Source of the DNA: an uncultured Methanosarcinaceae archaeon
GTDB taxonomy: Archaea > Halobacteriota > Methanosarcinia > Methanosarcinales > Methanosarcinaceae
Assembly (NCBI GenBank): GCA_963833425.1
Contig: CAWHXP010000005.1
Location: 128,001-192,000 of the forward strand
Reading direction: 5' to 3'
Length of the DNA: 64,000 bases
The notes beneath the pieces were generated by a model. It had not been told where the DNA came from. It ran no database searches and saw nothing but the letters and a program-made list of their open reading frames with translations. Made by a program: the position numbers and the translations under genes. Every line of letters begins with the position of its first letter. Position 1 is the stretch's first letter. Of this stretch, positions 1 through 64,000 are shown piece after piece.

Positions 1-1565
1 CTTTCGTTGTAAAGAGATACATTTCCACCTACTATCGGAAGAGAAAGTTCCCTGGCCCCATCTCCAAGACCAGCTACAGCGCTTTTAAATTGCCAGTAAA
101 CTTCTGGACTTTCAGGGTTTCCAAAGTTCAGGCAATTTACAATGGCAAGTCCCTCTGCACCTTTCACTGCTAGGTTCATAGCATTTTCGATGATTGCCGT
201 TTTTCCTCCAGAATAAGGATCAAGAAGTGTAGCTCTGGGTTGGCAGCCACAAGAGAGTGCAATTCCTTTTTTGGATGTAATTCTGAGTACACCAGAGTCT
301 TCTCCGGGTTTGACAACTGTTCTCAACTGAACCTCATGATCATATTGTTTGTAAATCCATTCTTTTGAGGAAACGTTATGCGAGGACAAGACTTTCAGAA
401 AAGCTGTCTTCAAATCTATCGAAGTTTCATATTTTTTGCTTCCTTCTTCCATTTCGACAATAGGAGTCAGGGAAGATTTCTCGCATGTAGGAGTTCCTCC
501 AGTCAAAAAATATATCGGCAGATCCGCAACGATTTCTCCTCCAAACTCAACAATATACCTCGGCTCTTCTGTCAGGTATCCCACTACAGCTCCATTAAGG
601 TCATACTTCTCGGCCAGATAAAGTACGTCATCAACATTTTCAGGGGATACTTCAAAGAGCATGCGCTCCTGAGACTCGGAAAGCAATATTTCATAGGGGT
701 TCATGTCCTGTTCTCTCTGAGGTACTGCATCTGTAATAATATGGGCTCCTAAGTCCCCCTTTGCAGCCAATTCCGAACTCGCTCCCCCCAAGCCTGCAGC
801 TCCAAGGTCCTTGCAGGATCTTATGTAGCCATTTTCTATGGCTTCGAGGGTCATTTCTATAAGGAGTTTTTCTGAATATGGATCTCCTATCTGAACACTG
901 GGACGATCTTCGGCTTCTGCAGATTTACAGAGATCTCTGGAAGCAAAAGAAGCTCCACAAAGTCCATCTTTTCCAGTGCTTGAGCCCGCAAGTAAAAGCT
1001 TGTTTCCCGCTTTTTGTGAGCTAGAAGTTACTATATTCTCCTCCTTACAGAGTCCTAATGCAACTACATTCACCAATGGATTCCCATTATATCTCCTGTC
1101 AAAGAAAGTCTCACCGTTGACAACAGGTACTCCTATACAATTCCCATACCCTGCAATCCCTTTAATGATCTGCTCGAAAAAGAAGATATTTTTTGGAGTA
1201 TCTAGAGATCCAAGGTAGAGAGAGTCCATAAGGGCTATAGGGCGAGCCCCCATGGAGATTATATCCCTTACAATGCCTCCGATACCGGTAGCTGCTCCGT
1301 TATAGGGATCAACATATGAAGGATGGTTGTGACTTTCCATACCTATTGCTAGCACATATCCATCTTCGAATTTAATTACTGCGGCATCGTCTCCGGGTCC
1401 GATAATCACGTTTTCTCCTTTTGTAGTGAAGGTTTTTAGGAGAGGGGCACTTGAGCGGTAGGAACAGTGTTCGCTCCACAAATTCAAAAAGCAACCCTGT
1501 TCTACCAGGGTAGGCTCTCTCCCGAGTTCTGTTATAATAATCTTCATATCTTCTTCAGGTAACAT
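1..1565 (-). CDS. purL: Phosphoribosylformylglycinamidine synthase subunit PurL (runs off the window edge)
   Basis: Manual translation from ATG at 1565: [39 protein letters not shown]...GPGDDAAV...[26 protein letters not shown], the PurL signature motifs. Absent from the ORF track because its stop lies outside the window. Confidence 0.95.
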
Positions 1566-1652
1566 TGCATTGCCTCTGATTCTTTGAGCATTTATTTAAT
1601 CCCTGATCTTGTTCACGAGTTATTGATAAAATATGAAAAACGAGTATATTTC

Positions 1653-2016
1653 ACATTTTTTTTGGGAAAATGTAGAGAGAGTATCATGGCTACAATTTAA
1701 AAACTCATGAACACGACAGGATTATGAAGCTTCGGTTCTTTTCTTGTAATCATTCCCTGCAAGTTCAGGGTTTTTTTAGTTAGTTTTAGCAGACTATGCC
1801 GACATAAAGGGATAAGAATTAGATAAATATTTCTTTGCTACCCAAATTGCACTTCATGGGTAAGCAACCTGTCTCCCTAAGCTCGAGGGGAATAATTTAT
1901 AAATTTACAGTTTTCGTCTATTCTTTCATGTTTACCATGGTAATGATATTGTGTAGCGGCGGTGAGCTATCGAAAAATCATAACTAAGAATCTCTCTATA
2001 TTTTCCCCAAAAATGT
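1653..2016. mobile_element. Short element bounded by ~26-bp terminal inverted repeats (MITE or deleted IS)
   Basis: ACATTTTTTTTGGGAAAATGTAGAGAGA (1653-1680) matches the reverse complement of TCTCTCTATATTTTCCCCAAAAATGT (1991-2016). No ORF inside. Confidence 0.5.
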
Positions 2017-2139
2017 TAATTCACTAATTTTTTAGATTTAATCTAGACTAAGTAAGGGGCGCAACAAAGTATTGGATTTGATGAAAAAGAGCTAGTAAAT
2101 CAAAAAAGTAGATACGATAAAAATAAAGTGAACATAGTT

Positions 2140-2379
2140 TTATATTTGCTGGATCATTTTTTCCACTTTTACTCCGGTTTCGGTCAGGAAGTACATCTCT
2201 TCCTTTTTTGCAATTAATTCTTTCTCCTCAAGCTCTTTGAGAGTCTTTGCAATAGTTGGATATACAACTCTTAGTGTTTTAGATATTCTCTTTTCTTCCA
2301 TTTTTCCTTTTGAGGAAAGTAAGGAGAGCACCTTTTGTCTCACATTATTTCCGTTCACAAAACCTACTAATTCATTCAT
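2140..2379 (-). CDS. Small winged-helix DNA-binding protein
   Basis: 79 aa; helix-turn-helix (ISKTLRVVYPTIAKTLKELEEKELI) followed by a wing (YFLTETG). Confidence 0.75.
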   Translation of the reverse strand: MNELVGFVNGNNVRQKVLSLLSSKGKMEEKRISKTLRVVYPTIAKTLKELEEKELIAKKEEMYFLTETGVKVEKMIQQI

Positions 2380-2955
2380 AAAATACTCCAGAGCGTTGAT
2401 ATTAATATCTAAAAATTATTATGTGTTCGTATGCATAATTTAGATGGATATATTGTATAATTAAACCGAGTACAGAGAAATTGAATTTAAGATATATTTA
2501 GCTTTTTGCCGTAGTAGTCCAGAATCTCTTCCGTTCCGAAACTATTTCTCCAAATCAAAATAAAAAAAACTATTGAAGTAATGGAATAGTTGATTATGAC
2601 TCTAAAAATAACTCCACTTCTGGTATATACATATATTGTTTACTATCCATCTCTCCTGAGTTACGTCCTCAATTTGACAGAATCATAATTTAAGATGATT
2701 CCGATCTACCCCTACTTTCTTTCTTTGAGGGAATGCTATCCAATTTTTTTCCGTTAATTCCTGTATTTAATCAGATTTTTTTATTTTCTGGTCATCCTTC
2801 TTTGATTTCAAATATAGTTTATACTATTTTTATTAATAATCTTTTATGAATATTTACTTATGATTTTTTTTCCCCCCAAGCCTCAGAAAATAATTTCGAA
2901 ATCTTCCTTGTTGTTATGCTTGTTGCTGAGTTTGCTTTCAGGATTGCAGAAAATT

Positions 2956-5319
2956 TTACATGAGTCTTATCTTCAGTTCCATAGCCTGTTTTTTCCAGTA
3001 TTTTCTGCCTTCTTTACAGCGTCTGTTTACACAGAAATCTTCTTCGTAACTTTTGCCGTCTTCTTTTAACCTGAAGATTATCCAACCACATAATTCACAA
3101 GTTTTGTCAAGAAGATTCAATTTTCCTGTTTTTGGGACGGAATGTGTGTACCCACAACGCTTTGTACATGCCAGGAAACGGTTGTCTTTGAAAGTGATCA
3201 GGAACATCCTTCCGTCACATTCCGGGCACATTCCTACAGTTTCCGGAGGGTGACATTCCTTTTCTAGATCGCATTTAAAACAAGGACCTATGCCTACAGC
3301 CCAGATGTATTTGTTTCCGACCTTCAGAACAGCTGCTCCTTCCTTTTTGCATTCCTTGCTCCTGAGTAGGGTCAAAGCTCCTGTTTTTGGTAAAGGATAA
3401 GCTATTCTACAATCTGGATAACCTGTACAGCCAACAAAGCGTCCTGAATCTGTCTGTATGATCCGTAGCACATGGCCACAAGTCTTACAAGTCCCTATAT
3501 AGTTTTTTTTGTCCTCAAGAGCAGCTGCATCTTTGATAGTGCCCGCTATGCTGAAAGTCAGCTCCCTTTTATTTGCTTCAAGCTGAGTGTACATCTCCCT
3601 GACCAAGGCCGTCCCCTCTTCAAGAGCAGCTTCAAACTTTTTTTTACCATCTTCGACCTCCTGGATCAGAGATTCGATCTTTGCCCTAATCTCTGGCCTA
3701 ACAAGAATAGGGACAGTGAGAAAAAGTCCTTCCATAAGAGTAAAACCAGTATCCAAAATCGAAACAGTTTTTCCATTGGTCTCGAAGTACCCTCGTTTTT
3801 TGTTTGTTTCTATATGAGTTGGAGCTGTTGCCTTTGTTCCTATTCCATGCTTATCCATAAGTGTCAGAAGTTCGGCTTCAGTCAGTTTTTTTGGAGGGCT
3901 AGTCTTGGCCTTCGTATTACTGAGCTTTTTTATTCCAACTTTTTGTCCCTCCTCTACAAAAGGGAGAAGCTTGTCTTTTTTGTTTTCAAAGGGATAGACT
4001 TCAAGCCATCCTGAATTTTTGAGTACTGTTCCTGCTGAGTCAAATAGATCTTCCTGCACGAGCAAGTGTAAGTGGGTCTTCTCAAAAATCGCTGCAAGCA
4101 TGAGATTAGCCAGGAAGTGTCTTGTTATAAGGTCATAGACATCGGGTGCCTGAGGGATGATTATCGCAGAACTTACCTCTCCTCGCGATGCAGCTCTTAT
4201 AGGATGGATTGGAGGGTGGTCATGGGCATCTCTAGTCCCATTTTTCGGGATTATAGGAGCTATAAGGATAGATTCGGCAAAAGGTCTGTATTCATTCAGC
4301 TGCGCAAAATCAAGGACAATGGACTGGAAATCAAAATCATCTGCATATTTATTTGTCTCTGTTCGAGGGTAGCTTGTGAATCCTGCAAGATAAAGCTGTT
4401 CTGCGACCTCAAGAGCAATTTCTGGGCTGATTCCAAGATATTTAGAAGCCCTTTTTAGAAATTCAGTGGTATTTAACGGGTTAGGAGGGCTTGTTTTTGT
4501 TTCTTTTATCGTCTTTTTTGCAATAAGTCCTTCTTTTGTTCCTTTTAGCCTCTTGAAAATCTCAGCAGCTTTTTCTTTTTCGTGAATATTTCCTGCTCTA
4601 TGAATACCTTCGAATTCCCCCTCTTTTGCAGAGAAAATTGCTGTAATTTTCCAGAAGTCCTTTGCCTGAAAGGCCCGAATTGCTTTTTCCCGTTCGTAAA
4701 CAAACCCACAGGTAGGAGTCTGGCAGGGGCCTATTGAAAGGACACCATTTGTCCTTGCCTTTTCTCTGACCGAAAGCGTAACAAAACGAGTAAATGCTGC
4801 ACCCATTTTTAGATCTAAAATCTGCCTGGCTTCTGCAGCCATTGCCATGTTATAATCTGGTTCCATCAAGCTCTCGAAAGCTTTCTTCACCTCTTTTGGA
4901 GAAAGGGCTGAAAAACGTGCCCTTGATATTGGCACATTAGTGACTTCTTCGGCCAGTGATTTGGCTTCGAACCCTATATTTTCCCCTTCTCGATCATAGT
5001 CACAGGCAAGAATGATCTTTTCCGCCTTTTTTGCGAGATTTTTTACTGCAGAGGCATAATTTGCTCTTGTCACGAATTTTACAGGGTCAACTCCAAGGAG
5101 GTCTCCAGGATTGACTTGGTTCCATTTATGATACTGCTCTGGGAAATCATAATTCATAATGTGCCCTGATAGCCCCATTGCCAGCCAATCTGCCCCCTTC
5201 CATTTAAATTCATATACCGGGAGCCCTTCTACTTCAATTTTCTTCGCATCCCCATCGCCTAGTATACTGGCAATTTGGGCTGCAGCCTTATTTTTTTCTG
5301 CAAATGCGACGATTGTCAT
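2956..5319 (-). CDS. topA: Type IA DNA topoisomerase with C-terminal Zn ribbons
   Basis: TOPRIM motifs (AEK, ACDYDREGENIG), catalytic SYPRTET, several CxxC ribbons. Confidence 0.95.
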   Translation of the reverse strand: MTIVAFAEKNKAAAQIASILGDGDAKKIEVEGLPVYEFKWKGADWLAMGLSGHIMNYDFPEQYHKWNQVNPGDLLGVDPVKFVTRANYASAVKNLAKKAEKIILACDYDREGENIGFEAKSLAEEVTNVPISRARFSALSPKEVKKAFESLMEPDYNMAMAAEARQILDLKMGAAFTRFVTLSVREKARTNGVLSIGPCQTPTCGFVYEREKAIRAFQAKDFWKITAIFSAKEGEFEGIHRAGNIHEKEKAAEIFKRLKGTKEGLIAKKTIKETKTSPPNPLNTTEFLKRASKYLGISPEIALEVAEQLYLAGFTSYPRTETNKYADDFDFQSIVLDFAQLNEYRPFAESILIAPIIPKNGTRDAHDHPPIHPIRAASRGEVSSAIIIPQAPDVYDLITRHFLANLMLAAIFEKTHLHLLVQEDLFDSAGTVLKNSGWLEVYPFENKKDKLLPFVEEGQKVGIKKLSNTKAKTSPPKKLTEAELLTLMDKHGIGTKATAPTHIETNKKRGYFETNGKTVSILDTGFTLMEGLFLTVPILVRPEIRAKIESLIQEVEDGKKKFEAALEEGTALVREMYTQLEANKRELTFSIAGTIKDAAALEDKKNYIGTCKTCGHVLRIIQTDSGRFVGCTGYPDCRIAYPLPKTGALTLLRSKECKKEGAAVLKVGNKYIWAVGIGPCFKCDLEKECHPPETVGMCPECDGRMFLITFKDNRFLACTKRCGYTHSVPKTGKLNLLDKTCELCGWIIFRLKEDGKSYEEDFCVNRRCKEGRKYWKKQAMELKIRLM

Positions 5320-6770
5320 ATGAGTACCTTGGCATTGCTATTGAAAATAGCATTTAGATATGTATAATACGAGGAAATGTGTAAGAAAATTTATGCGAAT
5401 AATGTAAACCAAATAAGAAAACTAATTATCACATAAACCACCTAACTAAGTTATCCTACATATTATAAGTTAATAATGATATGTACGCAAACAGCATAAG
5501 AAAACTAAAATTCAATATAAAATATTTTAAGTCCAAAACTACATTATCTTAGTGGAAATATTCTAATATTGCTTTCTTATATATATATATATTTATTGAA
5601 AATTAGATGTATTTCAAGGAACTTCTATAAATACAGGCATGTGGGGAGCATCGCAGCTTTCTATGAAACCGGAGCTGCGACTAATATTATTTCAGGACTG
5701 CCCTTAGACTTTTAGCGTACTCTTTTACCTACAATAACGATCACAGCTGGATTTTCGGTCTCTTAATTTGTCATTGGTTGAGCAGCAAATCCTGAAAGAG
5801 GGATTTACGGGATTTCTATTGTATCTACAGTAATACTCTCAACCACAGAATTCAAATCACCAATTTTGTAGTCACTTGATTCGCTTCAACGAAGAGAAAG
5901 TAAAACATTATTCTCGAGAAAATTGGATCGTCCGATTCAGCGTGGTATCTTCCAAACCACTTGAGATAGTATTGGCAGTACTCAAAGCTGCTATTGGACA
6001 TCCTGATATGGTCGATTTGTGAAAGCAATCAGGATGCATCGAACTTTGCTGAATTGAAAAGTGCAATCCATAGAGGCCTTAAAATAATTGGATTGAGGGT
6101 GTTCATGAAAACTCGATTACGGTGCGATTTTGCGTAAGGAAACAGGGCTTTATAATCCGAAAGTCGCGCTTTTTGATTGGCAATCCGCGAATCATGAAAA
6201 AAAATGATAAATCAGATTCAAGACGCTGGATCTTGTGTTCTAATCACAATTCTGGTGTATGAGCGGCTAGAAGGCTAGCATTTGTCGTACGACAAGATGA
6301 CTAGTCTTTTGGCTCCATACAGAAACCCCAAAGTTTTCGCGATCTCTAGGGATCTGGACTCAAAAGTCGAGTGCATTTTCGAGAGTCTATGATTTGAAGA
6401 TCCCAGAAAATAGTGAAAGCCTCACACTTTTAAATAAAAAAATTGTTAAATTAGATCAGAAATTTTGATGCCTAATTTGAAATATTTAAAAAAACAAATT
6501 TAGAAGTGTAGCCATTTTTCAACTAGAAAAGTATTTTTAGCCAATACAAAATAGTGAAAAGCCAGATTTTTGTTCATATGTCTATAAAACTCTATTGTCC
6601 AATATTATATAGAATATACTTGTTCTGTCCTGTTAATAGCTCAATAAATATAAAAAGTACATATGCACTTGATGTATAAAATCAAATGAAATTGGCATTG
6701 CGGTCAAATCTTTTTCAAATAAATATAAGTTCAATACAGTTGATTTTTCATTATGTTGCGTAAGACATAA

Positions 6771-7871
6771 TTAATTGATGCTTGTTTTTTCCTTTACTGT
6801 GAACCTCATAGTGAATTCAGTTCCCTTGTTTCTTTTAATCTCTAGTTCCCCATCTAATTGGTCTATAAGAGAAGCTACTAGCTGAAATCCTAGACTTTCA
6901 GTCTCCTCAATCTCAAGGTTTTCAGGTACACCCACTCCGTCATCTGAAACTGCTAGGATGAAACTGGTACTATTATCATTTTTAATTTTGCTTTTTACTC
7001 CGCGATTTGTATATTCCCCTGTTTTTTCACGGCAAAACTTTATTTGAATTTTTCCTTCAGCTCTGTCTGGAAATGCATGTTTTAGGGAATTCGAAGTAAG
7101 TTCATTAACAATCATTCCTAAAGGAATTGCAGTATCAATATCAAAGAAGAGATTTTCTTCCAGATCCGTGTTCAAAAGTATATTGGAATTTACAAATCTA
7201 TAAGTCTGGACAAGATTTTGAGTCAGCATCTCAAGGTATGATGAAAAATCTAGATATTGGGTCTTTCCGCTTTTGTATAATTCCTCATGAATGAGGGCCA
7301 TAGATCTCACTCTATCCTGACTTTCCTTGAAAGCATCTATAACTTCTGAACTCGTGACTCTTATTTTGCTTTTGAATTTATCAGCTTGAAGGTCAAGAAG
7401 TGAAGATATTACCTGTAAGTTATTCTTGATCCTATGGTGAATTTCCTTTTTACGGGCAATCTCAAGGTTTATGAGTACCTCTTCGATCTTTTTGCGCTCA
7501 ATAGAATATTGGATAGAACGTTTCAATAATCTACCATTTATTTGTCCTTTGATTAAATAGTCCTGAGCACTTTTTTTCACAGCATCAATCCCAATTTTCT
7601 CATCATTTGATGCAGTAAAGATTATAATCGGAATTCGTGAATTCCTTGCATGGATATCAAGAAAGGTGTCGATACCATCACTATCCGGCAAGCATAGATC
7701 TGTCAATATTACGTCAAATGGACGCTCTTTAAGAAGACTCAAACCTTCGTTCAGGGTTTCAACGTTTTTAAGATCATAGTGGAAGTCTGAGAATTCTTCA
7801 AGCATATCTTCAATGAGATGTACATCATTAGGATTATCCTCTAAAAGCAAGATTTCAACCTTTTCACCCAT
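6771..7871 (-). CDS. Receiver-domain / HisKA_2-type histidine kinase hybrid
   Basis: N-terminal receiver (ILLLEDNPND...DLCLPDSDG...DYLIK), then EIHHRIKNNLQ H-box and HATPase (NSLKHAF, DDGVG, SLGFQLV). Start placed at MGEKVEI. Confidence 0.9.
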   Translation of the reverse strand: MGEKVEILLLEDNPNDVHLIEDMLEEFSDFHYDLKNVETLNEGLSLLKERPFDVILTDLCLPDSDGIDTFLDIHARNSRIPIIIFTASNDEKIGIDAVKKSAQDYLIKGQINGRLLKRSIQYSIERKKIEEVLINLEIARKKEIHHRIKNNLQVISSLLDLQADKFKSKIRVTSSEVIDAFKESQDRVRSMALIHEELYKSGKTQYLDFSSYLEMLTQNLVQTYRFVNSNILLNTDLEENLFFDIDTAIPLGMIVNELTSNSLKHAFPDRAEGKIQIKFCREKTGEYTNRGVKSKIKNDNSTSFILAVSDDGVGVPENLEIEETESLGFQLVASLIDQLDGELEIKRNKGTEFTMRFTVKEKTSIN

Positions 7872-8788
7872 AGTTAAACAGTTTCCTATCTGAGTCAAAT
7901 TGATTTAATTTCGATCTAACTTCACAACTACAAGTCAAAAAAATAATGTTCTCATTTATGAGACTTCTTTAATATACAAATTTTAATGAAAATCTGAAAG
8001 TGTTTTTTTATTGTTAAAATTTAATTTTTGAAATTTTGCGAGGTTGATCTGTAAAGTGGAATAAAAAGTTGAACCTTTATCTAGCTCAAATTCTACAACA
8101 TAGTACAATTATCCTGGTATCCATATGTAATGAGTTTGTTACTAATGTCTGAAGAGGATAACCTGCAGTGCTTGCTTAAATGGGACGTGCAGACCATTTA
8201 TTCGGGTGGAGTCTCGGACAAATAGACTTTTAAGTGACTGAAGATATAGGCCTCTACATGGGGTGTGGGTGTGTTCTTCATGCTAGTAAGTGAATGTGAT
8301 TAAGCAATTTGCTGAAATCGAGGATAGGAGGTGATTTTCTACAATTGCTCAGTATGCTCACACATTCAGCAGGTCATATCACATTTCGTAACTCTATAAC
8401 TCTCTACTTTAAATTATTAAGTATGATTGTTCTAAAGTGTAATTACCATATTATACTTATTTTAAATTAATTCTGTGAAAAATAGTTTTTAAGCAAAAAT
8501 TATCCCTTCATAAAATGTTTTAATCTAGAACAACATTTTAATATCGATGATATTTTTATTTTCACCGAAATTTTTCACAAATTCAACCTTGAGCTTTTTC
8601 CCAAAGAAGCAACATAAATCAATTTTATAGGCTCTTCTTTTTCATTAAATTAAGATATTTTGGCTCTTAAAAATCCTTTGAAATTTCCCTCATATAAATA
8701 AATCATACCGAAGAATATAAAAAGAGTTGTTGCGACAACGCTATCATCTTTTCGCTAGGTGCTTAATATATCCTTGAACCTGAAAATT

Positions 8789-9061
8789 TTAACAAGTCAT
8801 TTTATAATAAATCTGCGGATTCTCTTTTACAACAAGCACTGCTTTTCTCGAGTATTTGATCACATTTTTTGCTACACGTCCAATCAAGAATCTCGGGAGT
8901 TCAGTTTTTTCGTGTGTACCCATAAAAATAGAGTTAATGTCGTTTTTCTGCAAAATTGATAATCTAATCTGTAGTGCTTCCTTCAAAAATTGCAGATTCC
9001 ACCTCAAAATTTGCAACTTTTCTGACGTTAAAACATAATTATTGTCACTTAGGTTACTCAA
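8789..9061 (-). pseudogene. Universal stress protein C-terminal fragment
   Basis: IFMGTHEKTELPRFLIGRVAKNVIKYSRKAVLVV resembles the Usp C-terminal motif; the N-terminal half is missing. Confidence 0.65.
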
Positions 9062-9281
9062 AATTATATAACCACGGGGAAAAAACGGCGAGGCACAGAG
9101 AAATGTTCTCTCAGCCTCATCAATTCTTTTTTTATGCTATTAGTAGTCCAACTTTGCATTTAAGTTTAGTAGATACATTTATGCACTGGCGATAAATCCA
9201 TTTTTGCCCTTTATCGAAAAATTTTCATAGGTGAACCCTCAATGGCAGTCTCAAAGGTGCGTAAATGTAGCAAGAACTCTC

Positions 9282-9749
9282 TCAGTAAATCTGCTCCGCC
9301 AGATAGTTTCCAACACCCATCTGTTTGATCTGATCGAGTTGGGCTTCGATCCAGTCGATGTGTTCTTCTTCTTCCTTCAGAATCGACTCTAGAAGTACTT
9401 TTGTGTTATTATCTCCCACCTCAGCCGCCAAATGAATACTTTCATTGTAACCTCGAATCGCCGTTTCTTCGGCTCCGTGGTCATACCCATGAATATTTGG
9501 AACTTCGGCGCCGATGATTATTTTATTTAATGTACTTACAATCGGCTTCCCCTCAAGGAAAAGGATCCTTGCAATCAGCTTCTCCGCGTGCTTCATCTCG
9601 GCGATAGCTCGCTTCTGGATCGTTTCTTCTAGTTGCTTGTAATTCCAGTTTTCGCACATCTCAGCATGGACAATGTACTGGTTGATAGCAGTCAGTTCGT
9701 CGGCCAAACGAGCGTTTAGATGTTCAATAATCTTCTCATTTCCTTTCAT
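9282..9749 (-). CDS. bfr: Bacterioferritin
   Basis: MKGNEKIIEHLNARLADELTAINQY...EMKHAEKLIARILFLEG...EEEHIDWIE: ferroxidase Glu/His ligands and the heme-ligating Met in EMKH. Confidence 0.92.
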   Translation of the reverse strand: MKGNEKIIEHLNARLADELTAINQYIVHAEMCENWNYKQLEETIQKRAIAEMKHAEKLIARILFLEGKPIVSTLNKIIIGAEVPNIHGYDHGAEETAIRGYNESIHLAAEVGDNNTKVLLESILKEEEEHIDWIEAQLDQIKQMGVGNYLAEQIY

Positions 9750-9795
9750 AAATAAACTTCCTATCAAATGAAAATCGTATATAAGCTTTCTAAAA

Positions 9796-10257
9796 TTATT
9801 CTATCTGTATTTTTTTTGTTGGCTCTCCTAGCTTCATTTTCGGAAGTGTTATCGTCAGCACACCATTTTCAATTTTTGCAGTACTTCCCTCTTCTTTAAC
9901 ATTGGTAGGTAGGTGAACAACTCGGTAAAATCGGGTATATTCTCTTTCCTTACGAATATATCCTTCTTCTTCGGTTTCTTTTTCCTTCCCGCTCTTTGCA
10001 CTTATTTCAAGCATATCTTCTTTAAGGTTTATTTCGATATCCTCTTTATTTATTCCTGGCAGGTCGGTAGTAACCAATAGTTTGTTTTCTTCGTCCTTGA
10101 TGTCAACGGCAGGAGTAAATACATTTTCTACTCCCCATTTTTTCATAGGCATAAAGTCCTCAAAAAGCATGTTCAGGCGTTCCTGTGTCTTTCTAATCTC
10201 TTCAAAAGGATCCCAGCGTACGGGTCCTGAAGATGTTCTCTTAGCAGGCCAGTTCAT
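9796..10257 (-). CDS. Hsp20/alpha-crystallin small heat shock protein
   Basis: WDPF N-terminal motif, PAVDI...DLPG...AKIENGVLTITLPK, C-terminal IxI (IQI). Confidence 0.92.
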   Translation of the reverse strand: MNWPAKRTSSGPVRWDPFEEIRKTQERLNMLFEDFMPMKKWGVENVFTPAVDIKDEENKLLVTTDLPGINKEDIEINLKEDMLEISAKSGKEKETEEEGYIRKEREYTRFYRVVHLPTNVKEEGSTAKIENGVLTITLPKMKLGEPTKKIQIE

Positions 10258-10465
10258 TTAAAAGTCTCCTAAAATTAACGTTATTCTCATATAATTAAAA
10301 GTATGAGTTATTGCGAAAATAACTCATCAACGAGATTATTATTTGTGTGTTTTTTTGTTTCTGTCAATTGCATTATTATATCCATTCGATTCCTATTGAT
10401 GCAACTTTCCTTTCTGTTCAAAATAGATAATTTCGTTTGCAATAGATGGTGTCAAAGAGACGTTC

Positions 10466-10625
10466 TTGACTCCTCTACACCTTTACTCTTGAGTGCGGAA
10501 GAGATTCCCAAATAATGTGATACTAGTAGGAGCTTCAAATAAGGTAATTAAGAAGTGGGAGTAGACTCCAGGAATCTAAAGTATACTCTGCCAGGCGGAG
10601 CCTAGCGTCTTGATTGATATATTCG
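10466..10625 (-). mobile_element. IS200/IS605-type right-end remnant (tnpB 3' tail plus reRNA/omegaRNA-like scaffold)
   Basis: Minus strand reads NISIKTLG-like codons followed by ...GAAGCTCC...GGGAATCTCTTCC...GAGGAGTCAA, the GGAATC...GAGGA.GTCAA pattern typical of IS605-group right ends. Confidence 0.5.
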
Positions 10626-10702
10626 TAAAAATTTATTCTCAAAACCTGAAGATACTTCCACTATCTAAGTTATCTGCTGTAGCTTTGAAACTTCCGCTTT
10701 GG

Positions 10703-11034
10703 TTATTCTATGGTCATGTATTTATCAATTTGTCTATTCATGGCCAGATCAGTACTGTCATCATCAGTTTCAGTATCTATGTCCATGTTCTTCATGCCCA
10801 TGCTCTTCTCTTTCATGTCCTTCATGCCCATGTTCTTCACGTTCATATTTTTGCTGTGGTGATGGTGCTTGAAGACTTTAGTCTTCAAGTCTTTCAATAT
10901 TATAATAATTGTTTTCTTTCTTTAACAACAACAGGGTGTGCGCTACCTGCTGCAGCTGTCACTGATACTACAAAAAGGACTGTCAGCAAGATAGTCCGTA
11001 TCTTTTTCACTCTGCTAAGCGATTGCTTCAACAT
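10703..11034 (-). pseudogene. Small secreted His/Met-rich protein with one frameshift
   Basis: Signal peptide MLKQSLSRVKKIRTILLTVLFVVSVTAAAGSA; a frame change near 10915 joins KTIIIILKDLKTKVFKHHHHSKNMNVKNMGMKDMKEKSMGMKNMD. Confidence 0.6.
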
Positions 11035-12069
11035 TTATTTCACTCCTTTATGGCTAAAATTAGTAATTTTTAGATTTGTGAATTTTGTTTTTGCTAACTA
11101 TTCAAGCTACAAAAAGTTATTTGGTTAATATCTATTCTGTTACATCAACAAATTTTGATGAACTACAATAAACTAAGTTTGTTAGTTATTTTAAATTAAT
11201 TATAAAAAAAATAGTTTCTGAATAAAATATATCTTCCCAGAAGATATTTTAACATCGAACAACAATTTAATATTAACGACGTTTTATTATATTTGGAGAT
11301 TTTCATAAATTTAATTTGAGCTTTCCTAAGTAAGTAATAACAAATTAACATTAGATTATAAAGCTTGATAAAAGTTATTATCAAAACCATATGGATTGAA
11401 TCAAAATTTTAAAATGCATGGTCAGATCTCGGGTCGCGAACAAATTTGATTAATAATTATATCACCCATTTTTAGGAAGCTGTAGTTCTACTGCAAAATG
11501 AAAATCTCATTATTTTTGCTTATTTTTTTCAATAACTAGATTATTCCATAAGTTTGGGAATCTACGAGTTTCTATTATTACATCCAAGTAAATTCAAAAA
11601 ATATTAGAAATATATGGATAAAATCAATAAATTCATTTGATATTCATTTTACTACGATTATTAGGTAAAATATTCGTATCTGAAGCATGAACATTTTAGA
11701 TTATAATCTGGTAAGAAGACAAAGTTTAGTACCAAATTTGCAAATATAAAAGCAAATTGTACTGTCAACGAACATGTGTTCTTAAGTAAAAAATGTATGT
11801 TTTTCTCATACAACACTGTACATAATATGTTTACAATATTCATATACTTGGATATATACAAAATTGAGTGGTTTCTCGATATAAGAATCTATATATCAGT
11901 TTGCTTTCTGTTACTTCACGACAGAAGTATCTTGATCTATCTTTGTGATCATTTATTTTTGTTGAGTTGCACGTACAGTTAGTATTATTGACATATATTG
12001 ACATTTTTTTATTAATATCAACCTGGAAGATATGGCATTACCTCATCAACCTCACTATATGGAGTAACA

Positions 12070-13350
12070 ATGACACTGATGGAAGATGCAAAAAAGGGAA
12101 CCATCACCCCTATAATAGAAGCTGTGGCAAAAGCTGAAGGAATCGATCCAAAAACTGTCCTCTCCTGCGTGGCAAAAGGACTGATAACTATCCCGAAAAA
12201 TAATCTGCGACAAGCCATTCCTATGGGGATTGGTAAATATATGAGTATAAAGATCAATGTCAATGTAGGAACCTCGAGAGACTGTATCGACATTGATGAT
12301 GAAATCGAAAAAGCGAGGGCTGCAGAAGCCTTTGGGGCTCATTCAATAATGGATCTTTCCACAGGTGGGGATCTTGACGAAATCCGCAACCTTATCCTCA
12401 GAGCCGTGAAAATTCCAGTAGGAACGGTTCCAATCTACCAGGCTGCAGCTTCCAGGAAAGTAGTTGTGGAAATGACCTCTGACGATATGTTCAATGCTGT
12501 CAAGAAACATGCTCAACAGGGAGTAGACTTTGTGACCGTACATGCTGGAGTCAACTTAAACTCCTTGGAGCGCCTACGCCAGAGTGACAGGATAATGAAT
12601 GTAGTCAGTCGTGGAGGCTCTTTTACCCTTGCTTGGATGCTACATAATGAGGAAGAAAATCCCTTTTATGCCGAATATGATTATCTCCTTGAGATCGCGA
12701 AAGAATATGATATGACCCTAAGTCTTGGCGATGGCATGCGCCCGGGCTGTATTGCCGATGCTTCCGACCGCCCTAAATTTATGGAATTCATTACACTCGG
12801 AGAGCTCGTAAAGAGAGCAAGGGCTTTCAACGTTCAAACTTTTGTTGAAGGCCCAGGACATGTTCCCATCAATGAAATTGAACTCAGCGTAAGAGGTATG
12901 AAAGAACTTTGCAATAACGCTCCGCTATATCTTCTTGGTCCAATTGTAACTGATATCGCTCCAGGATTCGACCATATCACCGGAGCGATAGGAGGAGCAA
13001 TTGCTGGTATGTACGGCTTAGATTTTCTCTGTATGGTGACCCCATCTGAACATCTTGCTCTTCCGACTCTTGAAGATATTAAAGAGGGACTGCTCGTAAC
13101 AAAGGTTGCAGCCCACGCTATAGATCTTATAAAGGAAGGACCTAATGAGAGAGCTTGGAAAAAGGATATCTCCATGGCCTACGCCAGAATGAATCTAGAC
13201 TGGGAAAAGCAATTCGAACTGGCAATCGATGGGTGCAGAGCCCGTAAAATCCGAGATGTCCGAAAGACGGAAAGTGATGCCTGTTCTATGTGCGGGGATC
13301 TGTGTGCTTTAAAAATTGTAAAGGAAGCCTTAGGTGAAAAGAAGACATAG
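12070..13350 (+). CDS. thiC: ThiC-family radical SAM enzyme (phosphomethylpyrimidine synthase, or a Bza paralog)
   Basis: [39 protein letters not shown] and the C-terminal CSMCGDLC cluster motif. Confidence 0.88.
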
Positions 13351-14393
13351 AGTGAAGTCTTTATTCACCATTTCACGTTCGTTCCCATTTTTTTCCAATA
13401 ATCTTCAACTTAAATCGTCCCACAAACTGATGCTATTAGTATACTTAAAATAAGGGAACTAATCCTCTCATAAACCACCTAACCTAGTTATTCCATGTAT
13501 TATGTGGATATAACCTTGAAATATCAAGATAACCGATAGACTCAAAGGTAATGATGAACTCCAACGGGCTAGATGATTAATTGTCTTACCTAAAGAAATC
13601 CCTTATAAAATTGAGATATCATTTTTAACAAAAATGCCTTCAGTAAATCAATTATAGATGAACTTTTCAGATGCTAGAATAGAATGAGCTTCGTTTTTCA
13701 TATATTTTTTTTGTACAAATTTGTGACAAGGTTGAAGATATGAACAAAGTTCTCTATGACATATTCGGAAATAAATAGAAATCCAAAAATTACATGTTAA
13801 TTTAAATGCAGCAACATCACATTTTTCTGATATTACTCAAATTTTAAGGGATAAAAATTACATTATTGTCTTTTTATAGAAACTTTGCTTTTTTATTTGA
13901 TATAATAGGGCAGTAGCAACGAAAAATAAGTTTTTGAACATATAAAACATAAGACTTGATGACTATCCTTGACTATTTGAATCCCAAAATCTATTTGAGT
14001 AGCGGAATTGTCCCAAAATCAATTTTGTATTCGTGATCGAAATCATATTTAAGCTTTCCAGGGCAATTCACTGATCAGTTTTATAACGATTTTTAAAAAC
14101 CAAAATTAATACAACCTTCCTGCCTAAGATAATCATGAAGTCAATAGAAAAAAAGTAAAATGAAAAGTACTTTCATTTGTCAGTGCTTGCTATTTGAAGA
14201 ATTTCATGTTCATTTTATACAATATAATCCTTATTTCGTAGCATTTAACCAGTGAAACTGATCAAAGTACTAAAAGATTTCAAAAATCGGAATCATGATG
14301 CTCATTAAAAATCTATTTTATGTTTCGTTATGCACCTCAAGTGCACAGTTCTATTTAATATTTTTTATAGGATGATGCATCTATGGGATTAGT

Positions 14394-15125
14394 ATGTTTC
14401 GAGTAGTTCTTGTAATGGATATATTTAATCGTGGCGTGGTTCTAGCAAAAGGAGGTCTTAGAGAAAATTACTTTCCTGTTTCGGATTCGAGTATTATCTG
14501 TAGAAACTCTGATCCTCTGGATATAGTTGAGTTATTGAGGCCCCAAGAAGTCTATATCGCTGATCTTAATGTACTGCAGCAAAAAGGGCCTATCGAGATG
14601 AATGTTGAGATTATCCGGGAAGTGAGTCTACGGACAAACACGATGCTTGATTTCGGCATCTCGTCTCAGGAAGAAGTAGATAAAGCTCTTTCGATTGCAA
14701 ACACTGTAGTAATAGGCACAGAGACCGGCATTCTTTCAGCAATTAAGGAGGCATCTTTCGGAAATCCTGGGAGGGTCAGTGTAAGCATTGATATGAAGCA
14801 GGGAAGAGTCCTGAAAAAGGACCAAGAGATACCGGGCAATCTGTTTGAAATCGTTAAGATACTGAATTATTTTCCCCTGAAGGATTTAATTTTTCTTGAC
14901 CTTGACAGGGTTGGAACTACTTCAGGCTTTGATTCCCTACTCCTCTACAAACTGGTTGAATCTTCAAGGCATATTGTGCTACTTGCAGGAGGGGTCCGGA
15001 ATATGGAAGATCTCTCCACTCTTGAGAGGCTTGGGATAAAAGGCGCCCTAGTTGCAACTGCGGTTCATTCAGGTAAAATTTTTCAGGAAGTGTTGAGTTC
15101 AGAGATTAAACTGAATAACAAATAA
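14394..15125 (+). CDS. HisA/HisF-related TIM-barrel protein
   Basis: VMDIFNRGVVLAKGGLRENY, YIADLN, LDLDRVGT, AGGVRNMEDL, LVATAVHSG. Confidence 0.8.
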   Translation: MFRVVLVMDIFNRGVVLAKGGLRENYFPVSDSSIICRNSDPLDIVELLRPQEVYIADLNVLQQKGPIEMNVEIIREVSLRTNTMLDFGISSQEEVDKALSIANTVVIGTETGILSAIKEASFGNPGRVSVSIDMKQGRVLKKDQEIPGNLFEIVKILNYFPLKDLIFLDLDRVGTTSGFDSLLLYKLVESSRHIVLLAGGVRNMEDLSTLERLGIKGALVATAVHSGKIFQEVLSSEIKLNNK

Positions 15126-15340
15126 CAATTCATACATATCAAAAAAAGTTTTTTACTTCTGTCTTTATATGTCTGGTATTAATTATATTGAGTATCTTTA
15201 TTTCAAGCAAAGGGTTAACGTTTATAATAAAAAAATTGATAAACTCTTAAATTTAGTTATATGCTTATAATTTGTTTATAAATGATTATTGAAAATTAAA
15301 AATTTATAAAAATTTCTTAAAATGTAGAGAGGTTTACAAT

Positions 15341-15601
15341 ATGGTAGAGGAAAACACATCTAAAGATAATATTGAGGAAAATGATGAGGAAGAAAGTGGG
15401 GAAGGATATATGGAGATCAAGATGGGGGGAGGTTGGTACATTACTATCTCCCTGGCGCACAGCGACCGTTTCGAAAAGGAGTACGTAGAGCTTGCAAAAG
15501 AACGTGGGGGTGCAAAGAAGTCCAGGTTCAATCTCAACCCCACACATGTCAGGATGCTTGGAGAAGCCCTGATTAAATTTGCAGACAATAATGGACTTTA
15601 A
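15341..15601 (+). CDS. Hypothetical protein with acidic N-terminus
   Basis: 86-aa ORF with upstream GAGAGGT RBS and protein-like composition. Confidence 0.7.
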   Translation: MVEENTSKDNIEENDEEESGEGYMEIKMGGGWYITISLAHSDRFEKEYVELAKERGGAKKSRFNLNPTHVRMLGEALIKFADNNGL

Positions 15602-15662
15602 CAGAAAATCTATTTTCTTTATTTTTCCGACTTAATTTTCATACATAACCCATATTTCTGAT

Positions 15663-16280
15663 TCACTTTCTACGCAGAAACTCCAGAACTTTCTCTGTGA
15701 CTTCCTTTTCTACATTTTCAGGAAAACAAGATGCATCGATTATGATGAAACGCTCAGAGTCTTCGTACGCTAGCCTGAGGAAAAGCTCTCGGACTTTCCT
15801 CAAAAACTCTAGTTTTTCGAACTTGCTTTGATTTCCTCTTTTCCAACAGCGTTCGACTGATATTTCGGGTCTGATATCAAATAGAAAAGTCAGGTCAGGG
15901 ACAATGGTCCAATCCCTATGGAGATTTTGTATCCATTCTAGCGGATTCTTCAAATGATTTTTTAAGGTTACACCCTGATAAGCATAGCAGCTATCGGAAT
16001 AGCGATCGGAAATAACGGATTTCCCACCTTCAAGTGCAGGTTTAATAATCTTTGCCAGATGTTCAGCATGGTCAGCTGTAAAAAGAAAGAGCTCAGCAAG
16101 TTGGTCTATATCCAACTTAATGGCTTTCTCCACCGCAGTTCCAGTAAGTGTTCCTCTTGTTGGTTCCCTGGTAAATATAGGATCAAATGCGATAATTTCA
16201 GGATTTTCCTGAAGTTTTTTTGCAACCATACTTTTACCTGAACCGTCTATACCTTCGAGTGTAATCAGTTTGCCTCTCAT
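15663..16280 (-). CDS. tmk: Thymidylate kinase
   Basis: LITLEGIDGSGKS, TREP, SDRYSDS..AYQG, PDLTFLFD. Start placed at MRGKLIT. Confidence 0.93.
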   Translation of the reverse strand: MRGKLITLEGIDGSGKSMVAKKLQENPEIIAFDPIFTREPTRGTLTGTAVEKAIKLDIDQLAELFLFTADHAEHLAKIIKPALEGGKSVISDRYSDSCYAYQGVTLKNHLKNPLEWIQNLHRDWTIVPDLTFLFDIRPEISVERCWKRGNQSKFEKLEFLRKVRELFLRLAYEDSERFIIIDASCFPENVEKEVTEKVLEFLRRK

Positions 16281-16433
16281 AAGAACCGTCTTTTCATTTC
16301 TGTAACAGTTTTTACTGAAACGCACTATGTGTATTTATATTCTATAGAGGGTTGCCATGTGCTGAAGATTCAGGCAACAATCGTGAACAAAATAAACACA
16401 TATTTATGCAATATTAAAAAATAGCTTAGATTA

Positions 16434-17096
16434 ATGACATTAATAGGAGTTATCACTAGGGGCAAATATGGCCATCGTTTGATTGATACTGTTAAGGAAC
16501 ACAGTGATTTTTCTGTAGTCACCGCTGATTTGCCTGAGTCAGTGCCCTTATTCATTGAAGATCCAGATCAATATCTTGAAGCTCTTAATTTCGACAAGAG
16601 CGTTTTTTCTGCTGAAATAGTTATTACATATTCTCTGCATCCGGATCTGACATATTCAATTGCAAAATTTGCTGCAAGGGCAGGTGTGCGTTCCCTAATA
16701 GTTCCTGGTGGTTCGTCCAGAGCTTCAATTCCGGAACTCAACACGATTTCTGAAGCGTCTGGAATGGATATAGAAGTACACGAAATTTGCTGTACACTTG
16801 AACCCAACGAATTCAACAGGCCTTTTACGGATATATTTGGATCACCTATCCTGGAAGTCAAGACAAATGAGGAAAAAATTATAGATGTTAAGGTTTTAAA
16901 AGGCGCTCCTTGTGGAAGTACTTGGTATATGGCAAAAGAAATCGTTGGAGTTCCTCTAAAAGACGCCCCCCCAAAAGCTGGTCTGTTGATTCAGCATTAT
17001 CCTTGTAGAGCAGCACGTGGAGATCTTGGAGGGATCCACGAATCAGGAGAGCTTCATAAACAAGCTTTTATAAAAGCTCTTGTAAATCAGGAGTGA
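16434..17096 (+). CDS. DUF166-like (ThiS/tetrahydromethanopterin-unrelated) conserved archaeal protein
   Basis: LHPDL, ICCTL, GAPCGSTW and YPCRA motifs typical of the DUF166 family. Confidence 0.75.
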   Translation: MTLIGVITRGKYGHRLIDTVKEHSDFSVVTADLPESVPLFIEDPDQYLEALNFDKSVFSAEIVITYSLHPDLTYSIAKFAARAGVRSLIVPGGSSRASIPELNTISEASGMDIEVHEICCTLEPNEFNRPFTDIFGSPILEVKTNEEKIIDVKVLKGAPCGSTWYMAKEIVGVPLKDAPPKAGLLIQHYPCRAARGDLGGIHESGELHKQAFIKALVNQE

Positions 17097-17217
17097 CTAT
17101 ATATTCTTTGAAAAAGCATATTCTATATGTGGCTGAAAGTGAGATCAAGTTGTTCTTTTCTGAAAATATTTGAATTTTGACAATGCTAATCTTCAGTATT
17201 CATATAGAGGTGAAAAC

Positions 17218-17601
17218 ATTAGTTCCCTATGTATATCAGAGAACTCAGGACCCGAAGACCTTGAATCGATAGCATTAGCAGTGCACTCTCTGATAGGGCT
17301 TCCTACAACCATACGTAGCCTTAAACAAAGAGGGCTTCGCCTTGAAAAAGGGGAAATTCTTGACAGAGACTACACAGGACCTGTTCTAGAAGAAGTATTG
17401 AAGACCAACAAAGTTGTTCATGAGGTCCCCATTGAAGGTATATACAAAGGGAAAAATGTGGTTGTTGCTCCTATTCGCTCAAAGGAAGGGGAAGTTATTG
17501 GTGCTCTGGGGATCGTAGACCTGTTGGCTACAATTGATATTCCCTCCGTTTTTCAGGAATACATTCATGTAATGGAAGAAGTTGAGGATGCGAAGAAGTA
17601 G
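17218..17601 (+). CDS. DUF2111-like conserved methanogen protein
   Basis: LPTTIRS...DYTGPVLEEV...GIYKG..VVVAPI...IGALGIVDL. Start placed at ATT 4 nt after a GAGGTGA RBS; the ORF track uses TTG at 17170. Confidence 0.7.
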   Translation: MSSLCISENSGPEDLESIALAVHSLIGLPTTIRSLKQRGLRLEKGEILDRDYTGPVLEEVLKTNKVVHEVPIEGIYKGKNVVVAPIRSKEGEVIGALGIVDLLATIDIPSVFQEYIHVMEEVEDAKK

Positions 17602-18641
17602 AATTAATCAAAGTTTCGGTGTAATACAGCGTTGCTGGCAATGGGTAAGAAATTGCTCGATATATAATGGAATTATTCAAAATGAAATTTTTTGATTTGC
17701 CTATGTCCTTCTTTTTATTCTGTTATCTTATTTCAAAATACTTTTTAATTATATCGGAAGTTTTACCATCACTCACAGTTCCAATATAAACTCTCACTCC
17801 AAAGTCCACAGCAAAGTAAATATTTTTTAATTTAGGTATATTCTTTAAGGATTTTTTTTTGCTGTGATACTTTTTATAATCTGAATCACTCTTAGAAGTA
17901 AATGATTAGTTCAGCACCAACTACCATAAATACCTGTATTGTTTACAGCATTTGTTTATTATTACTTGAAAAGTAAATAATATTTATTTAGTAACATAAT
18001 AATCATGTATTTATTCTGTGACTTTGCAAGACAGCAAGTAGAATATATCCATTCAATATCTCTCAGAATTGTGAATTTCTGTTTGACAGTATGTAACTCG
18101 TTAAGTCTGGTTACGGTTTATGATGACAAAATTATAGGATCTGTTTCATTTTTGTCTCCAGGTAAGCGAAAACTCAAAGGAATCTTCTCTTTTACCTAAT
18201 ATCAGCCATGCTAGATTAAAGTTTCACCATCCTTCAACTAGTCCATGCATTTGAAAGAGATTCAGCTTGCTTCAAAAGTGAATATGCATATAGATTAGAT
18301 TCTATCCGAAAAGTCATTAATGGCATGCTGTAAAGTACTTAGACACAGGAATAGAAATCTCTGGATAAATCCGTGAGCTTATTAGAAGCTCACAGTGGGA
18401 CTTAAATCATAAAGTTAACAGATTATTCATCAACTTATAGAAAATTAGGCCTTAGATGAATTATAAGAATACATTTTTATAATTTATATACTATAATGTG
18501 TTTTCAAAACATCACAGACGAGATTTTAGGATGCCAAGAGTAGTATTCTTGAGCCAGAAAAATTATGTTCTCATTTAGTATACTTCTTTAATAGACAAAC
18601 TAGAATTTAAATTTGAAAGTGTTTTTCTTATGTGTTAAAAG

Positions 18642-20291
18642 TTAATTTTTTAACCCTACGGGTTTGATTGGTAAAGTGAAATAAAAAGTTGAACCTTTGC
18701 ATAATTCTGATTCAACCCATATACGCTCACCGTGCCCTTCTACAATTCTCTTACAAATTGAAAGTCCTATTCCTGTTCCAGGATATTTTTCCCTGCTATT
18801 TAATCTTTTAAATATTTCAAAAATTCTTTCCGAATATTGTGGATCGATCCCAATTCCATTGTCTTTCACTGAAAATATCCATTCACTCGCTTTTTTCTCT
18901 ACAGCGATATAAATTTTGGGCGCTTCTTCATTGTGGAACTTTATTCCGTTGAGTATCCGATTCTGAAACACCTGACCCAGCTGGGTAGAATCTGCTATTA
19001 CTTTAGGTAGAGGATCATGGGAAATAGTAGCTTTCTTTTCGTTTATAATCAATTTTAAATTGGATAACATCTGATTCAAAATAAATTCACTACTCGCAAT
19101 TTCAGGTTCTCTAGTACGTTTAGTCACTCGAGAAAATTCTAAAAGATCAGTTATCATATTTTGCATACGGGCAGCCCCTTAAACAGCGAAGTAGATGTAC
19201 TTATCAGCTTTCTCATCGAGATTACCTTGATATCGCCTTTGTAAAAGCTGCAAATAACTTGTGATCATCCTCAGGGGTTCTTGTAAGTCATGAGAAGAAA
19301 CGTAAGCGAATTGTTCTAATTCTTCATTTGAGACGGCAAGCTCTTCTAATTTCAATTTTAAAGTTTTTTCTGCTCTTTTACGCTCAGTGATGTCAGTGAG
19401 CATGCTCAGAGAACCCACAAACTTGCCATCTTTATCAAAAAAGGCTTTATAACTTAGATGAATCCATAAAGATGAGCCATCTTTATTTATTAATTTCAAG
19501 TCATAGCTATCATTGATACCTTGCCGGCTCTTTTCCAGATTCAGTTTGACGACATCCTTACTTTCTTCACTTACGAAGCTCCATATAGGTTTTCCAATAC
19601 CTTCTTCGAGAGAATATCCGAGCATATCCGTCAGTTTCTTATTGGCATAAGTAACTACAGCTCCTTCATCAATTATGAGTATACCTTCGTTTGCTGTTTC
19701 TACGATGTTGCGGTACTTTTTTTCACTTTCAAGAAGTTTTTCTTCTACTTTTTTAAGCTCCGTCAAGTCTGTGACCACAATGCACCAGGCATTCGGTGAT
19801 TCCTTAGCCCCAAATGAATTAATAGATAGGTATACTGGCAAAGATATTTCACCTTCCGCCAGGAGTTTGATTTCCCTCTCTCCCTTCTAGTTCTCTAGGA
19901 GTGCCTTGAAAGTGATCTCGTTCTCAGGTGCAATGAATCGAGAGACAGATGTGCCAACTATGGTTTGTGGTGGCATCCTTAGAAGTGCTGCAAAGTGACG
20001 GTTGCAGTAAAGGATGGTACTATCAAAGCCAAGGGTGGCTGTACCTTCATTCATTGTCTCCACTAGGGTGCGATACGCACGGTCGGCATTATCCAGGGTA
20101 AAGATCAAATCCTCTTCTTGTTCGTGGAATACCAGAGCATCCAGATCCTTTTCTCTAATTGCGTGCTTTAGTTCATCACCCTCTTCTAGACAGACTCTCA
20201 AATTTTGTATCTCAGCTTTTAAGGCATGATTCTCATCCAATAATGCCGTATAAGTGATGGGTTCCTGACCTTTTTCTTCCCTAGAACTCAT
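18642..20291 (-). pseudogene. PAS-PAS/PAC sensor histidine kinase (Cph1-like kinase core) with two in-frame stops
   Basis: Three track ORFs lie in one frame, separated by TAG (19887-19889) and TAA (19179-19181). Motifs: [29 protein letters not shown]-box, DNGIGI and GTGIGL. Confidence 0.88.
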
Positions 20292-20326
20292 ATTTATGTT
20301 GTCCTTTCAAAAATCGATTACCCTTT

Positions 20327-20685
20327 CTAAGCCCTAAATTTTATGTCTAGTCCAACCAGAACCCTTTCGGTATCAGCCATGCTGCCTATGATCTTCTTCA
20401 AGGGCAAAGGAAGTTCTTTTATGAGAGTGGGAGCTGCTACTATCTGGCCATCTTCAGCGTAAATTGGATCCTGATAGATATCAATAACCTCAAGCTGGCA
20501 TTTGCCTGACAGGTGTTCTTCACATATCTTTTTGAGATTGTTTATCGCTTGCACAGATTTGGGGCCCATACCTGCAACATAGAGGCGCAGAACGTATTTT
20601 TCCTCCCTCTTTTGGCATGGGCTTCCTCAAAAGCTGATGTACAATCCTTGACATCCAATATCTTGGTCTCTTCAGTTTCGTTCAT
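20327..20685 (-). pseudogene. kaiB: KaiB-family protein 3 (frameshifted)
   Basis: MNETEE... shifts frame near 20605 into KYVLRLYVAGMGPKSVQAINNLKKICEEHL...EVIDIYQDP...AAPTLIKELPLPLKKIIG. ATGA overlap with the upstream kaiB. Confidence 0.88.
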
Positions 20686-21030
20686 TGGGTATCACTTCTA
20701 GAGTGCAAATCCAAGCCTACCAGAACACGTTCCGTATTTGAAAGATCTCCTATAATCTTCTTTATCGGCGTAGGAAGCTTTCTAACTAGCGTAGGGATAG
20801 CTAATATCTGATCCCCTTTAGCTAGTTGAGGGTTCGCCAGGAGATCTATAACCTCTAATACTGTACCTGCCACCCAAGTGCTCCGTGCAGATTTTTTTTA
20901 AGTTAGCAAAAGCCTCCAGGGTCTTCCTAGTCTGGCCAGCTACATATAGCCTCAAAATATAAAAATCCTGATCAGATATAGAAGACTCAATTGGCACAGA
21001 GTCATCGTCATTTCGTGCTACAACTTTCAT
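20682..21030 (-). pseudogene. kaiB: KaiB-family protein 2 (frameshifted)
   Basis: [35 protein letters not shown], frameshift near 20858, then [48 protein letters not shown]. Confidence 0.9.
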
Positions 21031-21273
21031 AATTTTTCCACCATTAAACTTAATGAAATTACACATTTTCTGGACAATTCCTTTTCCTACAACTTTTGAA
21101 ACCCATAAATTTATAGCTAAGACGAATTCTAGGACAATGAAAATAGCAAATCACACTTGGTTTGAGATAACTGCCGATATGAACTACGGTAGATATAAGC
21201 CTGGAGATCATATTTAGACTTCTTGTTCCTCACGACATCGGCTTTTTCGGCTTTTGATCCTCTGTGGGAGTCT

Positions 21274-21630
21274 TCACTGCATATATTTTTCAGTAACAAC
21301 ACTAGTAAAATTATCACTACGTAAATCCAGAAACTCTAGAACCCTTTCTTGATTGGAGAGATCTCCTATGATCCTCTTTCCAGGGTAATTCTTTCTCACA
21401 AGGGTAGGAATAGCTATGATCTGATCCTCTCTAGCAAGATTTGGGTTCTTTGTAAGGTCTATAATCTCAATATGGCACTTTTGAGCGAGATATTTAGAAC
21501 ATATCATTTTTAAGTTATCAACAGCCAATTGGCTCTTCATATGATTGGCTGCTACATAGAGTCTCAGTTTGTAAAGATTCTCATCTTGCTGGGCTTGCCT
21601 GGTTGAATCTTTCGGTTGTTCTGTATCCAT
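21274..21630 (-). CDS. kaiB: KaiB-family protein 1 (open frame)
   Basis: YKLRLYVA...[27 protein letters not shown]...RIIGDLSNQERVL. Confidence 0.9.
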   Translation of the reverse strand: MDTEQPKDSTRQAQQDENLYKLRLYVAANHMKSQLAVDNLKMICSKYLAQKCHIEIIDLTKNPNLAREDQIIAIPTLVRKNYPGKRIIGDLSNQERVLEFLDLRSDNFTSVVTEKYMQ

Positions 21631-21652
21631 CGTCGAAGTCTCCCTTGCCCAC

Positions 21653-23005
21653 TTAGACAATGTCTGCTTTCCTTATTCGTGCCATCGCACCTTTATTTGC
21701 TTCCAGCGCCTTCCTCCTGAGTGCATCTTCGTATGTGAGCTTATCAAGCTCCTCTTTCTGCATCTCAACCTCGGAGCTCAATGCTGTTATCTGAGCATCC
21801 AGGAATTTTAGCTTACTTTCCAGTTCTCTTTTCCTCTGCACCACATTTTTGCTTTGAATTATAGACTCAGCCATCTCCTTAGCTTCCTGGACAGCTCTGG
21901 AAGACCCCATAAGCAGGCCTCCTGATGGTCCAAGGTAGACATCATGAATCTCTATGCCATTATCAGTCACCAGATATTCTCTGATCTGGTTGGAGTGTTT
22001 CATACCTCTTGACTTGATCACCGATATTCCAAGATTGCGCTAGCTATCATTCTCAAAGAAACGAAGATTGATCCAAGTATCCATAAGAGATGATATACCC
22101 TGAGCATTTATGCCATCTATATTTTCATTTTCTACCAGACTAGTGCATACTGCAGTGATATTCTTGAGCTTCAAGTAATCAACGACCCTTGTGAGCGTGA
22201 ACTTAACATTGGCTTCATCACCTACATTGATCATGTTGGATATAGGATCTATGACCAAGACTGCTGGTTTGAACCTATCTATCAGTCTGTGCATGGTTAC
22301 CAAATGCATTTCCAAACCATAGGCCATGGGCCGTTAAGCACTTATTTGCATTAAGCCAGTATCGACATAGTGCTGAAAGTCTATACCTATAGATCTCATA
22401 TTCCTGATTATCTGGCTTGGAGATTCCTCGAAAGCAAAGTATAGGCAGCTCTCTCCTCGCTCGCAGATAGCTTTGGCAAACTCGGCTGCAAAGCTGGTCT
22501 TGCCTGTGCCGGCTGTTCCGGAGATTAGTATGGTTGTGCCACGATAGTAGCCCTGACCACCAAGCATTGTATCCAAGCGCTTTATGCCCGTGGAGCCCCT
22601 CTATGCAGATACTTCATGCTCCAGACCTAGGGATGTAATTGGCAAAACAGATATCCCATCTTCTTCTATCAGGAAAGGATACTCGTTAGTACCGTGTTTG
22701 GATCCCCTGTACTTAATTATCCTCAGGCGTCTGGTGGCTATTTGATTCTCCATCCTATTATCGAGAAGGATAACGCAGTCTGCAACATACTCTTCAAGTC
22801 CGTATCTAGTGAGAGACGTTTCTCCCCGTTCGCCAGTGACTATAGCCGTCACGCCCTTCGTATTAAGCCAGCGGAAGAGCCTACGTAGCTCAGAACGCAG
22901 TATAGCTTCATTCTTGAACCCAGCGAATAAAACTTCTAGAGTATCGATAGCCACACGCTTGGCATCTATAGAATCTATAGCCGACCCAAGTATGATGAAT
23001 AGACC
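21653..23005 (-). pseudogene. kaiC: KaiC 3' portion (rest of CI domain, CII domain, C-terminal coiled extension) with three in-frame stops
   Basis: One frame: GLFIILGSAIDSIDAKRVAIDTLE...YGLEEYVADCV...KYRGSKH...GTAGTGKT...FEES...ISSLMDTW...KSRGMKHSNQIRE. Stops at 22601-22603 (TAG), 22334-22336 (TAA) and 22040-22042 (TAG). Confidence 0.93.
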
Positions 23006-23017
23006 TTATAGGTCTAT
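22999..23017. other. Integrase-proximal attachment site of the integrated element
   Basis: Palindrome ATAGAC-CTTATAG-GTCTAT exactly where KaiC homology stops; its core CCTTATAG matches CCTTCTAG at 40222-40229. Confidence 0.85.
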
Positions 23018-23059
23018 ATACTAAAAATTTATAGTCCTTAACTTCTATTAGATATATAC

Positions 23060-24271
23060 ATGACTAAATCTGTTGATGATGTTCATTGTATTGATGCGGA
23101 TTATTTACGCGCACAACATAAATTGAAAAATGCAGATATTGGGGAAGAAAACAAAGCGTTGATTGAAAATTTTTCAATTGCTCTTCGACGGGAAGGAGCA
23201 GTAAAAACAACAATCACGTGGTACTTGTATTATGCAACCAGGATGGTCGAGCAACTTCAAGAACTAGGATTCAATGAGACCTTGGACAAGCTGGACCAGA
23301 ATACTTTTGATAGGTTGCTTATTTTTTGTGAAGATGAAAAGAAATTCTCTCCAGGCACTATCAGAAATTATAAAAAATTGATCAAAAAATTCTTCAGATG
23401 GTCCACAGGTGGTAACCAGCCTAAATGGATTATGGATCTGAAGCTAAAAACAATTGAAAGCCCTGTGCAACCTTCGGACATACTGACCAAAGATGAGTTC
23501 ACCCGACTCCTTGAAGGCTGTAGACATCCAAGGGATAAAGCTATTATCGCTGTTCTTGCAGATAGCGGAATGAGAGTAGGGGCTATGATGTCCTGCAGGG
23601 TTAAAAATGTAGAGTTTAATCAATATGGAGCTATGATTTATCTTTCAAAAACAGGGGCTAACAAGACAACACCTGCAAAGGGGCTACCACTCACTTGGAG
23701 CGCGGGGTATTTGAATCAGTGGCTTGCAGTTCATCCTTTTCACGAAGATCCAGAAGCTCCCTTATGGATTACCCTTAACAAAAATAAAGAAGCTGTGAGT
23801 TATAAAGCTATCCGAAAAATGATAAAGACTACAGCCGAAAAAGTAGGCATCAAGAAAAGTATACATCCACATTTGCTACGACATATGGCTATAACAAACT
23901 GGATTTTAGATGGACTTAATGAACAAGAAATTAAGCACAGCGCGGGCTGGAGTCGGGGCAGTACTCAAATGTTCAAAATTTATGCAAATTTCACTGATCA
24001 CGAAATTAACAATAGTATTTTTGAGAAATATGGGCTCAAGACTGAAGACAAAAGACACGTTACACTTAAAAGATGCCCACGGTGTAATAATGTACTAAAA
24101 TCAGACGACAAATTTTGTAGCCAATGTGCACTGGTTCTCGATCAAGAAACCGCTCTAAAACTTGAAAAAGATAAAGAAAAACTAGATTTATCATTCTTAG
24201 AAGTTTCCAGTGTTGACCCAAAGGTTTTGGAAAAAATAGCAATCGAAGTCAAAAAACTCCTAAACCAGTAA
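23060..24271 (+). CDS. Tyrosine recombinase/integrase with C-terminal Zn ribbon
   Basis: Catalytic R (SGMRVG), HxxR (HLLRH), AGW and Y (FKIYA) all present; CPRC...CSQC ribbon. Confidence 0.95.
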   Translation: MTKSVDDVHCIDADYLRAQHKLKNADIGEENKALIENFSIALRREGAVKTTITWYLYYATRMVEQLQELGFNETLDKLDQNTFDRLLIFCEDEKKFSPGTIRNYKKLIKKFFRWSTGGNQPKWIMDLKLKTIESPVQPSDILTKDEFTRLLEGCRHPRDKAIIAVLADSGMRVGAMMSCRVKNVEFNQYGAMIYLSKTGANKTTPAKGLPLTWSAGYLNQWLAVHPFHEDPEAPLWITLNKNKEAVSYKAIRKMIKTTAEKVGIKKSIHPHLLRHMAITNWILDGLNEQEIKHSAGWSRGSTQMFKIYANFTDHEINNSIFEKYGLKTEDKRHVTLKRCPRCNNVLKSDDKFCSQCALVLDQETALKLEKDKEKLDLSFLEVSSVDPKVLEKIAIEVKKLLNQ

Positions 24272-24428
24272 ATAGTTAAGATATGTTCATAAAATTTCCT
24301 TTTTGTTCCTAATTATTGAATATTTCTGCTAATAATATGAAACTACTTTAATTGTATAGGGTAAAACGCTTGCTGGTTTAAATTTATAATTGTTTTTATT
24401 TAATCAAAAAAGTTGGAAACTTGTCAGA

Positions 24429-25491
24429 TTAATCTGTATCAACATTTGGTACCCAGCTTTCAAACCTATCCTGTTTCTTCTGTGCCATTTCGCGCGTTTT
24501 ACGAAATATCATTTTAGTCATGTCTTTGTTAAAAGTATGGTAAGTTACGTATTTTCCTCCTTTTTCTTCGAATTCTCTTTCTACTTCTTCAAGTTTGGGA
24601 TTTTCAATGGAAATTAATTTTTTCCCTTTAAGAAAACTAGGTACATCTTTACGCTCTCTATAATAATTTCTTAATCGCTGAATTTCTGCATCTGATATTT
24701 CGTTTTTTGTTTGTTTTAAGTATTCTATGGCTTCATTATTCGCTTGTCCTTTCAACATATCTATGGAAACACATGCTTCAAATGCTATATTGATACTGAA
24801 GGTTGTTCCACATATTGCCATCCAGTTGTTTGGATTACGAAGATATTCCCAACTAGTTAGGTGTATAACGTTTTCTGATAATTCAATTAATTTTTTAATA
24901 TCAGCTATTAATTTATTTTTGTCATTGGTAAGAAACAGTATGAAAAATTCAGGGGATAACCATAATTTTTCCTTAAACTTTTGTTTGGTTTTTTCAAAAA
25001 GTGTATCTTCTCTATGTTCCACCCAATCCTTTCGACTTGAATCATAAGTTGAATATGAGCCAAGTGTGGTAGTTATTGTAAACTTTATGGGTAAGCCTTT
25101 ATTTACTCTTTCTCCAAATGTGCTATCCAAATAATCCATATCATTTGAACCATAAATTAAATCTGAATACTCGGAAAATATGCTTTCGAGGATGTGATCG
25201 TTCCTTTGCATTTTTGACAATAAGTGTGGATATTCTTTCAGTATACGACTTAGATTCTGAATACTGAATACAATTGAATATAATTTAGGAAGGTTTCCGA
25301 ATTTTTCTGATTTTACCTTCTCACCTTCAATGCACCCATATGTTTCTAGTTTTGTTAATCTCTATAAATCATATTGTAACGTGGATTACCTTTTGGATCT
25401 ACAAATTTTAGTTCCTTTGCTGACTCTCCAGTAGTTTTTGAAGATTCTAATAGACTACCTAAAATTAGCCTTTGAGTCTTTTCTTTTTCAT
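24429..25491 (-). pseudogene. Winged-helix regulator-like gene with frameshifted N-terminus; 263-aa C-terminal part open
   Basis: Upstream of the 24429-25220 ORF, shifted frames read KTQRLILGSLLESSKTTGESAKELKF...YNMIYRD / KLETYGCIEG... and LYSIVFSIQNLSRILKEYPHLL, which runs in frame into the ORF. Confidence 0.55.
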
Positions 25492-25799
25492 GATTATCTT
25501 CTGTCATATTCTGTAGATAGTTCTAATTTCTATTATAATATGTTTGGGAATAACAGATTAATGTCTAATAGTCGACAACTTGTGATATTTTGTCGATTAA
25601 AAATTAATATAAATGTCTAACGCCTATTCTAGCTTGTATTAAAATAACAATAAGGGAAAGTATGCGAATGAGCTGTAAAGTTAAAATAAAAATTTTGAAT
25701 ACATTTGATTATTTGTTTATCCCGATGTGGCATTTTCCCCTAAATTCGTGTGATTTGTCGTTACAGCCAATTAATAGACTATCCCATTAAGGTGAAAGC

Positions 25800-25934
25800 A
25801 TGTTTAGATTTGGAAAAAGAACTGTGATAAAGCAAGGTGGGAGTTATATGATTTCGCTCTCGATGACATGGATGAAAGCAATGGATATAGATGTAAAAAC
25901 TGTGATGATCGACATGGACAGCGAAATCATCTGA
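25800..25934 (+). CDS. AbrB/SpoVT-like small DNA-binding protein (3' end possibly frameshifted)
   Basis: Manual translation MFRFGKRTVIKQGGSYMISLSMTWMKAMDIDVKTVMIDMDSEII after an AAGGTGA RBS; swapped-hairpin pattern. Confidence 0.65.
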   Translation: MFRFGKRTVIKQGGSYMISLSMTWMKAMDIDVKTVMIDMDSEII

Positions 25935-26046
25935 AAATTATGGCAGGTGACACTCGCAATGAAAACACAGTCTCTTAAATTTACACCCAAGAGTTTGATA
26001 GCTGTAGGCTCGAAAAGATCTAATGCATCCTGGAAAAGGGAAACAA

Positions 26047-26268
26047 ATGTACGATCTAAAACCAAAAACTGTAGCTATGTTTAAAAAATTTTACACGGAA
26101 TTTCCCGAATTGATTAATTATCGAATAAAGTGCGGAAATATGTATGAGAAGGCTCAGGCAATATTAATAAAAAATGTTGCTGAGAGTGTTTCGCAAAATC
26201 CCGCAGCGGCCAAGCAGTCGGAAGTTTCGCAAAACATCACAACGGATGCCTACCTTCATAACAAATGA
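26047..26268 (+). CDS. Hypothetical protein of the element
   Basis: Open frame MYDLKPKTVAMFKKFYTEFPELINYRIKCG..., co-oriented with neighbours. Confidence 0.55.
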   Translation: MYDLKPKTVAMFKKFYTEFPELINYRIKCGNMYEKAQAILIKNVAESVSQNPAAAKQSEVSQNITTDAYLHNK

Positions 26269-26484
26269 TCCACGAGAACAGATCGACCCAGAAATGAAAA
26301 GTGATGCACAATGAAGAAGATAGTCCACAAAGTAATAATGATTTTCCTTTTTAGCCCTGCCACTAACAATTACATGCAAAGCCTAAAGACTTTTGATTCC
26401 AAAACGAATATTTTTTAGGATATCTATTAATTTTGATGGTACTGAAAGCGTTAAATTTCATTCTAAAATATAGATAATTATAAA

Positions 26485-26889
26485 GTGATTATTATGGATT
26501 ACAAAAATGAGTTAACTCTTCAATGCAAAGAAAATTTAACTTCGTTATCAGACGAGTACATGATTGGAATAACTGACGCCAGTTATAGGCATATCGATGA
26601 AATACTTAATTCTTTATCCATAATGTTGGAGAATCATTTATCTCAAGTAAACGCTCGTCGGGAGCCAAAAATATATGGAGTACTCAGTTCACTGACACTA
26701 AAAACGATTATGTTATCTGACTTAATTACACAAAGCGCAGAAGAATATGTATCCTTGGACATTCTTAAAGTGTTACTAGAAGGTGTGGCGGTGCACGATA
26801 TCTTCCAAAAAGGGGATTCTGTGAAAATCGAAGTGCTGGAAGATAACGCATTGAAGATTTCCGGTGAACAAACTAGAGAAAAGCGATAA
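26485..26889 (+). CDS. Hypothetical protein of the element
   Basis: 134-aa open frame with protein-like composition. Confidence 0.6.
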   Translation: MIIMDYKNELTLQCKENLTSLSDEYMIGITDASYRHIDEILNSLSIMLENHLSQVNARREPKIYGVLSSLTLKTIMLSDLITQSAEEYVSLDILKVLLEGVAVHDIFQKGDSVKIEVLEDNALKISGEQTREKR

Positions 26890-27070
26890 AGATAACAAAA
26901 ATTGAGAGATTCGAGCCCAGGACAGCTTGAGACCTGTCCTAGGTGATTAGGTTCGTCATCTTCAGCGACTGAACTACTATAAATTATACTTCATGGTTTA
27001 TAATAATATCTTATTTTGATGACGGTTCTAATGCCTATGGGTTCTTTGTTCTCTCATAATTCAAGAGAGG

Positions 27071-27355
27071 ATGAACTCCATGACATATTCTATATCTAGG
27101 CAAACTAATATTAGTAATTTTTTTCACAGTTATGATAATACCAAATCTCAAATTACTTTCGAGTCCCTTGTCACATCCACAGATGGATACAAATGCAAGG
27201 TGCCTTGTCAAAATAATAATTTTTGTTATTCTTGTCAAAGACAGGATTGTTCTAGACGTACCGATCCCTATGACTTGTGGTGGATTCCAGAAGAGCCTGA
27301 TGATTGCTCAAGAGCAGATATTGCAAGAACTTATCGCTTAGGAGAAGGGTTTTAA
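27071..27355 (+). CDS. Small Cys-containing hypothetical protein
   Basis: GAGAGG RBS; CKVPC...CYSC...C; stop overlaps the next ATG. Confidence 0.5.
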   Translation: MNSMTYSISRQTNISNFFHSYDNTKSQITFESLVTSTDGYKCKVPCQNNNFCYSCQRQDCSRRTDPYDLWWIPEEPDDCSRADIARTYRLGEGF

Positions 27356-27894
27356 TGCCAAGCTTTTCAAGTCTGGAATATAACTTTAGAGAGGATCTAC
27401 GATCCATTATCTCTATAAACTCCACACGGAGCCTGAAATATATCAGGAAGAGCAGCAGGACAGGAAAGTATAGGAGAATGGCTCATCTACTTTTGATGCT
27501 GGCATATAACTGGTCTGGATCTTCGAGCCTGGTCTCTATGAATATGCTGATGCTTAAGTTCTTGAAGAGCATTAGAAGGCATGCAGGATTCGAGAATAGA
27601 GAGAAGATAGGCAAGGAAACACAAGCAACAGACTACATCGTGAACTTCACCTTAAACGAGGTCTTCCAAAGTAATGAATTTAGTCTTCGCCAATGCATAC
27701 CAGAAGCAGCATGTGCTAGAATACGTTATTTTTTTATGATTTTGGGGGTATGGAATGAACTTTGATTCTCTTGATAAGGTTTATTCTGAGCACAACAGAA
27801 GAATTCCAATATCTCATAAATTTAAAACGAGTGCCTGATCAGTCCTTTTCGATTTTATCGATTACGATCTGCAGCCTGAAGGAAGGTTGGAAAG

Positions 27895-30128
27895 ATGAGT
27901 TATGACACCGCAATGCTTGAAGCTGCATTAAATTATTCAAGATTAGGACTGATAGTGCATCCTTTACTGAACCCCAATGCACCTGAAATAAACCCTGAAA
28001 CAGGAAAAGAACAAAGCCCAGGTAAAGGAGTTTTGGTAAAAGCCTGGCAGAAAAGGGAAAGTGCCTTAACGGAAAGAGAAATAGAAAAATATTGGGGACC
28101 TAGTAGGAGTTCTTACTTTGAGAATGCAAATATTGGCTTGCAATGCGGGAAAAGATCAGGTATTACCCTAATCGATGTGGACGACTGGAACCCTGCAATA
28201 TGGAACGAACTCACAGCCGGATTATCTCTAGATAATTGGCTCATGTCAAAGAGAACAACGGACCAGGGCCATATTTTCTTTAAATACATCGAAGCTCTGA
28301 AAGCTCAAAAGCATCATGATTTAGGCATAGAAATTTTAACAGATGGCAATAATGCAGTCCTACCCCCAAGCAGGCATAAAAGCGGGAAAATTTACTCATT
28401 TAACCGGGAAATCAGGGCATTTGAAGATATACCAGAAGTGCCTGAAGAACTAATAAACAGGCTTAATGCCCTGTTTGTAACCAATAATAAGTTAAAAGTG
28501 ATCTTGTAAAAATGCAAGCTCTGTCTACGTGAAAAATTCAAGGCCCATCAGGAAAGCCCGGATATCAAGGAATTGCACACCAGCACAGGCAGACAGTTAA
28601 CCCTGTCGCTGATGGCAGACATGAAGGCAAATGGTGCAGACCCTGAAGTTTTACACCTTGCCTGTAAATACCTTTTTAGAGATAATTACACCCGGTCACA
28701 CAGTGATTATGAATTGGGTATGGACGGAAGCAAAATCGAAAAACCTTGGAAATGTGAAACTATACAGAGAGCGTTAGGAAGCATCATACTTGATAAAGCC
28801 CTTAAATCAAAATGTGATAATTGTACTTTCAGAGAGCAGAGAAAACAGGTAGATAACCAGAAGAAACCCGAGCCAGAAGCTCAAAAGGATAATCCCCTAA
28901 ATATAGACTATGATGAAATGGACCTAAGCCCCGAACTTATCCAGAAGGCAGATGAGGAAGCAGACAGGATATTAAGAGAAGGTGACCCTATAGACTGTAT
29001 ACTGAACACAATATCAAAAAAGCATGTCGGTGACCGGGATACACAAGAAGCAATGTGCATATCAATAGCCTGTCAGTGTTGTCTTAATACCGCAGGCTTG
29101 CAAATATCCGTAAATGGTACTTCTGGCTCAGGAAAGTCACATGGAATAAAAACACATTTACATTTAATTCCTAAAAAACGGAAACGCATAACGGGGTTAA
29201 GCGCGAAGGCTGCTTATTATATGAATTTAACCCCTGGTATTATTATTTTTTCGGACGATAAGGATCCTGACCCTGCATTTGAAGAAGTCATAAAACAGGC
29301 AACAACGAACTTTCAGGAAGAAACTTACTACACAACGGTTAGAGATCAAAAACAAATATCTTTGGTAATCCCATCCCGTATAAATTGGTACTTAACGAAC
29401 GTCGAAAGCTTCGTATCGGATCAATTGCTTAATCGCCAACTCACCTTTGATGCAGACAGTAGTCCTGAGCAGAAAAAAAGGATATTTGATGCACAGAAAC
29501 ACGAAGCTGCAATCGGTGGGAATGGGCAGGAGATGAACATTGAAGTGCTTATATGCAGAAGACTGTATGGAGCACTTAAACAGAATTTATTTAAGGTTAA
29601 AATACCCTTTGTGGATAGGATAGACCTGCAGGATACAAGTAATTCGCGTATATTCCCAATGTTCCTTGATATGGTCGGGGGTTTGCTGCTTTCAAATGTA
29701 AGCAGAGAACCTTTGACGACGGTGGATATTTACTAGCTGAGGTTGAAGACTTTGAAAGAGCAAAAAGATTATTCGAATCTCAAAAAGAAAACACAGTAAC
29801 AAAAATGAACGAAAATGAGAGACAGATAATCCAATGTATAGCGAGTAAAGGTAAATGCACAATTAACGATATATCAAGCTATACAGACATTAAATATCAA
29901 AGTGTGAGACGAGCCTTGGTTGGTAGGACAGACAGAGACGTCGATGGGCTCCTTGACAAGATTAAGGGATTAAAAATGGAAGAAGAAACCGATACTAATT
30001 ATGAGAGAGCTGGAGACATATTAAGAAGCAGTAGTGGAAAGAAGGTTCTTAAGTTCAGCATAGACAAATCAAAGTTTGATTACTGGTCACTCTTTGATAA
30101 GGAGTTTATCTTCCTGAAGGCCGCCTGA
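27895..30128 (+). pseudogene. Replication protein: Prim-Pol (AEP) domain, Cys-containing middle domain, P-loop NTPase and C-terminal wHTH; one nonsense codon and one frameshift
   Basis: NIGLQCGKRSGITLIDVDD, GHIFFKY and AVLPPSRH (bifunctional primase-polymerase motifs); in-frame TAA at 28507-28509; Walker A GTSGSGKS; a frameshift near 29680 joins the 29805-30128 wHTH ORF. Confidence 0.85.
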
Positions 30129-30156
30129 TCTATGCACAAAGGCAACTGATTCTTTT

Positions 30157-30440
30157 ATTCCCCAATTTCCCTTTTTTTCCAAAATATTCCCATTGTTTTC
30201 CCATTAAAACTTAATCAGTTGACATTTTGTTCCCAAAAACCCGAAAATGCAAGAAAAAAAAAGAAAATACACTTTTGACATTCTAATATTTTGGATATTA
30301 CTTTAAAATATCATATATCATTTTTTTACTTTTGGGAACATGACTCCCTTTTTTTATGAATTTTAATTACCTTGTTATTGTTTTTATATTATTTTTAATG
30401 GGAATATAATGGGAAAATAGCGGGAATAATTGGGGACTAT
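30157..30440. repeat. Nested inverted arrays of TTCCCA motifs around an AT-rich centre (candidate replication origin)
   Basis: TCCCCAATT...TTCCCATT...TTCCCATTAAAA on the left mirrors TTTTAATGGGAA...AATGGGAA...AATTGGGGA on the right; inner 11-bp inverted repeat TGTTCCCAAAA (30228) / TTTTGGGAACA (30330). Confidence 0.6.
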
Positions 30441-30711
30441 TGGAAATATAACTAGCGGAAGACATACTTAATTAAAAAAGATATATGAATGAACAGGGTT
30501 AGACTAAATGTCACATTTTTGTATGTTATATTTTTAAAATTTCCCCGTTTAAACTTCTTCCATCAAAATTTTCTACATAACCAGCTATTCAAGCATCAAA
30601 ATATTATCAATAACCATTACCATTACTAAGTGATAATAAAGTATAAATACTAATAAATCGCATATAGTAGCGCAGTTTCTTGAAAATAGACGGTCTGGTG
30701 GATCACATAAT

Positions 30712-30936
30712 ATGAAAGGCGGTAAAACAAGATTTCAACAGAAGTTTACAGAAGACATGTTCCTGAATGCTCTAGCAATTGACAGTATCAAGTCAACTGC
30801 GACTATTATGAATTTAGTAGGATGCAGCAGGTCCACAGCTAAAAACATGCTTTATAAGCTTGTAAATGAAGGTAAAGTAAATAAAATAGAAATTGAAGGC
30901 GACGGTTACGGTTGGCAGAAAGTGAAAGGTGATTAA
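30712..30936 (+). CDS. Small winged-helix protein
   Basis: STATIMNLVGCSRSTAKNMLYKLVNEGKV helix-turn-helix with a YGW wing. Confidence 0.75.
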   Translation: MKGGKTRFQQKFTEDMFLNALAIDSIKSTATIMNLVGCSRSTAKNMLYKLVNEGKVNKIEIEGDGYGWQKVKGD

Positions 30937-31327
30937 AATGAGTTTCATTGATAGCTACAGACAAGAAATTGATCCAAAAACTGCGTTGCAAATAATGCCA
31001 GAATTAAAAGAAGATTATCTCCAAGATCGTCCGTGTAAATGGGAAGAAGATACGATACAGCTTTGGAAAGTCGCAAGTGCACTTATTGAAGATTGTGACC
31101 CATCAATCGAGAAACGTTCTTTTTTGTGTACTCCGGTATTTTTTGACAAAACAGGTAAACATAGATATTTCACATCACACGAAAAAACAATGCAAGAGCA
31201 AATAGCTGAGTTTGATCAACAAGTTGGTGTTATTCATGAATTGGGTTGCACTATAACCGATAAGGATGGTAATACAGAAGCAAAAGTTTGGCTTCTGCAG
31301 ATTGAGACCGAAATTAATCATGGGTAA
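30929..31327 (+). CDS. Hypothetical protein of the element
   Basis: 132-aa open frame overlapping the wHTH gene; AAGGTGA RBS. Confidence 0.65.
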   Translation: MIKMSFIDSYRQEIDPKTALQIMPELKEDYLQDRPCKWEEDTIQLWKVASALIEDCDPSIEKRSFLCTPVFFDKTGKHRYFTSHEKTMQEQIAEFDQQVGVIHELGCTITDKDGNTEAKVWLLQIETEINHG

Positions 31328-31739
31328 TTCGTAGATATTTGACTGGAAAGTTGACTAATTGACAATCACTTCTAACATTCAATTTTTTTGTTTAATTACA
31401 GCCATAAGTCTTTCCACACTAGTAAATAAATTATTTAGTTTTTATTATTTTAAAGTAATAAAAATATATGAAAAATCTCGAGAACCTATCCCAAGTTCTC
31501 AGTGCATAGATTTATGGAGGCTTGGTTCTGTCGAAAAAATGGCTTAATCTGGGGACACTAGAGTGACTTTTATTAGGAGTCCCTTAGAAGATATGATTAG
31601 CCTAGTCAAAAAACGACTGAAAATGGCTCATTGTTAATTAATCTAGTCAAAGCCTTGCCTTAATGCATAAAAGAACTAAAGAAACATTTAATACAAGATT
31701 CACTAATATTAACTATTAAAAATAAAAAACGGTGTTATC

Positions 31740-32189
31740 ATGCCACGTCCTACAAAGCTCACTCCCGAAGTACAACAGAAAATCGGTGATGGTGTACCTC
31801 TCGGATTAACTTATGCTCTCGCTGCTAATTCAGCAGGTCTGACTTATCAGGCGTTCAATGATTGGATGAAACTGGGAAGAAATTCAACATCAGGAAAGTA
31901 CTTTGAATTCTATCAACATATTGAAAAATGTAATGCTGATGCCGCAAAGGTTCTTCTTGAACGGTTAAATAATGCAGCTGCAGTTGGAAATTGCCAGGTT
32001 TCCATGTGGATTTTGGAGAGAAGGTTCCCTGAAGAATTTGGACGGAGAGTATATAGAAAAACTAATGTTGTTGCAGAAAACCTGAATCAAAATGTCGAGA
32101 TAAGCTTCAGGGACGCAGACAAAATTAGAAAACAAATTCTAGAGAAGTTTGATCTGGTTGCAGAAAGTAATGAGTTATCAGTTGATTAA
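31740..32189 (+). CDS. Terminase small subunit-like HTH protein
   Basis: MPRPTKLTPEVQQKI N-terminus, AANSAGLTYQAFNDW helix-turn-helix, helical middle and WILERRFPEEFGRR: a pattern recalled from phage TerS-like proteins. Confidence 0.6.
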   Translation: MPRPTKLTPEVQQKIGDGVPLGLTYALAANSAGLTYQAFNDWMKLGRNSTSGKYFEFYQHIEKCNADAAKVLLERLNNAAAVGNCQVSMWILERRFPEEFGRRVYRKTNVVAENLNQNVEISFRDADKIRKQILEKFDLVAESNELSVD

Positions 32190-32215
32190 TTTTTCAGTTT
32201 AACTTAACATATTTT

Positions 32216-33067
32216 GGTTCCGTTGCAAAAACTTCAAAATAAGCATGTAAATCTATAAGTAATAAATAAAAATCAAAATATTCAAGGAAAATGTACCAAC
32301 ATTATAAAACTATACCAAACAATTGATTAATGTATTTGACTTCATTAAGAACAGAGTATTTTAGATTCTTGATTTGTCCTTTATTGATCATATTCATGGC
32401 TTCAATTCCTTTTAAAGTCTTATTAGCAGTAGAAAAGACTGAAATCCTAACATTGGATTAACGATTCGCTTTATAGATCTATGATCTTGTTCTATACTGT
32501 TATTCAAATGCTTGATTTATCTAATGCCTACGTTTTTAGGTAGTATTTTATCATTTTTCAGTTCATCTATAGCAGGGGGATAAGCTGGATTCTTATCAAC
32601 GGCTATTACTCTTGGAATTTGATTATGGTTAGAACTCAAAGCTTTATTAAAGAATCTCTTCGCTACTTTTCTATTTCGTTTTGAACTTAACATGAAATCA
32701 ATTGTATCTCCATTTGAGTCAACTGCTCGATAAAAATAGTCCCATTTACCTTTTACTTTGATATAGGTTTCAGCAACTCTCCACGAATCATTTGTTGGTC
32801 TTAAATGTCTTCTTATCTTCTTTTCTATTTCAGGGGAATATTGATGTACCTATCTCATTATAGTACTGTGATCAACTTGAATTCCTCTTTCTATCATCAT
32901 TTCCTTTAAATTTCTATAGCTCAATGGATATTTTAAGTACCATCTCACATTCAATAGGATAATTTCTCCTTCATAATGCTTCCATTTATAGGAATTAGAT
33001 AGCATATCACTATCTTTGGTTTTTTTATTCTATTGTATCATTAGAAAGGATTTTTTGCAACGGAATC
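32216..33067 (-). mobile_element. IS6-family insertion sequence with pseudogenised transposase
   Basis: Terminal repeats GGTTCCGTTGCAAAAA / TTTTTGCAACGGAATC; 852 bp; from 33005: YKWKHYEGEIILLNVRWYLKYPLSYRNL...DHSTIMR*V...SWRVAETYIKVKGKW..YRAVD. Confidence 0.93.
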
Positions 33068-33336
33068 TAATTTTCAACTGGTTTAAAGGGAAGGCACTTA
33101 TTAATGTTGCCCTTAGAGCTTATCCAAAAAGTGTTGTAACCTACTGTAATATTTACGGTTCGTCGCTGTTCCTAAACCTTAAAGAGACGCATCGTGCTTG
33201 CAATCTGCATGTTCATAGGCCAGGAATTTTTGCATTGACCGGCCTGGCTCGCAGCATGGGAACTGTCCATGAAGCAATCCTTTCCTCGCTCCTTATAACC
33301 TTTGTTACCATTTCAATGATCCAGATCTCTTCCGTC

Positions 33337-33485
33337 GGTTCCGTTGCAAAAATAATTTTACTGCCTTTTTAGGTTATAACTATTGCTTTTTGTATCATTA
33401 TTGACTTGTTTATGGCACATAAATATCCTATATGTGATGTTTTTTACTTGTTTTGTAAAATAGTCAGATTTTTTGTAACGGAACC
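33337..33485. mobile_element. 149-bp MITE with IS6-type terminal repeats
   Basis: GGTTCCGTTGCAAAAA...TTTTTGTAACGGAACC; near-identical to the copies at 62483 and 62676. Confidence 0.88.
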
Positions 33486-33647
33486 AATAATCTTGTAGCT
33501 ATGCGTTCCTGTAAAAATATTAATTTTAACCTAAGACTGTTCATATATAGGCTATCATCCCTTCTTCTGTTTTTAAAGATGTAAGTATAGTTTTTTTATT
33601 TCGGCTTTTATTTTGAGTATCTCTTGTTCGTCTTTTCTTTTAGATTA

Positions 33648-34517
33648 TTATCTAGTGGATACAAATATATAATTATTATTCATATTTTTGGAATCGAGAA
33701 AGTCCTCCTTTAAAATGTAGCCATTACTAAGCAAAATTTTTTGTACTTGTGTATATTTGTCTCCAAAAGATTCAATCCAAATGGTCGGTTTATATTTTTG
33801 AATAGTTAACGAAGCTCCCTTTAATACTTCAACTTCGAATCCTTCAACATCGATTTTGATAAAGTCAATCATTTTTTCATTTATTTTCACATCATCTAAT
33901 TTTTTCAATTTTAAATTTCCATTTTCATCTTCTTTTATCGAAGTACCTCCTAAATTATTACTCAAATTACCATCATAATCTATTGAAGCTCTGCAAGTTT
34001 TTGAACCTAAAGCAAAATTGTATATTTCAACTTTGGAAGTTAATTCATTTAATTCGACATTCTTTTTCAACACATTAAACAAATCATCCCTAGGTTCAAA
34101 AGCATATATATTTTTAGCTCCTAATATTTTCCCAAAATACAGAACATGATTTCCAACATTACTTCCAATATCTATTATAACAGAGTTTTTATCGATGTAT
34201 TTTTCCATAGTTCTTAAGATATCAATCTCATAAAACTTTTTAGTTGTGATAATACTCTTCTGAATAAAATCTCTTTTGTTGGGTAAGAATATTTTTATTG
34301 TCTGATAAGTAAAGTTATTTTTCTTTTCATTAATAGTAAATATATTATCTTTATTGTTAAGCCTGGTGATAGTCTCTAAACAATTAATATATAATTGACT
34401 CATATCATTTAAATAAAGATATATTTGGTATAAATGCTGAATTTTCTTTCCACTAGCACGGGCTTTTTCTTTTCTCTCAAAAATTATCTCTTTTAAAGTT
34501 ATTTTAATTTCCTCCAT
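33648..34517 (-). CDS. FkbM-family SAM-dependent methyltransferase
   Basis: IIDIGSNVGNH, IYAFEP, NFALGS, IDFIKIDVEGFEVEVLKGA. Confidence 0.9.
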   Translation of the reverse strand: MEEIKITLKEIIFERKEKARASGKKIQHLYQIYLYLNDMSQLYINCLETITRLNNKDNIFTINEKKNNFTYQTIKIFLPNKRDFIQKSIITTKKFYEIDILRTMEKYIDKNSVIIDIGSNVGNHVLYFGKILGAKNIYAFEPRDDLFNVLKKNVELNELTSKVEIYNFALGSKTCRASIDYDGNLSNNLGGTSIKEDENGNLKLKKLDDVKINEKMIDFIKIDVEGFEVEVLKGASLTIQKYKPTIWIESFGDKYTQVQKILLSNGYILKEDFLDSKNMNNNYIFVSTR

Positions 34518-34808
34518 CAAAGTGATTATTTTTATTGACTGATCTATTTAACTATGTACTAACATTGTATCCATAGAGAATTATTAAGATTTATGTGCTT
34601 TAAGGAAGAATAACTTCGATATTTGCTTATCCTTGTTGGTACTCTATTCTTGAGGTTGTTTACTCAAAGAAACCTTAATTTTGGACTTATTCAATTTAGC
34701 CTTGAAACCTTTAGACGAAAAAAAAATCTTAGCCTTGAAGCTGTAAGAGTTTTAATTTGATACTTATGTCGCGCTAGAAGGTTCACTGTCATACAAACAA
34801 GTTGCACT

Positions 34809-35246
34809 TCATACTACAGGTACAAAAGCACCGCCATAATCGCCGTTGTTAGGTCTGCTGCGCTTAGCTCTAAAATTTCTGGCATGGGTTGGGCGTCCAT
34901 GGATAACATTTATCGAAACATGCGCTGATGCATTACTGTAATTTGTAATATCATTAGGTATGAAATCAGCTTGTAATGTCTGCGTACCTACACTCAGTAA
35001 AGTTCCTAGGGGTGGAGTATAGACAAAGGTTCCAGGTATTGCGGCTTTAGATGCTGGATCCGAAGCAAATGCATTTAGCTGCGTGCTGTTCAATGTTTTT
35101 CCATAGATTATGTCAGCAGGACTATTCTAAATAATTATTGAGATAACCCGCTGCGTTGCGACCGCTTCAGCTGAGATCCCCACTAGCATTAAAATTATAG
35201 CTGTTGAGACTAAAGCTATCGAATAAAATTTATGTTCATCGATCAC
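34809..35246 (-). pseudogene. Secreted Ig-like repeat protein with one in-frame amber codon
   Basis: Signal-like FYSIALVSTAIILMLVGISAEA, then II*NSPADIIYGKTLNSTQLNA...PGTFVYTPPLGTLLSVGTQTL..DFIPND; TAG at 35127-35129, probably replacing Trp. Confidence 0.6.
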
Positions 35247-36099
35247 GTATTTTTACTCTTTTCCCATATTATTAAAGCTAGAAATAATGAGACAGTTATA
35301 TTTGATATCAAATACTTCTCAATATATTTCTAGTAGTGCAGCATCTCTAATTTTTGATATCCAATAAGCTATTAAAGCGATTATAATTGAAAAATTTTAT
35401 ATTGTTTTTTAGTAATTCTAGATTAAAAATGTTAGAATATTGCAAAAGCAAGCATAAATCATAGAAAGCAATACTTTGGGAAGTAAACTTGTTGCATATT
35501 TTATGTAATATGTGTCTTCATTTATACAAATTTATTGTCCAATTAGAGATAGATAGTCTCTCACTGTGGCTATGAATTAAAATGGGTTTAAGTTATAACA
35601 TTTCAATAGTACATATCATTCCCATAACAATTAGCACTAAACCAGTACCTTCCACATATTTCAAATTTTTCTCGGAGAGCCCAATTTCGATATAGTTGTT
35701 TTGTTTAAGTGTGAACAATATTCCTGTTTTATTAAAAGAACACTCAATCTTAAGTAATGTTTTATCAGGTTTTGTTTCATCAGGTCTTTGTGGGATCGCT
35801 TTTGATTAGTTGGATCCTTGGGTACATATGGGAGAGAACCTATAAACTGGCCGAAAGCCTTGTGTTGTATTTCCATTCCATGGCTGTAATATTGTTCGTT
35901 GCTGTGTCGATACAGGAACGGTGCCTTGTGACCATTTGACACATATGCTTTTGTTCTACACTTGGCGAAAAAAGCACGTGTGTGCATAAAAATATTCAAT
36001 TTTGGATAATTTTTTATAGTTAGACCAGGTGTTGGGACATACCCGATTGCTTGCAGCGAGGTGTGCACATCAAATTTGATGTGAAAAATTCATTATTTA

Positions 36100-36340
36100 A
36101 TTAGAAAAATCAATGATGACCCAATTACACCCTTAAAAGAAAGAAAGCGAAGAGAAAATACAGGAATAATTTCACTTAATTTTTTATAATATTAAATATG
36201 ATGAAAAGAGTGTAGTCGAGACAATTGTTTCTGTCTACAAAAGGAAATTTGGAAAAGTACTTAGGACAAGAAAGTTCCGTAACCAATTGTAAAAGTAAAC
36301 TTTAAACTGATAATTTATAACATAAATAAAGAGTATTTGA
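36100..36340 (+). mobile_element. IS5-like transposase C-terminal remnant
   Basis: Degenerate SVVETIVSVYKRKFGKVLRTRKFRNQ. Confidence 0.45.
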
Positions 36341-36662
36341 ACTAATTTGGATTAAATCAAAGATTTTTACATATACTATCTTCCAAAACAATTTTAGTAT
36401 CAACTTCCTTTTTTTTGTTTAATTTCTTCTATCGTTAATGTTAGCAAATAAGCAGCCGAAACTTATATACGGGACTAGCGTCGAAGTCGATGCTTGCATC
36501 CAATGGGCTGAAGACCTAGTGGTTTTATGCTTTGTCCTATTTAATTGTCAATACACCATTATAGAACTTAAATTGATGCTTAATCTGGAAAAAGATGTCT
36601 ATTTAATGAACTATTATCATTTTTGCCAATATGTTGAAATATAACTAATAAAAATATAACTG

Positions 36663-38159
36663 ATGTTTTGGACCATGTATAACATAACTGCCATCTATTC
36701 TAATATCCTTAAAATAGATCCTATCAAGCGCCAGAGTATAATATCATTGTTCTGGCAGATAGCATTCACAGCTATAGGTTTTCTGAGTACAATGTACTTC
36801 GCACGTACCGTAGGTGCTACAGTTCTCGGTGCATATTTTCTGTTTTAATCATACAACGGCATTTTTAATTTGGTTACAGACGGGGGATTTGGTGGAGCCG
36901 CAACCAAACGTATCAGTGAAGGAAAAGAACCTGATGAATATTTTAGTGCATCTATTATACTTCGGTTAGCATTCACTATACTCGTAGTACTCATTTTGCT
37001 CGTGTTTAAAGATTATTTTGTCGAGATTAATTACTCAGGTATATTTGTCTGGCTGCTGCTTTCATTGCTGGTAACTATGATTGCGGGTACTATAGCAAAC
37101 GGAGTTGCCGGCATGGGTAAAATTGGAATACACAACACCTGTATTGGCATAAAAAATATTTCATGTGTCCTATTTCAGATCCCGGCAATATATCTCGGAT
37201 ATGAGACTGCAGGTCTGGCTGGAGGTATGGTGGCTGGAGCAGTAGTGGCAGCAATAATTGAATTTCGTTTTTTCGATTTGCGTTTCGTAAGTTTCAAATG
37301 GGTCCACATAAAAAGTTTATCAGTATTTTCATTTTGGTTATTTTTAACTACTAGTGGAATGATGGTGTTTTCGCAGGCTGATACTATTATCATTGGACAT
37401 TTATTAGACATGGTCAATGTAGGCATTTACAGGATTACGCTCCAGTTCACAATGGTTGCTTCATTTAGCACAAATGCAATACGCTATACGCTTTGGCCCC
37501 GTATCAGCCGCTGGGGTAAAACTAACGAAATTGATATGGTGGAGGCGTCCCTGTCACGTGCTATTAGCTACTCATTGATACTGGCAATTCCTGTGTTTGT
37601 GGGTGGTGTTTTATTGGGTGATCGCCTGCTACTTCAATTCTATGGTGCAGACTTTGCTCGTGGCTACCAAACATTAATAATACTACTTGCTGTACAAGTG
37701 GTTAATGTATTCCAGTTTTTATTTACCATGTACCTGGATGCTCTAGATAATCCTAAAGAATCGTTTAAAGTAACTGCAATTGGCGTTGTTGCAAATATCG
37801 TGTTGAATTTTATACTAATTCCAATTATAGGTGTAAGCGGTGCAGCAATCGCAACTCTAACAACAATGATATTAAATGTTTTACTCGCAAGACGTTCATT
37901 ATCAAAACTTATGAAAATACGAGTGGAGCATCACAGCCTGTTGAATATTTCTATGGCTTCGATTGTAATGGGAGCACTGGTAGGTGGGTATCGTTTACTT
38001 ATACCACTTTCCAATATATGGATTACACTGGGTGCCGTTATTGTCGGAGGGGTGGCATATAGTGTCCTTGTACTGAAACTTGATAGACAGATTTGTAATG
38101 ATCTGCGAAAAATTGTGGAAGGGATGGGTATTGGAGTGATATGGCCTGGATGGTTGTAA
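36663..38159 (+). pseudogene. Wzx/MOP-family oligosaccharide flippase with one in-frame TAA
   Basis: YFARTVGATVLGAYFLF*SYNGIFNLVTDGGFGGA...ADTIIIG...VGIYR...NIVLNFILIPIIGVSGAAIAT; many transmembrane segments; TAA at 36846-36848. Confidence 0.85.
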
Positions 38160-38164
38160 ATTGT

Positions 38165-38509
38165 GGTTCCGTTGCAAAAATTCAAGAAAATATGTAGATC
38201 TATAAATAATGAATAAAAATCAAAATATTCAAGGAAAATGTACCAACATTATAAAACTATACCTAACAATTGATTAATGTATTTGACTTCATTAAGAACA
38301 GAGTAATTTAAATTATTGACTTGTCTTTTTTTAACCGTATTCATAGCTTCAATTACTTTTAAAGTCTTATTAGCAGATCGAAAAGATTGAAATCCTAACA
38401 TTGGATTAACGATTCGCTTTAATAGATCTAAGATCTTGTTCTATAATGTTATTCAAATATCTGGTTTGTCTTATTTCAATATTTTTGAACAAGTTCTTCT
38501 TATTTTCAG
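38165..38509 (-). mobile_element. Second IS6 copy (3' end only), same orientation as the first
   Basis: Begins GGTTCCGTTGCAAAAA and closely parallels 32216-32560. Confidence 0.88.
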
Positions 38510-38657
38510 GGTTATGGTGCAAAAATAATATTTCCGTAATGTGATGCTATAATTCTTACCTTTTGTATTATTTTTCCCTTGATGTTATTAATTAAATTTC
38601 CTAATTATGAAGTTTTCATTGATTTTGCAACAAAGACAGATTTTTTGCACCAGAACC
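38510..38657. mobile_element. 148-bp MITE of a diverged subfamily, abutting the truncated IS6
   Basis: GGTTATGGTGCAAAAA...TTTTTGCACCAGAACC terminal repeats; same length as the other MITEs. Confidence 0.7.
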
Positions 38658-39162
38658 GCTTTTGACTTAGAAAGTATGCAACAAAGAAAAGAAAAATAAA
38701 GAATTAATTTAAAAATAAAAATGCATTTAATTAGCGAAGATGACAAGACTAATCTAAAATGTCAAAAAGTTGATCTTGTAGCTGCAGGGGATGAGAATCC
38801 TGCAGCTTGATACAATGCCCAAGTAAAGGTTCCAGAAAACCTTTGTATTAAAACTAGATTTAATTTTATATATATTTTTTGCATATATTCTAAATACTAC
38901 TAACCTAAACTAATTAGTAATTGAAATTAAGTATTCCATATCTCGTAATTGTAACATAAGATAGCTGTTCAATGTTAGTCAATAAATGACTTAATCTCAT
39001 GTCCTACAACAGACTGATAATTAATTTTAAGTGAAAATCGCCCTAACTCACTCGAGAAAGTGCCATAAATCGCCCCACAATCGCTCTTCTCCTGCTCTAT
39101 ATATTACCAGAATTCACATTTTATTATGTTTTTTTCAATTAGCAGTATATTAATTTATATAA

Positions 39163-39474
39163 TTTTAAAGTAATAAAAGTATATGGAAAATATCTCGTGG
39201 GTACTTACCGTGCAAAGCCGGCAAAATATGGGGATTCAGTTTTGTCGGGAAACGACTTATTCTCAGGCTCTTGCGAGACTTTTATTGAGAGTCCCATAAA
39301 TTCATTGCCCTGCTTAGAAAATGTCTCTAACGACCTTATAATGACTCCTATTTGATTTGATACGACGCATATACATCCCACTTGCATGCAGAACAAAAAT
39401 AACTTAATATTAAATACAAGCTTAGCTAATATTAATCATAAAAAATAAAAAACGGTGTTCACAATGGCACGTCC
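39163..39474 (+). repeat. Diverged direct repeat of 31448-31750 (region upstream of the terS-like gene plus its first codons)
   Basis: Shared blocks TTTTAAAGTAATAAAA.TATATG, GACTTTTATT..GAGTCCC and TAATATTAA...AAAAATAAAAAACGGTGTT...ATG(C/G)CACGTCC. Confidence 0.75.
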
Positions 39475-40202
39475 ATCATTACTATTATAAGGGGTGATTT
39501 TAATATGGCAGAGGAAAAAGATTAAAGTGAACAGGGAGAACTTAATAAGGATTCTCTGAAATCATTGCTTAAAGAAAAGCAAAGAAAACAGGTTCGTTCA
39601 GATTATCGGCGTAGTCTGGGCAGCGAAGCTGGTAGAAGATATAAGGAATGAGTTAATAAAAAAAATATTAAAGTATAATGATTTAATACATTATGCAGAA
39701 CAGATCGATAAGTTTTCAAAAATAAGTTAGATACTGTTGGTATGTTCAACATCAACAGTATTTCTCTACCCAATTCATGATGAACTTTGATTTCCATAAT
39801 AGTCAATTTTCACAACACTCATACCCATATACCAAGTTCTATCATATTGCAATTGAGCATTCTTTGGATGTGCGTTTAATAGATTTACTATTTTTTTGTC
39901 TCAATGTCCCTACCTTTAACAATTTCTATATCCTGATAGACCAACGAATTATTAAATATCGTTGAACTATACTCATACTTAAGCTCATTAGAAATCAAAT
40001 TCTAATCACTTGGATTTGTAGTTATCTTTTGATCATCATTAAATAGATATATAGTTACAGATGAATATGTATAACCCGATGAAACTACTTTTAGGCAATT
40101 TATTAGTACTCGTTTATCAACTCCTACTCCCGCTTCAACACGCTCCAATGTAAAAGCAAAAAAATCCATAAAACTTTGAGAAATAATATTTACTTAGGAA
40201 TA

Positions 40203-40586
40203 TTAAAAATATTTTGATAGTCCTTCTAGATCATATTCGCCAGTTTCTTCGATATCGCTCTTATTAATGTAAATATAGTCCACTGCCAGCTTCTTACTAG
40301 CCACCAAATCATCTAAACAAAATCCCAGTGAAGCAAAATTCTGGACCAATTCATCATAGGTTTCTTCAAAAGCTATAAAGACTCCTGGCTCGTCGTAATT
40401 TTGGGCTCCCCTGACAAGGAACTCCATGGCCATAAGTGTCTTTCCGGAACCTGCACTTCCATATACCAGTGTCGTACGACCTTTTGGCAATCCACCATCA
40501 GTGATATCATCAAAACCATCTATGCCAATTGGAGATTTTTCAAGATGCGCTTCTGTTGAAGTTGGGCTCTTTTCTTCAATCATCAA
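40203..40586 (-). pseudogene. kaiC: KaiC 5' portion (N-terminal part of CI domain)
   Basis: LEKSPIGIDGFDDITDGGLPKGRTTLVYGSAGSGKT...FEET...EETGEYDLEGL, then unrelated SKYF* from element sequence. Confidence 0.93.
40217..40235. other. Integrase-distal attachment site
   Basis: ATAGTC-CTTCTAG-ATCATA, where the KaiC N-terminal fragment ends (YDLEGL). Confidence 0.85.
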
Positions 40587-40949
40587 ATGAACATTTTAAT
40601 ATTAATTTTGGAATTATTACATTAAATTACTATTAAATGCCAGGTATTCTTTTTTATAAATCAGCCTGTCTATTATTCAGCTGGAATTAATTGAAGCAAT
40701 AGTCTCAAATTCTAAAAGTTTTTAATATCCTTTAGGATCTTCAAAATTTACCATTAATTTCAACAACATTTGATTGAAATCAACAAAAATCCATCAAATT
40801 GCAAAAAGTTTCCGATTTTTTTATTCAAGGATATTTGTTGTCATGATCATCTAATCGAGGTTTCGATTTCAAAACTTTGAATAATTTTCAATTTTTATTT
40901 TGATTTTTCATATAATTTGGTTTTCTTCAGTAGGGTTTCTTTTTTTACA

Positions 40950-41480
40950 TGGTGCTGTATGAGGATGGTGTCATTGAATTTTTTAATTCATCCTGCTTGA
41001 GTTTGCAAGATGAGCAGTTGCTCTCATTATTTCATTTTCTCTGCATCTGTGAGGCTTTCAGAGCAATGTATATTTTTATTTTGCAAACTTGTTCTTGAAT
41101 AAGTCCTAGGTAGTCATAAATAGAAAAGTTTTTCATTGCATCGAGTGCAAGGCTGCCATTTACACTGAATCAAGAGAATCTTTTTTGTCCCGATGAGAAA
41201 TCTGCCTAAAGAATACATCTCAAAGGCCTTCCTGTTCTGGTCAGTCTAAATCAAAATTTATAGCATGGTTTCATTCAAGGACTCAAGCGAACTAAGAGCT
41301 TTTGCGCTAGGGTTGATAATTACCAAAAGTCTTCTTTCCATTGCTTGAAACTTTCAAGGTCCAAGGCTTCGTATAGATACTTTTGGTATCTATTCCAAAT
41401 ATGCGTATAGTGATTTTATCTCGTGCTGCAATTTTATCCTGGATCAGATTGATAATCTGAATCATCCCAATAGACCATGT
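40950..41480 (-). mobile_element. Degenerate IS630-like transposase remnant
   Basis: Stop-riddled frame with ...FSVNGSLALDAMKNFSIYDYLGLIQEQVCKIKIYIAL. Confidence 0.4.
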
Positions 41481-41894
41481 TTATAAAACATATGTTAACC
41501 ATTTTTCCAAAAATCCTGCGTCGATTTCTTTCTATAACAATGGGACTTCATAAAAATTTAGATATTTGACACTATAATCCACAGATCGTATATAATAATA
41601 TTTTATATATAATTGTTATTCTATATTTTTGATTGACCTTCCGAAAAGCTTAAAAGGAATGTGATTTATTTCAATCAAAAACGTTGACATCGATGCTATT
41701 GTTTTGTGGTTTCTTTTTGTAGAACCCTCATTATATTTGAAAACATGATCCTTTGGCGAGCTTCTAATGTCAGGGCACATATGTTATACAAGGCTGCGGT
41801 CATACCACTGAGACATGTACGCCTAGCAACACGTCCCTTTTAGGAAGAATATTCCGTTCTATCAAATAACTATTCCGGTCCAGGTTTTGATTGA

Positions 41895-42552
41895 GTGAAC
41901 TGTCCAATACATGATTCTAATGAATACAAAATGATTGCTTTTGACATGGATAGTAACTTTATAGACGCTGAGACTATAGACGAGTTCGCCAGGGCTGCAG
42001 GTACTATAGGTAAAGTGGAGAAGATTACGAAGAGAGAGATATGTGGAAACCTTGATTTTGAGCCAGCTCTTGCCGAATGGGTTAGAATTATAAGGGAATT
42101 TCCCCTTGAAACTGACCCCTATTCTGTACACAAGATTCATATTATGCCGGTAGCAACAGGACTTATCCTTCACTTTAAAAGTAAAGGCTATAAGGATGCA
42201 ATGATTTCAGGTGGAGTTACAATTTCTGCCACGGAAGTGTGCAAGGCACTTAATAATAATTCGGTTGTTACCAATGAATTGCTTGTTGAAGATGGCTGTC
42301 TTAAAGGCAAAGTTGTTGGCTCCGTCACGCAAAGTGAAACTAGGGAGGCATTAACAAATCCTATTTAGCAGTTTTTTGGCCAATGCGGGGGTCTAGTTGC
42401 CGGAGAAGGTGCAAATGATGCACTATCTTTGAGAGGGCAAGCTTTGCCACAGCTCCAAGTACATCCTAAGGGAGTGCGGCCATGATCGTTATAGGAAAGA
42501 TCTCAAAGTCATTATCCCTGTTCTTAAAATCTCTTTCTTATCAATTTTGTAA
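41895..42552 (+). pseudogene. serB: Phosphoserine phosphatase (HAD), degenerate with frameshifted 3' end
   Basis: AFDMDSNFIDAETIDEFA, MISGG, NELLVEDGCLKGKVVG; motif IV remnant (GEGAND) lies after the stop. End coordinate approximate. Confidence 0.75.
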
Positions 42553-42632
42553 TCAGGCACAGAATGTCGACATCTAACAATAGAACTACCAAAATGCCAG
42601 CTTTTTTGCTGGATCTGGAGGCACAATAGGAG

Positions 42633-43490
42633 ATGCTAAAAGAATTGCAGAAAAAAAAATCAGATCTGAAGGACATTTCTGAAGAATCTAAGGAAAAAAG
42701 AAACGTTTTGAACGCAGAAGCTAGTACTTTTGCTGCAAAGCGCAATGAACTGAATAAAAAGACAAAAGATCTTATCAACGAAGCTCAGGAATTAAAAATC
42801 CTCAGGGATGAAATTAACGAAAAGGTCAGTGAATACAAGAATAAGCGCGATGATACCAACGCGAAGGCGAATGAACTCTTTTCAGAGGCAGACTCTATCC
42901 GAAAACAAAATAATTTGGCTGGTCCCTCTATAAAAGCTCTTCGAAAAGATATAGATCGGCTTGAATTTACTCAGCAAACCGAAGTCCTGAGCACGAGCAA
43001 GGAAAGAGAGCTCGTTGGGAAGATTACTCAGCTTCAAAAACAGTATCAGGTTAAAAAAGTCCAACTGGAGGGTAATCTAGAACTCAAGATTATTCTCGAT
43101 AAGGCTCAGCAAATCAGAGACGAAGCCTCAATATTTCACACTGATTTGGCTGAGTATGCTAGGCAAGCTCAAGAACACCATGAAAAGATGATTGCAGCTT
43201 TTAAGGAAGCTGATAGAATCAGGGCAGAATCTGACATTGCTCACAGGGAATTCGTAAAAGCCCAGGAAGCAGCTGATGAACAACATAAAATTTTCATAAA
43301 TGCACAGAAGGAAATTAGGGATCTTGATAAAGAAATTTTTAAACTTAAAAAGAAAGACAAAGATGGAAAGTCCCGTGTTGTCAAGTCAGAACTCCAGAAA
43401 GATGCCAAGTCCATCTTTGAAAAGTTCAAGGGTGGAGCAAAACTTACTACTGAAGACCTGATGACTCTTCAAAGATCTGGTTTAGTCTAA
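42633..43490 (+). CDS. Conserved archaeal coiled-coil protein
   Basis: Heptad-rich; LEFTQQTEVLSTSKERELV and FEKFKGGAKLTTEDLMTLQ; GGAG RBS. Confidence 0.85.
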   Translation: MLKELQKKKSDLKDISEESKEKRNVLNAEASTFAAKRNELNKKTKDLINEAQELKILRDEINEKVSEYKNKRDDTNAKANELFSEADSIRKQNNLAGPSIKALRKDIDRLEFTQQTEVLSTSKERELVGKITQLQKQYQVKKVQLEGNLELKIILDKAQQIRDEASIFHTDLAEYARQAQEHHEKMIAAFKEADRIRAESDIAHREFVKAQEAADEQHKIFINAQKEIRDLDKEIFKLKKKDKDGKSRVVKSELQKDAKSIFEKFKGGAKLTTEDLMTLQRSGLV

Positions 43491-44289
43491 TTAATAGCTT
43501 AAAACAAAATTTGCATCTATGAAATTTTTTAATTTACTTGCAGGTTATTTGACCTGCATTCTATTTTTGATCTTAAATTATATGTTTGATTATGTATCAA
43601 TTATGCGTTACTATTTGTTTCAAAGATTATGCAAAAAGCGTGTACATAAATCATAATAATTTTATAAAATTTGTATTGACTCTAGTGCTGATTAGACAAG
43701 AGGTAGCAGTAGCAATGGTTTTCAAAATACCTTTATAGAATATAATATATTAGATAGATGTTATTGTGTAGTTATTGCAAACAAAGGCGTCATTGACAAA
43801 TTTTAAGCTCTAAGTTTAGGTATACAACTATTTTAAGAAACAAATTGATAATTAATACACATCGTAGTCTTGTAGCCAGGAAAGAATATTCTGTACCAAA
43901 TAATTTAAAAATCACTTATTCATTTATTCTGAAAAACAACTGCCTTCCAAACACTGCCGTCGGAAATTACCTGTATTCAAGTTTCACATCTGGCGTTGGT
44001 GTTAATTTTGAACTTGTGAAAACTGTGAGCAAAAGCGGATCGCTTAAAAGGAATTTCTTCTGAAATGAAGCAATTTATTAGGAGTTACAAATAACTTAAA
44101 AAAATAGATGAAGAAAATAGAACCATAACAGGATCACCGAAAGAGAGCTAGAATCGAGACTTAATAGAATTATCTCACATTTATCAAGATATCTAAAAAA
44201 TATGTGTTAAAATTCTTAAATAAGTTTGTCGTCCATAATTGAATTATTGATATTTTCATGATCAAATTTGACGTGAAAGTACTATAACT

Positions 44290-45430
44290 AAAATAGTTTC
44301 TCACATATTTCGGATACTTTTTTCATAATTGTGATTTTTTTTCACTATTATTTTATTTGTGTATCAACAGAGAATACCCCAATCTCAAAAATACTTCTCT
44401 TTGGAATTCTCCTTATTGCTGCTCTTGTTCATCTTTTAATATCTCGTTATTTGCAAGCAGACGCAATATAATTGTGAAGATTTTCCTCGCTAAAGCGATA
44501 TTGCCTTTGTCTCTGCAATTGATGTCGCCTTCAGTTAAAGTATTTTTGAATTTTGCTATATTTTGTTCTGCTACTGGAGAGCAATTTGGCTAGAATCTAT
44601 CTTAACATCTTTGATCTAATTTTTTTTATCCTGTCGTTGTAAGATTCATCCGCACATTTGTACACATTTGGAAAAACTTCAAGTTATGGAACAAGCTTAT
44701 CTCCTAAAAAAATATTTAAATTTGGTTATTTTAGCAATTAGAGTTACTGCACTAATTTATCAATGCTATGAACAGAGATAGAATTTAATAAAAAATGATA
44801 TTTAGTCGCACTTTGGATCTAAACTTCGTAGTATGGAGGACAGGAATTATGAGCTGATCCGAAGATTCAAAGCAACAACTTCACCACTTCATGATTCAAG
44901 TATAGATTTATCTGAAAAAATGTAGTGCCTTACAAAGTCAAAGAGTACTTTGGAGAAAAATCAAAGGTTACGATGCAACAATGGAAAAAGTAGTAAAAAG
45001 AAGACTCTCGGGAATGAGTGATATATTCAAAAACAAGAGGAGGATTAAAAGAGTTTCAGGAGAACGAATCGACACCCTGGCTTAAAAGATATTCAGAGTA
45101 GTAAAAGTTCTTGTCACTGCTATTCGAAGATTAAATTTGAGGATGCGTATATAGTTTTTTTTAAAGAGGATTCTGATAAACCTCTTATTTTCAAGAATAT
45201 CTATATACCCCTTATATGAATATTACCAAATTTAGGGATTTATCCTTAACCTCTATAATCCCTATAGTTTGACGACATTGAGACTAAAAAGACTATTTTT
45301 AGGATAGTGGGATCTATCTTCGAAATCAAAGCAATAATGAGACAGAAATGAAAAAATAGGGTCAAATGCAGAAATTAGCGAGAAGGATTTGGGCAGGATT
45401 CCCGCAAAAAAAATAAGGTAAATTGGAATT
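44290..45430. mobile_element. Decayed IS110 fragment (minus strand) joined to IS5 fragment (plus strand), copy 1
   Basis: Minus strand: SAVTLIAKI...PNVYKCAD...IALARKIFTII. Plus strand: SHFG.KL...YELIRRFKATTSPLHDSSIDLSE...KVLVTAIRRLNLRM. Boundaries approximate. Confidence 0.6.
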
Positions 45431-45584
45431 CTCTATAATTAAATAACATTACAAAAGTAAAATATAAAAGTGAATGCTTGAATAAAAAGAAACTAGGCCG
45501 CTTAATTTTCTCAAGCTAAACAAAACGGGATAATTTGAGAGTGGAGTTTTCAGACTGAATTAGGCATAGTGTGATTCTCTCTGC

Positions 45585-45788
45585 TTAGTACCTTTCCTCT
45601 CTGGGCTTCCTGTGGTTGGGAAGACACTCTCTGCAATAGACAGGTCTATCAGGGTCAGGCTTGAAAGGTACCTGTGTCTCAACGCCGCAATCAGAGCACG
45701 TTGCATTGTGCATTTCCTTTGGGCCACCGAAGCCACCGCGATTTCGGTCTTTCCCCTTTGAGGAACTACCTCTGTCATTAAAAGCCAT
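45585..45788 (-). CDS. CxxC-x17-CxxC zinc-ribbon small protein
   Basis: MAFNDRG...KEMHNATCSDCGVETQVPFKPDPDRPVYCRECL; GGAGGTGA RBS. Confidence 0.88.
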   Translation of the reverse strand: MAFNDRGSSSKGKDRNRGGFGGPKEMHNATCSDCGVETQVPFKPDPDRPVYCRECLPNHRKPREERY

Positions 45789-46129
45789 TTTCTTTTCACC
45801 TCCGTTCGCAACGGATAGCCAATAGTTTAAAAACAAGAATTATATAACTCTTTGATTAAAAACAGAAATTAGTTTTTAATAACAGATTATACGCCTCTTT
45901 ATTTTCAATATTCTTATTATACAGTCAAATAATATAAGTCTTACTCATAAAAATGAATACAAAAGATGAATAACACTTTTATCCCCGTAGCTGACTGTTT
46001 TTAAATAAACCTGTTGAACTCCTCAAAGATATTCCAATTACATTAAAATTAACATGAAGATTACCTATAAAGTTAGGAAATTTTTGTTCAAAATCCATTT
46101 TTTCGATGTTTTTTGACATAGGAATATAT

Positions 46130-47110
46130 GAGTCAGTCTCCTCACATATGCTCCACATTCTTATTCTCTGTGAGTGTGATTATTCCATGAATCATTGTTA
46201 TGTGTTCATCAACCCAGAATCTATCAGTCTTAATAATTTCCCCCTCAAATTTCTCCTGTTTTATACCCTGTTTCATCTTTAGATATGTCATTATTTGATG
46301 GGATTCTATATTACAGTGACTATTTACCCTTCCAGTAGAATCATTGTCTTTACATTTTCAATTGATTTCTTTTTCCAGTTAAAAAACTTTTTTAATTTGC
46401 TCTTTATTTCTTGCTGCTGCCTGAACAATTTATTTTAGAATCCTTTTTGTCCTTTTATCCTCTTTTTGTGACTCTACTGTTGCACAATTTATCTTTATTT
46501 TAGCAATTAGAGTTACTGCAATAATTTATCAATGCTCGGAACAGAGATAGAATCTAATAAAAATGATGTTAAGTCACACTTCGGATATGAACTTCGTAGT
46601 ATGATAAACAGGAATTATGACTGATCAAAGATTCAGAACAACAACTTCACTACTTCATGATTCAAGTATAGATTTATCAGAAAAAAAGTAGTGTCTTGCA
46701 AAGACAGAGAGTACTTTGGAGCAAAATCAAAGGTTCTGATTCAACAATAAAAAGAGTAATAAAAAGAACACACTCTGTGAATAAGTAATATATTACGAAG
46801 CAAGAGGGTCAGCTAAAAAAAGCTTCAAGATAATGGATTTGTCTAGTAACTAAAGTGATATTTAAATCAGGATAAGTTCTTGTCACTACTTTCAAAAAGT
46901 GAATCTGAAAATGTTGTGCACATATTTTTGTTATATGCTCTATCAGTTTATGGCATTCAAAACAAAAGAAGTATTTTGAGGACATTGGAAGCTATCTTTA
47001 AAATCAAAGAATGATGGATCCGATAGAAATCGGATCAAATAAAGAAATCCGCGATAAAATTTCGGACAGAATTCCTGCGAAGAAAAAAATTTGAGGTGAA
47101 TCAGAATCCT
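46130..47110. mobile_element. Decayed IS110/IS5 chimera, copy 2
   Basis: TTAGCAATTAGAGTTACTGCA...CATGATTCAAGTATAGATTTATC repeated from 44731 onward with the same junction. Boundaries approximate. Confidence 0.6.
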
Positions 47111-47459
47111 CTTTATTTTGTCTGAATCTGTTTTAGCTTCATTTTCGATGAAAATTGCTCAGAATGACATCTCTTTGTGAATGTTGAGATTATGCAAAAC
47201 AAGTTTGACTACTTCTGCTTTGTATTATTTTCAAATGGGTAGAATCGTTATGGATTGTGCACAATCAGTCCTGATTCTTCTTTTGATGGCCGAAGCAACT
47301 CTTTTTCCTGCTTTGGATGCTACATCAAATAACATCTTTGCTGTCCTATTCCCAAATATTCACAATTTTACTTTTTTGAGTCTCCAAGCTTCATAAGACC
47401 GATCATTCTCTCATCTTTAAGCAGTTGCTTTGTTCCTTCGCGAAGCTACCTGAAAATAA

Positions 47460-47960
47460 TTACCAATCAATTTTTATTTCAACTGGTTTTTCTTCAATAC
47501 AACGTCTAAAAGTAACTTCCAGCACTCCATTTTTATAGTTGGCTTTTGCACTATTTGTATCCACACGTACTGGAAGCTCTACATTTTCTGAATATTCAAA
47601 AGGTTTAATGATCCTTATTTCTAAATTTTGAGCAGTCGCTTGCAGAAGGATATTTTCCTTTTTAATCTCTGAAAATTCTGCAAGTACATGTACCAATTCT
47701 TCGTTTTCAAAAATATCAATTAAAGGATCTTTTACTTCGGAGGGAAAGATCTTCTCGCCATTTTGCGGATATTCTGAAATATTTCCAAACTTCTGGAATT
47801 CAGGATCTTCTCCTGAGCGACGAATGATGGAAAATCCGTATACGAATGGAATCGAGTCTCCCATTTCTTCCAGGAGAGTTTCGATTATTTCTTCCAAGTT
47901 GTCAAAAAGTTCAGCTCCAAAATCTTCAAAGAAATCCTTTCTTTTTCTTATGCCCACCAT
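47460..47960 (-). CDS. Archaeal Hsp20-family protein
   Basis: PFVYGFSI...FGNI...PLIDIFE...AKANYKNGVLEV, C-terminal IKID. Confidence 0.85.
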   Translation of the reverse strand: MVGIRKRKDFFEDFGAELFDNLEEIIETLLEEMGDSIPFVYGFSIIRRSGEDPEFQKFGNISEYPQNGEKIFPSEVKDPLIDIFENEELVHVLAEFSEIKKENILLQATAQNLEIRIIKPFEYSENVELPVRVDTNSAKANYKNGVLEVTFRRCIEEKPVEIKIDW

Positions 47961-47994
47961 TATTACCTCTGCTTTTCCTCGCGCTCCCAAGAGA

Positions 47995-48531
47995 TTACTC
48001 AATATTGATTGAGGATCGAGAACTGGATTCTAGCCTCTTTAAAATTACTTCCAGCACGCCGTTTTTATATGTGGCTCTTGCACTCAGGGGGTCAACCTTC
48101 ACCGGCAGTTCCACAAGTTCGGAATATTTTGGATTCCCATCTATTGTTTTGATGTCAAGTATTAAATCAGTTGCGTTTAACAGAATATTTTCTTTCTCAA
48201 TGCCCGGTATTTCAGCGATCACATGCAGTGTATCCTCGGTTTCCAGGATATCAATGAGAGGTTTTCTTATGTCAAGATAGCGTTTGTCCCCTATTTCTAT
48301 TTGCTCAGATGTAGGAATATTTCCAAATTCTCGGATTTTAGGGCCTTCTTCTCGTCTCTGGTTTACAGAAAAGCCGTAAACAAAAGAATTTTGCTCAAAA
48401 TATTCTATATTTATACCTATTATCCTGTTGAGGCAATCAAAAATTTCGTCCATGCTCTGAAAGGCATCGATTCCAAAAATTTTATCGAAAAATACTCTCC
48501 TTTTTCTCTCGTCTCTGTCCATCGTCATCAC
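47995..48531 (-). CDS. Archaeal Hsp20-family protein
   Basis: FVYGFSV...PKIREFGNI...PLIDILE...AEIPGIEKE...ARATYKNGVLEV, C-terminal INIE. Confidence 0.88.
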   Translation of the reverse strand: MMTMDRDERKRRVFFDKIFGIDAFQSMDEIFDCLNRIIGINIEYFEQNSFVYGFSVNQRREEGPKIREFGNIPTSEQIEIGDKRYLDIRKPLIDILETEDTLHVIAEIPGIEKENILLNATDLILDIKTIDGNPKYSELVELPVKVDPLSARATYKNGVLEVILKRLESSSRSSINIE

Positions 48532-48662
48532 TTAGTTATTAAATTATCGATTTTCAGTTTATTGAAATTGAGAATTGATGAAACAACAAATATCTTTGAG
48601 TAGTTCCTTCAAATTCCAAAAACTGAAAATGCTGAATTTTTCCGTTCTTTCAAGCAGAAGGC

Positions 48663-50927
48663 TTAATCTGCCTGAAGCAGACTTAGAGTATTTTTATGTT
48701 CAATTTCTTTTTCTTGCTCTCCAGCCTCAAAATCTTCTTCTTCAAGATCAGTTGCATATTTCGCAAAAAGTTCAGTACTTTGGTCATAGATCTTAAGAGA
48801 ATCCTTAGATGTTGTAGGTTTTACACGACGTATCGCTCGCTCGAAATGGGTTTTCGAAATCTTGACTTCTCTTGCCTTTTCCTCAATATCTTTTCGTGCA
48901 ATACCAGGAGTAACTATCGATCTGAGAGCTAACATTGCAGCTTCCCTACAGACGCTTCCGATATCTGCACCTACATATCCTTCGGTGATATCAGCAAGCT
49001 CAGAAAGTCTCACATCCTCAGTAAGGGGTTTTCCTCGTGTATGGATCTCAAATATTTTTTCTCTGCTCTCTTTTCCAGGAGGCTTAATATAAATGAGTCT
49101 GTCAAAACGACCGGGTCTTAGAAGGGCGGAATCTACCATATCTGGCCGATTTGTAGCTGCGACTATGATCACATCCTTTAGCTCCTCTACTCCATCCAAC
49201 TCGGTGAGTATCTGGCTGACGACTCTTTCGGATACATGTGTATCGGATACAGAGCTTCTTTGAGGAGCAATTGAATCGATCTCGTCAAAGAAAATTACAG
49301 TAGGAGCAGCTTGTTTTGCTTTCCGGAAGGTTTCCCTTATTGCGCGTTCAGATTCACCTACGTACCTGCTGAGAAGTTCTGGGCCTTTAATACTGATGAA
49401 ATTTGCTTCACTCTCGCTGGCCACGGCTTTTGCAAGCAGAGTTTTACCCGTACCAGGTGGTCCGAAAAGTAATACCCCTCTTGGAGGCTTTATACTAACG
49501 GTTTTGAATATTTGTGGGTACTTCAAAGGCCATTCTACAGCCTCAATCAGTTCTTGTTTTGCCTTTTCAAGTCCACCGATATCATCCCAGCTCACATGTG
49601 GAACCTCAACATAAACTTCCCTCATGGCTGAAGGCTCGATGTTTTTCAGGGCTTCCCTAAAGTCTTCTTTTGTAACCTCAAGGTTATCAAGGATCTCCTG
49701 TGGGATTTCTTCTTCCATATCTATTTTGGGAGTGATTCTTCTTAGAGCGTGCATTGCAGCTTCCTTACAGAGGGATGATAAATCAGCTCCCACAAACCCA
49801 TGAGTCACATCGGCTATTTCACCAAGGCTTACATCCTGTTCGATGGGCATGCCTCTGGTGTGAATGAGAAGAATCTGCTTCCTGCCATTTCTATCGGGAA
49901 TTCCGATCTCTATCTCCCTATCAAACCTTCCGCCACGGCGGAGTGCTTCGTCTATTGAGTTTGGTCGGTTTGTAGCAGCGATTACAACTACTTGACCCCG
50001 GGTCTTAAGCCCGTCCATTAATGAAAGCAGCTGGGCAACTACCCTGCGTTCCATTTCTCCGGTGACTTCGCTTCTTTTAGGAGCTATAGAGTCAATCTCG
50101 TCTATAAAGATGATAGAAGGTGCATCTTTCTCAGCTTCTTCAAAAATTTCTCGAAGCTTATGCTCGCTTTCTCCGTAATACTTGGAAACTATCTCAGGAC
50201 CACTGATAGTGATGAAGTTGGCATCAGTTTCACTTGCTACTGCCTTTGCGATTAATGTTTTGCCCGTTCCCGGAGGACCATGAAGAAGAACCCCTTTTGG
50301 GGGTTCAATCCCAAGCTTCTGGAATAGTTCAGGATGTCTCAGTGGCAGCTCGATCATTTCTCTGACAAGCTGAATTTCTCGCCTAAGCCCACCTATATCC
50401 TCATATGAAATACCTTCCTGAATCCTAATTTCCTCAACATTTTTTTCCTTGATTAGGATTTCAGTGTCCTTGGTGACAACCACAGGACCTGCAGGTTTTG
50501 TCGATGCCACAACGAAAGTTAGGGGGTTATTTACAGTTTCCACCCTTATCTGTTGACCTTTGTTCAGAGGCCTTCCCTCAATAATTCTGAGGATATAGTG
50601 TGCGCCTCCAACAAGTCTTATAGGCTGGAAAGGAGCTAGAGTAATCCTCTGAGCATGTTTTGCCTGGACTTTCTGAATAGTGACCCTATCGTCAATCCCT
50701 ACTTTTGCATTGCTACGCAGGTTTCCATCTATTCGTATCCTATTTTCCTGTTCCCGTTCTACGTTTGGCCAGGCGATTGCATAAGTTTTTGCTTTTCCTG
50801 CGATTTCAATAATATCCCCGCTTATCAGCCCCATCTGCTGCATCAGCCGAGTATCTATTCTTGCAATTCCCCTGCCTACGTCTTTGTGATAAGCTTCAGT
50901 TACTCTCAGATTAATTTCTTCAATCAT
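48663..50927 (-). CDS. cdc48: CDC48/VCP-family AAA+ ATPase
   Basis: N-domain ([10 protein letters not shown]), two AAA modules (GPPGTGKT twice, [14 protein letters not shown] and LRPGRFDR). Confidence 0.95.
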
Positions 50928-51616
50928 TTATTCTCAGCTCCAGTCTCACATAGTCGCCAATAGTGTTGATTATTTTTAATGCTATACTCGATGAATCCTC
51001 TCTCCTCAAGGTCTATTAGATTGGCATTGATAATGCTCGGATGCAGACGCAGGTTGTAGCATAGGGCAGCTAGAGTCGTTTCACTTTTTAGAAGCTCAAA
51101 AAGAAGTTCGCACTCTACAGGGTTTTTGGCGATCTCTTCAATTGAGTCTATGCAGAGGTTCATCATTTCTGTGTACTCAACCTGAAGATGCGTCTGCATC
51201 TGTGCTAGCTCTTTCTGTCTTTTTTTCAGCTCCTGGAGTCTGCTGCTCAATTTCAGGAAGAAAAAAGACGATTCTTCTATTGCAGTAGTTTCCTTCTTCC
51301 CAGTTACATAAGATTCTCCTATTATCTCCTTGTCAAAAGCAAGATCTTGAAGTGTCACAGTATAGGAGTATGGCGACACTGAGACTTCAAGTCGCATGTT
51401 ATTTACAATATTGAAGTACTTGCGCCTCTGTTCGTCAACGCTGTACTCTATTAACCCTGCCTGTTCAAGCAGATTCAGATGACTTATTATAGCTTTTGGC
51501 CCTACTCCCAGTCTGCTTGCTATCTCACTTACATAACAGGGGCGATTTGCAAGAAGCTGAATAATCTTCCTACGGTTCTCATTTCCCAGAATGTCAAGTA
51601 ATTTTGCAGGATCCAT
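50924..51616 (-). CDS. ArsR-type heat-shock regulator (HSR1/Phr-like)
   Basis: [27 protein letters not shown]...GPKAIISHL...RRKYF; first gene of the cdc48-hsp20 operon. Confidence 0.85.
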
Positions 51617-51796
51617 TTTTTTCCCCTATAGTACTTGTTAAAGTATTTCGACAACAATATCGAATTTTTACCTTCAGGATACTTTTCAAATGGATTTTAA
51701 TAATCAGTAATTTTTTAAGTAAATTCTAACAGGGTTACTTAAATCCCTTGAAAACTTTGGCCAGGGGACTGACTGCGGATTAGTATGCAATTGATA

Positions 51797-51827
51797 ATAA
51801 CTAACAGTTAGTATTAATTGTATATAA
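51797..51827 (-). promoter_or_regulatory. Heat-shock operon promoter: TATA box plus HSR1-like operator
   Basis: Minus-strand TTATATA at 51827-51821; ATAAC-N5-GTTAG at 51797-51811, one mismatch to CTAAC-N5-GTTAG. Confidence 0.6.
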
Positions 51828-53086
51828 TCTTACCTAAATTCAACTTACAGATATTGTAGCTTACGGATCAACAAAATTAGTGAGAAATGCTATAGCATAA
51901 ATAAACATAAAAACTTTGCAATATTTATATTTTGCTTTATCTGGTAAAGTTCCTATATTAATATAATAAATATATTTGATTTTACATATTTTACTAATTA
52001 ATACAGTATGATATCACAAAGAAGTATTATATCACAAATATCACAAGAATGTTTTTATAAGAAAAATTGAGAAATAAAAGAATATAAATTCTAAAATTTA
52101 ATTATATTGAACAAACAAAAGCATAAAGCTAATTAAGGCATACATAAAGAGAATTTTGATAAATCTTCATGCGTTTGAATATTGTGTTTGAATCTGATAG
52201 TACTAATTTTTACTCATGAAAATTTTTACTTATCTTGCTCTTAAAGGAGAATACAAACTCTCAGTTAGTTGGAGACAAACTTGCTGGAATTGATTCCTTG
52301 ATTAATTGGAAGTTTTTTCGTATCATTTTCGAGTCCATGTATTTTTAAATAGAAGTTTTCTGAGGCAGGCCTGAAGATTATGCAATTATAACTCTTAAAA
52401 GAATTGTTTTACAGAAATAGCATGATCCTTTCGACTTTGAGCTTGGGAAACAATGTATTGATTGAATTTTCTTCAGGAACTTTCTTGTTTTTCTGAGTAC
52501 ATACTTGACTGTACCCGGTCCGATAGATTAGAAAAAGAATTATTTGTAACTGCAGGAGAAGAAATAAGGAACAATTGAAAGACTACTTGATTGCACTAGT
52601 TTTGAAAAATAAAAATGGTAACTGGGTAATGGCAGAATACATGAGAAAATTTAAAATTCATGCACTATCAATGGCGTTGGTAACGTTTAAGATGTTAATA
52701 ATTTTCTGACAAACAAAAATGTATTTATGCTATCTGCTGCTGGTAAATCGTCTATTTTGCTAACAAAAAATATATTAACGTAGTACCAATGATAGCATTC
52801 AAATTACGACGAAAATAGAACAAAATTAAAATGGAAGGTAATAGTTATCAAAATGGTCCGCATTTGGGTGAAAATAGATTATGGCACATTCACAAACGAA
52901 TTAATTTGGTTATTTCCATTTAAAATTTATTCTACATTTTTAGGTATTTTATATACTGAAAACGCTTGAGCATAGGATTCGTAAATTTTCATCAAATGCA
53001 ATAGAAGCACTTTTTTTTGGATTTATCTATAGCTCAAGGACACGAAAAAATTATATATAAATTTAAAATAGAGGCAGGAAAAAGTT

Positions 53087-53926
53087 TCAATCATTTCCGA
53101 GTTCTTTTGAGCATTTATTTTTCCTTAGTTCTTTTGAGCGTTCACTTGCCCTAATTACTGCGCTCATAAATGCAGCCCTGATTCCGGCTTCTTCAAGAGC
53201 ATGAATGCCTTGAATCGTAGTTCCGGCTGGAGAAGTGACCATATCTTTGAGTTCTCCTGGATGCATACCTGTTTCAAGGACCATTTTTGCAGCTCCAAGC
53301 ACAGTCTGAGCTGCCAATATCTGGGCACTTTTTCTATCCATTCCTTCAAGAACAGCTCCATCAGCCATTGCCTCGATAACAGGGAAAATAAAAGCTGGCC
53401 CGCTTCCTGAAAGACCAGTAACAGCATCCATGAGAGATTCAGGCACCTGGACTGCTGTACCAACTGCAGAAAATATCTCAAGAGTAATCTTCAGGTCCTC
53501 AGGAGTGGCATTCTTGCCAAGTGCAATTCCTGAAGCAGCTTCCAAAACTGTGGCTGCAATGTTCGGCATTACACGTATAATCCTGGTGCCTTTGAGGAGG
53601 GCATGTTCATAAGTGAAAAGAGGCACGCCTGCAGCAATCGAAATCACAAGTTTGTCAGAAGTTATGTAATCCCTTAAATCTACGAGAACAGATTCTAATG
53701 TATTTGGTTTCACTGCGAGAATAAGAATATTCGATTTCTGAGCAATAACGACATTGTCAGTCGATACCATTATCCCCATCTTTGCTTGCAGGTCTCTCAG
53801 AAAAGGCTCGTAGACATCACTTGCACCAATATTGTCATGTTTTACGATTCCGGCTTTGATAATGCCCTTAATGATAGCAGATCCCATTTTTCCTGCTCCT
53901 ATAAATCCTATATTTCGGTTTTCCAT
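53087..53926 (-). CDS. proC: Pyrroline-5-carboxylate reductase
   Basis: IGFIGAGKMG, LAVKP, SIAAGV, RVMPN, GLSGSGPA, VTSPAGTT. Confidence 0.95.
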   Translation of the reverse strand: MENRNIGFIGAGKMGSAIIKGIIKAGIVKHDNIGASDVYEPFLRDLQAKMGIMVSTDNVVIAQKSNILILAVKPNTLESVLVDLRDYITSDKLVISIAAGVPLFTYEHALLKGTRIIRVMPNIAATVLEAASGIALGKNATPEDLKITLEIFSAVGTAVQVPESLMDAVTGLSGSGPAFIFPVIEAMADGAVLEGMDRKSAQILAAQTVLGAAKMVLETGMHPGELKDMVTSPAGTTIQGIHALEEAGIRAAFMSAVIRASERSKELRKNKCSKELGND

Positions 53927-54084
53927 AAATGATCCTCCTTATTTCCAACGACGATTACGATATAAAGAGATACTGTCTGTATTAATTGCAAAATAATTTC
54001 GCAGAACCTTATAGGATCGAGAAAGATTCCAAGTGATAAAAAATTTATCTAAACTTTTCAAGACTATATATTGCTTTAATTTAA

Positions 54085-55233
54085 TTATTCCAATATGCCA
54101 ATATTTTCTTTTTTTATTACATTATCATAATTTTTATAGCCCAAAATACTTTCAATTTTATTTGTATGGGCTCCTTTTATTTTAATAAGTTCTTGAGAGG
54201 TGTAATCTGTTATTCCCTTTGAAAAAATCCTGCCTTCACATTCTATTTTTACTACGTCTCCCCTATCAAAAATTCCCTCAACATCTACAACACCTGCTGG
54301 AAGAAGGCTTTTTTTTCCTAGAATCGCAGCCTTTGCACCTGCATCTACATGAATAGTGCCAGAAGCCCTTGAAAGAATGATCCAACGGGAACGGTTTTTC
54401 GGTATACACCCCTCTGATAGAAAGAAGGTTCCGATATCTTTCCCTGAAATAGCACCCAGAACTACATTCTCAATTTCGCTGTTCGCAATTAACATGTAAC
54501 AACCTGCCATGCTACAGATCTTAGCAGCTTGTATCTTGGTTTTCATTCCGCCTACACCCTTGAAGCTTGTAGAGTCACCACCATAACTCTCTATTTCGGG
54601 TGTGATCTTTTCCACAAGGGACAGAAATCTGGCATCGTTATTCGTCTTGGGGTTCCTGTCAAACAGACCGTCGATGTCCGACAGGATAATCAGAAAATCG
54701 GCGTCTATTTTGCTTGCAACCATTGCAGAAAGTTTGTCATTGTCCCCGAATATTGCTTCAATCTCATTTGTACATATGCAGTCGTTTTCATTTATTATTG
54801 GAATGACCCCATACTCCAGGAGGGTAGATATACTGTTCCTCAAGTTGAGGTAAGATACTCTATCCGAATAGAATTCATAAGTAAGAAGGATCTGAGCGAC
54901 TTTCAGGTTATGCTTTAAAAAAGCTTCGCTCCAGTACTGCATTAGAATGCTTTGTCCAACAGCTGCCGCTGCCTGCCTAATAGGTATTTCACGGGGCTTT
55001 GGAGCAATACCCAGTTCTTGAAGTCCTACGGTAATTGCTCCTGAACTTACTATAATTATTTCTTTCCCCTGCTTTCGAAGCTCGAAAACCTGGGCTGCAA
55101 TACTTTCCATAAAAGTGGGATCAATACTACAATTTTCCTTTGTATCGGTACAATTTTTTTTTGTAATAGATGAAGTGCCTATCTTGATAACGATTTTATT
55201 CACATCATTGAGAAATTGTTTTCTATCTGCCAC
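54085..55233 (-). CDS. proB: Glutamate 5-kinase with PUA domain
   Basis: VIKIGTSS, VSSGA, AAAVGQ, PIINEND, FGDNDKLS, GGMKTK. Confidence 0.95.
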   Translation of the reverse strand: MADRKQFLNDVNKIVIKIGTSSITKKNCTDTKENCSIDPTFMESIAAQVFELRKQGKEIIIVSSGAITVGLQELGIAPKPREIPIRQAAAAVGQSILMQYWSEAFLKHNLKVAQILLTYEFYSDRVSYLNLRNSISTLLEYGVIPIINENDCICTNEIEAIFGDNDKLSAMVASKIDADFLIILSDIDGLFDRNPKTNNDARFLSLVEKITPEIESYGGDSTSFKGVGGMKTKIQAAKICSMAGCYMLIANSEIENVVLGAISGKDIGTFFLSEGCIPKNRSRWIILSRASGTIHVDAGAKAAILGKKSLLPAGVVDVEGIFDRGDVVKIECEGRIFSKGITDYTSQELIKIKGAHTNKIESILGYKNYDNVIKKENIGILE

Positions 55234-55373
55234 TCATAAAGCCTCTTAGGGTGTGTTGAAAATACGGTTGAAATAAATTTTTAACCGCAATCTAAGTTTC
55301 GGTCACTTTTAATAAATTTGCGCTTGGTTTTCAATTCAGAATTATTATTCTCATCGCAAATCTTAAAGGACTT

Positions 55374-56717
55374 TCAACTAACATCTCTAAATTTAGTATT
55401 AAGTTTCCGATGGGTATACGGTCTTGCGTCATTTCCTGTATAATTCGCGACAATGTGCCCCTTTCCCAAAAGTATATACTTATATATCAGCAATCCTTCC
55501 ATCCCCACAGGCCCGCGGGAATGGATCTTGTTTGTACTAATTCCTACTTCAGCTCCTTTCCCATAACGATATCCGTCTGCAAAACGAGTTGAGGCATTTA
55601 CCATGATACTTGAAGAGTCAACAAGTCCTATGAACTCTTTTCTCCTTGAAGCATTTTCAGTGATTATTCCATCAGTGTGATGGGAACCGAATTTGTTTAT
55701 GTGATCAATAGCTTCTTTTAAGGAACTAACGAGCTTTATCGAAAGGATTAGATCATCGTACTCTAGACTCCAGTCCTCTTCAGTTGACTTTTCAAGCGAA
55801 GAAAACCCTCTACTTACAAGTAGAGTGTAACTTTCGTTATCACATCGTAGTTCAACACCCGCCTCAATATATATTTCTGCCATTTTAAGTAAGAATACTT
55901 CTGCAATCCTACGGTTTACCAGGAGAGTTTCGATTGCATTGCATGCAGCAGGGTATTGCAATTTGGAGTCAAAGCAGACATTAAAAGCTGTATCGAGATC
56001 CGCATATTCATCCACATATACGTGGCATACTCCGCTAGTATGTCCAAGTACAGGTATTTTCGTATTGTTTTGTATAAACTTTACAAACTCATTTGAACCT
56101 CTTGGTATAAGGAGGTCGATATAGGTGTCAAGATTCAAAAGGTCCATCACTTCTTCTCTAGTTTCCATGAGCTGGAAAGCACCTTCTGGCATACCACTAG
56201 TAGATTCGATAGCTTTTAAAAGAATATTGAAAATAGTGCGATTTGACTCTCCTGCCTCGCTTCCACCTTTAAAAATAGTTGCATTCCCACTCTTCAAACA
56301 AAGTGACATGACCTGAGGTACTACATCGGGTCTAGATTCAAAGATAACTCCTATCAAGCCTATGGGACAACTTACCTGGTAGAGAACGAGATCCCTGTCA
56401 AGCTCAAGAGTAGAAATAGTATCTCCTACAGGATCTTTGAGCTTTATGACGTCTCTTATTCCTGCTATCATCTCATCAATCTTCTGGTCATTTACTTTGA
56501 GTCTGTCTACAAGGGCTTGAGTAAGCTTCCCGTTATTTTTCAGCTCAATTGCATATTCAAGATCCTTTGAATTTGCGTCTAGAATAACTTGTCTCCCTTT
56601 ATCGATGGCTTCAGCCATAGACTCTAAAGCTATATTTTTTATCCTTTCGCTTAAATTGGCAAGTTCGATTGACGCTTTTTTTGCAGTTATTACTTTGTTT
56701 ATAATCTCTTTAGCCAT
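55374..56717 (-). CDS. proA: Gamma-glutamyl phosphate reductase
   Basis: IFESRP, KGGSEA, IPRGS, ACNAIETLL, NASTRFADG, EVGIST.KIHSRGPVG. Confidence 0.95.
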   Translation of the reverse strand: MAKEIINKVITAKKASIELANLSERIKNIALESMAEAIDKGRQVILDANSKDLEYAIELKNNGKLTQALVDRLKVNDQKIDEMIAGIRDVIKLKDPVGDTISTLELDRDLVLYQVSCPIGLIGVIFESRPDVVPQVMSLCLKSGNATIFKGGSEAGESNRTIFNILLKAIESTSGMPEGAFQLMETREEVMDLLNLDTYIDLLIPRGSNEFVKFIQNNTKIPVLGHTSGVCHVYVDEYADLDTAFNVCFDSKLQYPAACNAIETLLVNRRIAEVFLLKMAEIYIEAGVELRCDNESYTLLVSRGFSSLEKSTEEDWSLEYDDLILSIKLVSSLKEAIDHINKFGSHHTDGIITENASRRKEFIGLVDSSSIMVNASTRFADGYRYGKGAEVGISTNKIHSRGPVGMEGLLIYKYILLGKGHIVANYTGNDARPYTHRKLNTKFRDVS

Positions 56718-56831
56718 ATAATCACCATCTTTATCCAAAAAAGCCTATAGTTTCAATCATGTAGCTAGGAAACTAAACTCTTTAATCGTGTAATTAATTT
56801 AAAGAATATTGGGCATTGTCAGTATCTTGAT

Positions 56832-57943
56832 GAAGAGTGCATAATTTTCGGAAAAATCTATAATATACTCCTTTTTTTTTGATCACTGTGCCATTACTAT
56901 TATACTTGTTTCCCGTTATCCAGTTTTCATATACATCAATGAGTATTGAGCCTGCTCATTTCAATATAGATTCCTGGTTAGAGAACGCCCTCAACATTTT
57001 GCTTCTTGTTTTAGTTCCTTGTAGTCCTTTCCATCATATTTGTTGTTCTTATTTTTTTTCCAGTAATTCTCTGGAAACTGAATATAATTCATCATATTTT
57101 ACTGGAAGCTTTCAAGCGCGTTAACTGCGCTTTTACATTCCAAACTATCAAGTTCAAGAACCAGGTTATGCCGCTTCTGAGGATTTATCAAATACTTATT
57201 TCAATTTCTCAATCACTTCGTTTTGCTTCTTTTTTGGCACAGTCTTGAGCACTTGTCTGATTAATTGACGTGACATGTCTGAAAGCTTATCCAAAAAAGA
57301 TTTTCTGATTTCTTTATTTATTACTTTACGCTCATCAGGAACTATTAACTTTAAACCTCTTAAACATCTTTCTTTCAGATCATCAAAGAGATCTTCAAAA
57401 AATAAAGAATATTCAATGTCTAATGATCTTGCTTCGAGGATTTTAAGGTAACCATCACACCCTAAATTCAAGCAACTGAGGGTTTCCAAGCCCTTGTTCT
57501 GATATCAAAAAATATTCAAAGTCAAATATATTCATTTGTTTGGATTCTTCTTTTCCCTGTTTCCTTGGATTTCCAACATAGTCTTTAATTACATCGGAAG
57601 TTGTACCATGATTCACAGTTTCATTGTTACTTCGATCTGTCCAAAATTTATAAATTCTAAATTATTTTTTAATCTCAGAATATTTTTAAAGATTGTTCTT
57701 GCTTTGATGCTTTTTATAATCCACATCAATCCTGAAGGGAATGTTTTGGCTCAACACCAACAAAAAAATAAGCATTCTCTCGATTATTGCTGATTGCATC
57801 AAACTCAAAAAATGTATTTTACCAATTTGAAGGAAATATTTTTAAATAATTAATGATATAACCGTCTAAATAAAAATCTTTTAGATTTTCAACACAAAAA
57901 ACGTGTTAGTCCGTTTTATTGACACAAATTTTGCATCACTTAC
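56832..57943 (-). mobile_element. Decayed IS256-family element
   Basis: Fragments EDLFDDLKERCLRGLKLIVPD.RK and, across shifted frames, IRTTNMMERTTRN...AFSNQESILK; imperfect terminal repeats. Confidence 0.7.
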
Positions 57944-58272
57944 TTATATTTTATAGTTAAAATGTACAATAAAATATAAATGAGCTAGTTAATAATGATT
58001 ATCAAAAAAGTTTCCGCCTCCCTTATCAAGCTGAGGGGTATTCGAAGAGATCAAATTATTTGAAAATTTTGAAGTATTCGAAGATAAGTACAGGGCGAAT
58101 TTGACAGTGTAGCTAAAGTTCTTTAAAAAATGAATGACCTATTGTTTTTTCTTTCACTGCAAAAAGTAGATGTAGAGCCAATAGCTTTACTGACCCAGCT
58201 TCTGTTTCTATTGTTTTCATTGACAATAGGTTTATGAAGTAAAGCTATGTATCTATTATTAGTGACGCTTGC

Positions 58273-59034
58273 CTATTTTTCTATTACTGTGAACCTCATA
58301 GTGAATTTCATCCCGTTGTCCCTTTTTAAGTTAAATTTCCCATCTAATTGGTCTACAAGGGAAGCTACCAGCTGAAATCCAAGACTATTAAGGCTTTCAA
58401 TTTCAAGGTTCTCAGGAATGCCCACGCCATTGTCTGAGACTCTTAGGATAAAACCAGTGCTCTTACAGCAATTCTTTTTGTTCCCTTCTCTACGAAGTTT
58501 GATTTCAATTTCTCCATTAGCTCTGCCGGAAAATGCATGCTTGAGGGAGTTGGAAATGAGTTCATTAATAATCATTCCTAATGGGACTGCAGTATCCATA
58601 TCAAAGAAAAAGTTTTCTTCCAGATCCATATTTAAGCTAATATCTGCATTTCCAAGCCTGTATGTCAGAAAAATATTTTCAACAAGTTTTCCAAGGTATG
58701 ATGCGAAACAAACTGTGTCATCTCCGCTCCCTTCATGCAGTTCCTCATGAATAAGAGCCATAGATATCACTCTGTGTTGGATTCCCCTGAACGCGTCTAG
58801 GACCTCTGAGTCCATTATATCCTTACGGTCTTTGAACTTTTCAGCCTGAAGGTCAAGAAGGGAAGAGATAACCTGAAGATTATTCTTGATCCTATGATAA
58901 ATTTCCTTTTTCCGGACATTTTCAATATTTGTCAGAGATTCCTCTACCTTTTTAAGCTTCGTAATATTCTGAAATGTTGTTCCCATTTGAATAGGGATAT
59001 TTTTTTTCATCAAAAATAACTTCATTTTGCTCAT
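58273..59034 (-). pseudogene. HisKA_2 histidine kinase, 5'-truncated, H-box altered
   Basis: KKEIYHRIKNNLQ...NSLKHAF...DNGVG...SLGFQLV; no sensor domain; paralog of the kinase at 6771. Confidence 0.75.
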
Positions 59035-59836
59035 TGACTACACGTTCTTTTCATTAGCTAAGATAATCCTATGATCAATGTCATACGGTATTCTAGTTAA
59101 ATTTATTTTAATTGTATTTATGGGGTATAACTTAAGTAGTTTTTGAGGAATAGGTCATTGCTATGTAATAGCAGATGAAAATGTAAATAATACTAGGTTC
59201 TTAACATATATAATATTTTTAGTGTATAACATTATTTTATCTTTCTGGTTTTTCTATTCAATAATTTATTGAGTAGAAAAATTTCACATCTAAAGAAACC
59301 ATTATTGGAGCTTCTGAATTTATGCTGATCTATTTATTCCCAGAAAGCGCGGTGGGAACCTTCAGTCAAAACAATTCAAAACTTGGGGAAATTACTGTAA
59401 AAGGAATGAAAGTTTTCATGCTATCTTTGCTAGTTGAAGGAACTGTGCTTCTCGCAGCTGTCCATTCTCAGTCTATAAATCGAGTCAGAAAAGCAGTTTT
59501 TATTTAATCTAGTAAAGAATTTATTTTTTCTCTTTACTTTGTTGCTCATTATGCCTTTTTTCTTCGACATAAATGGATTCTGGTCTGCTTCACAGGCTGC
59601 AGAATCTATAATGATGTTTGTGATTATCGGAATGCTTTCAAAAGAATTTAAATATCTACTAAACAGTAGCTAAGGAGAATTTCGACATTTTTACTTTCGA
59701 GAATATGGTTGTGTGTAATCTTCGGGGCTAAGATAAATTTTCGCTAAGCTCTTGAGTAACTCATCATTCCAGCAACCGAAAATTACATAGAACGGGAATT
59801 AACAAATATTATATTTAGTAATTTCTCTTCATAATT

Positions 59837-61241
59837 ATGAAGAGAGCCAAAACGCTAGTATATAAAGATGTCAAAAGCACAAAAAAGGGCTTCAGATTTT
59901 ATTATCAGATTGATGACAAAGAATATTCTTTCTGGATATCAACTGATCATTCAAGGATAGAAAATAATGATGAATCTAAAAAGTTGGTTTCAGGTCATAT
60001 AGGTCTTTCCTTTCTAGTCGATATCGCAGTAATCTGCCTTCCTAGGAGAATAATCATAAATGCATTATATATCTCCAATGAGCAACTAAAACTCTGGAAA
60101 TGGATGTACGATGAAGGCTCATTAGAAAGGGCTTATGTTGAACAGATAGATTTGTTTTTTTTAGATACAGTCTGGGAAATGGACCATGAATCTGCTTTGC
60201 TTAAAATACTTAGTAAAATCAGACCTTTAGAAAATGTCACTATTTCCATGAGTGGAGGGAAGGAATCCATTACTGCACTGAATCTTTTGAAAAACTATCC
60301 TTCTCTGTCACTACTGTTTTTAGATTGTAATGATAAAAACTCATTTCATATGAGAAAAGCTTATGACTTGCTGAGAAAACATTTTAATAATTTCCAGAAC
60401 AACACCAATATAAGCCATACTGGAATATTAGTGAATAAATATGAATGCAAATATTATGCTATGTCTTTAATAGGGCAGCTAGTTTTCATCAGTTTTCTGT
60501 ATTCTGACAAGATAAATTATTTGATAATTGGGACTGAATATAGTTCAAATTTCGGAAATCCAGACGATAAAGGAATCACTCTTAACCATCAATTTGATAA
60601 ACCAATTCAATTTGCGAAAAGAGTCAATGATGATCTAAAAAATTATTTTAATAGTGTTATAAATTATACATCGCCGTTTTTTGGTTTATATGAATATAGA
60701 ATAGCTGAAATTTTTTTCTCTGATAATAATTATTTAGATATCTGGACAAGCTGCAATAACTCAAATTCAAAACGTAACTTTTGCTGCAAATGCCCGAAAT
60801 GTGCTTTTATATATATTATTTCTCTTCCTTTTGTAGAAAAATATATTTTAGATAAGTACTTTGTTGAAAATCCACTTGAAAATATATAATTATGCAAGCC
60901 GCTTATTGATATGCATTCCGATAACCCTATCGATTACGTGGGAGAAAAAAAGAATGTTGGGTAGCTCTTTATAAAATATTGGAGCAAAACAAATAAGTGA
61001 TTCCAATGTGATGCTGTATTATAAGAACGAAATCTTACCGAAAATATGGCAAGATTTGCAAAATATGGAATTAGAAGTCAAAACAGAACAATTTCAATTA
61101 AAGCATTTTCCGGATAAATTATTAAAATATATGCCAACTAGCTTTTTCGTTTCTGCCAGTCAGTTAACTGCACTAGGCTCAAACTTTACAATTTCGTCTT
61201 TGAAATCTATAAATGGAGATGATTCAAAAATTCAAAACTAG
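59837..61241 (+). pseudogene. MurL-like / PP-loop adenylating enzyme with broken C-terminus
   Basis: SMSGGKES PP-loop, NHQFDK, WTSCN...CCKCPKCAFIY. After TAA at 60887-60889 the frame continues LCKPLIDMHSDNPIDYVGE, then shifts. Confidence 0.55.
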
Positions 61242-62187
61242 TCTTTAAATTTTCAAGTTCAGGATGATCGCTATAGCTTTATGATCACGGAAACTGTTCT
61301 GGAACTCTCATTGATACAAGAATAAAATTGGTTTTAGGATTAGCTCGTTAATTTACTTCTCAATTTCTCTTGCAATTGATAATGATTTAATTATATTCCA
61401 GCAATCTTACAATGAAAATAATTTAAATATTGAAAATATCATTATTATTCATATAAGAAATAAAATTCAATAACGCAAAAATCTGGGGAGTAGATATATG
61501 GAAATAAATCTAACCAAATAAAAAGGACTCTAGCTATTTTGCTGTGAGTGTTGCTTTTAGTAACAGCAATATCTACAGCAGTAAACACTAGAATTCTAAG
61601 TACGATACAAATTATAGGTTGTTTCGATAAACATCAGATTTCAACAGGTTCTGTGTAGTTTTTGGGAGTTGAGTGTATTTTTTTAGCTAACGCCGAATCC
61701 ATAAAATTGTTTCTTTTCAGTGTAACTTTAGTTCGACTTAAACCATTTTTAACCAGTAATAACGCCTGAAGTCTCATTTGTTCATCCGAAAACCTTCAAC
61801 AATTTTGTAAAATGGAGATCTAAGCCTGAAACTTGAGTTCTATTATATTTTTTCTTGCTTCATCGTGTTTATTTAATTTTTTTAAATAAACATTATGAGT
61901 TGTTCAAGCTTCTAAATCTGCGGCTTTGTTTTGGGTCTTGCCAATCAGTTGTTGATATTTCATCCTTGAGTAATCTTACCAGCTTCATCCGTTTTTAAGT
62001 TTACCTTTGGACAGGACATTAGGTATAAAAAATAAGTATATGAGTATCCCAAAAAAATCTCAACCTGTTCTGACTAACCACCTTGGATGTAGCAATAAAG
62101 TTGCAGAAAATAAGTATCGAAGAATGATAACTAAGTATCCTAAAAAACGAGGCAAATGATTGAAAGTGTTTAGAACAAAAATTCAGA

Positions 62188-62298
62188 TGCCCGGAGCGTG
62201 ACTCGAACACGCGACCTCCAGATATCTCAGGAGATTAAAGACGCCTTAACCAAAAGTCCCTATGAGTCTGGCGCCCCAACCGACTAGGCTATCCGGGC
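62188..62298 (-). tRNA. tRNA-Met(CAU) with a 37-nt intron (62224-62260) at the canonical 37/38 position
   Basis: GCCCGGA/TCCGGGC acceptor stem, CCAGA-CTCATA^A-TCTGG anticodon arm, GTTCGA T-loop; CTCA/TGAG helix of a bulge-helix-bulge motif. Confidence 0.93.
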
Positions 62299-62482
62299 TT
62301 TCAACACACAAATGTACGAAGCTATATTAAAGGATAGCGATTGGGAGTAATACAAAATTTTTATCAAATAGTTATTCTATGCTAATGCCCTGCAGCTTTC
62401 TGCGGAGATTGAAACCTTCCCAAAAATTGTTATTATTTAATGTATTTAGATGTTGCTCTACTTTTGCATTATAACATAGAAC

Positions 62483-62631
62483 GGTTCCGTTGCAAAAATA
62501 ATTTTACTGCCTTTTTAGGCTATAACTATTGCTTTTTGTATCATTATTGACCTGCTTATAGTATATAAATATCCCATTTGTAATGTTTTTCACTGGTTTT
62601 GTAAAATAGCCAAATTTTTTGCAACGGAACC
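62483..62631. mobile_element. 149-bp IS6-type MITE
   Basis: GGTTCCGTTGCAAAAA...TTTTTGCAACGGAACC. Confidence 0.9.
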
Positions 62632-62675
62632 TTATATTTTAATATTTGCATTATGGCTCTATCCTTCAAAATTTT

Positions 62676-62827
62676 TGTTCTGTTACAAAAATAATTTTAA
62701 GATCTTTTTAGCTATAATTATTGTTTTTTGTGTATCATTATTGACCTGTTTACAGCATATAAATATCTCCCATTTGTGATGTTTTTAATTGATTTTGTAA
62801 AATAGCCAGATTTTTTGCAACGGAACC
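62676..62827. mobile_element. IS6-type MITE, tandem copy
   Basis: Degenerate left repeat TGTTCTGTTACAAAAA, intact right repeat TTTTTGCAACGGAACC. Confidence 0.85.
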
Positions 62828-63069
62828 CTTTTTTATAAGTATGATTATTAAATAGCTTTCTATAGGCTCATTGTAATGTTTCATTTATTGATAATGTTTT
62901 GTATGACAGTATGAATAAAATAGATTCTAGAGTCTCTCAGGTGACTTAGTGGACATTATGGCAAAGTATTTTAGGATCGTATATTTGGTAGATTGTGATG
63001 GTAATCATGAAATGCTTATTCTAATTTTATAAAACAATATTAATATTTTTATAGAATAGTTTTGAAAAG

Positions 63070-64000
63070 TTATAGTCTTATAAACAACTTCATAAGAGTC
63101 GATATAACTATAGCAAGCATAATCCAACCAATTAATCCTTCTAATGTAACCCATTTTCTAAAGTTGTCTCTTGCATGCCAATCTGTTGAGCCCAATCGAG
63201 TGAATGTATTAATACTAAAATATAGAGCATCCCAATAAGATAAAATTGACTTTTTTTCAACTGCGTCTGATAATCTGTAAATTCCGGACTCTTTAAAATA
63301 AATATTTACAGGTTTCGCCTTATTTTTACTTTTGACAACAGATATGGTTGTATGTGGTCTATAGATGTAGGTAAAAGCTAATATAAAAAACCGTGAACAG
63401 TATAAATTGTGTATGAAAGTTTTGTACCGTAGCCGCAGGTAACCCAACTCAGAATATCCGTCAATATTGAAAATAATAAACATTTATTTCTCATTAAGAA
63501 TGTTTGATCGTTAAAAAATGGATAGTTAAAAAGTGATGAGAATTTATCTTTCAATAAAAATATTCGCTAGTTATAGTAAATATCATCTGCTTCTGCATAT
63601 AGTGCTCTGTTATTGTAATAATTCATGAAAATTTTGCAATTTTCTTCGCTAGTAACTATATTTTCAGATATTTTGGGTGCAATTAAGTAGGCATCTTTAT
63701 TAAAAGTCGCCCAGCGGAAGTCAGCATCATTATTAAAAATTCCTTCATAGAAGTCGGCAGAGTTATTAAATATCGCATTTTGGAAGTTGGAATAATTATT
63801 AAATTTCGCCCAGAAGGTAGTTCGTTCGTTAAATCTTGCTCTTGAGAAATCGGCGTAGTTATTAAACTTCGCATTGATGAAGTCGGCAGAATTATTAAAT
63901 AACACATTTGAGAAATTAAGACTGTTATTAAAAATCGAATTTATGACTTTGATATTGCTTTCAATAAAACCTAGTTTTTTGTTTAAATGTGGGTTATGAA
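63070..64000 (-). pseudogene. Pentapeptide-repeat protein with C-terminal two-TM ion-channel-like domain, fragmented; runs off the window edge
   Basis: ADF..A.FN repeats; WDALYFSINTFTRLG..DW...VTLEGLIGWIMLA; frames broken between the two parts. Confidence 0.75.

Follow-up and report, generated by a model that had tools for sequence, protein, structure and literature searches.

A multi-copy integrase element of peat Methanosarcina in a split kaiC gene: a probable one-off insertion at a secondary site

In the window (the whole 64,000-nucleotide stretch of archaeal DNA analysed here), an insert of 17,218 bp interrupts a minus-strand kaiC ortholog with two domains, between the codons for EYDLEG and those for LFI. 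The insert belongs to a multi-copy family of integrase/prim-pol elements in peat Methanosarcina and very probably entered kaiC a single time, through site-specific recombination of the tyrosine recombinase type that used a secondary (pseudo-att) site. We could observe a precise split, a repeat at the junctions, an intact integrase, uninterrupted orthologs, sibling elements at other places and lesions in the gene, its operon and the element. The integrase's relatives occupy many different sites elsewhere, none of them in kaiC, so that the case reads as a single, ordinary gene knockout rather than as a gene switch.

The interrupted gene and its operon

On the minus strand, the 5' part of kaiC reads GGC GAA TAT GAT CTA GAA GGA CTA (within 40100-40700) and then passes into element DNA, and the 3' part resumes from 23014 with GAC CTA TAA GGT CTA TTC ATC. 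Along the 231 positions of the Pfam KaiC model, the 5' ORF covers 2-109 (E 4.7e-31) and the first 3' ORF covers 124-230. A second KaiC domain is matched downstream of the split domain 1. This reading and the Pfam coverage of both pieces confirm the two halves as an earlier note on this DNA had described and placed them (Table 1). With two domains and a Walker A motif kept in each (GSAGSGKT in the 5' fragment, GTAGTGKT in the 3' fragment), the gene has the organization of the two-domain RecA-like ATPase KaiC. The same note had predicted a continuous frame with both Walker A motifs on joining the halves; a deletion of 17,218 bp in silico does restore the frame, colinear with orthologs of 571–589 aa. 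The alignment with uninterrupted relatives that it had proposed gave a clear result, since the gene runs through the junction in 11 of 11 same-genus loci, and both halves from the window overlap on the same ~16 nt. The 3' half does contain three nonsense codons, at 22601-22603 (TAG), 22334-22336 (TAA) and 22040-22042 (TAG); both TAG positions are Glu in all 10 aligned relatives.

Table 1. Features of the split kaiC locus and of the inserted element (positions in the window)
Feature	Position	Strand	Details
PAS histidine kinase	18642-20291	-	in-frame TAG 19887-19889 and TAA 19179-19181
kaiB-c	20327-20569	-	Kai operon member
kaiB-b	20682-21087	-	frameshifted
kaiB-a	21274-21660	-	intact
remainder of Kai operon	18642..21660	-	three kaiB and PAS histidine kinase, as above
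kaiC 3' fragment	21653-23014	-	domain 1 (second half) and domain 2; 76–81% aa identity to relatives
left junction core	22999..23014	+	ATAGACC-TTATAG-GTC: kaiC DNA, 6-nt spacer, then element left end GGTCTATATAC...
tyrosine integrase	23060..24271	+	403 aa, intact; C-terminal zinc ribbon; Pfam Phage_integrase (PF00589), E 1.2e-20
broken replication gene	27895..30128	+	prim-pol 27895-28509, P-loop part 28573-29736, wHTH part 29805-30128
149-aa HTH protein	31740..32189	+	PHROG 4102 'terminase small subunit', E 4.8e-22; no Pfam match
MITE-like dispersed repeat	32211..33070	+	terminal inverted repeats GGTTCCGTTGCAAAAA / TTTTTGCAACGGAA; ~860 bp
FkbM-family methyltransferase (cargo)	33648..34520	-	Pfam PF05050, E 1.1e-16
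host-like block	34787..38163	+	93.6% identical to C2:291452-294838
polysaccharide flippase-like ORF, N-truncated	36870-38159		within host-like block; Pfam Polysacc_synt/MurJ/MatE
partial copy of 860-bp MITE	38160..38506	+	
conserved right arm of element family	38507..40224	+	ends ...AAATATTTTGATAGTCC
right junction core	40217..40232	+	ATAGTCC-TTCTAG-ATC: element right-end arm, 6-nt spacer, then kaiC DNA
kaiC 5' piece	40221-40586	-	ORF 40203-40586; kaiC-derived codons to ~40221, then 5 element codons and stop

The genome is a MAG from a metagenome (80% complete, 4.07 Mb) in which the element is repeated at 90–97% identity. A contig mis-joined via this multi-copy DNA, with kaiC really uninterrupted, would be a trivial explanation. 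However, the kaiC halves stop exactly where the att core passes into the left and right ends of the element, with order and strand both correct. The left junction is also bridged, with one mismatch, by a separate Logan contig of 196 nt, though its run may itself be the source sample. An assembly artefact is hence hardly credible. The 17-kb interior with its dispersed repeats could be partly mis-assembled; the two junctions are independent of that.

Decay affects both the Kai operon and the element. We infer that the insertion was the inactivating event and that the element did not land in an already dead gene. It is possible that the operon was a cluster of pseudogenes at the time of landing, so that the insertion was neutral; lesions are spread across four operon genes, and most siblings from the close clade occupy DNA that is non-coding or degraded (next to 20 other junctions of this clade, no open frame exceeds 77 aa). 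Nothing speaks directly against this order of events, but we consider it rather unlikely, as the lesion density in the replication gene of the element is similar to that in the operon, which fits comparable ages and hints that the insertion came first.

Junctions and attachment core

The junctions are marked by an imperfect direct repeat of 16 nt on the plus strand, ATAGACCTTATAGGTC (22999-23014) and ATAGTCCTTCTAGATC (40217-40232), with 13 of 16 positions identical. It exceeds the length of the core given in the earlier note, whose plus-strand cores CCTTCTAG (40222-40229) and CCTTATAG (23004-23011) are found in the sequence, 17,218 bp apart. A degenerate 16-mer, ATAGWCCTTNTAGRTC, has three matches in the entire genome, namely the two kaiC junctions and one junction of a sibling element. 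Since it matches only element junctions (3/3 genome-wide), the junction repeat is not due to chance.

The kaiC codons resemble the dyad core of the element, ATAGWCC-N6-GRTC. The 6-nt spacers of the two kaiC junctions differ by one mismatch (TTATAG on the left, TTCTAG on the right), which would fit secondary-site integration. Sibling elements have their ends in common (right end ...GATAGTCC, left end GGTCTAT...) and vary in their 6-nt spacers. One version, TTATAG, is seen again at the left junctions of C5 and L049 and at the right junction of C10, as would be expected for a spacer version that is carried by the element. Over 24 close-clade junctions, the flanks follow a consensus of A (18/24), pyrimidine (23/24), C (18/24), five variable bases and G (19/24), and the kaiC site fits it well.

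Reconstructed from the junctions only, the attP of the element would be the dyad ATAGTCC-TTATAG-GTCTAT. The kaiC codons for Y-D-L-E-G-L-F, which read ATAGACC-TTCTAG-(A/G)TCATA on the plus strand, would mimic this dyad. Strand exchange across six spacer nucleotides that differ at one position, where attP has A and kaiC has C, would then leave TTATAG on the left and TTCTAG on the right. The insertion would have cut the first KaiC domain, and operon and element would both have decayed afterwards, with no programmed excision. Integrases of the lambda type are known for integration at secondary (pseudo-att) sites of core-like sequence, where mismatches in the overlap are tolerated. The putative pseudo-att insertion in kaiC is similar in its core-like site and in junctions that keep different spacer versions.

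For the kaiC element, neither a free attP nor an empty-site molecule was seen. The sequencing data in which excision was sought were Logan contigs from soil, peat and permafrost metagenomes (best word share 0.46). No joint from ~23011 to ~40224 is among the 15 Logan joints listed (39 more are unlisted), which is uninformative as to whether excision occurs.

Relatives of the integrase and their sites

The integrase family is multi-copy, with four full-length copies in this genome. The three others are 99, 89 and 81% identical at the amino acid level, and none of them is located at kaiC. A further 70 homolog loci could be grouped into 47 distinct junctions, and in none of these groups does kaiC lie beside the integrase. 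The kaiC site did not recur: the flanks of 94 integrase homolog loci contain no KaiC homology, nor do those of 11 loci around six genus relatives. The C9 sibling adjoins tRNA-Gln(ttg), with an exact 15-nt repeat that equals this tRNA's 3' end. Distant family members carry the 3' ends of tRNA-Ala, -Glu or -Gln next to the integrase, and the close ones occupy varied, mostly non-coding sites with a common short degenerate motif. In a few peat Methanosarcina species, a genome harbors 3–5 element copies that are at least 70% identical; four species carry copies at this level of identity. The cargo of siblings includes genes for cobalt/nickel transport, SOD/fumarase/malic enzyme and surface polysaccharides.

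Could kaiC nevertheless be the dedicated primary attB of this integrase subclade, without any role as a switch, and the other copies be secondary? Nowhere else in the genome is the dyad core matched as well, and the 16-mer is confined to element junctions. However, the C10 copy (99% identical) and the metagenome copy L049 (95% identical) lie away from kaiC with the same TTATAG spacer, and the 47 junction groups all lie elsewhere. The likeness of kaiC to attP moreover rests on synonymous codon positions that vary among orthologs, for example with GGC or GGG in place of GGT for Gly, and GGTCTAT is present at the kaiC site in only 1 of 11 relatives. A primary site in kaiC is therefore very unlikely. 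The earlier note had proposed kaiC as the target of the integrase, and this holds for the insertion itself, which is in a protein-coding kaiC and at a near-palindromic motif. It does not hold for a dedicated target, with siblings elsewhere, one of them at tRNA-Gln, and 0 of 11 relatives occupied.

Recombinase-bearing elements that are excised during development, such as skin in Bacillus sigK and the nifD element of Anabaena, also split genes, and here too a precise excision would restore the reading frame. The earlier note had suggested an ancestral switch of this type, a domesticated element whose excision, under regulation, would have made kaiC whole again and turned on the Kai operon. The exact restoration of the frame in silico and the intact integrase ORF would be in line with it. 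We found no evidence for such a switch and regard it as extremely improbable. Unlike the known intervening elements, the kaiC element lacks conserved occupancy (0 of 11 relatives with a kaiC ortholog), and its siblings are located at many unrelated sites. The halves of the gene are not intact, the operon is broken (stops or a frameshift affect kaiC, a kaiB and the histidine kinase), the Rep of the element is broken as well, and its interior has been invaded by a MITE and host DNA. Integrase homologs at the same kaiC codon with intact halves, for which the note had advised to look, were absent from the 94 and 11 loci. What it had named as the outcome that would speak against its idea, a one-off secondary insertion with homologous integrases at other sites, is the one that we obtained.

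Content of the element and comparison with known systems

The integrase gene starts 45 nt inside the left end. Tyrosine recombinases share a catalytic set of R, K, HxxR, H/W and a Y nucleophile. In an alignment of 14 homologs, R172, K202/K207, H271, R274, H293/W297 and Y308 are invariant, and together with the PF00589 domain they identify the protein as a predicted tyrosine recombinase. It behaves like a classical (non-suicidal) archaeal integrase, with att outside int and an int gene that is intact after integration. A suicidal integrase of the SSV type was ruled out, as the ORF is not split by its own integration.

The prim-pol part of the replication gene matches Pfam Prim-Pol (E 9.8e-15). 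The gene is disrupted by an in-frame TAA (28510-28512) and a frameshift near 29700-29740; the C10 sibling has CAA at the TAA position and a single 595-aa ORF spanning the later parts. Replication proteins of the pRN1 type, with prim-pol, helicase and wHTH, are described from archaeal plasmids and small integrated elements (PMC4158269). The kaiC element resembles those described there in the order of its parts, prim-pol at the N-terminus and then P-loop and wHTH, and it has no capsid genes; it differs in that its replication gene has fallen apart into three ORFs. In the plasmid database, the P-loop part reaches only 25% identity, to the Rep of small Methanothermobacter plasmids. An IMG/VR scan with the integrase found no relatives.

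The 149-aa HTH protein has 752 homologs and 38 tblastn HSPs in its own genome; 16 among the 120 listed of the 752 are named 'transposase' by JGI. If the protein is a small terminase, as its PHROG match would have it, the element would carry the integrase, primase and small-terminase genes of a PICI-like phage satellite, a type that depends on a helper virus. At E values up to 5, Pfam gave nothing credible for the 149-, 263-, 132- and 134-aa ORFs. The dispersed repeat has the features of a MITE, a non-autonomous IS derivative: it is short and multi-copy (39 near-full copies in the genome, mean identity 91%), is bounded by terminal inverted repeats and lacks a transposase ORF (only ORFs of 51–58 aa inside). 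No Rfam family was found on 21000-41000, MITE included, and ARAGORN detected no tRNA in the window. Internal direct repeats had suggested two tandem elements, but in a genome-wide BLAST they proved to be dispersed MITE copies. Copies of the right arm are 92–96% identical and end at the same base (C10:65382, C8:119884, C9:74177).

The SNJ2-type integrases use a 14-bp core at the 3' end of a tRNA, as outlined in PMC5861418. The 15-nt tRNA-Gln core of the C9 sibling and the tRNA 3' ends of distant members are comparable to this description, whereas the close clade of the kaiC element has largely left tRNA genes. The best viral-database matches, to pleomorphic viruses of Geoglobus and Archaeoglobus, are only 29–31% identical. 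A 2021 review of archaeal tyrosine recombinases mentions elements with attB in coding genes, among them Halorubrum virus BJ1 (HMG-CoA reductase), Msmi-Pro1 (cation-efflux) and NitGar-E6 (AsnC regulator), and asks whether such targets show dyad symmetry (PMC8371274). The kaiC element shares with these the classical tyrosine integrase and the att site inside a coding gene, and its target does have dyad symmetry. However, its target is kaiC, a non-recurrent site, and other family members are found at tRNA 3' ends or degenerate non-coding sites. Among the literature matches listed for kaiC and integrase and for Methanosarcina integrative elements, no title or abstract dealt with kaiC as an integration target.

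As the gene-switch claim does not stand, this striking hypothesis can be set aside. What the locus offers is a base-resolved case of an archaeal integrase with a dyad-symmetric coding sequence as pseudo-att site, a question posed as open in the part of the review that treats such targets (PMC8371274). Tentatively, the kaiC match might also expose a targeting rule, by which this integrase clade has moved off tRNA genes to a short degenerate dyad (~ATAnYCC-N5-G beside GGTCTAT). Because the integrases would recognise only this dyad and tolerate spacer mismatch, the elements could multiply like transposons, hit coding genes that by chance mimic the dyad and gain host cargo, of which kilobases may have been acquired between the MITE and the conserved right arm. 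If true, tyrosine recombinases would thereby offer methanogens a way to shuffle genes. The finding suggests that a proliferating family of elements is reshaping the genomes of peat Methanosarcina, with a Kai-type signalling operon knocked out in one lineage.

One kaiC gene on either side of the element

The kaiC-derived sequence of the 5' ORF ends after ...EYDLEG(L), and the frame is picked up again on the minus strand at 23014 as DL*GLFIILGSAID.... The two 8-mers on which the earlier note had based its split of a single kaiC lie exactly where it placed them, 17,218 bp apart. When the 3' piece was used as a DNA query, kaiC orthologs came up in 11 of the 24 genomes from the same genus and in 0 of 16 others. 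The sequence is continuous across the junction position in all 11 relatives' loci, and in 10 of them the window's 5' piece adjoins the 3' piece with a BLAST overlap of ~16 nt; at the eleventh (locus L009), where the BLAST match to the 5' piece fell short of the E-value limit, the sequence likewise runs on across the junction. In nine relatives the kaiC ORF measures 571-589 aa; identity to these ORFs is 67-73% for the window's 5' half and 76-81% for its 3' half. Since the gene is unbroken in relatives and the KaiC-domain genes on contig C8 of the same genome are only 27-32% identical, the halves are one kaiC ortholog. The split is thus borne out by uninterrupted relatives in which the halves are contiguous, and an origin from different kaiC paralogs is ruled out. 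Another kaiC remnant, a separate short N-terminal fragment, lies at C15:44975-45157 of the same genome; it shares 65% identity with a relative's KaiC over residues 24-84 of the latter, and its Walker A is degenerate (GNAGLRKT).

Features of the interrupted kaiC locus and of the insert
Feature	Position	Strand	Remarks
Kai operon 3' of kaiC: three kaiB paralogs, PAS histidine kinase	18642-21660
kaiC 3' fragment: rest of domain 1, second KaiC domain	23014 to TAA at 21653	-	sequence reading, Pfam
In-frame stops in kaiC 3' part (3)	TAG 22601-22603; TAA 22334-22336; TAG 22040-22042
Left junction	22999-23014	+	ATAGACC-TTATAG-GTC, then element
Breaks in replication gene	TAA 28510-28512; frameshift near 29700-29740
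149-aa HTH gene	31740-32189		~20 other places in genome
MITE-like repeat, ~860 bp	32211-33070; partial copy 38160-38506		directly after 149-aa HTH gene
Second dispersed repeat, ~150 bp	33337-33485		28 near-full copies in genome
FkbM methyltransferase			after ~150-bp dispersed repeat
3.4-kb block incl. truncated flippase			93.6% identical to C2:291452-294838; then partial MITE copy
Right arm, 1.7 kb			92-96% identity kept at three other genome places
Right junction	40217-40232	+	ATAGTCC-TTCTAG-ATC, then kaiC
kaiC 5' fragment ORF, 127 codons	40203-40586	-	Pfam KaiC positions 2-109 of 231, E 4.7e-31; Walker A GSAGSGKT

The insert and its siblings

The tyrosine integrase is intact (403 aa) and starts 45 nt inward of the left end. 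Besides its Pfam Phage_integrase domain (E 1.2e-20) it has a SAM-like N-domain and, at the C-terminus, a zinc ribbon; R172, K202/K207, H271, R274, H293/W297 and Y308 show no variation among 14 homologs. Next comes a prim-pol/P-loop/wHTH replication gene, which a TAA and a frameshift divide into three ORFs. A 149-aa HTH protein matches 'small terminase' in PHROGs (E 4.8e-22) and has no Pfam match; 'transposase' is the JGI name of 16 of its homologs among the 120 matches listed. Its gene is present in very many copies, with 38 tblastn HSPs in this genome. Several siblings have it beside the right end, a place where one might expect a recombination directionality factor; it is absent from the right arm in the window (39470-39997). 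The MITE-like repeat has terminal inverted repeats GGTTCCGTTGCAAAAA/TTTTTGCAACGGAA and gives 109 BLAST hits in the 4.07-Mb genome, including 39 near-full copies of 91% mean identity. The ~150-bp repeat has a diverged relative at 38510-38657. Because the MITE, the dispersed repeat, the C2-like block and the conserved right arm all occur inside it, the 17.2 kb is composite, with later invaders and host-derived cargo added to an element backbone. Searches for tRNAs, Rfam families and capsid-like genes found none.

The same genome carries three further full-length integrase copies, on contigs C10 (99% aa identity), C20 (89%) and C9 (81%), none with KaiC-domain matches nearby. The C10 copy of the replication gene has CAA where the window has TAA, and the MITE has the same position there, so it is older than the split of these two elements. 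In both, the variable part has the MITE on one side and the right arm on the other. The C10 ends are 38 kb apart (G000:C10:65382-103780; L151, L152) and enclose CbiM/CbiQ/ABC cobalt-nickel transport genes, NikR, two nicotianamine-synthase-like genes and an IS240-type transposase. At C9, an exact 15-nt repeat, TATAGTCCTGAGCGG, marks both ends, the right one overlapping the 3' end of tRNA-Gln(ttg). This sibling spans 34 kb (G000:C9:40259-74177; L149, L150) with housekeeping-like genes (Cu/Zn SOD, fumarase, malic enzyme, isochorismatase, PfkB kinase, radical SAM and TPR proteins), brought together either as large cargo or by rearrangement at a later time. At G000:C6:142400-168000 the 29.5-31.3-kb region of the element recurs as several partial copies in a row, and a right end is followed by a degenerate left end; the stretch looks like a tandem array or a graveyard of related elements.

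Junctions and attachment core

Of the 16 positions, 13 are the same in both junctions. Across the 4.07-Mb assembly the degenerate 16-mer has three matches, namely both kaiC junctions and the right junction of the C10 sibling. Element copies have a common right end, ...TTTTGATAGTCC, and a common left end, GGTCTATA...TTTATAGTCCT, and are set off from host DNA by 6-nt spacers that differ among copies. An alignment of 24 distinct close-clade left junctions, anchored at the element end, gave a host-flank consensus of A at position -12 in 18/24, pyrimidine at -7 in 23/24 and C at -6 in 18/24, followed by five variable bases and G in 19/24. This consensus is a degenerate version of ATAGTCC, the arm at the right end of the element itself; from this resemblance we infer that attP would be the dyad ATAGTCC-N6-GGTCTAT. 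In kaiC, the codons TAT GAY CTN GAA GGN CTN TTC give ATAGACC-TTCNAG-GTCATA on the opposite strand. The fit rests on synonymous positions, GGTCTAT being present there in only 1 of 11 relatives.

The spacer TTATAG is seen at the C5 (window) left junction, the C10 right junction and the left junction of metagenome locus L049 (integrase 95% identical); the remaining junctions have TTCTAG (C5) and TTTTAG (C10). We read this pattern as the probable footprint of strand exchange across a spacer with one mismatch, which would leave one parental version at each junction.

Unoccupied TAGTCCTTATAG matches lie within coding sequence (…DGDADRVVLIDENGEF…) at G000:C3:5863 and C17:27657, and therefore other coding genes mimic half the att core without insertion; the two contigs are identical across the 140 nt compared. 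The host sequence AAATTCTAGG.GGCCTGATC is joined to an element left end in the flank of metagenome contig L049 and, inverted, to an element right end at G000:C8:119884. This suggests that a quasi-palindromic site accepts insertions in both orientations, or else that two copies have recombined by inversion.

Integration sites of the family and the proposed switch

The earlier note had proposed that the integrase targets kaiC. Around the copies from genus relatives (six of at least 59% identity, with 20 kb around each, or 12 and 18.7 kb where limited, plus five shorter loci around these six copies), KaiC homology was found at 0 of 11 loci, and likewise at none of 94 further loci from metagenome and species-genome collections, in 3-kb flanks. 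The 70 loci that include the N-terminus of the integrase together with 110 nt or more upstream of it fell into 47 distinct junction groups. In nine of these groups a 12-mer matches the 3' end of tRNA-Ala, -Glu or -Gln exactly, eight of the nine being among the 45-65%-identical members (Methanolobus, Methanococcoides and others); two Methanoperedens copies lie 55-59 nt from tRNA-Ala genes. Integrases of at least 71% identity all come from peat or soil Methanosarcina, and their junctions are nearly all non-tRNA and mutually different; the longest open frame adjoining 20 of them is 77 aa. Homologs thus sit at tRNA 3' ends in distant members and at varied sites in the close clade, and with the siblings lying elsewhere, targeting of kaiC is not supported by these comparisons.

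The three nonsense codons claimed for the 3' half are present, two TAG and one TAA. TAG may be readable as pyrrolysine in Methanosarcina, TAA not; both TAG positions are Glu in 10/10 aligned relatives. Downstream, the middle kaiB is frameshifted relative to its ortholog in a relative's genome (G017), and in the PAS histidine kinase a single 550-codon frame is interrupted by one TAG and one TAA. The operon has seven lesions: five nonsense substitutions, one frameshift and one insertion. Given the kaiC stops, the frameshifted kaiB, the kinase stops and the broken replication gene, operon and element both look long dead. One 196-nt metagenome contig bridges the left junction. None of the matches listed, all metagenome contigs, carries a joint across the element, which bears on neither excision nor its absence. 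Programmed intervening elements show conserved occupancy and intact gene halves. The kaiC element fails both testable features, with 11/11 relatives uninterrupted and three stops in the 3' half, and the idea that excision once switched on the Kai operon is not supported.

No report of kaiC as an integration target was found among the literature matches listed. Archaeal attB sites within protein-coding genes are already on record in section 19 of PMC8371274, which raises the question of dyad symmetry in such targets. The insertion into kaiC is real and of the same kind, with a clear dyad here, and its mechanism is ordinary.

Follow-up and report, generated by a model that had tools for sequence, protein, structure and literature searches.

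A decaying integrative island with a lone small-terminase gene in Methanosarcina

Bacterial phage-inducible chromosomal islands (PICIs, e.g., SaPIs) possess a characteristic gene order, in which an integrase and divergent regulators are followed by a primase/replication gene with its adjacent origin and, at the far end, a lone terS gene. The classical PICIs are 10–15 kb in length. A region of a Methanosarcina genome combines its own integrase and a lone virus-type packaging gene, and is therefore a candidate for an archaeal equivalent of these bacterial islands, which travel in phage capsids. Is it a satellite of tailed archaeal viruses, as the first-pass annotation had proposed, or an element of another kind? 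Coordinates below refer to the window, i.e., the whole analyzed stretch of 64 kb (contig CAWHXP010000005.1 positions 128,001–192,000; GCA_963833425.1). The region is best explained as a decaying copy of a site-specific integrative, self-replicating island family in one Methanosarcina species group. The conserved core of this family consists of an integrase, two small regulator-like genes in divergent orientation, a PrimPol-ATPase-wHTH gene, an iteron-type putative origin, a wHTH gene, orf132, and terS.

Boundaries and conserved core

The island occupies 17,218 bp (22999–40225) inside a kaiC-like gene and is flanked by the 9-bp repeat ATAG[A/T]CCTT. By these repeats and the split gene, in which the KaiC profile parts 2–109 and 109–229 are separated by 17 kb, the extent first given to the island (23060..32189) was too short.

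22601..23005, minus strand: 3' fragment of the first domain of the kaiC-like host gene (KaiC PF06745 positions 109–229/231, E 2e-32)
22999..23007: attL core ATAGACCTT (both flanks meet on the 9-mer against the G049 empty site)
40203..40586, minus strand: 5' fragment of the kaiC-like gene (KaiC PF06745 positions 2–109/231, E 4.7e-31)
40217..40225: attR core ATAGTCCTT (junction sequences)

The relative G049 possesses an uninterrupted kaiC-like orthologue of 582 aa, and its empty site matches the left host flank up to the 9-mer and the right flank from the 9-mer onward. The 3' fragment aligns to this orthologue and the 5' fragment is 89% identical to its N-terminus, and the orthologue continues past the stop at 22601 with ...EVSAERVST, so that this stop arose secondarily as a nonsense mutation. 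Three sister copies exist in the same genome (C10, C20, and C9), and the match to sister islands starts at 22999–23011. The tyrosine integrase inserted the island at ATAGACCTT, a secondary site within the kaiC-like gene; the usual kind of site is the 3' end of tRNA-Gln, as for the C9 sister island, which has a 15-bp repeat at its bounds and abuts tRNA-Gln(TTG).

23060..24271, plus strand: tyrosine integrase, 403 aa, with C-terminal zinc ribbon (PF00589 E 1.2e-20; Zn_ribbon_3 E 1.2e-4; phrog_1 E 2e-27)
24429..25220, minus strand: conserved 263-aa protein without assigned family (homologues at the same position in other elements)
25355..25507, minus strand: small ORF, 50 aa, first labeled wHTH (53–61% aa in C20, C10, C9)
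25800..25934, plus strand: small ORF, 44 aa, first labeled AbrB-like (76–86% aa in C10, C20, C9)
26023..26889, plus strand: two conserved small genes of 81 aa (26023–26268) and 134 aa (26485–26889), 59–70% identical in sister islands
27895..30128, plus strand: PrimPol, Cys-rich linker, P-loop ATPase, and wHTH replication gene, here a pseudogene (PF09250 E 1e-14; phrog_1156 E 6e-18)
30129..30711: putative replication origin, with inverted GGGAA-type repeat clusters (30156–30235 and 30333–30440) around an AT-rich stretch
30712..30936, plus strand: wHTH-like gene, 74 aa (DIP2311-like_C E 1.5e-5, below cut-off; phrog_18890 "transcriptional regulator" E 6e-4)
30929..31327, plus strand: orf132, conserved, 132 aa, overlapping the end of the wHTH gene (83–95% identical copies on C10 (two), C20, and C6)

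All genes listed by the first-pass annotation were found, and in the order it stated. The integrase has copies of 99, 89, and 81% identity on C10, C20, and C9, respectively, and matches the NCBIfam XerA-type model at E 1.7e-33, under the cut-off of that model. The 263-aa protein has no match in Pfam, PHROG, or NCBIfam (best Atlas score 0.81), and its homologues of 36–63% identity occupy the same place in the sister islands and in elements of G017, G040, and G049. As for the divergent pair, the leftward and rightward ORFs are kept in the three sister copies, whereas HMM searches gave no match for the labels wHTH and AbrB. The 44-aa ORF, possibly AbrB-like, shows 30–43% similarity at C7, C8, C1, C21, and C18 (E 3e-4 to 0.19). 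The 81-aa and 134-aa genes matched no family in profile scans.

The proposed Prim-Pol/P-loop gene is present but broken. Its Prim-Pol domain part spans 27895–28509 and the remainder of the protein runs on to 30128, interrupted by an in-frame TAA (28510–28512), where the intact 751-aa homologue of G049 (83–84% identity) has Gln, and by a frameshift near 29676–29686 relative to that homologue. The ATPase part found no sequence match in Pfam, NCBIfam, or PDB. Because of these two lesions and of the insertion sequences that landed inside the island, the present copy is probably defective and no longer autonomous. The repeat-rich non-coding site expected after the replication gene is borne out by the GGGAA-type inverted clusters: 4 of the 14 exact TGGGAAWA sites of the window fall in 30185–30417, a 37-nt inverted repeat (78% complementary) leaves 183 nt between its arms, and the region is kept in other copies. 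The small wHTH gene that follows exists as claimed and has 88–93% identical copies elsewhere in the source genome, the name wHTH being drawn from weak matches; orf132 matched no family.

The small terminase and its copies

31432..31739: conserved terS leader of about 300 bp, candidate promoter or TerS-binding (pac) region
31740..32189, plus strand: small-terminase (TerS) homologue, intact, 149 aa (phrog_4102 E 4.8e-22)

The 149-aa protein is truly homologous to the small terminases of tailed viruses. All 60 aligned members of its family match phrog_4102, and the family profile matches the Sf6 gp1 structures (4dyc, 3hef) over positions 2–121 with E 5.6e-5. The predicted model (pLDDT 82) has Sf6 TerS chains as its top six Foldseek matches, with VIA Z of 8.4–8.7 against 4.7 for the next entry. 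Viral homologues are located beside the large-terminase gene (TerL): TerL and portal genes immediately follow ORF8 of the Methanobacterium virus PhiF3 (27% identity, E 4e-8), TerL immediately follows a 37%-identical homologue on a Methanosarcina contig, and at 31 of 40 tested IMG/VR loci TerL is the ORF that follows. The lone terminase-small-like gene is thus what it was taken for, and comparison with profiles and structures led to packaging TerS families, not to a non-packaging HTH family. Some database entries of the family (JGI source) carry the label "transposase."

In the source genome there are 32 TerS-like loci, and at 16 of these the query set of this analysis recognized no island gene nearby; TerS-like genes give 12–54 matches each in 6 of 59 Methanosarcina genomes. 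Such abundance would suit a terS gene that moves, or is copied repeatedly, as a small unit with its 300-bp leader and is only incidentally present in the island. DNA similarity among copies is limited to leader and gene, the right end of the island holds a vestigial leader and a truncated terS start, and the "transposase" label points the same way. We nevertheless consider this improbable: Pfam/NCBIfam profile scans found no transposase or recombinase domain in the protein, there are no terminal inverted repeats around terS and leader (the sole two inverted pairs detected are both within the AT-rich leader), and orphan copies are mostly truncated or contain stops, as expected of the remains of decayed islands. 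Seven copies of the leader, from islands with differing replication modules, align with a mean column identity of 71% (alignment A3); no convincing RNA structure (consensus -5.9 kcal/mol) and no Rfam match was obtained for it.

Cargo, sister islands, and the mode of transfer

32211..33065: IS6/IS240-family insertion sequence, transposase broken (about 90% identical to C10:94933–94075; terminal inverted repeats GGTTCCGTTGCAAAAA)
33336..33485: MITE-like repeat, 150 bp (many copies of 85–93% identity on several contigs)
33648..34520, minus strand: cargo, FkbM-family methyltransferase (PF05050 E 1.1e-16; phrog_8156 E 1.1e-33)
34787..38163: cargo, duplicated chromosomal segment with a Wzx-like flippase gene at 36870–38159 (93.6% identical to C2:291452–294838)
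38160..38657: second IS6-family copy, partial (38160–38506), and MITE (38510–38657), from repeat comparison
38725..40225: conserved right-end module, with vestigial terS leader (39147–39474), terS start truncated after 5 codons, and attR core

Cargo follows terS, as proposed, with the amendment that two IS6/IS240-family copies, at 32211 and 38160, share orientation and therefore bracket it; the cargo entered between them. This family has dozens of copies in the source genome, and the ORF at C10:94933–94075 matches DDE_Tnp_IS240 (E 6e-48). The methyltransferase gene is single-copy in the source genome, and the flippase (Polysacc_synt E 2e-13) is 98.8% identical in amino acids to the C2 copy. 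The right-end module is 92–96% identical to other island ends (C10:67448–65382, C8:118632–119884, C9:73305–74177).

The sister islands are 34–38 kb in length with metabolic cargo. Other islands of the genome combine a TerS-like gene, followed by cargo, with different modules: integrase and PolA replication module in C18 and C21, integrase with NrS-1-like primase, DUF3987, and PolA in C8, and a DUF927 helicase in C7, where integrase was not detected. Virion and conjugation families are absent from the island among 17 (Pfam) or 15 (PHROGs) ORFs, which agrees with the first-pass annotation, where no capsid, portal, TerL, tail, or conjugation gene had been recognized. Structural genes are likewise absent from the C10 and C9 islands (33 ORFs) and from the G049, G040, and G017 elements (26 ORFs), two of which, in G049, have an intact PrimPol gene; intact relatives with capsid or conjugation modules were thus not found. 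A tailed provirus with deleted structural genes could account for TerS, a tailed-virus hallmark, and for the visible decay (pseudogene, insertion sequences, MITEs). This origin is very unlikely: whether in a sister island or in a relative whose replication gene is intact, terS is followed by cargo or attR and never by TerL, portal, or capsid, on C6 about 90 bp separate a terS copy from the right-end module, and island TerS forms a group distinct from TerL-linked TerS. Since the protein matched no non-packaging HTH family and no relative carried capsid or conjugation genes, the resemblance to PICIs in layout stands, as does the viral origin of terS; that the island is a satellite of a tailed virus is the step we infer.

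A PICI-like or tycheposon-like satellite of tailed archaeal viruses is plausible though unproven, and from the sequences we would give it an even chance. Once a tailed Methanosarcina virus infects the cell, the island would excise and replicate from its own origin. Its TerS would then bind a pac region carried by the island itself, for which the conserved 300-bp terS leader may serve, and recruit the TerL of the helper, so that island DNA and any cargo between terS and attR would be packaged in helper capsids. Tailed-virus TerL genes, and hence possible helpers, occur in 11 of the 59 genomes of the genus. Several findings count against such a satellite: island sizes of 17–38 kb with large metabolic cargo compared with classical PICIs, a broken replication gene in all four PrimPol-type copies of the source genome, only 6 intact genes among the 32 TerS-like loci, a dN/dS of 1.4 (from very few changes) in the youngest TerS pair, no close relative (>50% identity) of island TerS in IMG/VR, and the failure of TerL searches in the TerS-rich genomes (detailed below) to point to a helper. 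Among public metagenome contigs neither an excised circle nor an empty site turned up, which we ascribe to the limits of these data.

An integrated plasmid-like island with no virus link is possible but the less probable reading. The TerS-derived protein would be a recruited DNA-binding factor, such as an excision directionality factor, a replication/partition accessory, or a regulator, and any transfer would proceed by vesicles or another route. The TerS-rich genomes speak for it: Terminase_6N, Phage_capsid, and Phage_portal were not found in the source genome (80% complete), nor four Pfam families of TerL in G000, G021, G044, G045, and G049 (76–92% complete; a divergent TerL could escape), nor Terminase_6N, the sole family searched, in the sixth such genome, G020. 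Also in its favor are terS copy numbers in the tens per genome, which PICIs do not show, the large metabolic cargo, the JGI name "transposase," and PrimPol elements of the same family without a TerS-like gene (G040, G001, G027, G018). In the TerS tree, 8 island and 8 database rows fall on one side of a branch (support 100/99) and 23 virus-borne rows on the other; this branch is long (0.86) and would also fit a change of TerS function. On the other hand, similarity to viral TerS extends beyond the HTH over nearly the whole protein (to the G023 virus TerS over positions 3–135, besides the Sf6 match), and intact copies are under purifying selection (dN/dS 0.14–0.38 in 14 of 15 pairs). Moreover, terS keeps its position at the core/cargo border across islands whose integrases and replication modules are unrelated, and it is therefore hard to tie TerS to one integrase or replicon.

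The position of terS at the border of variable cargo, pointing into it, and the occurrence of tailed proviruses in the genus might also suggest a host transduction device (gene transfer agent or lateral transduction), in which TerS starts headful packaging from the island into neighboring DNA with an unrecognized capsid source. We give this little credence, as searches of these genomes revealed nothing that could supply capsids and there is no particle evidence.

Comparison with known systems

Literature searches found no archaeal precedent. Sf6 gp1 (PDB 3hef, 4dyc) resembles the island TerS in profile and predicted fold over nearly the whole protein, whereas identity is 17–19% and the island terS has no TerL neighbor. 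NitKor-E1 of Ca. Nitrosopumilus koreensis has TerS and TerL and was interpreted as a provirus relic (Krupovic et al., 2019, PMC6563490). There too an archaeal integrated element has terminase genes as its sole tailed-virus genes, but the Methanosarcina island has TerS alone, recurrent and under purifying selection. Small arCOG07809 prim-pol elements of Methanomicrobia, as described by Makarova et al. (2014; PMC4158269), likewise lack capsid genes and encode both an integrase and a primase-ATPase-HTH-Zn-finger protein, a likeness by description. They were proposed as possible integrated satellite viruses from genes common with fuselloviruses, and the relevant passages do not mention TerS. The Saccharolobus fusellovirus satellites pSSVx/pSSVi are archaeal as well, replicate by a PrimPol protein of plasmid type, and rely on a helper virus for particles (Makarova, 2014; Zhou, 2025), as the island would; they differ in their spindle-shaped helpers without terminases, lack of TerS, and host phylum.

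The Methanosarcina island shares with PICIs the integrase, divergent regulators, primase gene with adjacent putative origin, lone terS at the far end, and the lack of capsid, portal, TerL, and tail genes. It differs in its archaeal host, PrimPol-ATPase-wHTH replication protein, family size range of 17–38 kb with big metabolic cargo, and tens of terS copies per genome; homology is limited to shared families. The PICI layout outlined at the beginning agrees with that given by Hackl et al. (bioRxiv 10.1101/2020.12.28.424599). The same authors describe tycheposons of Prochlorococcus with tyrosine recombinase, tRNA-adjacent integration, swappable replication modules, nutrient/metal cargo, and terS in some, and treat terS/MCP-bearing "PICI-like" members and cargo carriers as two categories. 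The Methanosarcina family resembles them in tyrosine recombinase (likened by type), tRNA-side integration (C9 sister), exchangeable replication modules, cargo, and terS, and its sister islands, with 34–38 kb and metabolic cargo, are nearer to tycheposons than to PICIs. Unlike the tycheposons of that description, the Methanosarcina island joins terS and cargo in one island, and does so in another domain of life.

Identity of the 149-aa protein

The 149-aa protein encoded at 31740-32189 on the plus strand, which had been proposed from sequence as terminase-small-like, proves to be a terminase small subunit (TerS) on four independent lines of evidence: PHROGs, a PDB profile, the fold and the viral gene context. 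Its match to phrog_4102, a family labelled “terminase small subunit”, has an E value of 4.8e-22. All members (60/60) of a diverse TerS alignment match this family too, and 43 of them also match phrog_1482 and 38 phrog_309, both labelled as TerS. A phmmer search of the single protein against PDB gave nothing meaningful, and the profile of the TerS alignment retrieved the Sf6 gp1 structures (E 5.6e-5, positions 2-121). The single-sequence AlphaFold model was unusable (pLDDT 40), and an alignment-based model (pLDDT 82) was used instead. This predicted model has the N-terminal HTH and helical core of the TerS fold. The Foldseek comparison suggested in the first-pass annotation returned Sf6 TerS chains as its best six matches, with probabilities of 0.87-0.99 and weak E values of 0.05-0.6, and VIA-align of the model with Sf6 TerS gave Z 8.4-8.7 and an rmsd of 4.5-5.7 Å over 91-105 aligned residues, the next entry being at Z 4.7.

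The terS gene of the island does not adjoin a large terminase (TerL) gene, being followed by an insertion sequence (IS) and cargo. Its viral homologues are placed differently. In the Methanobacterium virus PhiF3, the homologue (ORF8, 27% identity, E 4e-8) directly precedes the genes annotated as large terminase and portal, and a 37%-identical homologue on a contig of another Methanosarcina genome (G023) is immediately upstream of TerL. The single protein found no relative in IMG/VR; a scan with the TerS protein alignment found 143, of which 80 were kept, and the next downstream ORF was tested in 40. It is TerL at 31 of these loci, and the remaining nine consist of four DNA methylases, one phosphoesterase, one integrase and three ORFs without match. 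That the terS unit is itself an insertion sequence or transposon is unlikely, as the protein has no transposase domain and no inverted repeats flank the gene. A 149-aa ORF at the equivalent position of an element in genome G017 was also considered and is unrelated to TerS; that element has a DNA methylase at its far end.

Extent, gene order and state of the island

The island interrupts a kaiC-like gene. A KaiC domain is found in two minus-strand halves on either side of it, 40203-40586 (profile positions 2-109) and 22601-23005 (109-229), and the orthologue in genome G049 is an uninterrupted two-domain KaiC of 582 aa. The left flank aligns with this orthologue as far as ...GATGAATAGACCTT and the right flank from ATAGTCCTTCTAGATC. 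Since the two alignments overlap on 9 bp of the G049 kaiC, the island measures 17,218 bp, from the attL core (22999-23007) to the attR core (40217-40225), whose sequences differ from each other at base 5. The ends of the sister islands bear ATAGTCCT, and the sister on contig C9 is flanked by a 15-bp repeat, TATAGTCCTGAGCGG, abutting the 3' end of tRNA-Gln(TTG). ARAGORN found no tRNA in the window. We infer that kaiC is a secondary integration site of the island. The sequencing runs listed for this DNA include no RNA run, and the DNA runs have it at a small share only. Contigs of four metagenome runs are fragments and repeats with joints in repeated sequence, and none spans the empty kaiC site or the circle junction (right end to left end across ATAGTCCTT). 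A nonsense codon at 22601, where the G049 orthologue reads on, arose later in the remnant of kaiC. The operon downstream of kaiC (18642-22603, minus strand) also looks decayed.

Features of the island and of the interrupted operon, by position
18642-19166 and 19179-19841, minus strand: PAS/HATPase histidine kinase, split into two ORFs
21274-21660, minus strand: KaiB
21653-22021, 22040-22327 and 22334-22576, minus strand: second KaiC domain, split into ORFs
23060-24271: tyrosine integrase with zinc ribbon
island core, leftward: 263-aa gene, kept in relatives
25355-25507, minus strand, and 25800-25934, plus strand: divergent small ORF pair
between the divergent pair and the Prim-Pol gene: small conserved genes
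27895-30128: Prim-Pol gene
30129-30711: repeat-rich, AT-rich spacer, putative origin on account of its repeats
between the spacer and terS: 74-aa wHTH-like gene and 132-aa gene
31740-32189, plus strand: 149-aa TerS gene
32211-33065: IS6/IS240-family element of 855 bp, directly 3' of terS, about 90% identical to a C10 element with a DDE_Tnp_IS240 transposase ORF
38160-38506: second, partial IS copy, in the same orientation as the first

An ORF listing with Pfam and PHROGs scans bears out, with amendments, the gene order of the first-pass annotation. Its remark that capsid, portal, large terminase, tail and conjugation genes are missing also holds, as no ORF in the 17 kb matches such families in Pfam or PHROGs. 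The pair that it had called wHTH and AbrB-like is indeed divergent and kept in the sister copies, but neither ORF has an HMM match. The 263-aa protein belongs to no Pfam, PHROG or NCBIfam family (best Atlas score 0.81), and Rfam gave no match on 22000-41000.

Like pRN1-type PrimPol replication proteins, the replication protein carries an N-terminal Prim-Pol domain (PF09250, E 1e-14 here and 4e-16 in an intact homologue). Proteins of that type also have a superfamily 3 helicase domain; here a Walker-A-like GTSGSGKS is seen in the ATPase part, which has no sequence match in Pfam, NCBIfam or PDB. The gene is broken twice in comparison with the intact 751-aa homologue (83-84% identity): by an in-frame TAA at 28510-28512, where the homologue has Gln, and by a frame change near 29676-29686. 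As the internal stop is TAA and not TAG, we rejected read-through with pyrrolysine. In this genome each of the four copies of the gene is a pseudogene, whereas G049 has intact versions of 751 and 744 aa. This copy of the island is defective.

Upstream of terS lies a non-coding leader of about 300 bp (31432-31739) with 71% mean column identity across islands that have different replicons, in an alignment of seven copies. It is kept about as well as the terS gene itself, with further copies on C2, C7, C18 and C10 and at 39147-39474 of the window, and it opens with a TTTAAAG..ATATAT box. RNAalifold found no convincing RNA structure in it (only -5.9 kcal/mol). The leader is a candidate promoter, pac site or binding platform.

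The cargo comprises an FkbM-type methyltransferase and a 3.4-kb segment, which includes a Wzx-like flippase and shares 93.6% identity with a locus of the chromosome on C2. The 855-bp IS has terminal repeats GGTTCCGTTGCAAAAA and dozens of copies across the contigs of the genome at about 90% identity. Because the cargo is enclosed by two IS copies and partly matches the C2 locus, it was probably brought into the island by insertion sequences. The two direct copies resemble a pseudo-compound transposon. Two 150-bp MITE-like repeats (33336-33485 and 38510-38657) have termini of the same kind as the IS and dozens of copies genome-wide. A segment of about 230 bp in the cargo (34898-35136) occurs many times in the genome, with a tandem series at C3:430385-432343 among its copies, and probably encodes a repeated protein domain. 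The last 1.5 kb of the island form a right-end module, 92-96% identical to other islands, that holds a vestigial terS leader and a terS start cut off after five codons. On contig C6, about 90 bp and no cargo separate a copy of terS from such a module.

Related islands and the evolution of terS

Three sister copies of the core occur in the same genome, on contigs C10, C20 and C9. Among the 33 ORFs of the C10 and C9 islands there are no virion families, only cargo and one IS transposase. The cargo includes nickel/cobalt transport genes, NikR, nicotianamine synthases and methyltransferases, together with Cu/Zn superoxide dismutase, fumarase, malic enzyme, isochorismatase, dehydrogenases, and radical-SAM and TPR proteins. 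The two G049 elements with intact PrimPol (751 and 744 aa) have the same core, then cargo (an oxidoreductase, GNAT, a KAP NTPase-FGE-sulfatase fusion, radical-SAM enzymes and peptidase M15 among it), then a TerS-like gene. Capsid or conjugation modules in intact relatives had been named beforehand as the observation that would speak against a satellite; neither the G049 elements nor the C10 and C9 sisters have any. The islands carry no further packaging or virion gene.

The whole genome has 40 TerS-like matches at 32 loci, six of them full-length and without stops. Seven of the 32 are preceded, within 15 kb, by an integrase homologue of the same orientation, and 16 have no nearby match to island core genes, the query set being the core genes of this island. 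Four loci with other modules were annotated. On C18 and C21 an integrase and a family-A DNA polymerase precede the TerS-like gene and cargo. The C8 locus has an integrase fragment, an NrS-1-like primase with DUF3987, PolA, the TerS-like gene and then cargo, and on C7 the TerS-like gene follows a DUF927 helicase. As islands with different integration and replication modules all keep a TerS-like gene, terS is their constant partner, always at the border of the cargo. The PolA-type island on C21 (10000-26698) carries ArsR, an SBF/Acr3-like transporter, a low-molecular-weight phosphatase, a pyridine-nucleotide disulphide oxidoreductase and a cation-efflux gene, which looks like metal/arsenic resistance. 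A run of about 25 kb on C6 (142421-168000) contains four ori-region copies, three TerS-like loci and PrimPol fragments, all degenerate, which points to repeated integration at a single site, in tandem or nested. A related PrimPol-ATPase gene (52-63% identity) is also found in genomes without a TerS-like match (G040, G001, G027 and G018; elements L029-L031); the G040 element (L029, G040:C1:3628000-3647999) sits between giant WD40-repeat genes of 1175-1702 aa.

A TerS tree was built from 45 hand-chosen rows (8 island, 23 TerL-linked viral, 14 database). All eight island rows, with eight database rows, fall on one side of a branch of length 0.86 with support 100/99. The tree is unrooted, hence a single capture of terS would be the simplest reading of these sequences rather than a proven one. 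Among intact terS copies, dN/dS is 0.14-0.38 in 14 of 15 pairs, rough values since dS exceeds 1 in most; the near-identical C5/C10 pair gives 1.4 on very few changes. The islands are modular elements that insert site-specifically and bring along a replication gene of their own, which relatives keep intact, and a virus-derived TerS under selection.

TerS-like matches at E <= 1e-5 occur in 20 of the 59 genomes of the genus. Six genomes, 73-92% complete, are rich in them (G000, the genome of this island, 35; G020, 12; G021, 54; G044, 46; G045, 30; G049, 54), and the other 14 have 1-3 each. Terminase_6N is found in 11 of the 59 genomes and in none of the six; Terminase_6C, Terminase_3 and TerL_ATPase are absent from G000, G021, G044, G045 and G049. 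Neither Phage_capsid nor Phage_portal matched in the island's own genome (80% complete), although divergent archaeal forms of these proteins may escape the Pfam models. The main rival to a packaging role is that the island TerS is a recruited DNA-binding protein with a non-packaging role, and the lack of TerL in every TerS-rich genome fits this and packaging alike. A crude script found no CRISPR array in the assembly, so spacer matching was impossible.

The satellite reading and known systems

If the islands are packaged, their TerS would bind an island-borne site, for which the 300-bp leader is the candidate, and would then recruit the TerL of a helper virus, the island DNA being packaged by headful. 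The PhiF3 record is 32.5 kb, so that the islands, at 17-38 kb, are comparable in size to the genome of a tailed methanogen virus. The PICI-like satellite of the first-pass annotation stands in part: the island family is PICI/tycheposon-like and its TerS is genuinely viral, satellite behaviour is plausible, and this copy is defective. We tentatively offer a broader reading, possible though rated somewhat short of probable, in which one Methanosarcina species group hosts a large and diversified population of satellite islands, which would be the first counterparts of PICIs and tycheposons in Archaea. Here terS would have been captured once from a tailed virus and spread among islands with at least four unrelated replication modules. 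Metabolic cargo of up to about 25 kb (genes for metal transport, arsenic resistance and central metabolism) would pass from one methanogen to another in capsids hijacked from tailed viruses that are virulent and leave no provirus.

Should helper viruses package the islands, PICI-type parasitism of tailed viruses would extend to Archaea, and metabolic genes would have a concrete route of horizontal transfer among methanogens in peat and permafrost. Even if the role of TerS is non-viral, a terminase subunit under selection, in tens of copies and in genomes that yielded no large terminase, would call for an explanation. Methanosarcina is genetically tractable, and the defined att sites, intact terS and candidate pac region make the satellite question open to testing.

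We found no description of TerS-bearing islands in archaea in the literature searched, in which subscription papers are only partly covered, and as far as this search reaches the island family is new for Archaea. In the available text of Krupovic et al. (2019, PMC6563490), PICIs are undetected in archaea and the terminase complex is unidentified in non-viral elements. The archaeal satellites described earlier are pSSVi and pSSVx only, according to the accessible part of Zhou et al. (2025, bioRxiv 10.1101/2025.02.15.638363), which adds haloarchaeal candidate satellites for spindle-shaped viruses. A satellite nature was proposed for other methanogen prim-pol elements from fusellovirus-like genes, as the available portion of Makarova et al. 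(2014, PMC4158269) has it. The tailed provirus features of TerL, portal and HK97-type capsid were found neither in the island nor in its genome, at 80% completeness. Like PICIs, the island has defined att sites, a site-specific integrase at one of its ends, and a packaging gene of the redirecting kind, terS, unaccompanied by capsid, portal, TerL or tail genes. Where PICIs have divergent regulators beside the integrase and a replication gene with its origin, the island has the divergent small ORFs, which match no regulator family, and the broken Prim-Pol gene with the putative origin. The 17.2 kb lie outside the PICI range of about 10-15 kb, as do the C9 (about 34 kb) and C10 (about 38 kb) sisters, and the core alone, with the cargo left off (22999-32189), measures 9.2 kb. 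Judging by the accessible text of Hackl et al. (bioRxiv 10.1101/2020.12.28.424599), who described tycheposons, these are the closest functional analogue: like them, the islands have a tyrosine recombinase, a replication module, cargo and a tRNA-adjacent position, the C9 sister lying at tRNA-Gln and this copy at a secondary site.
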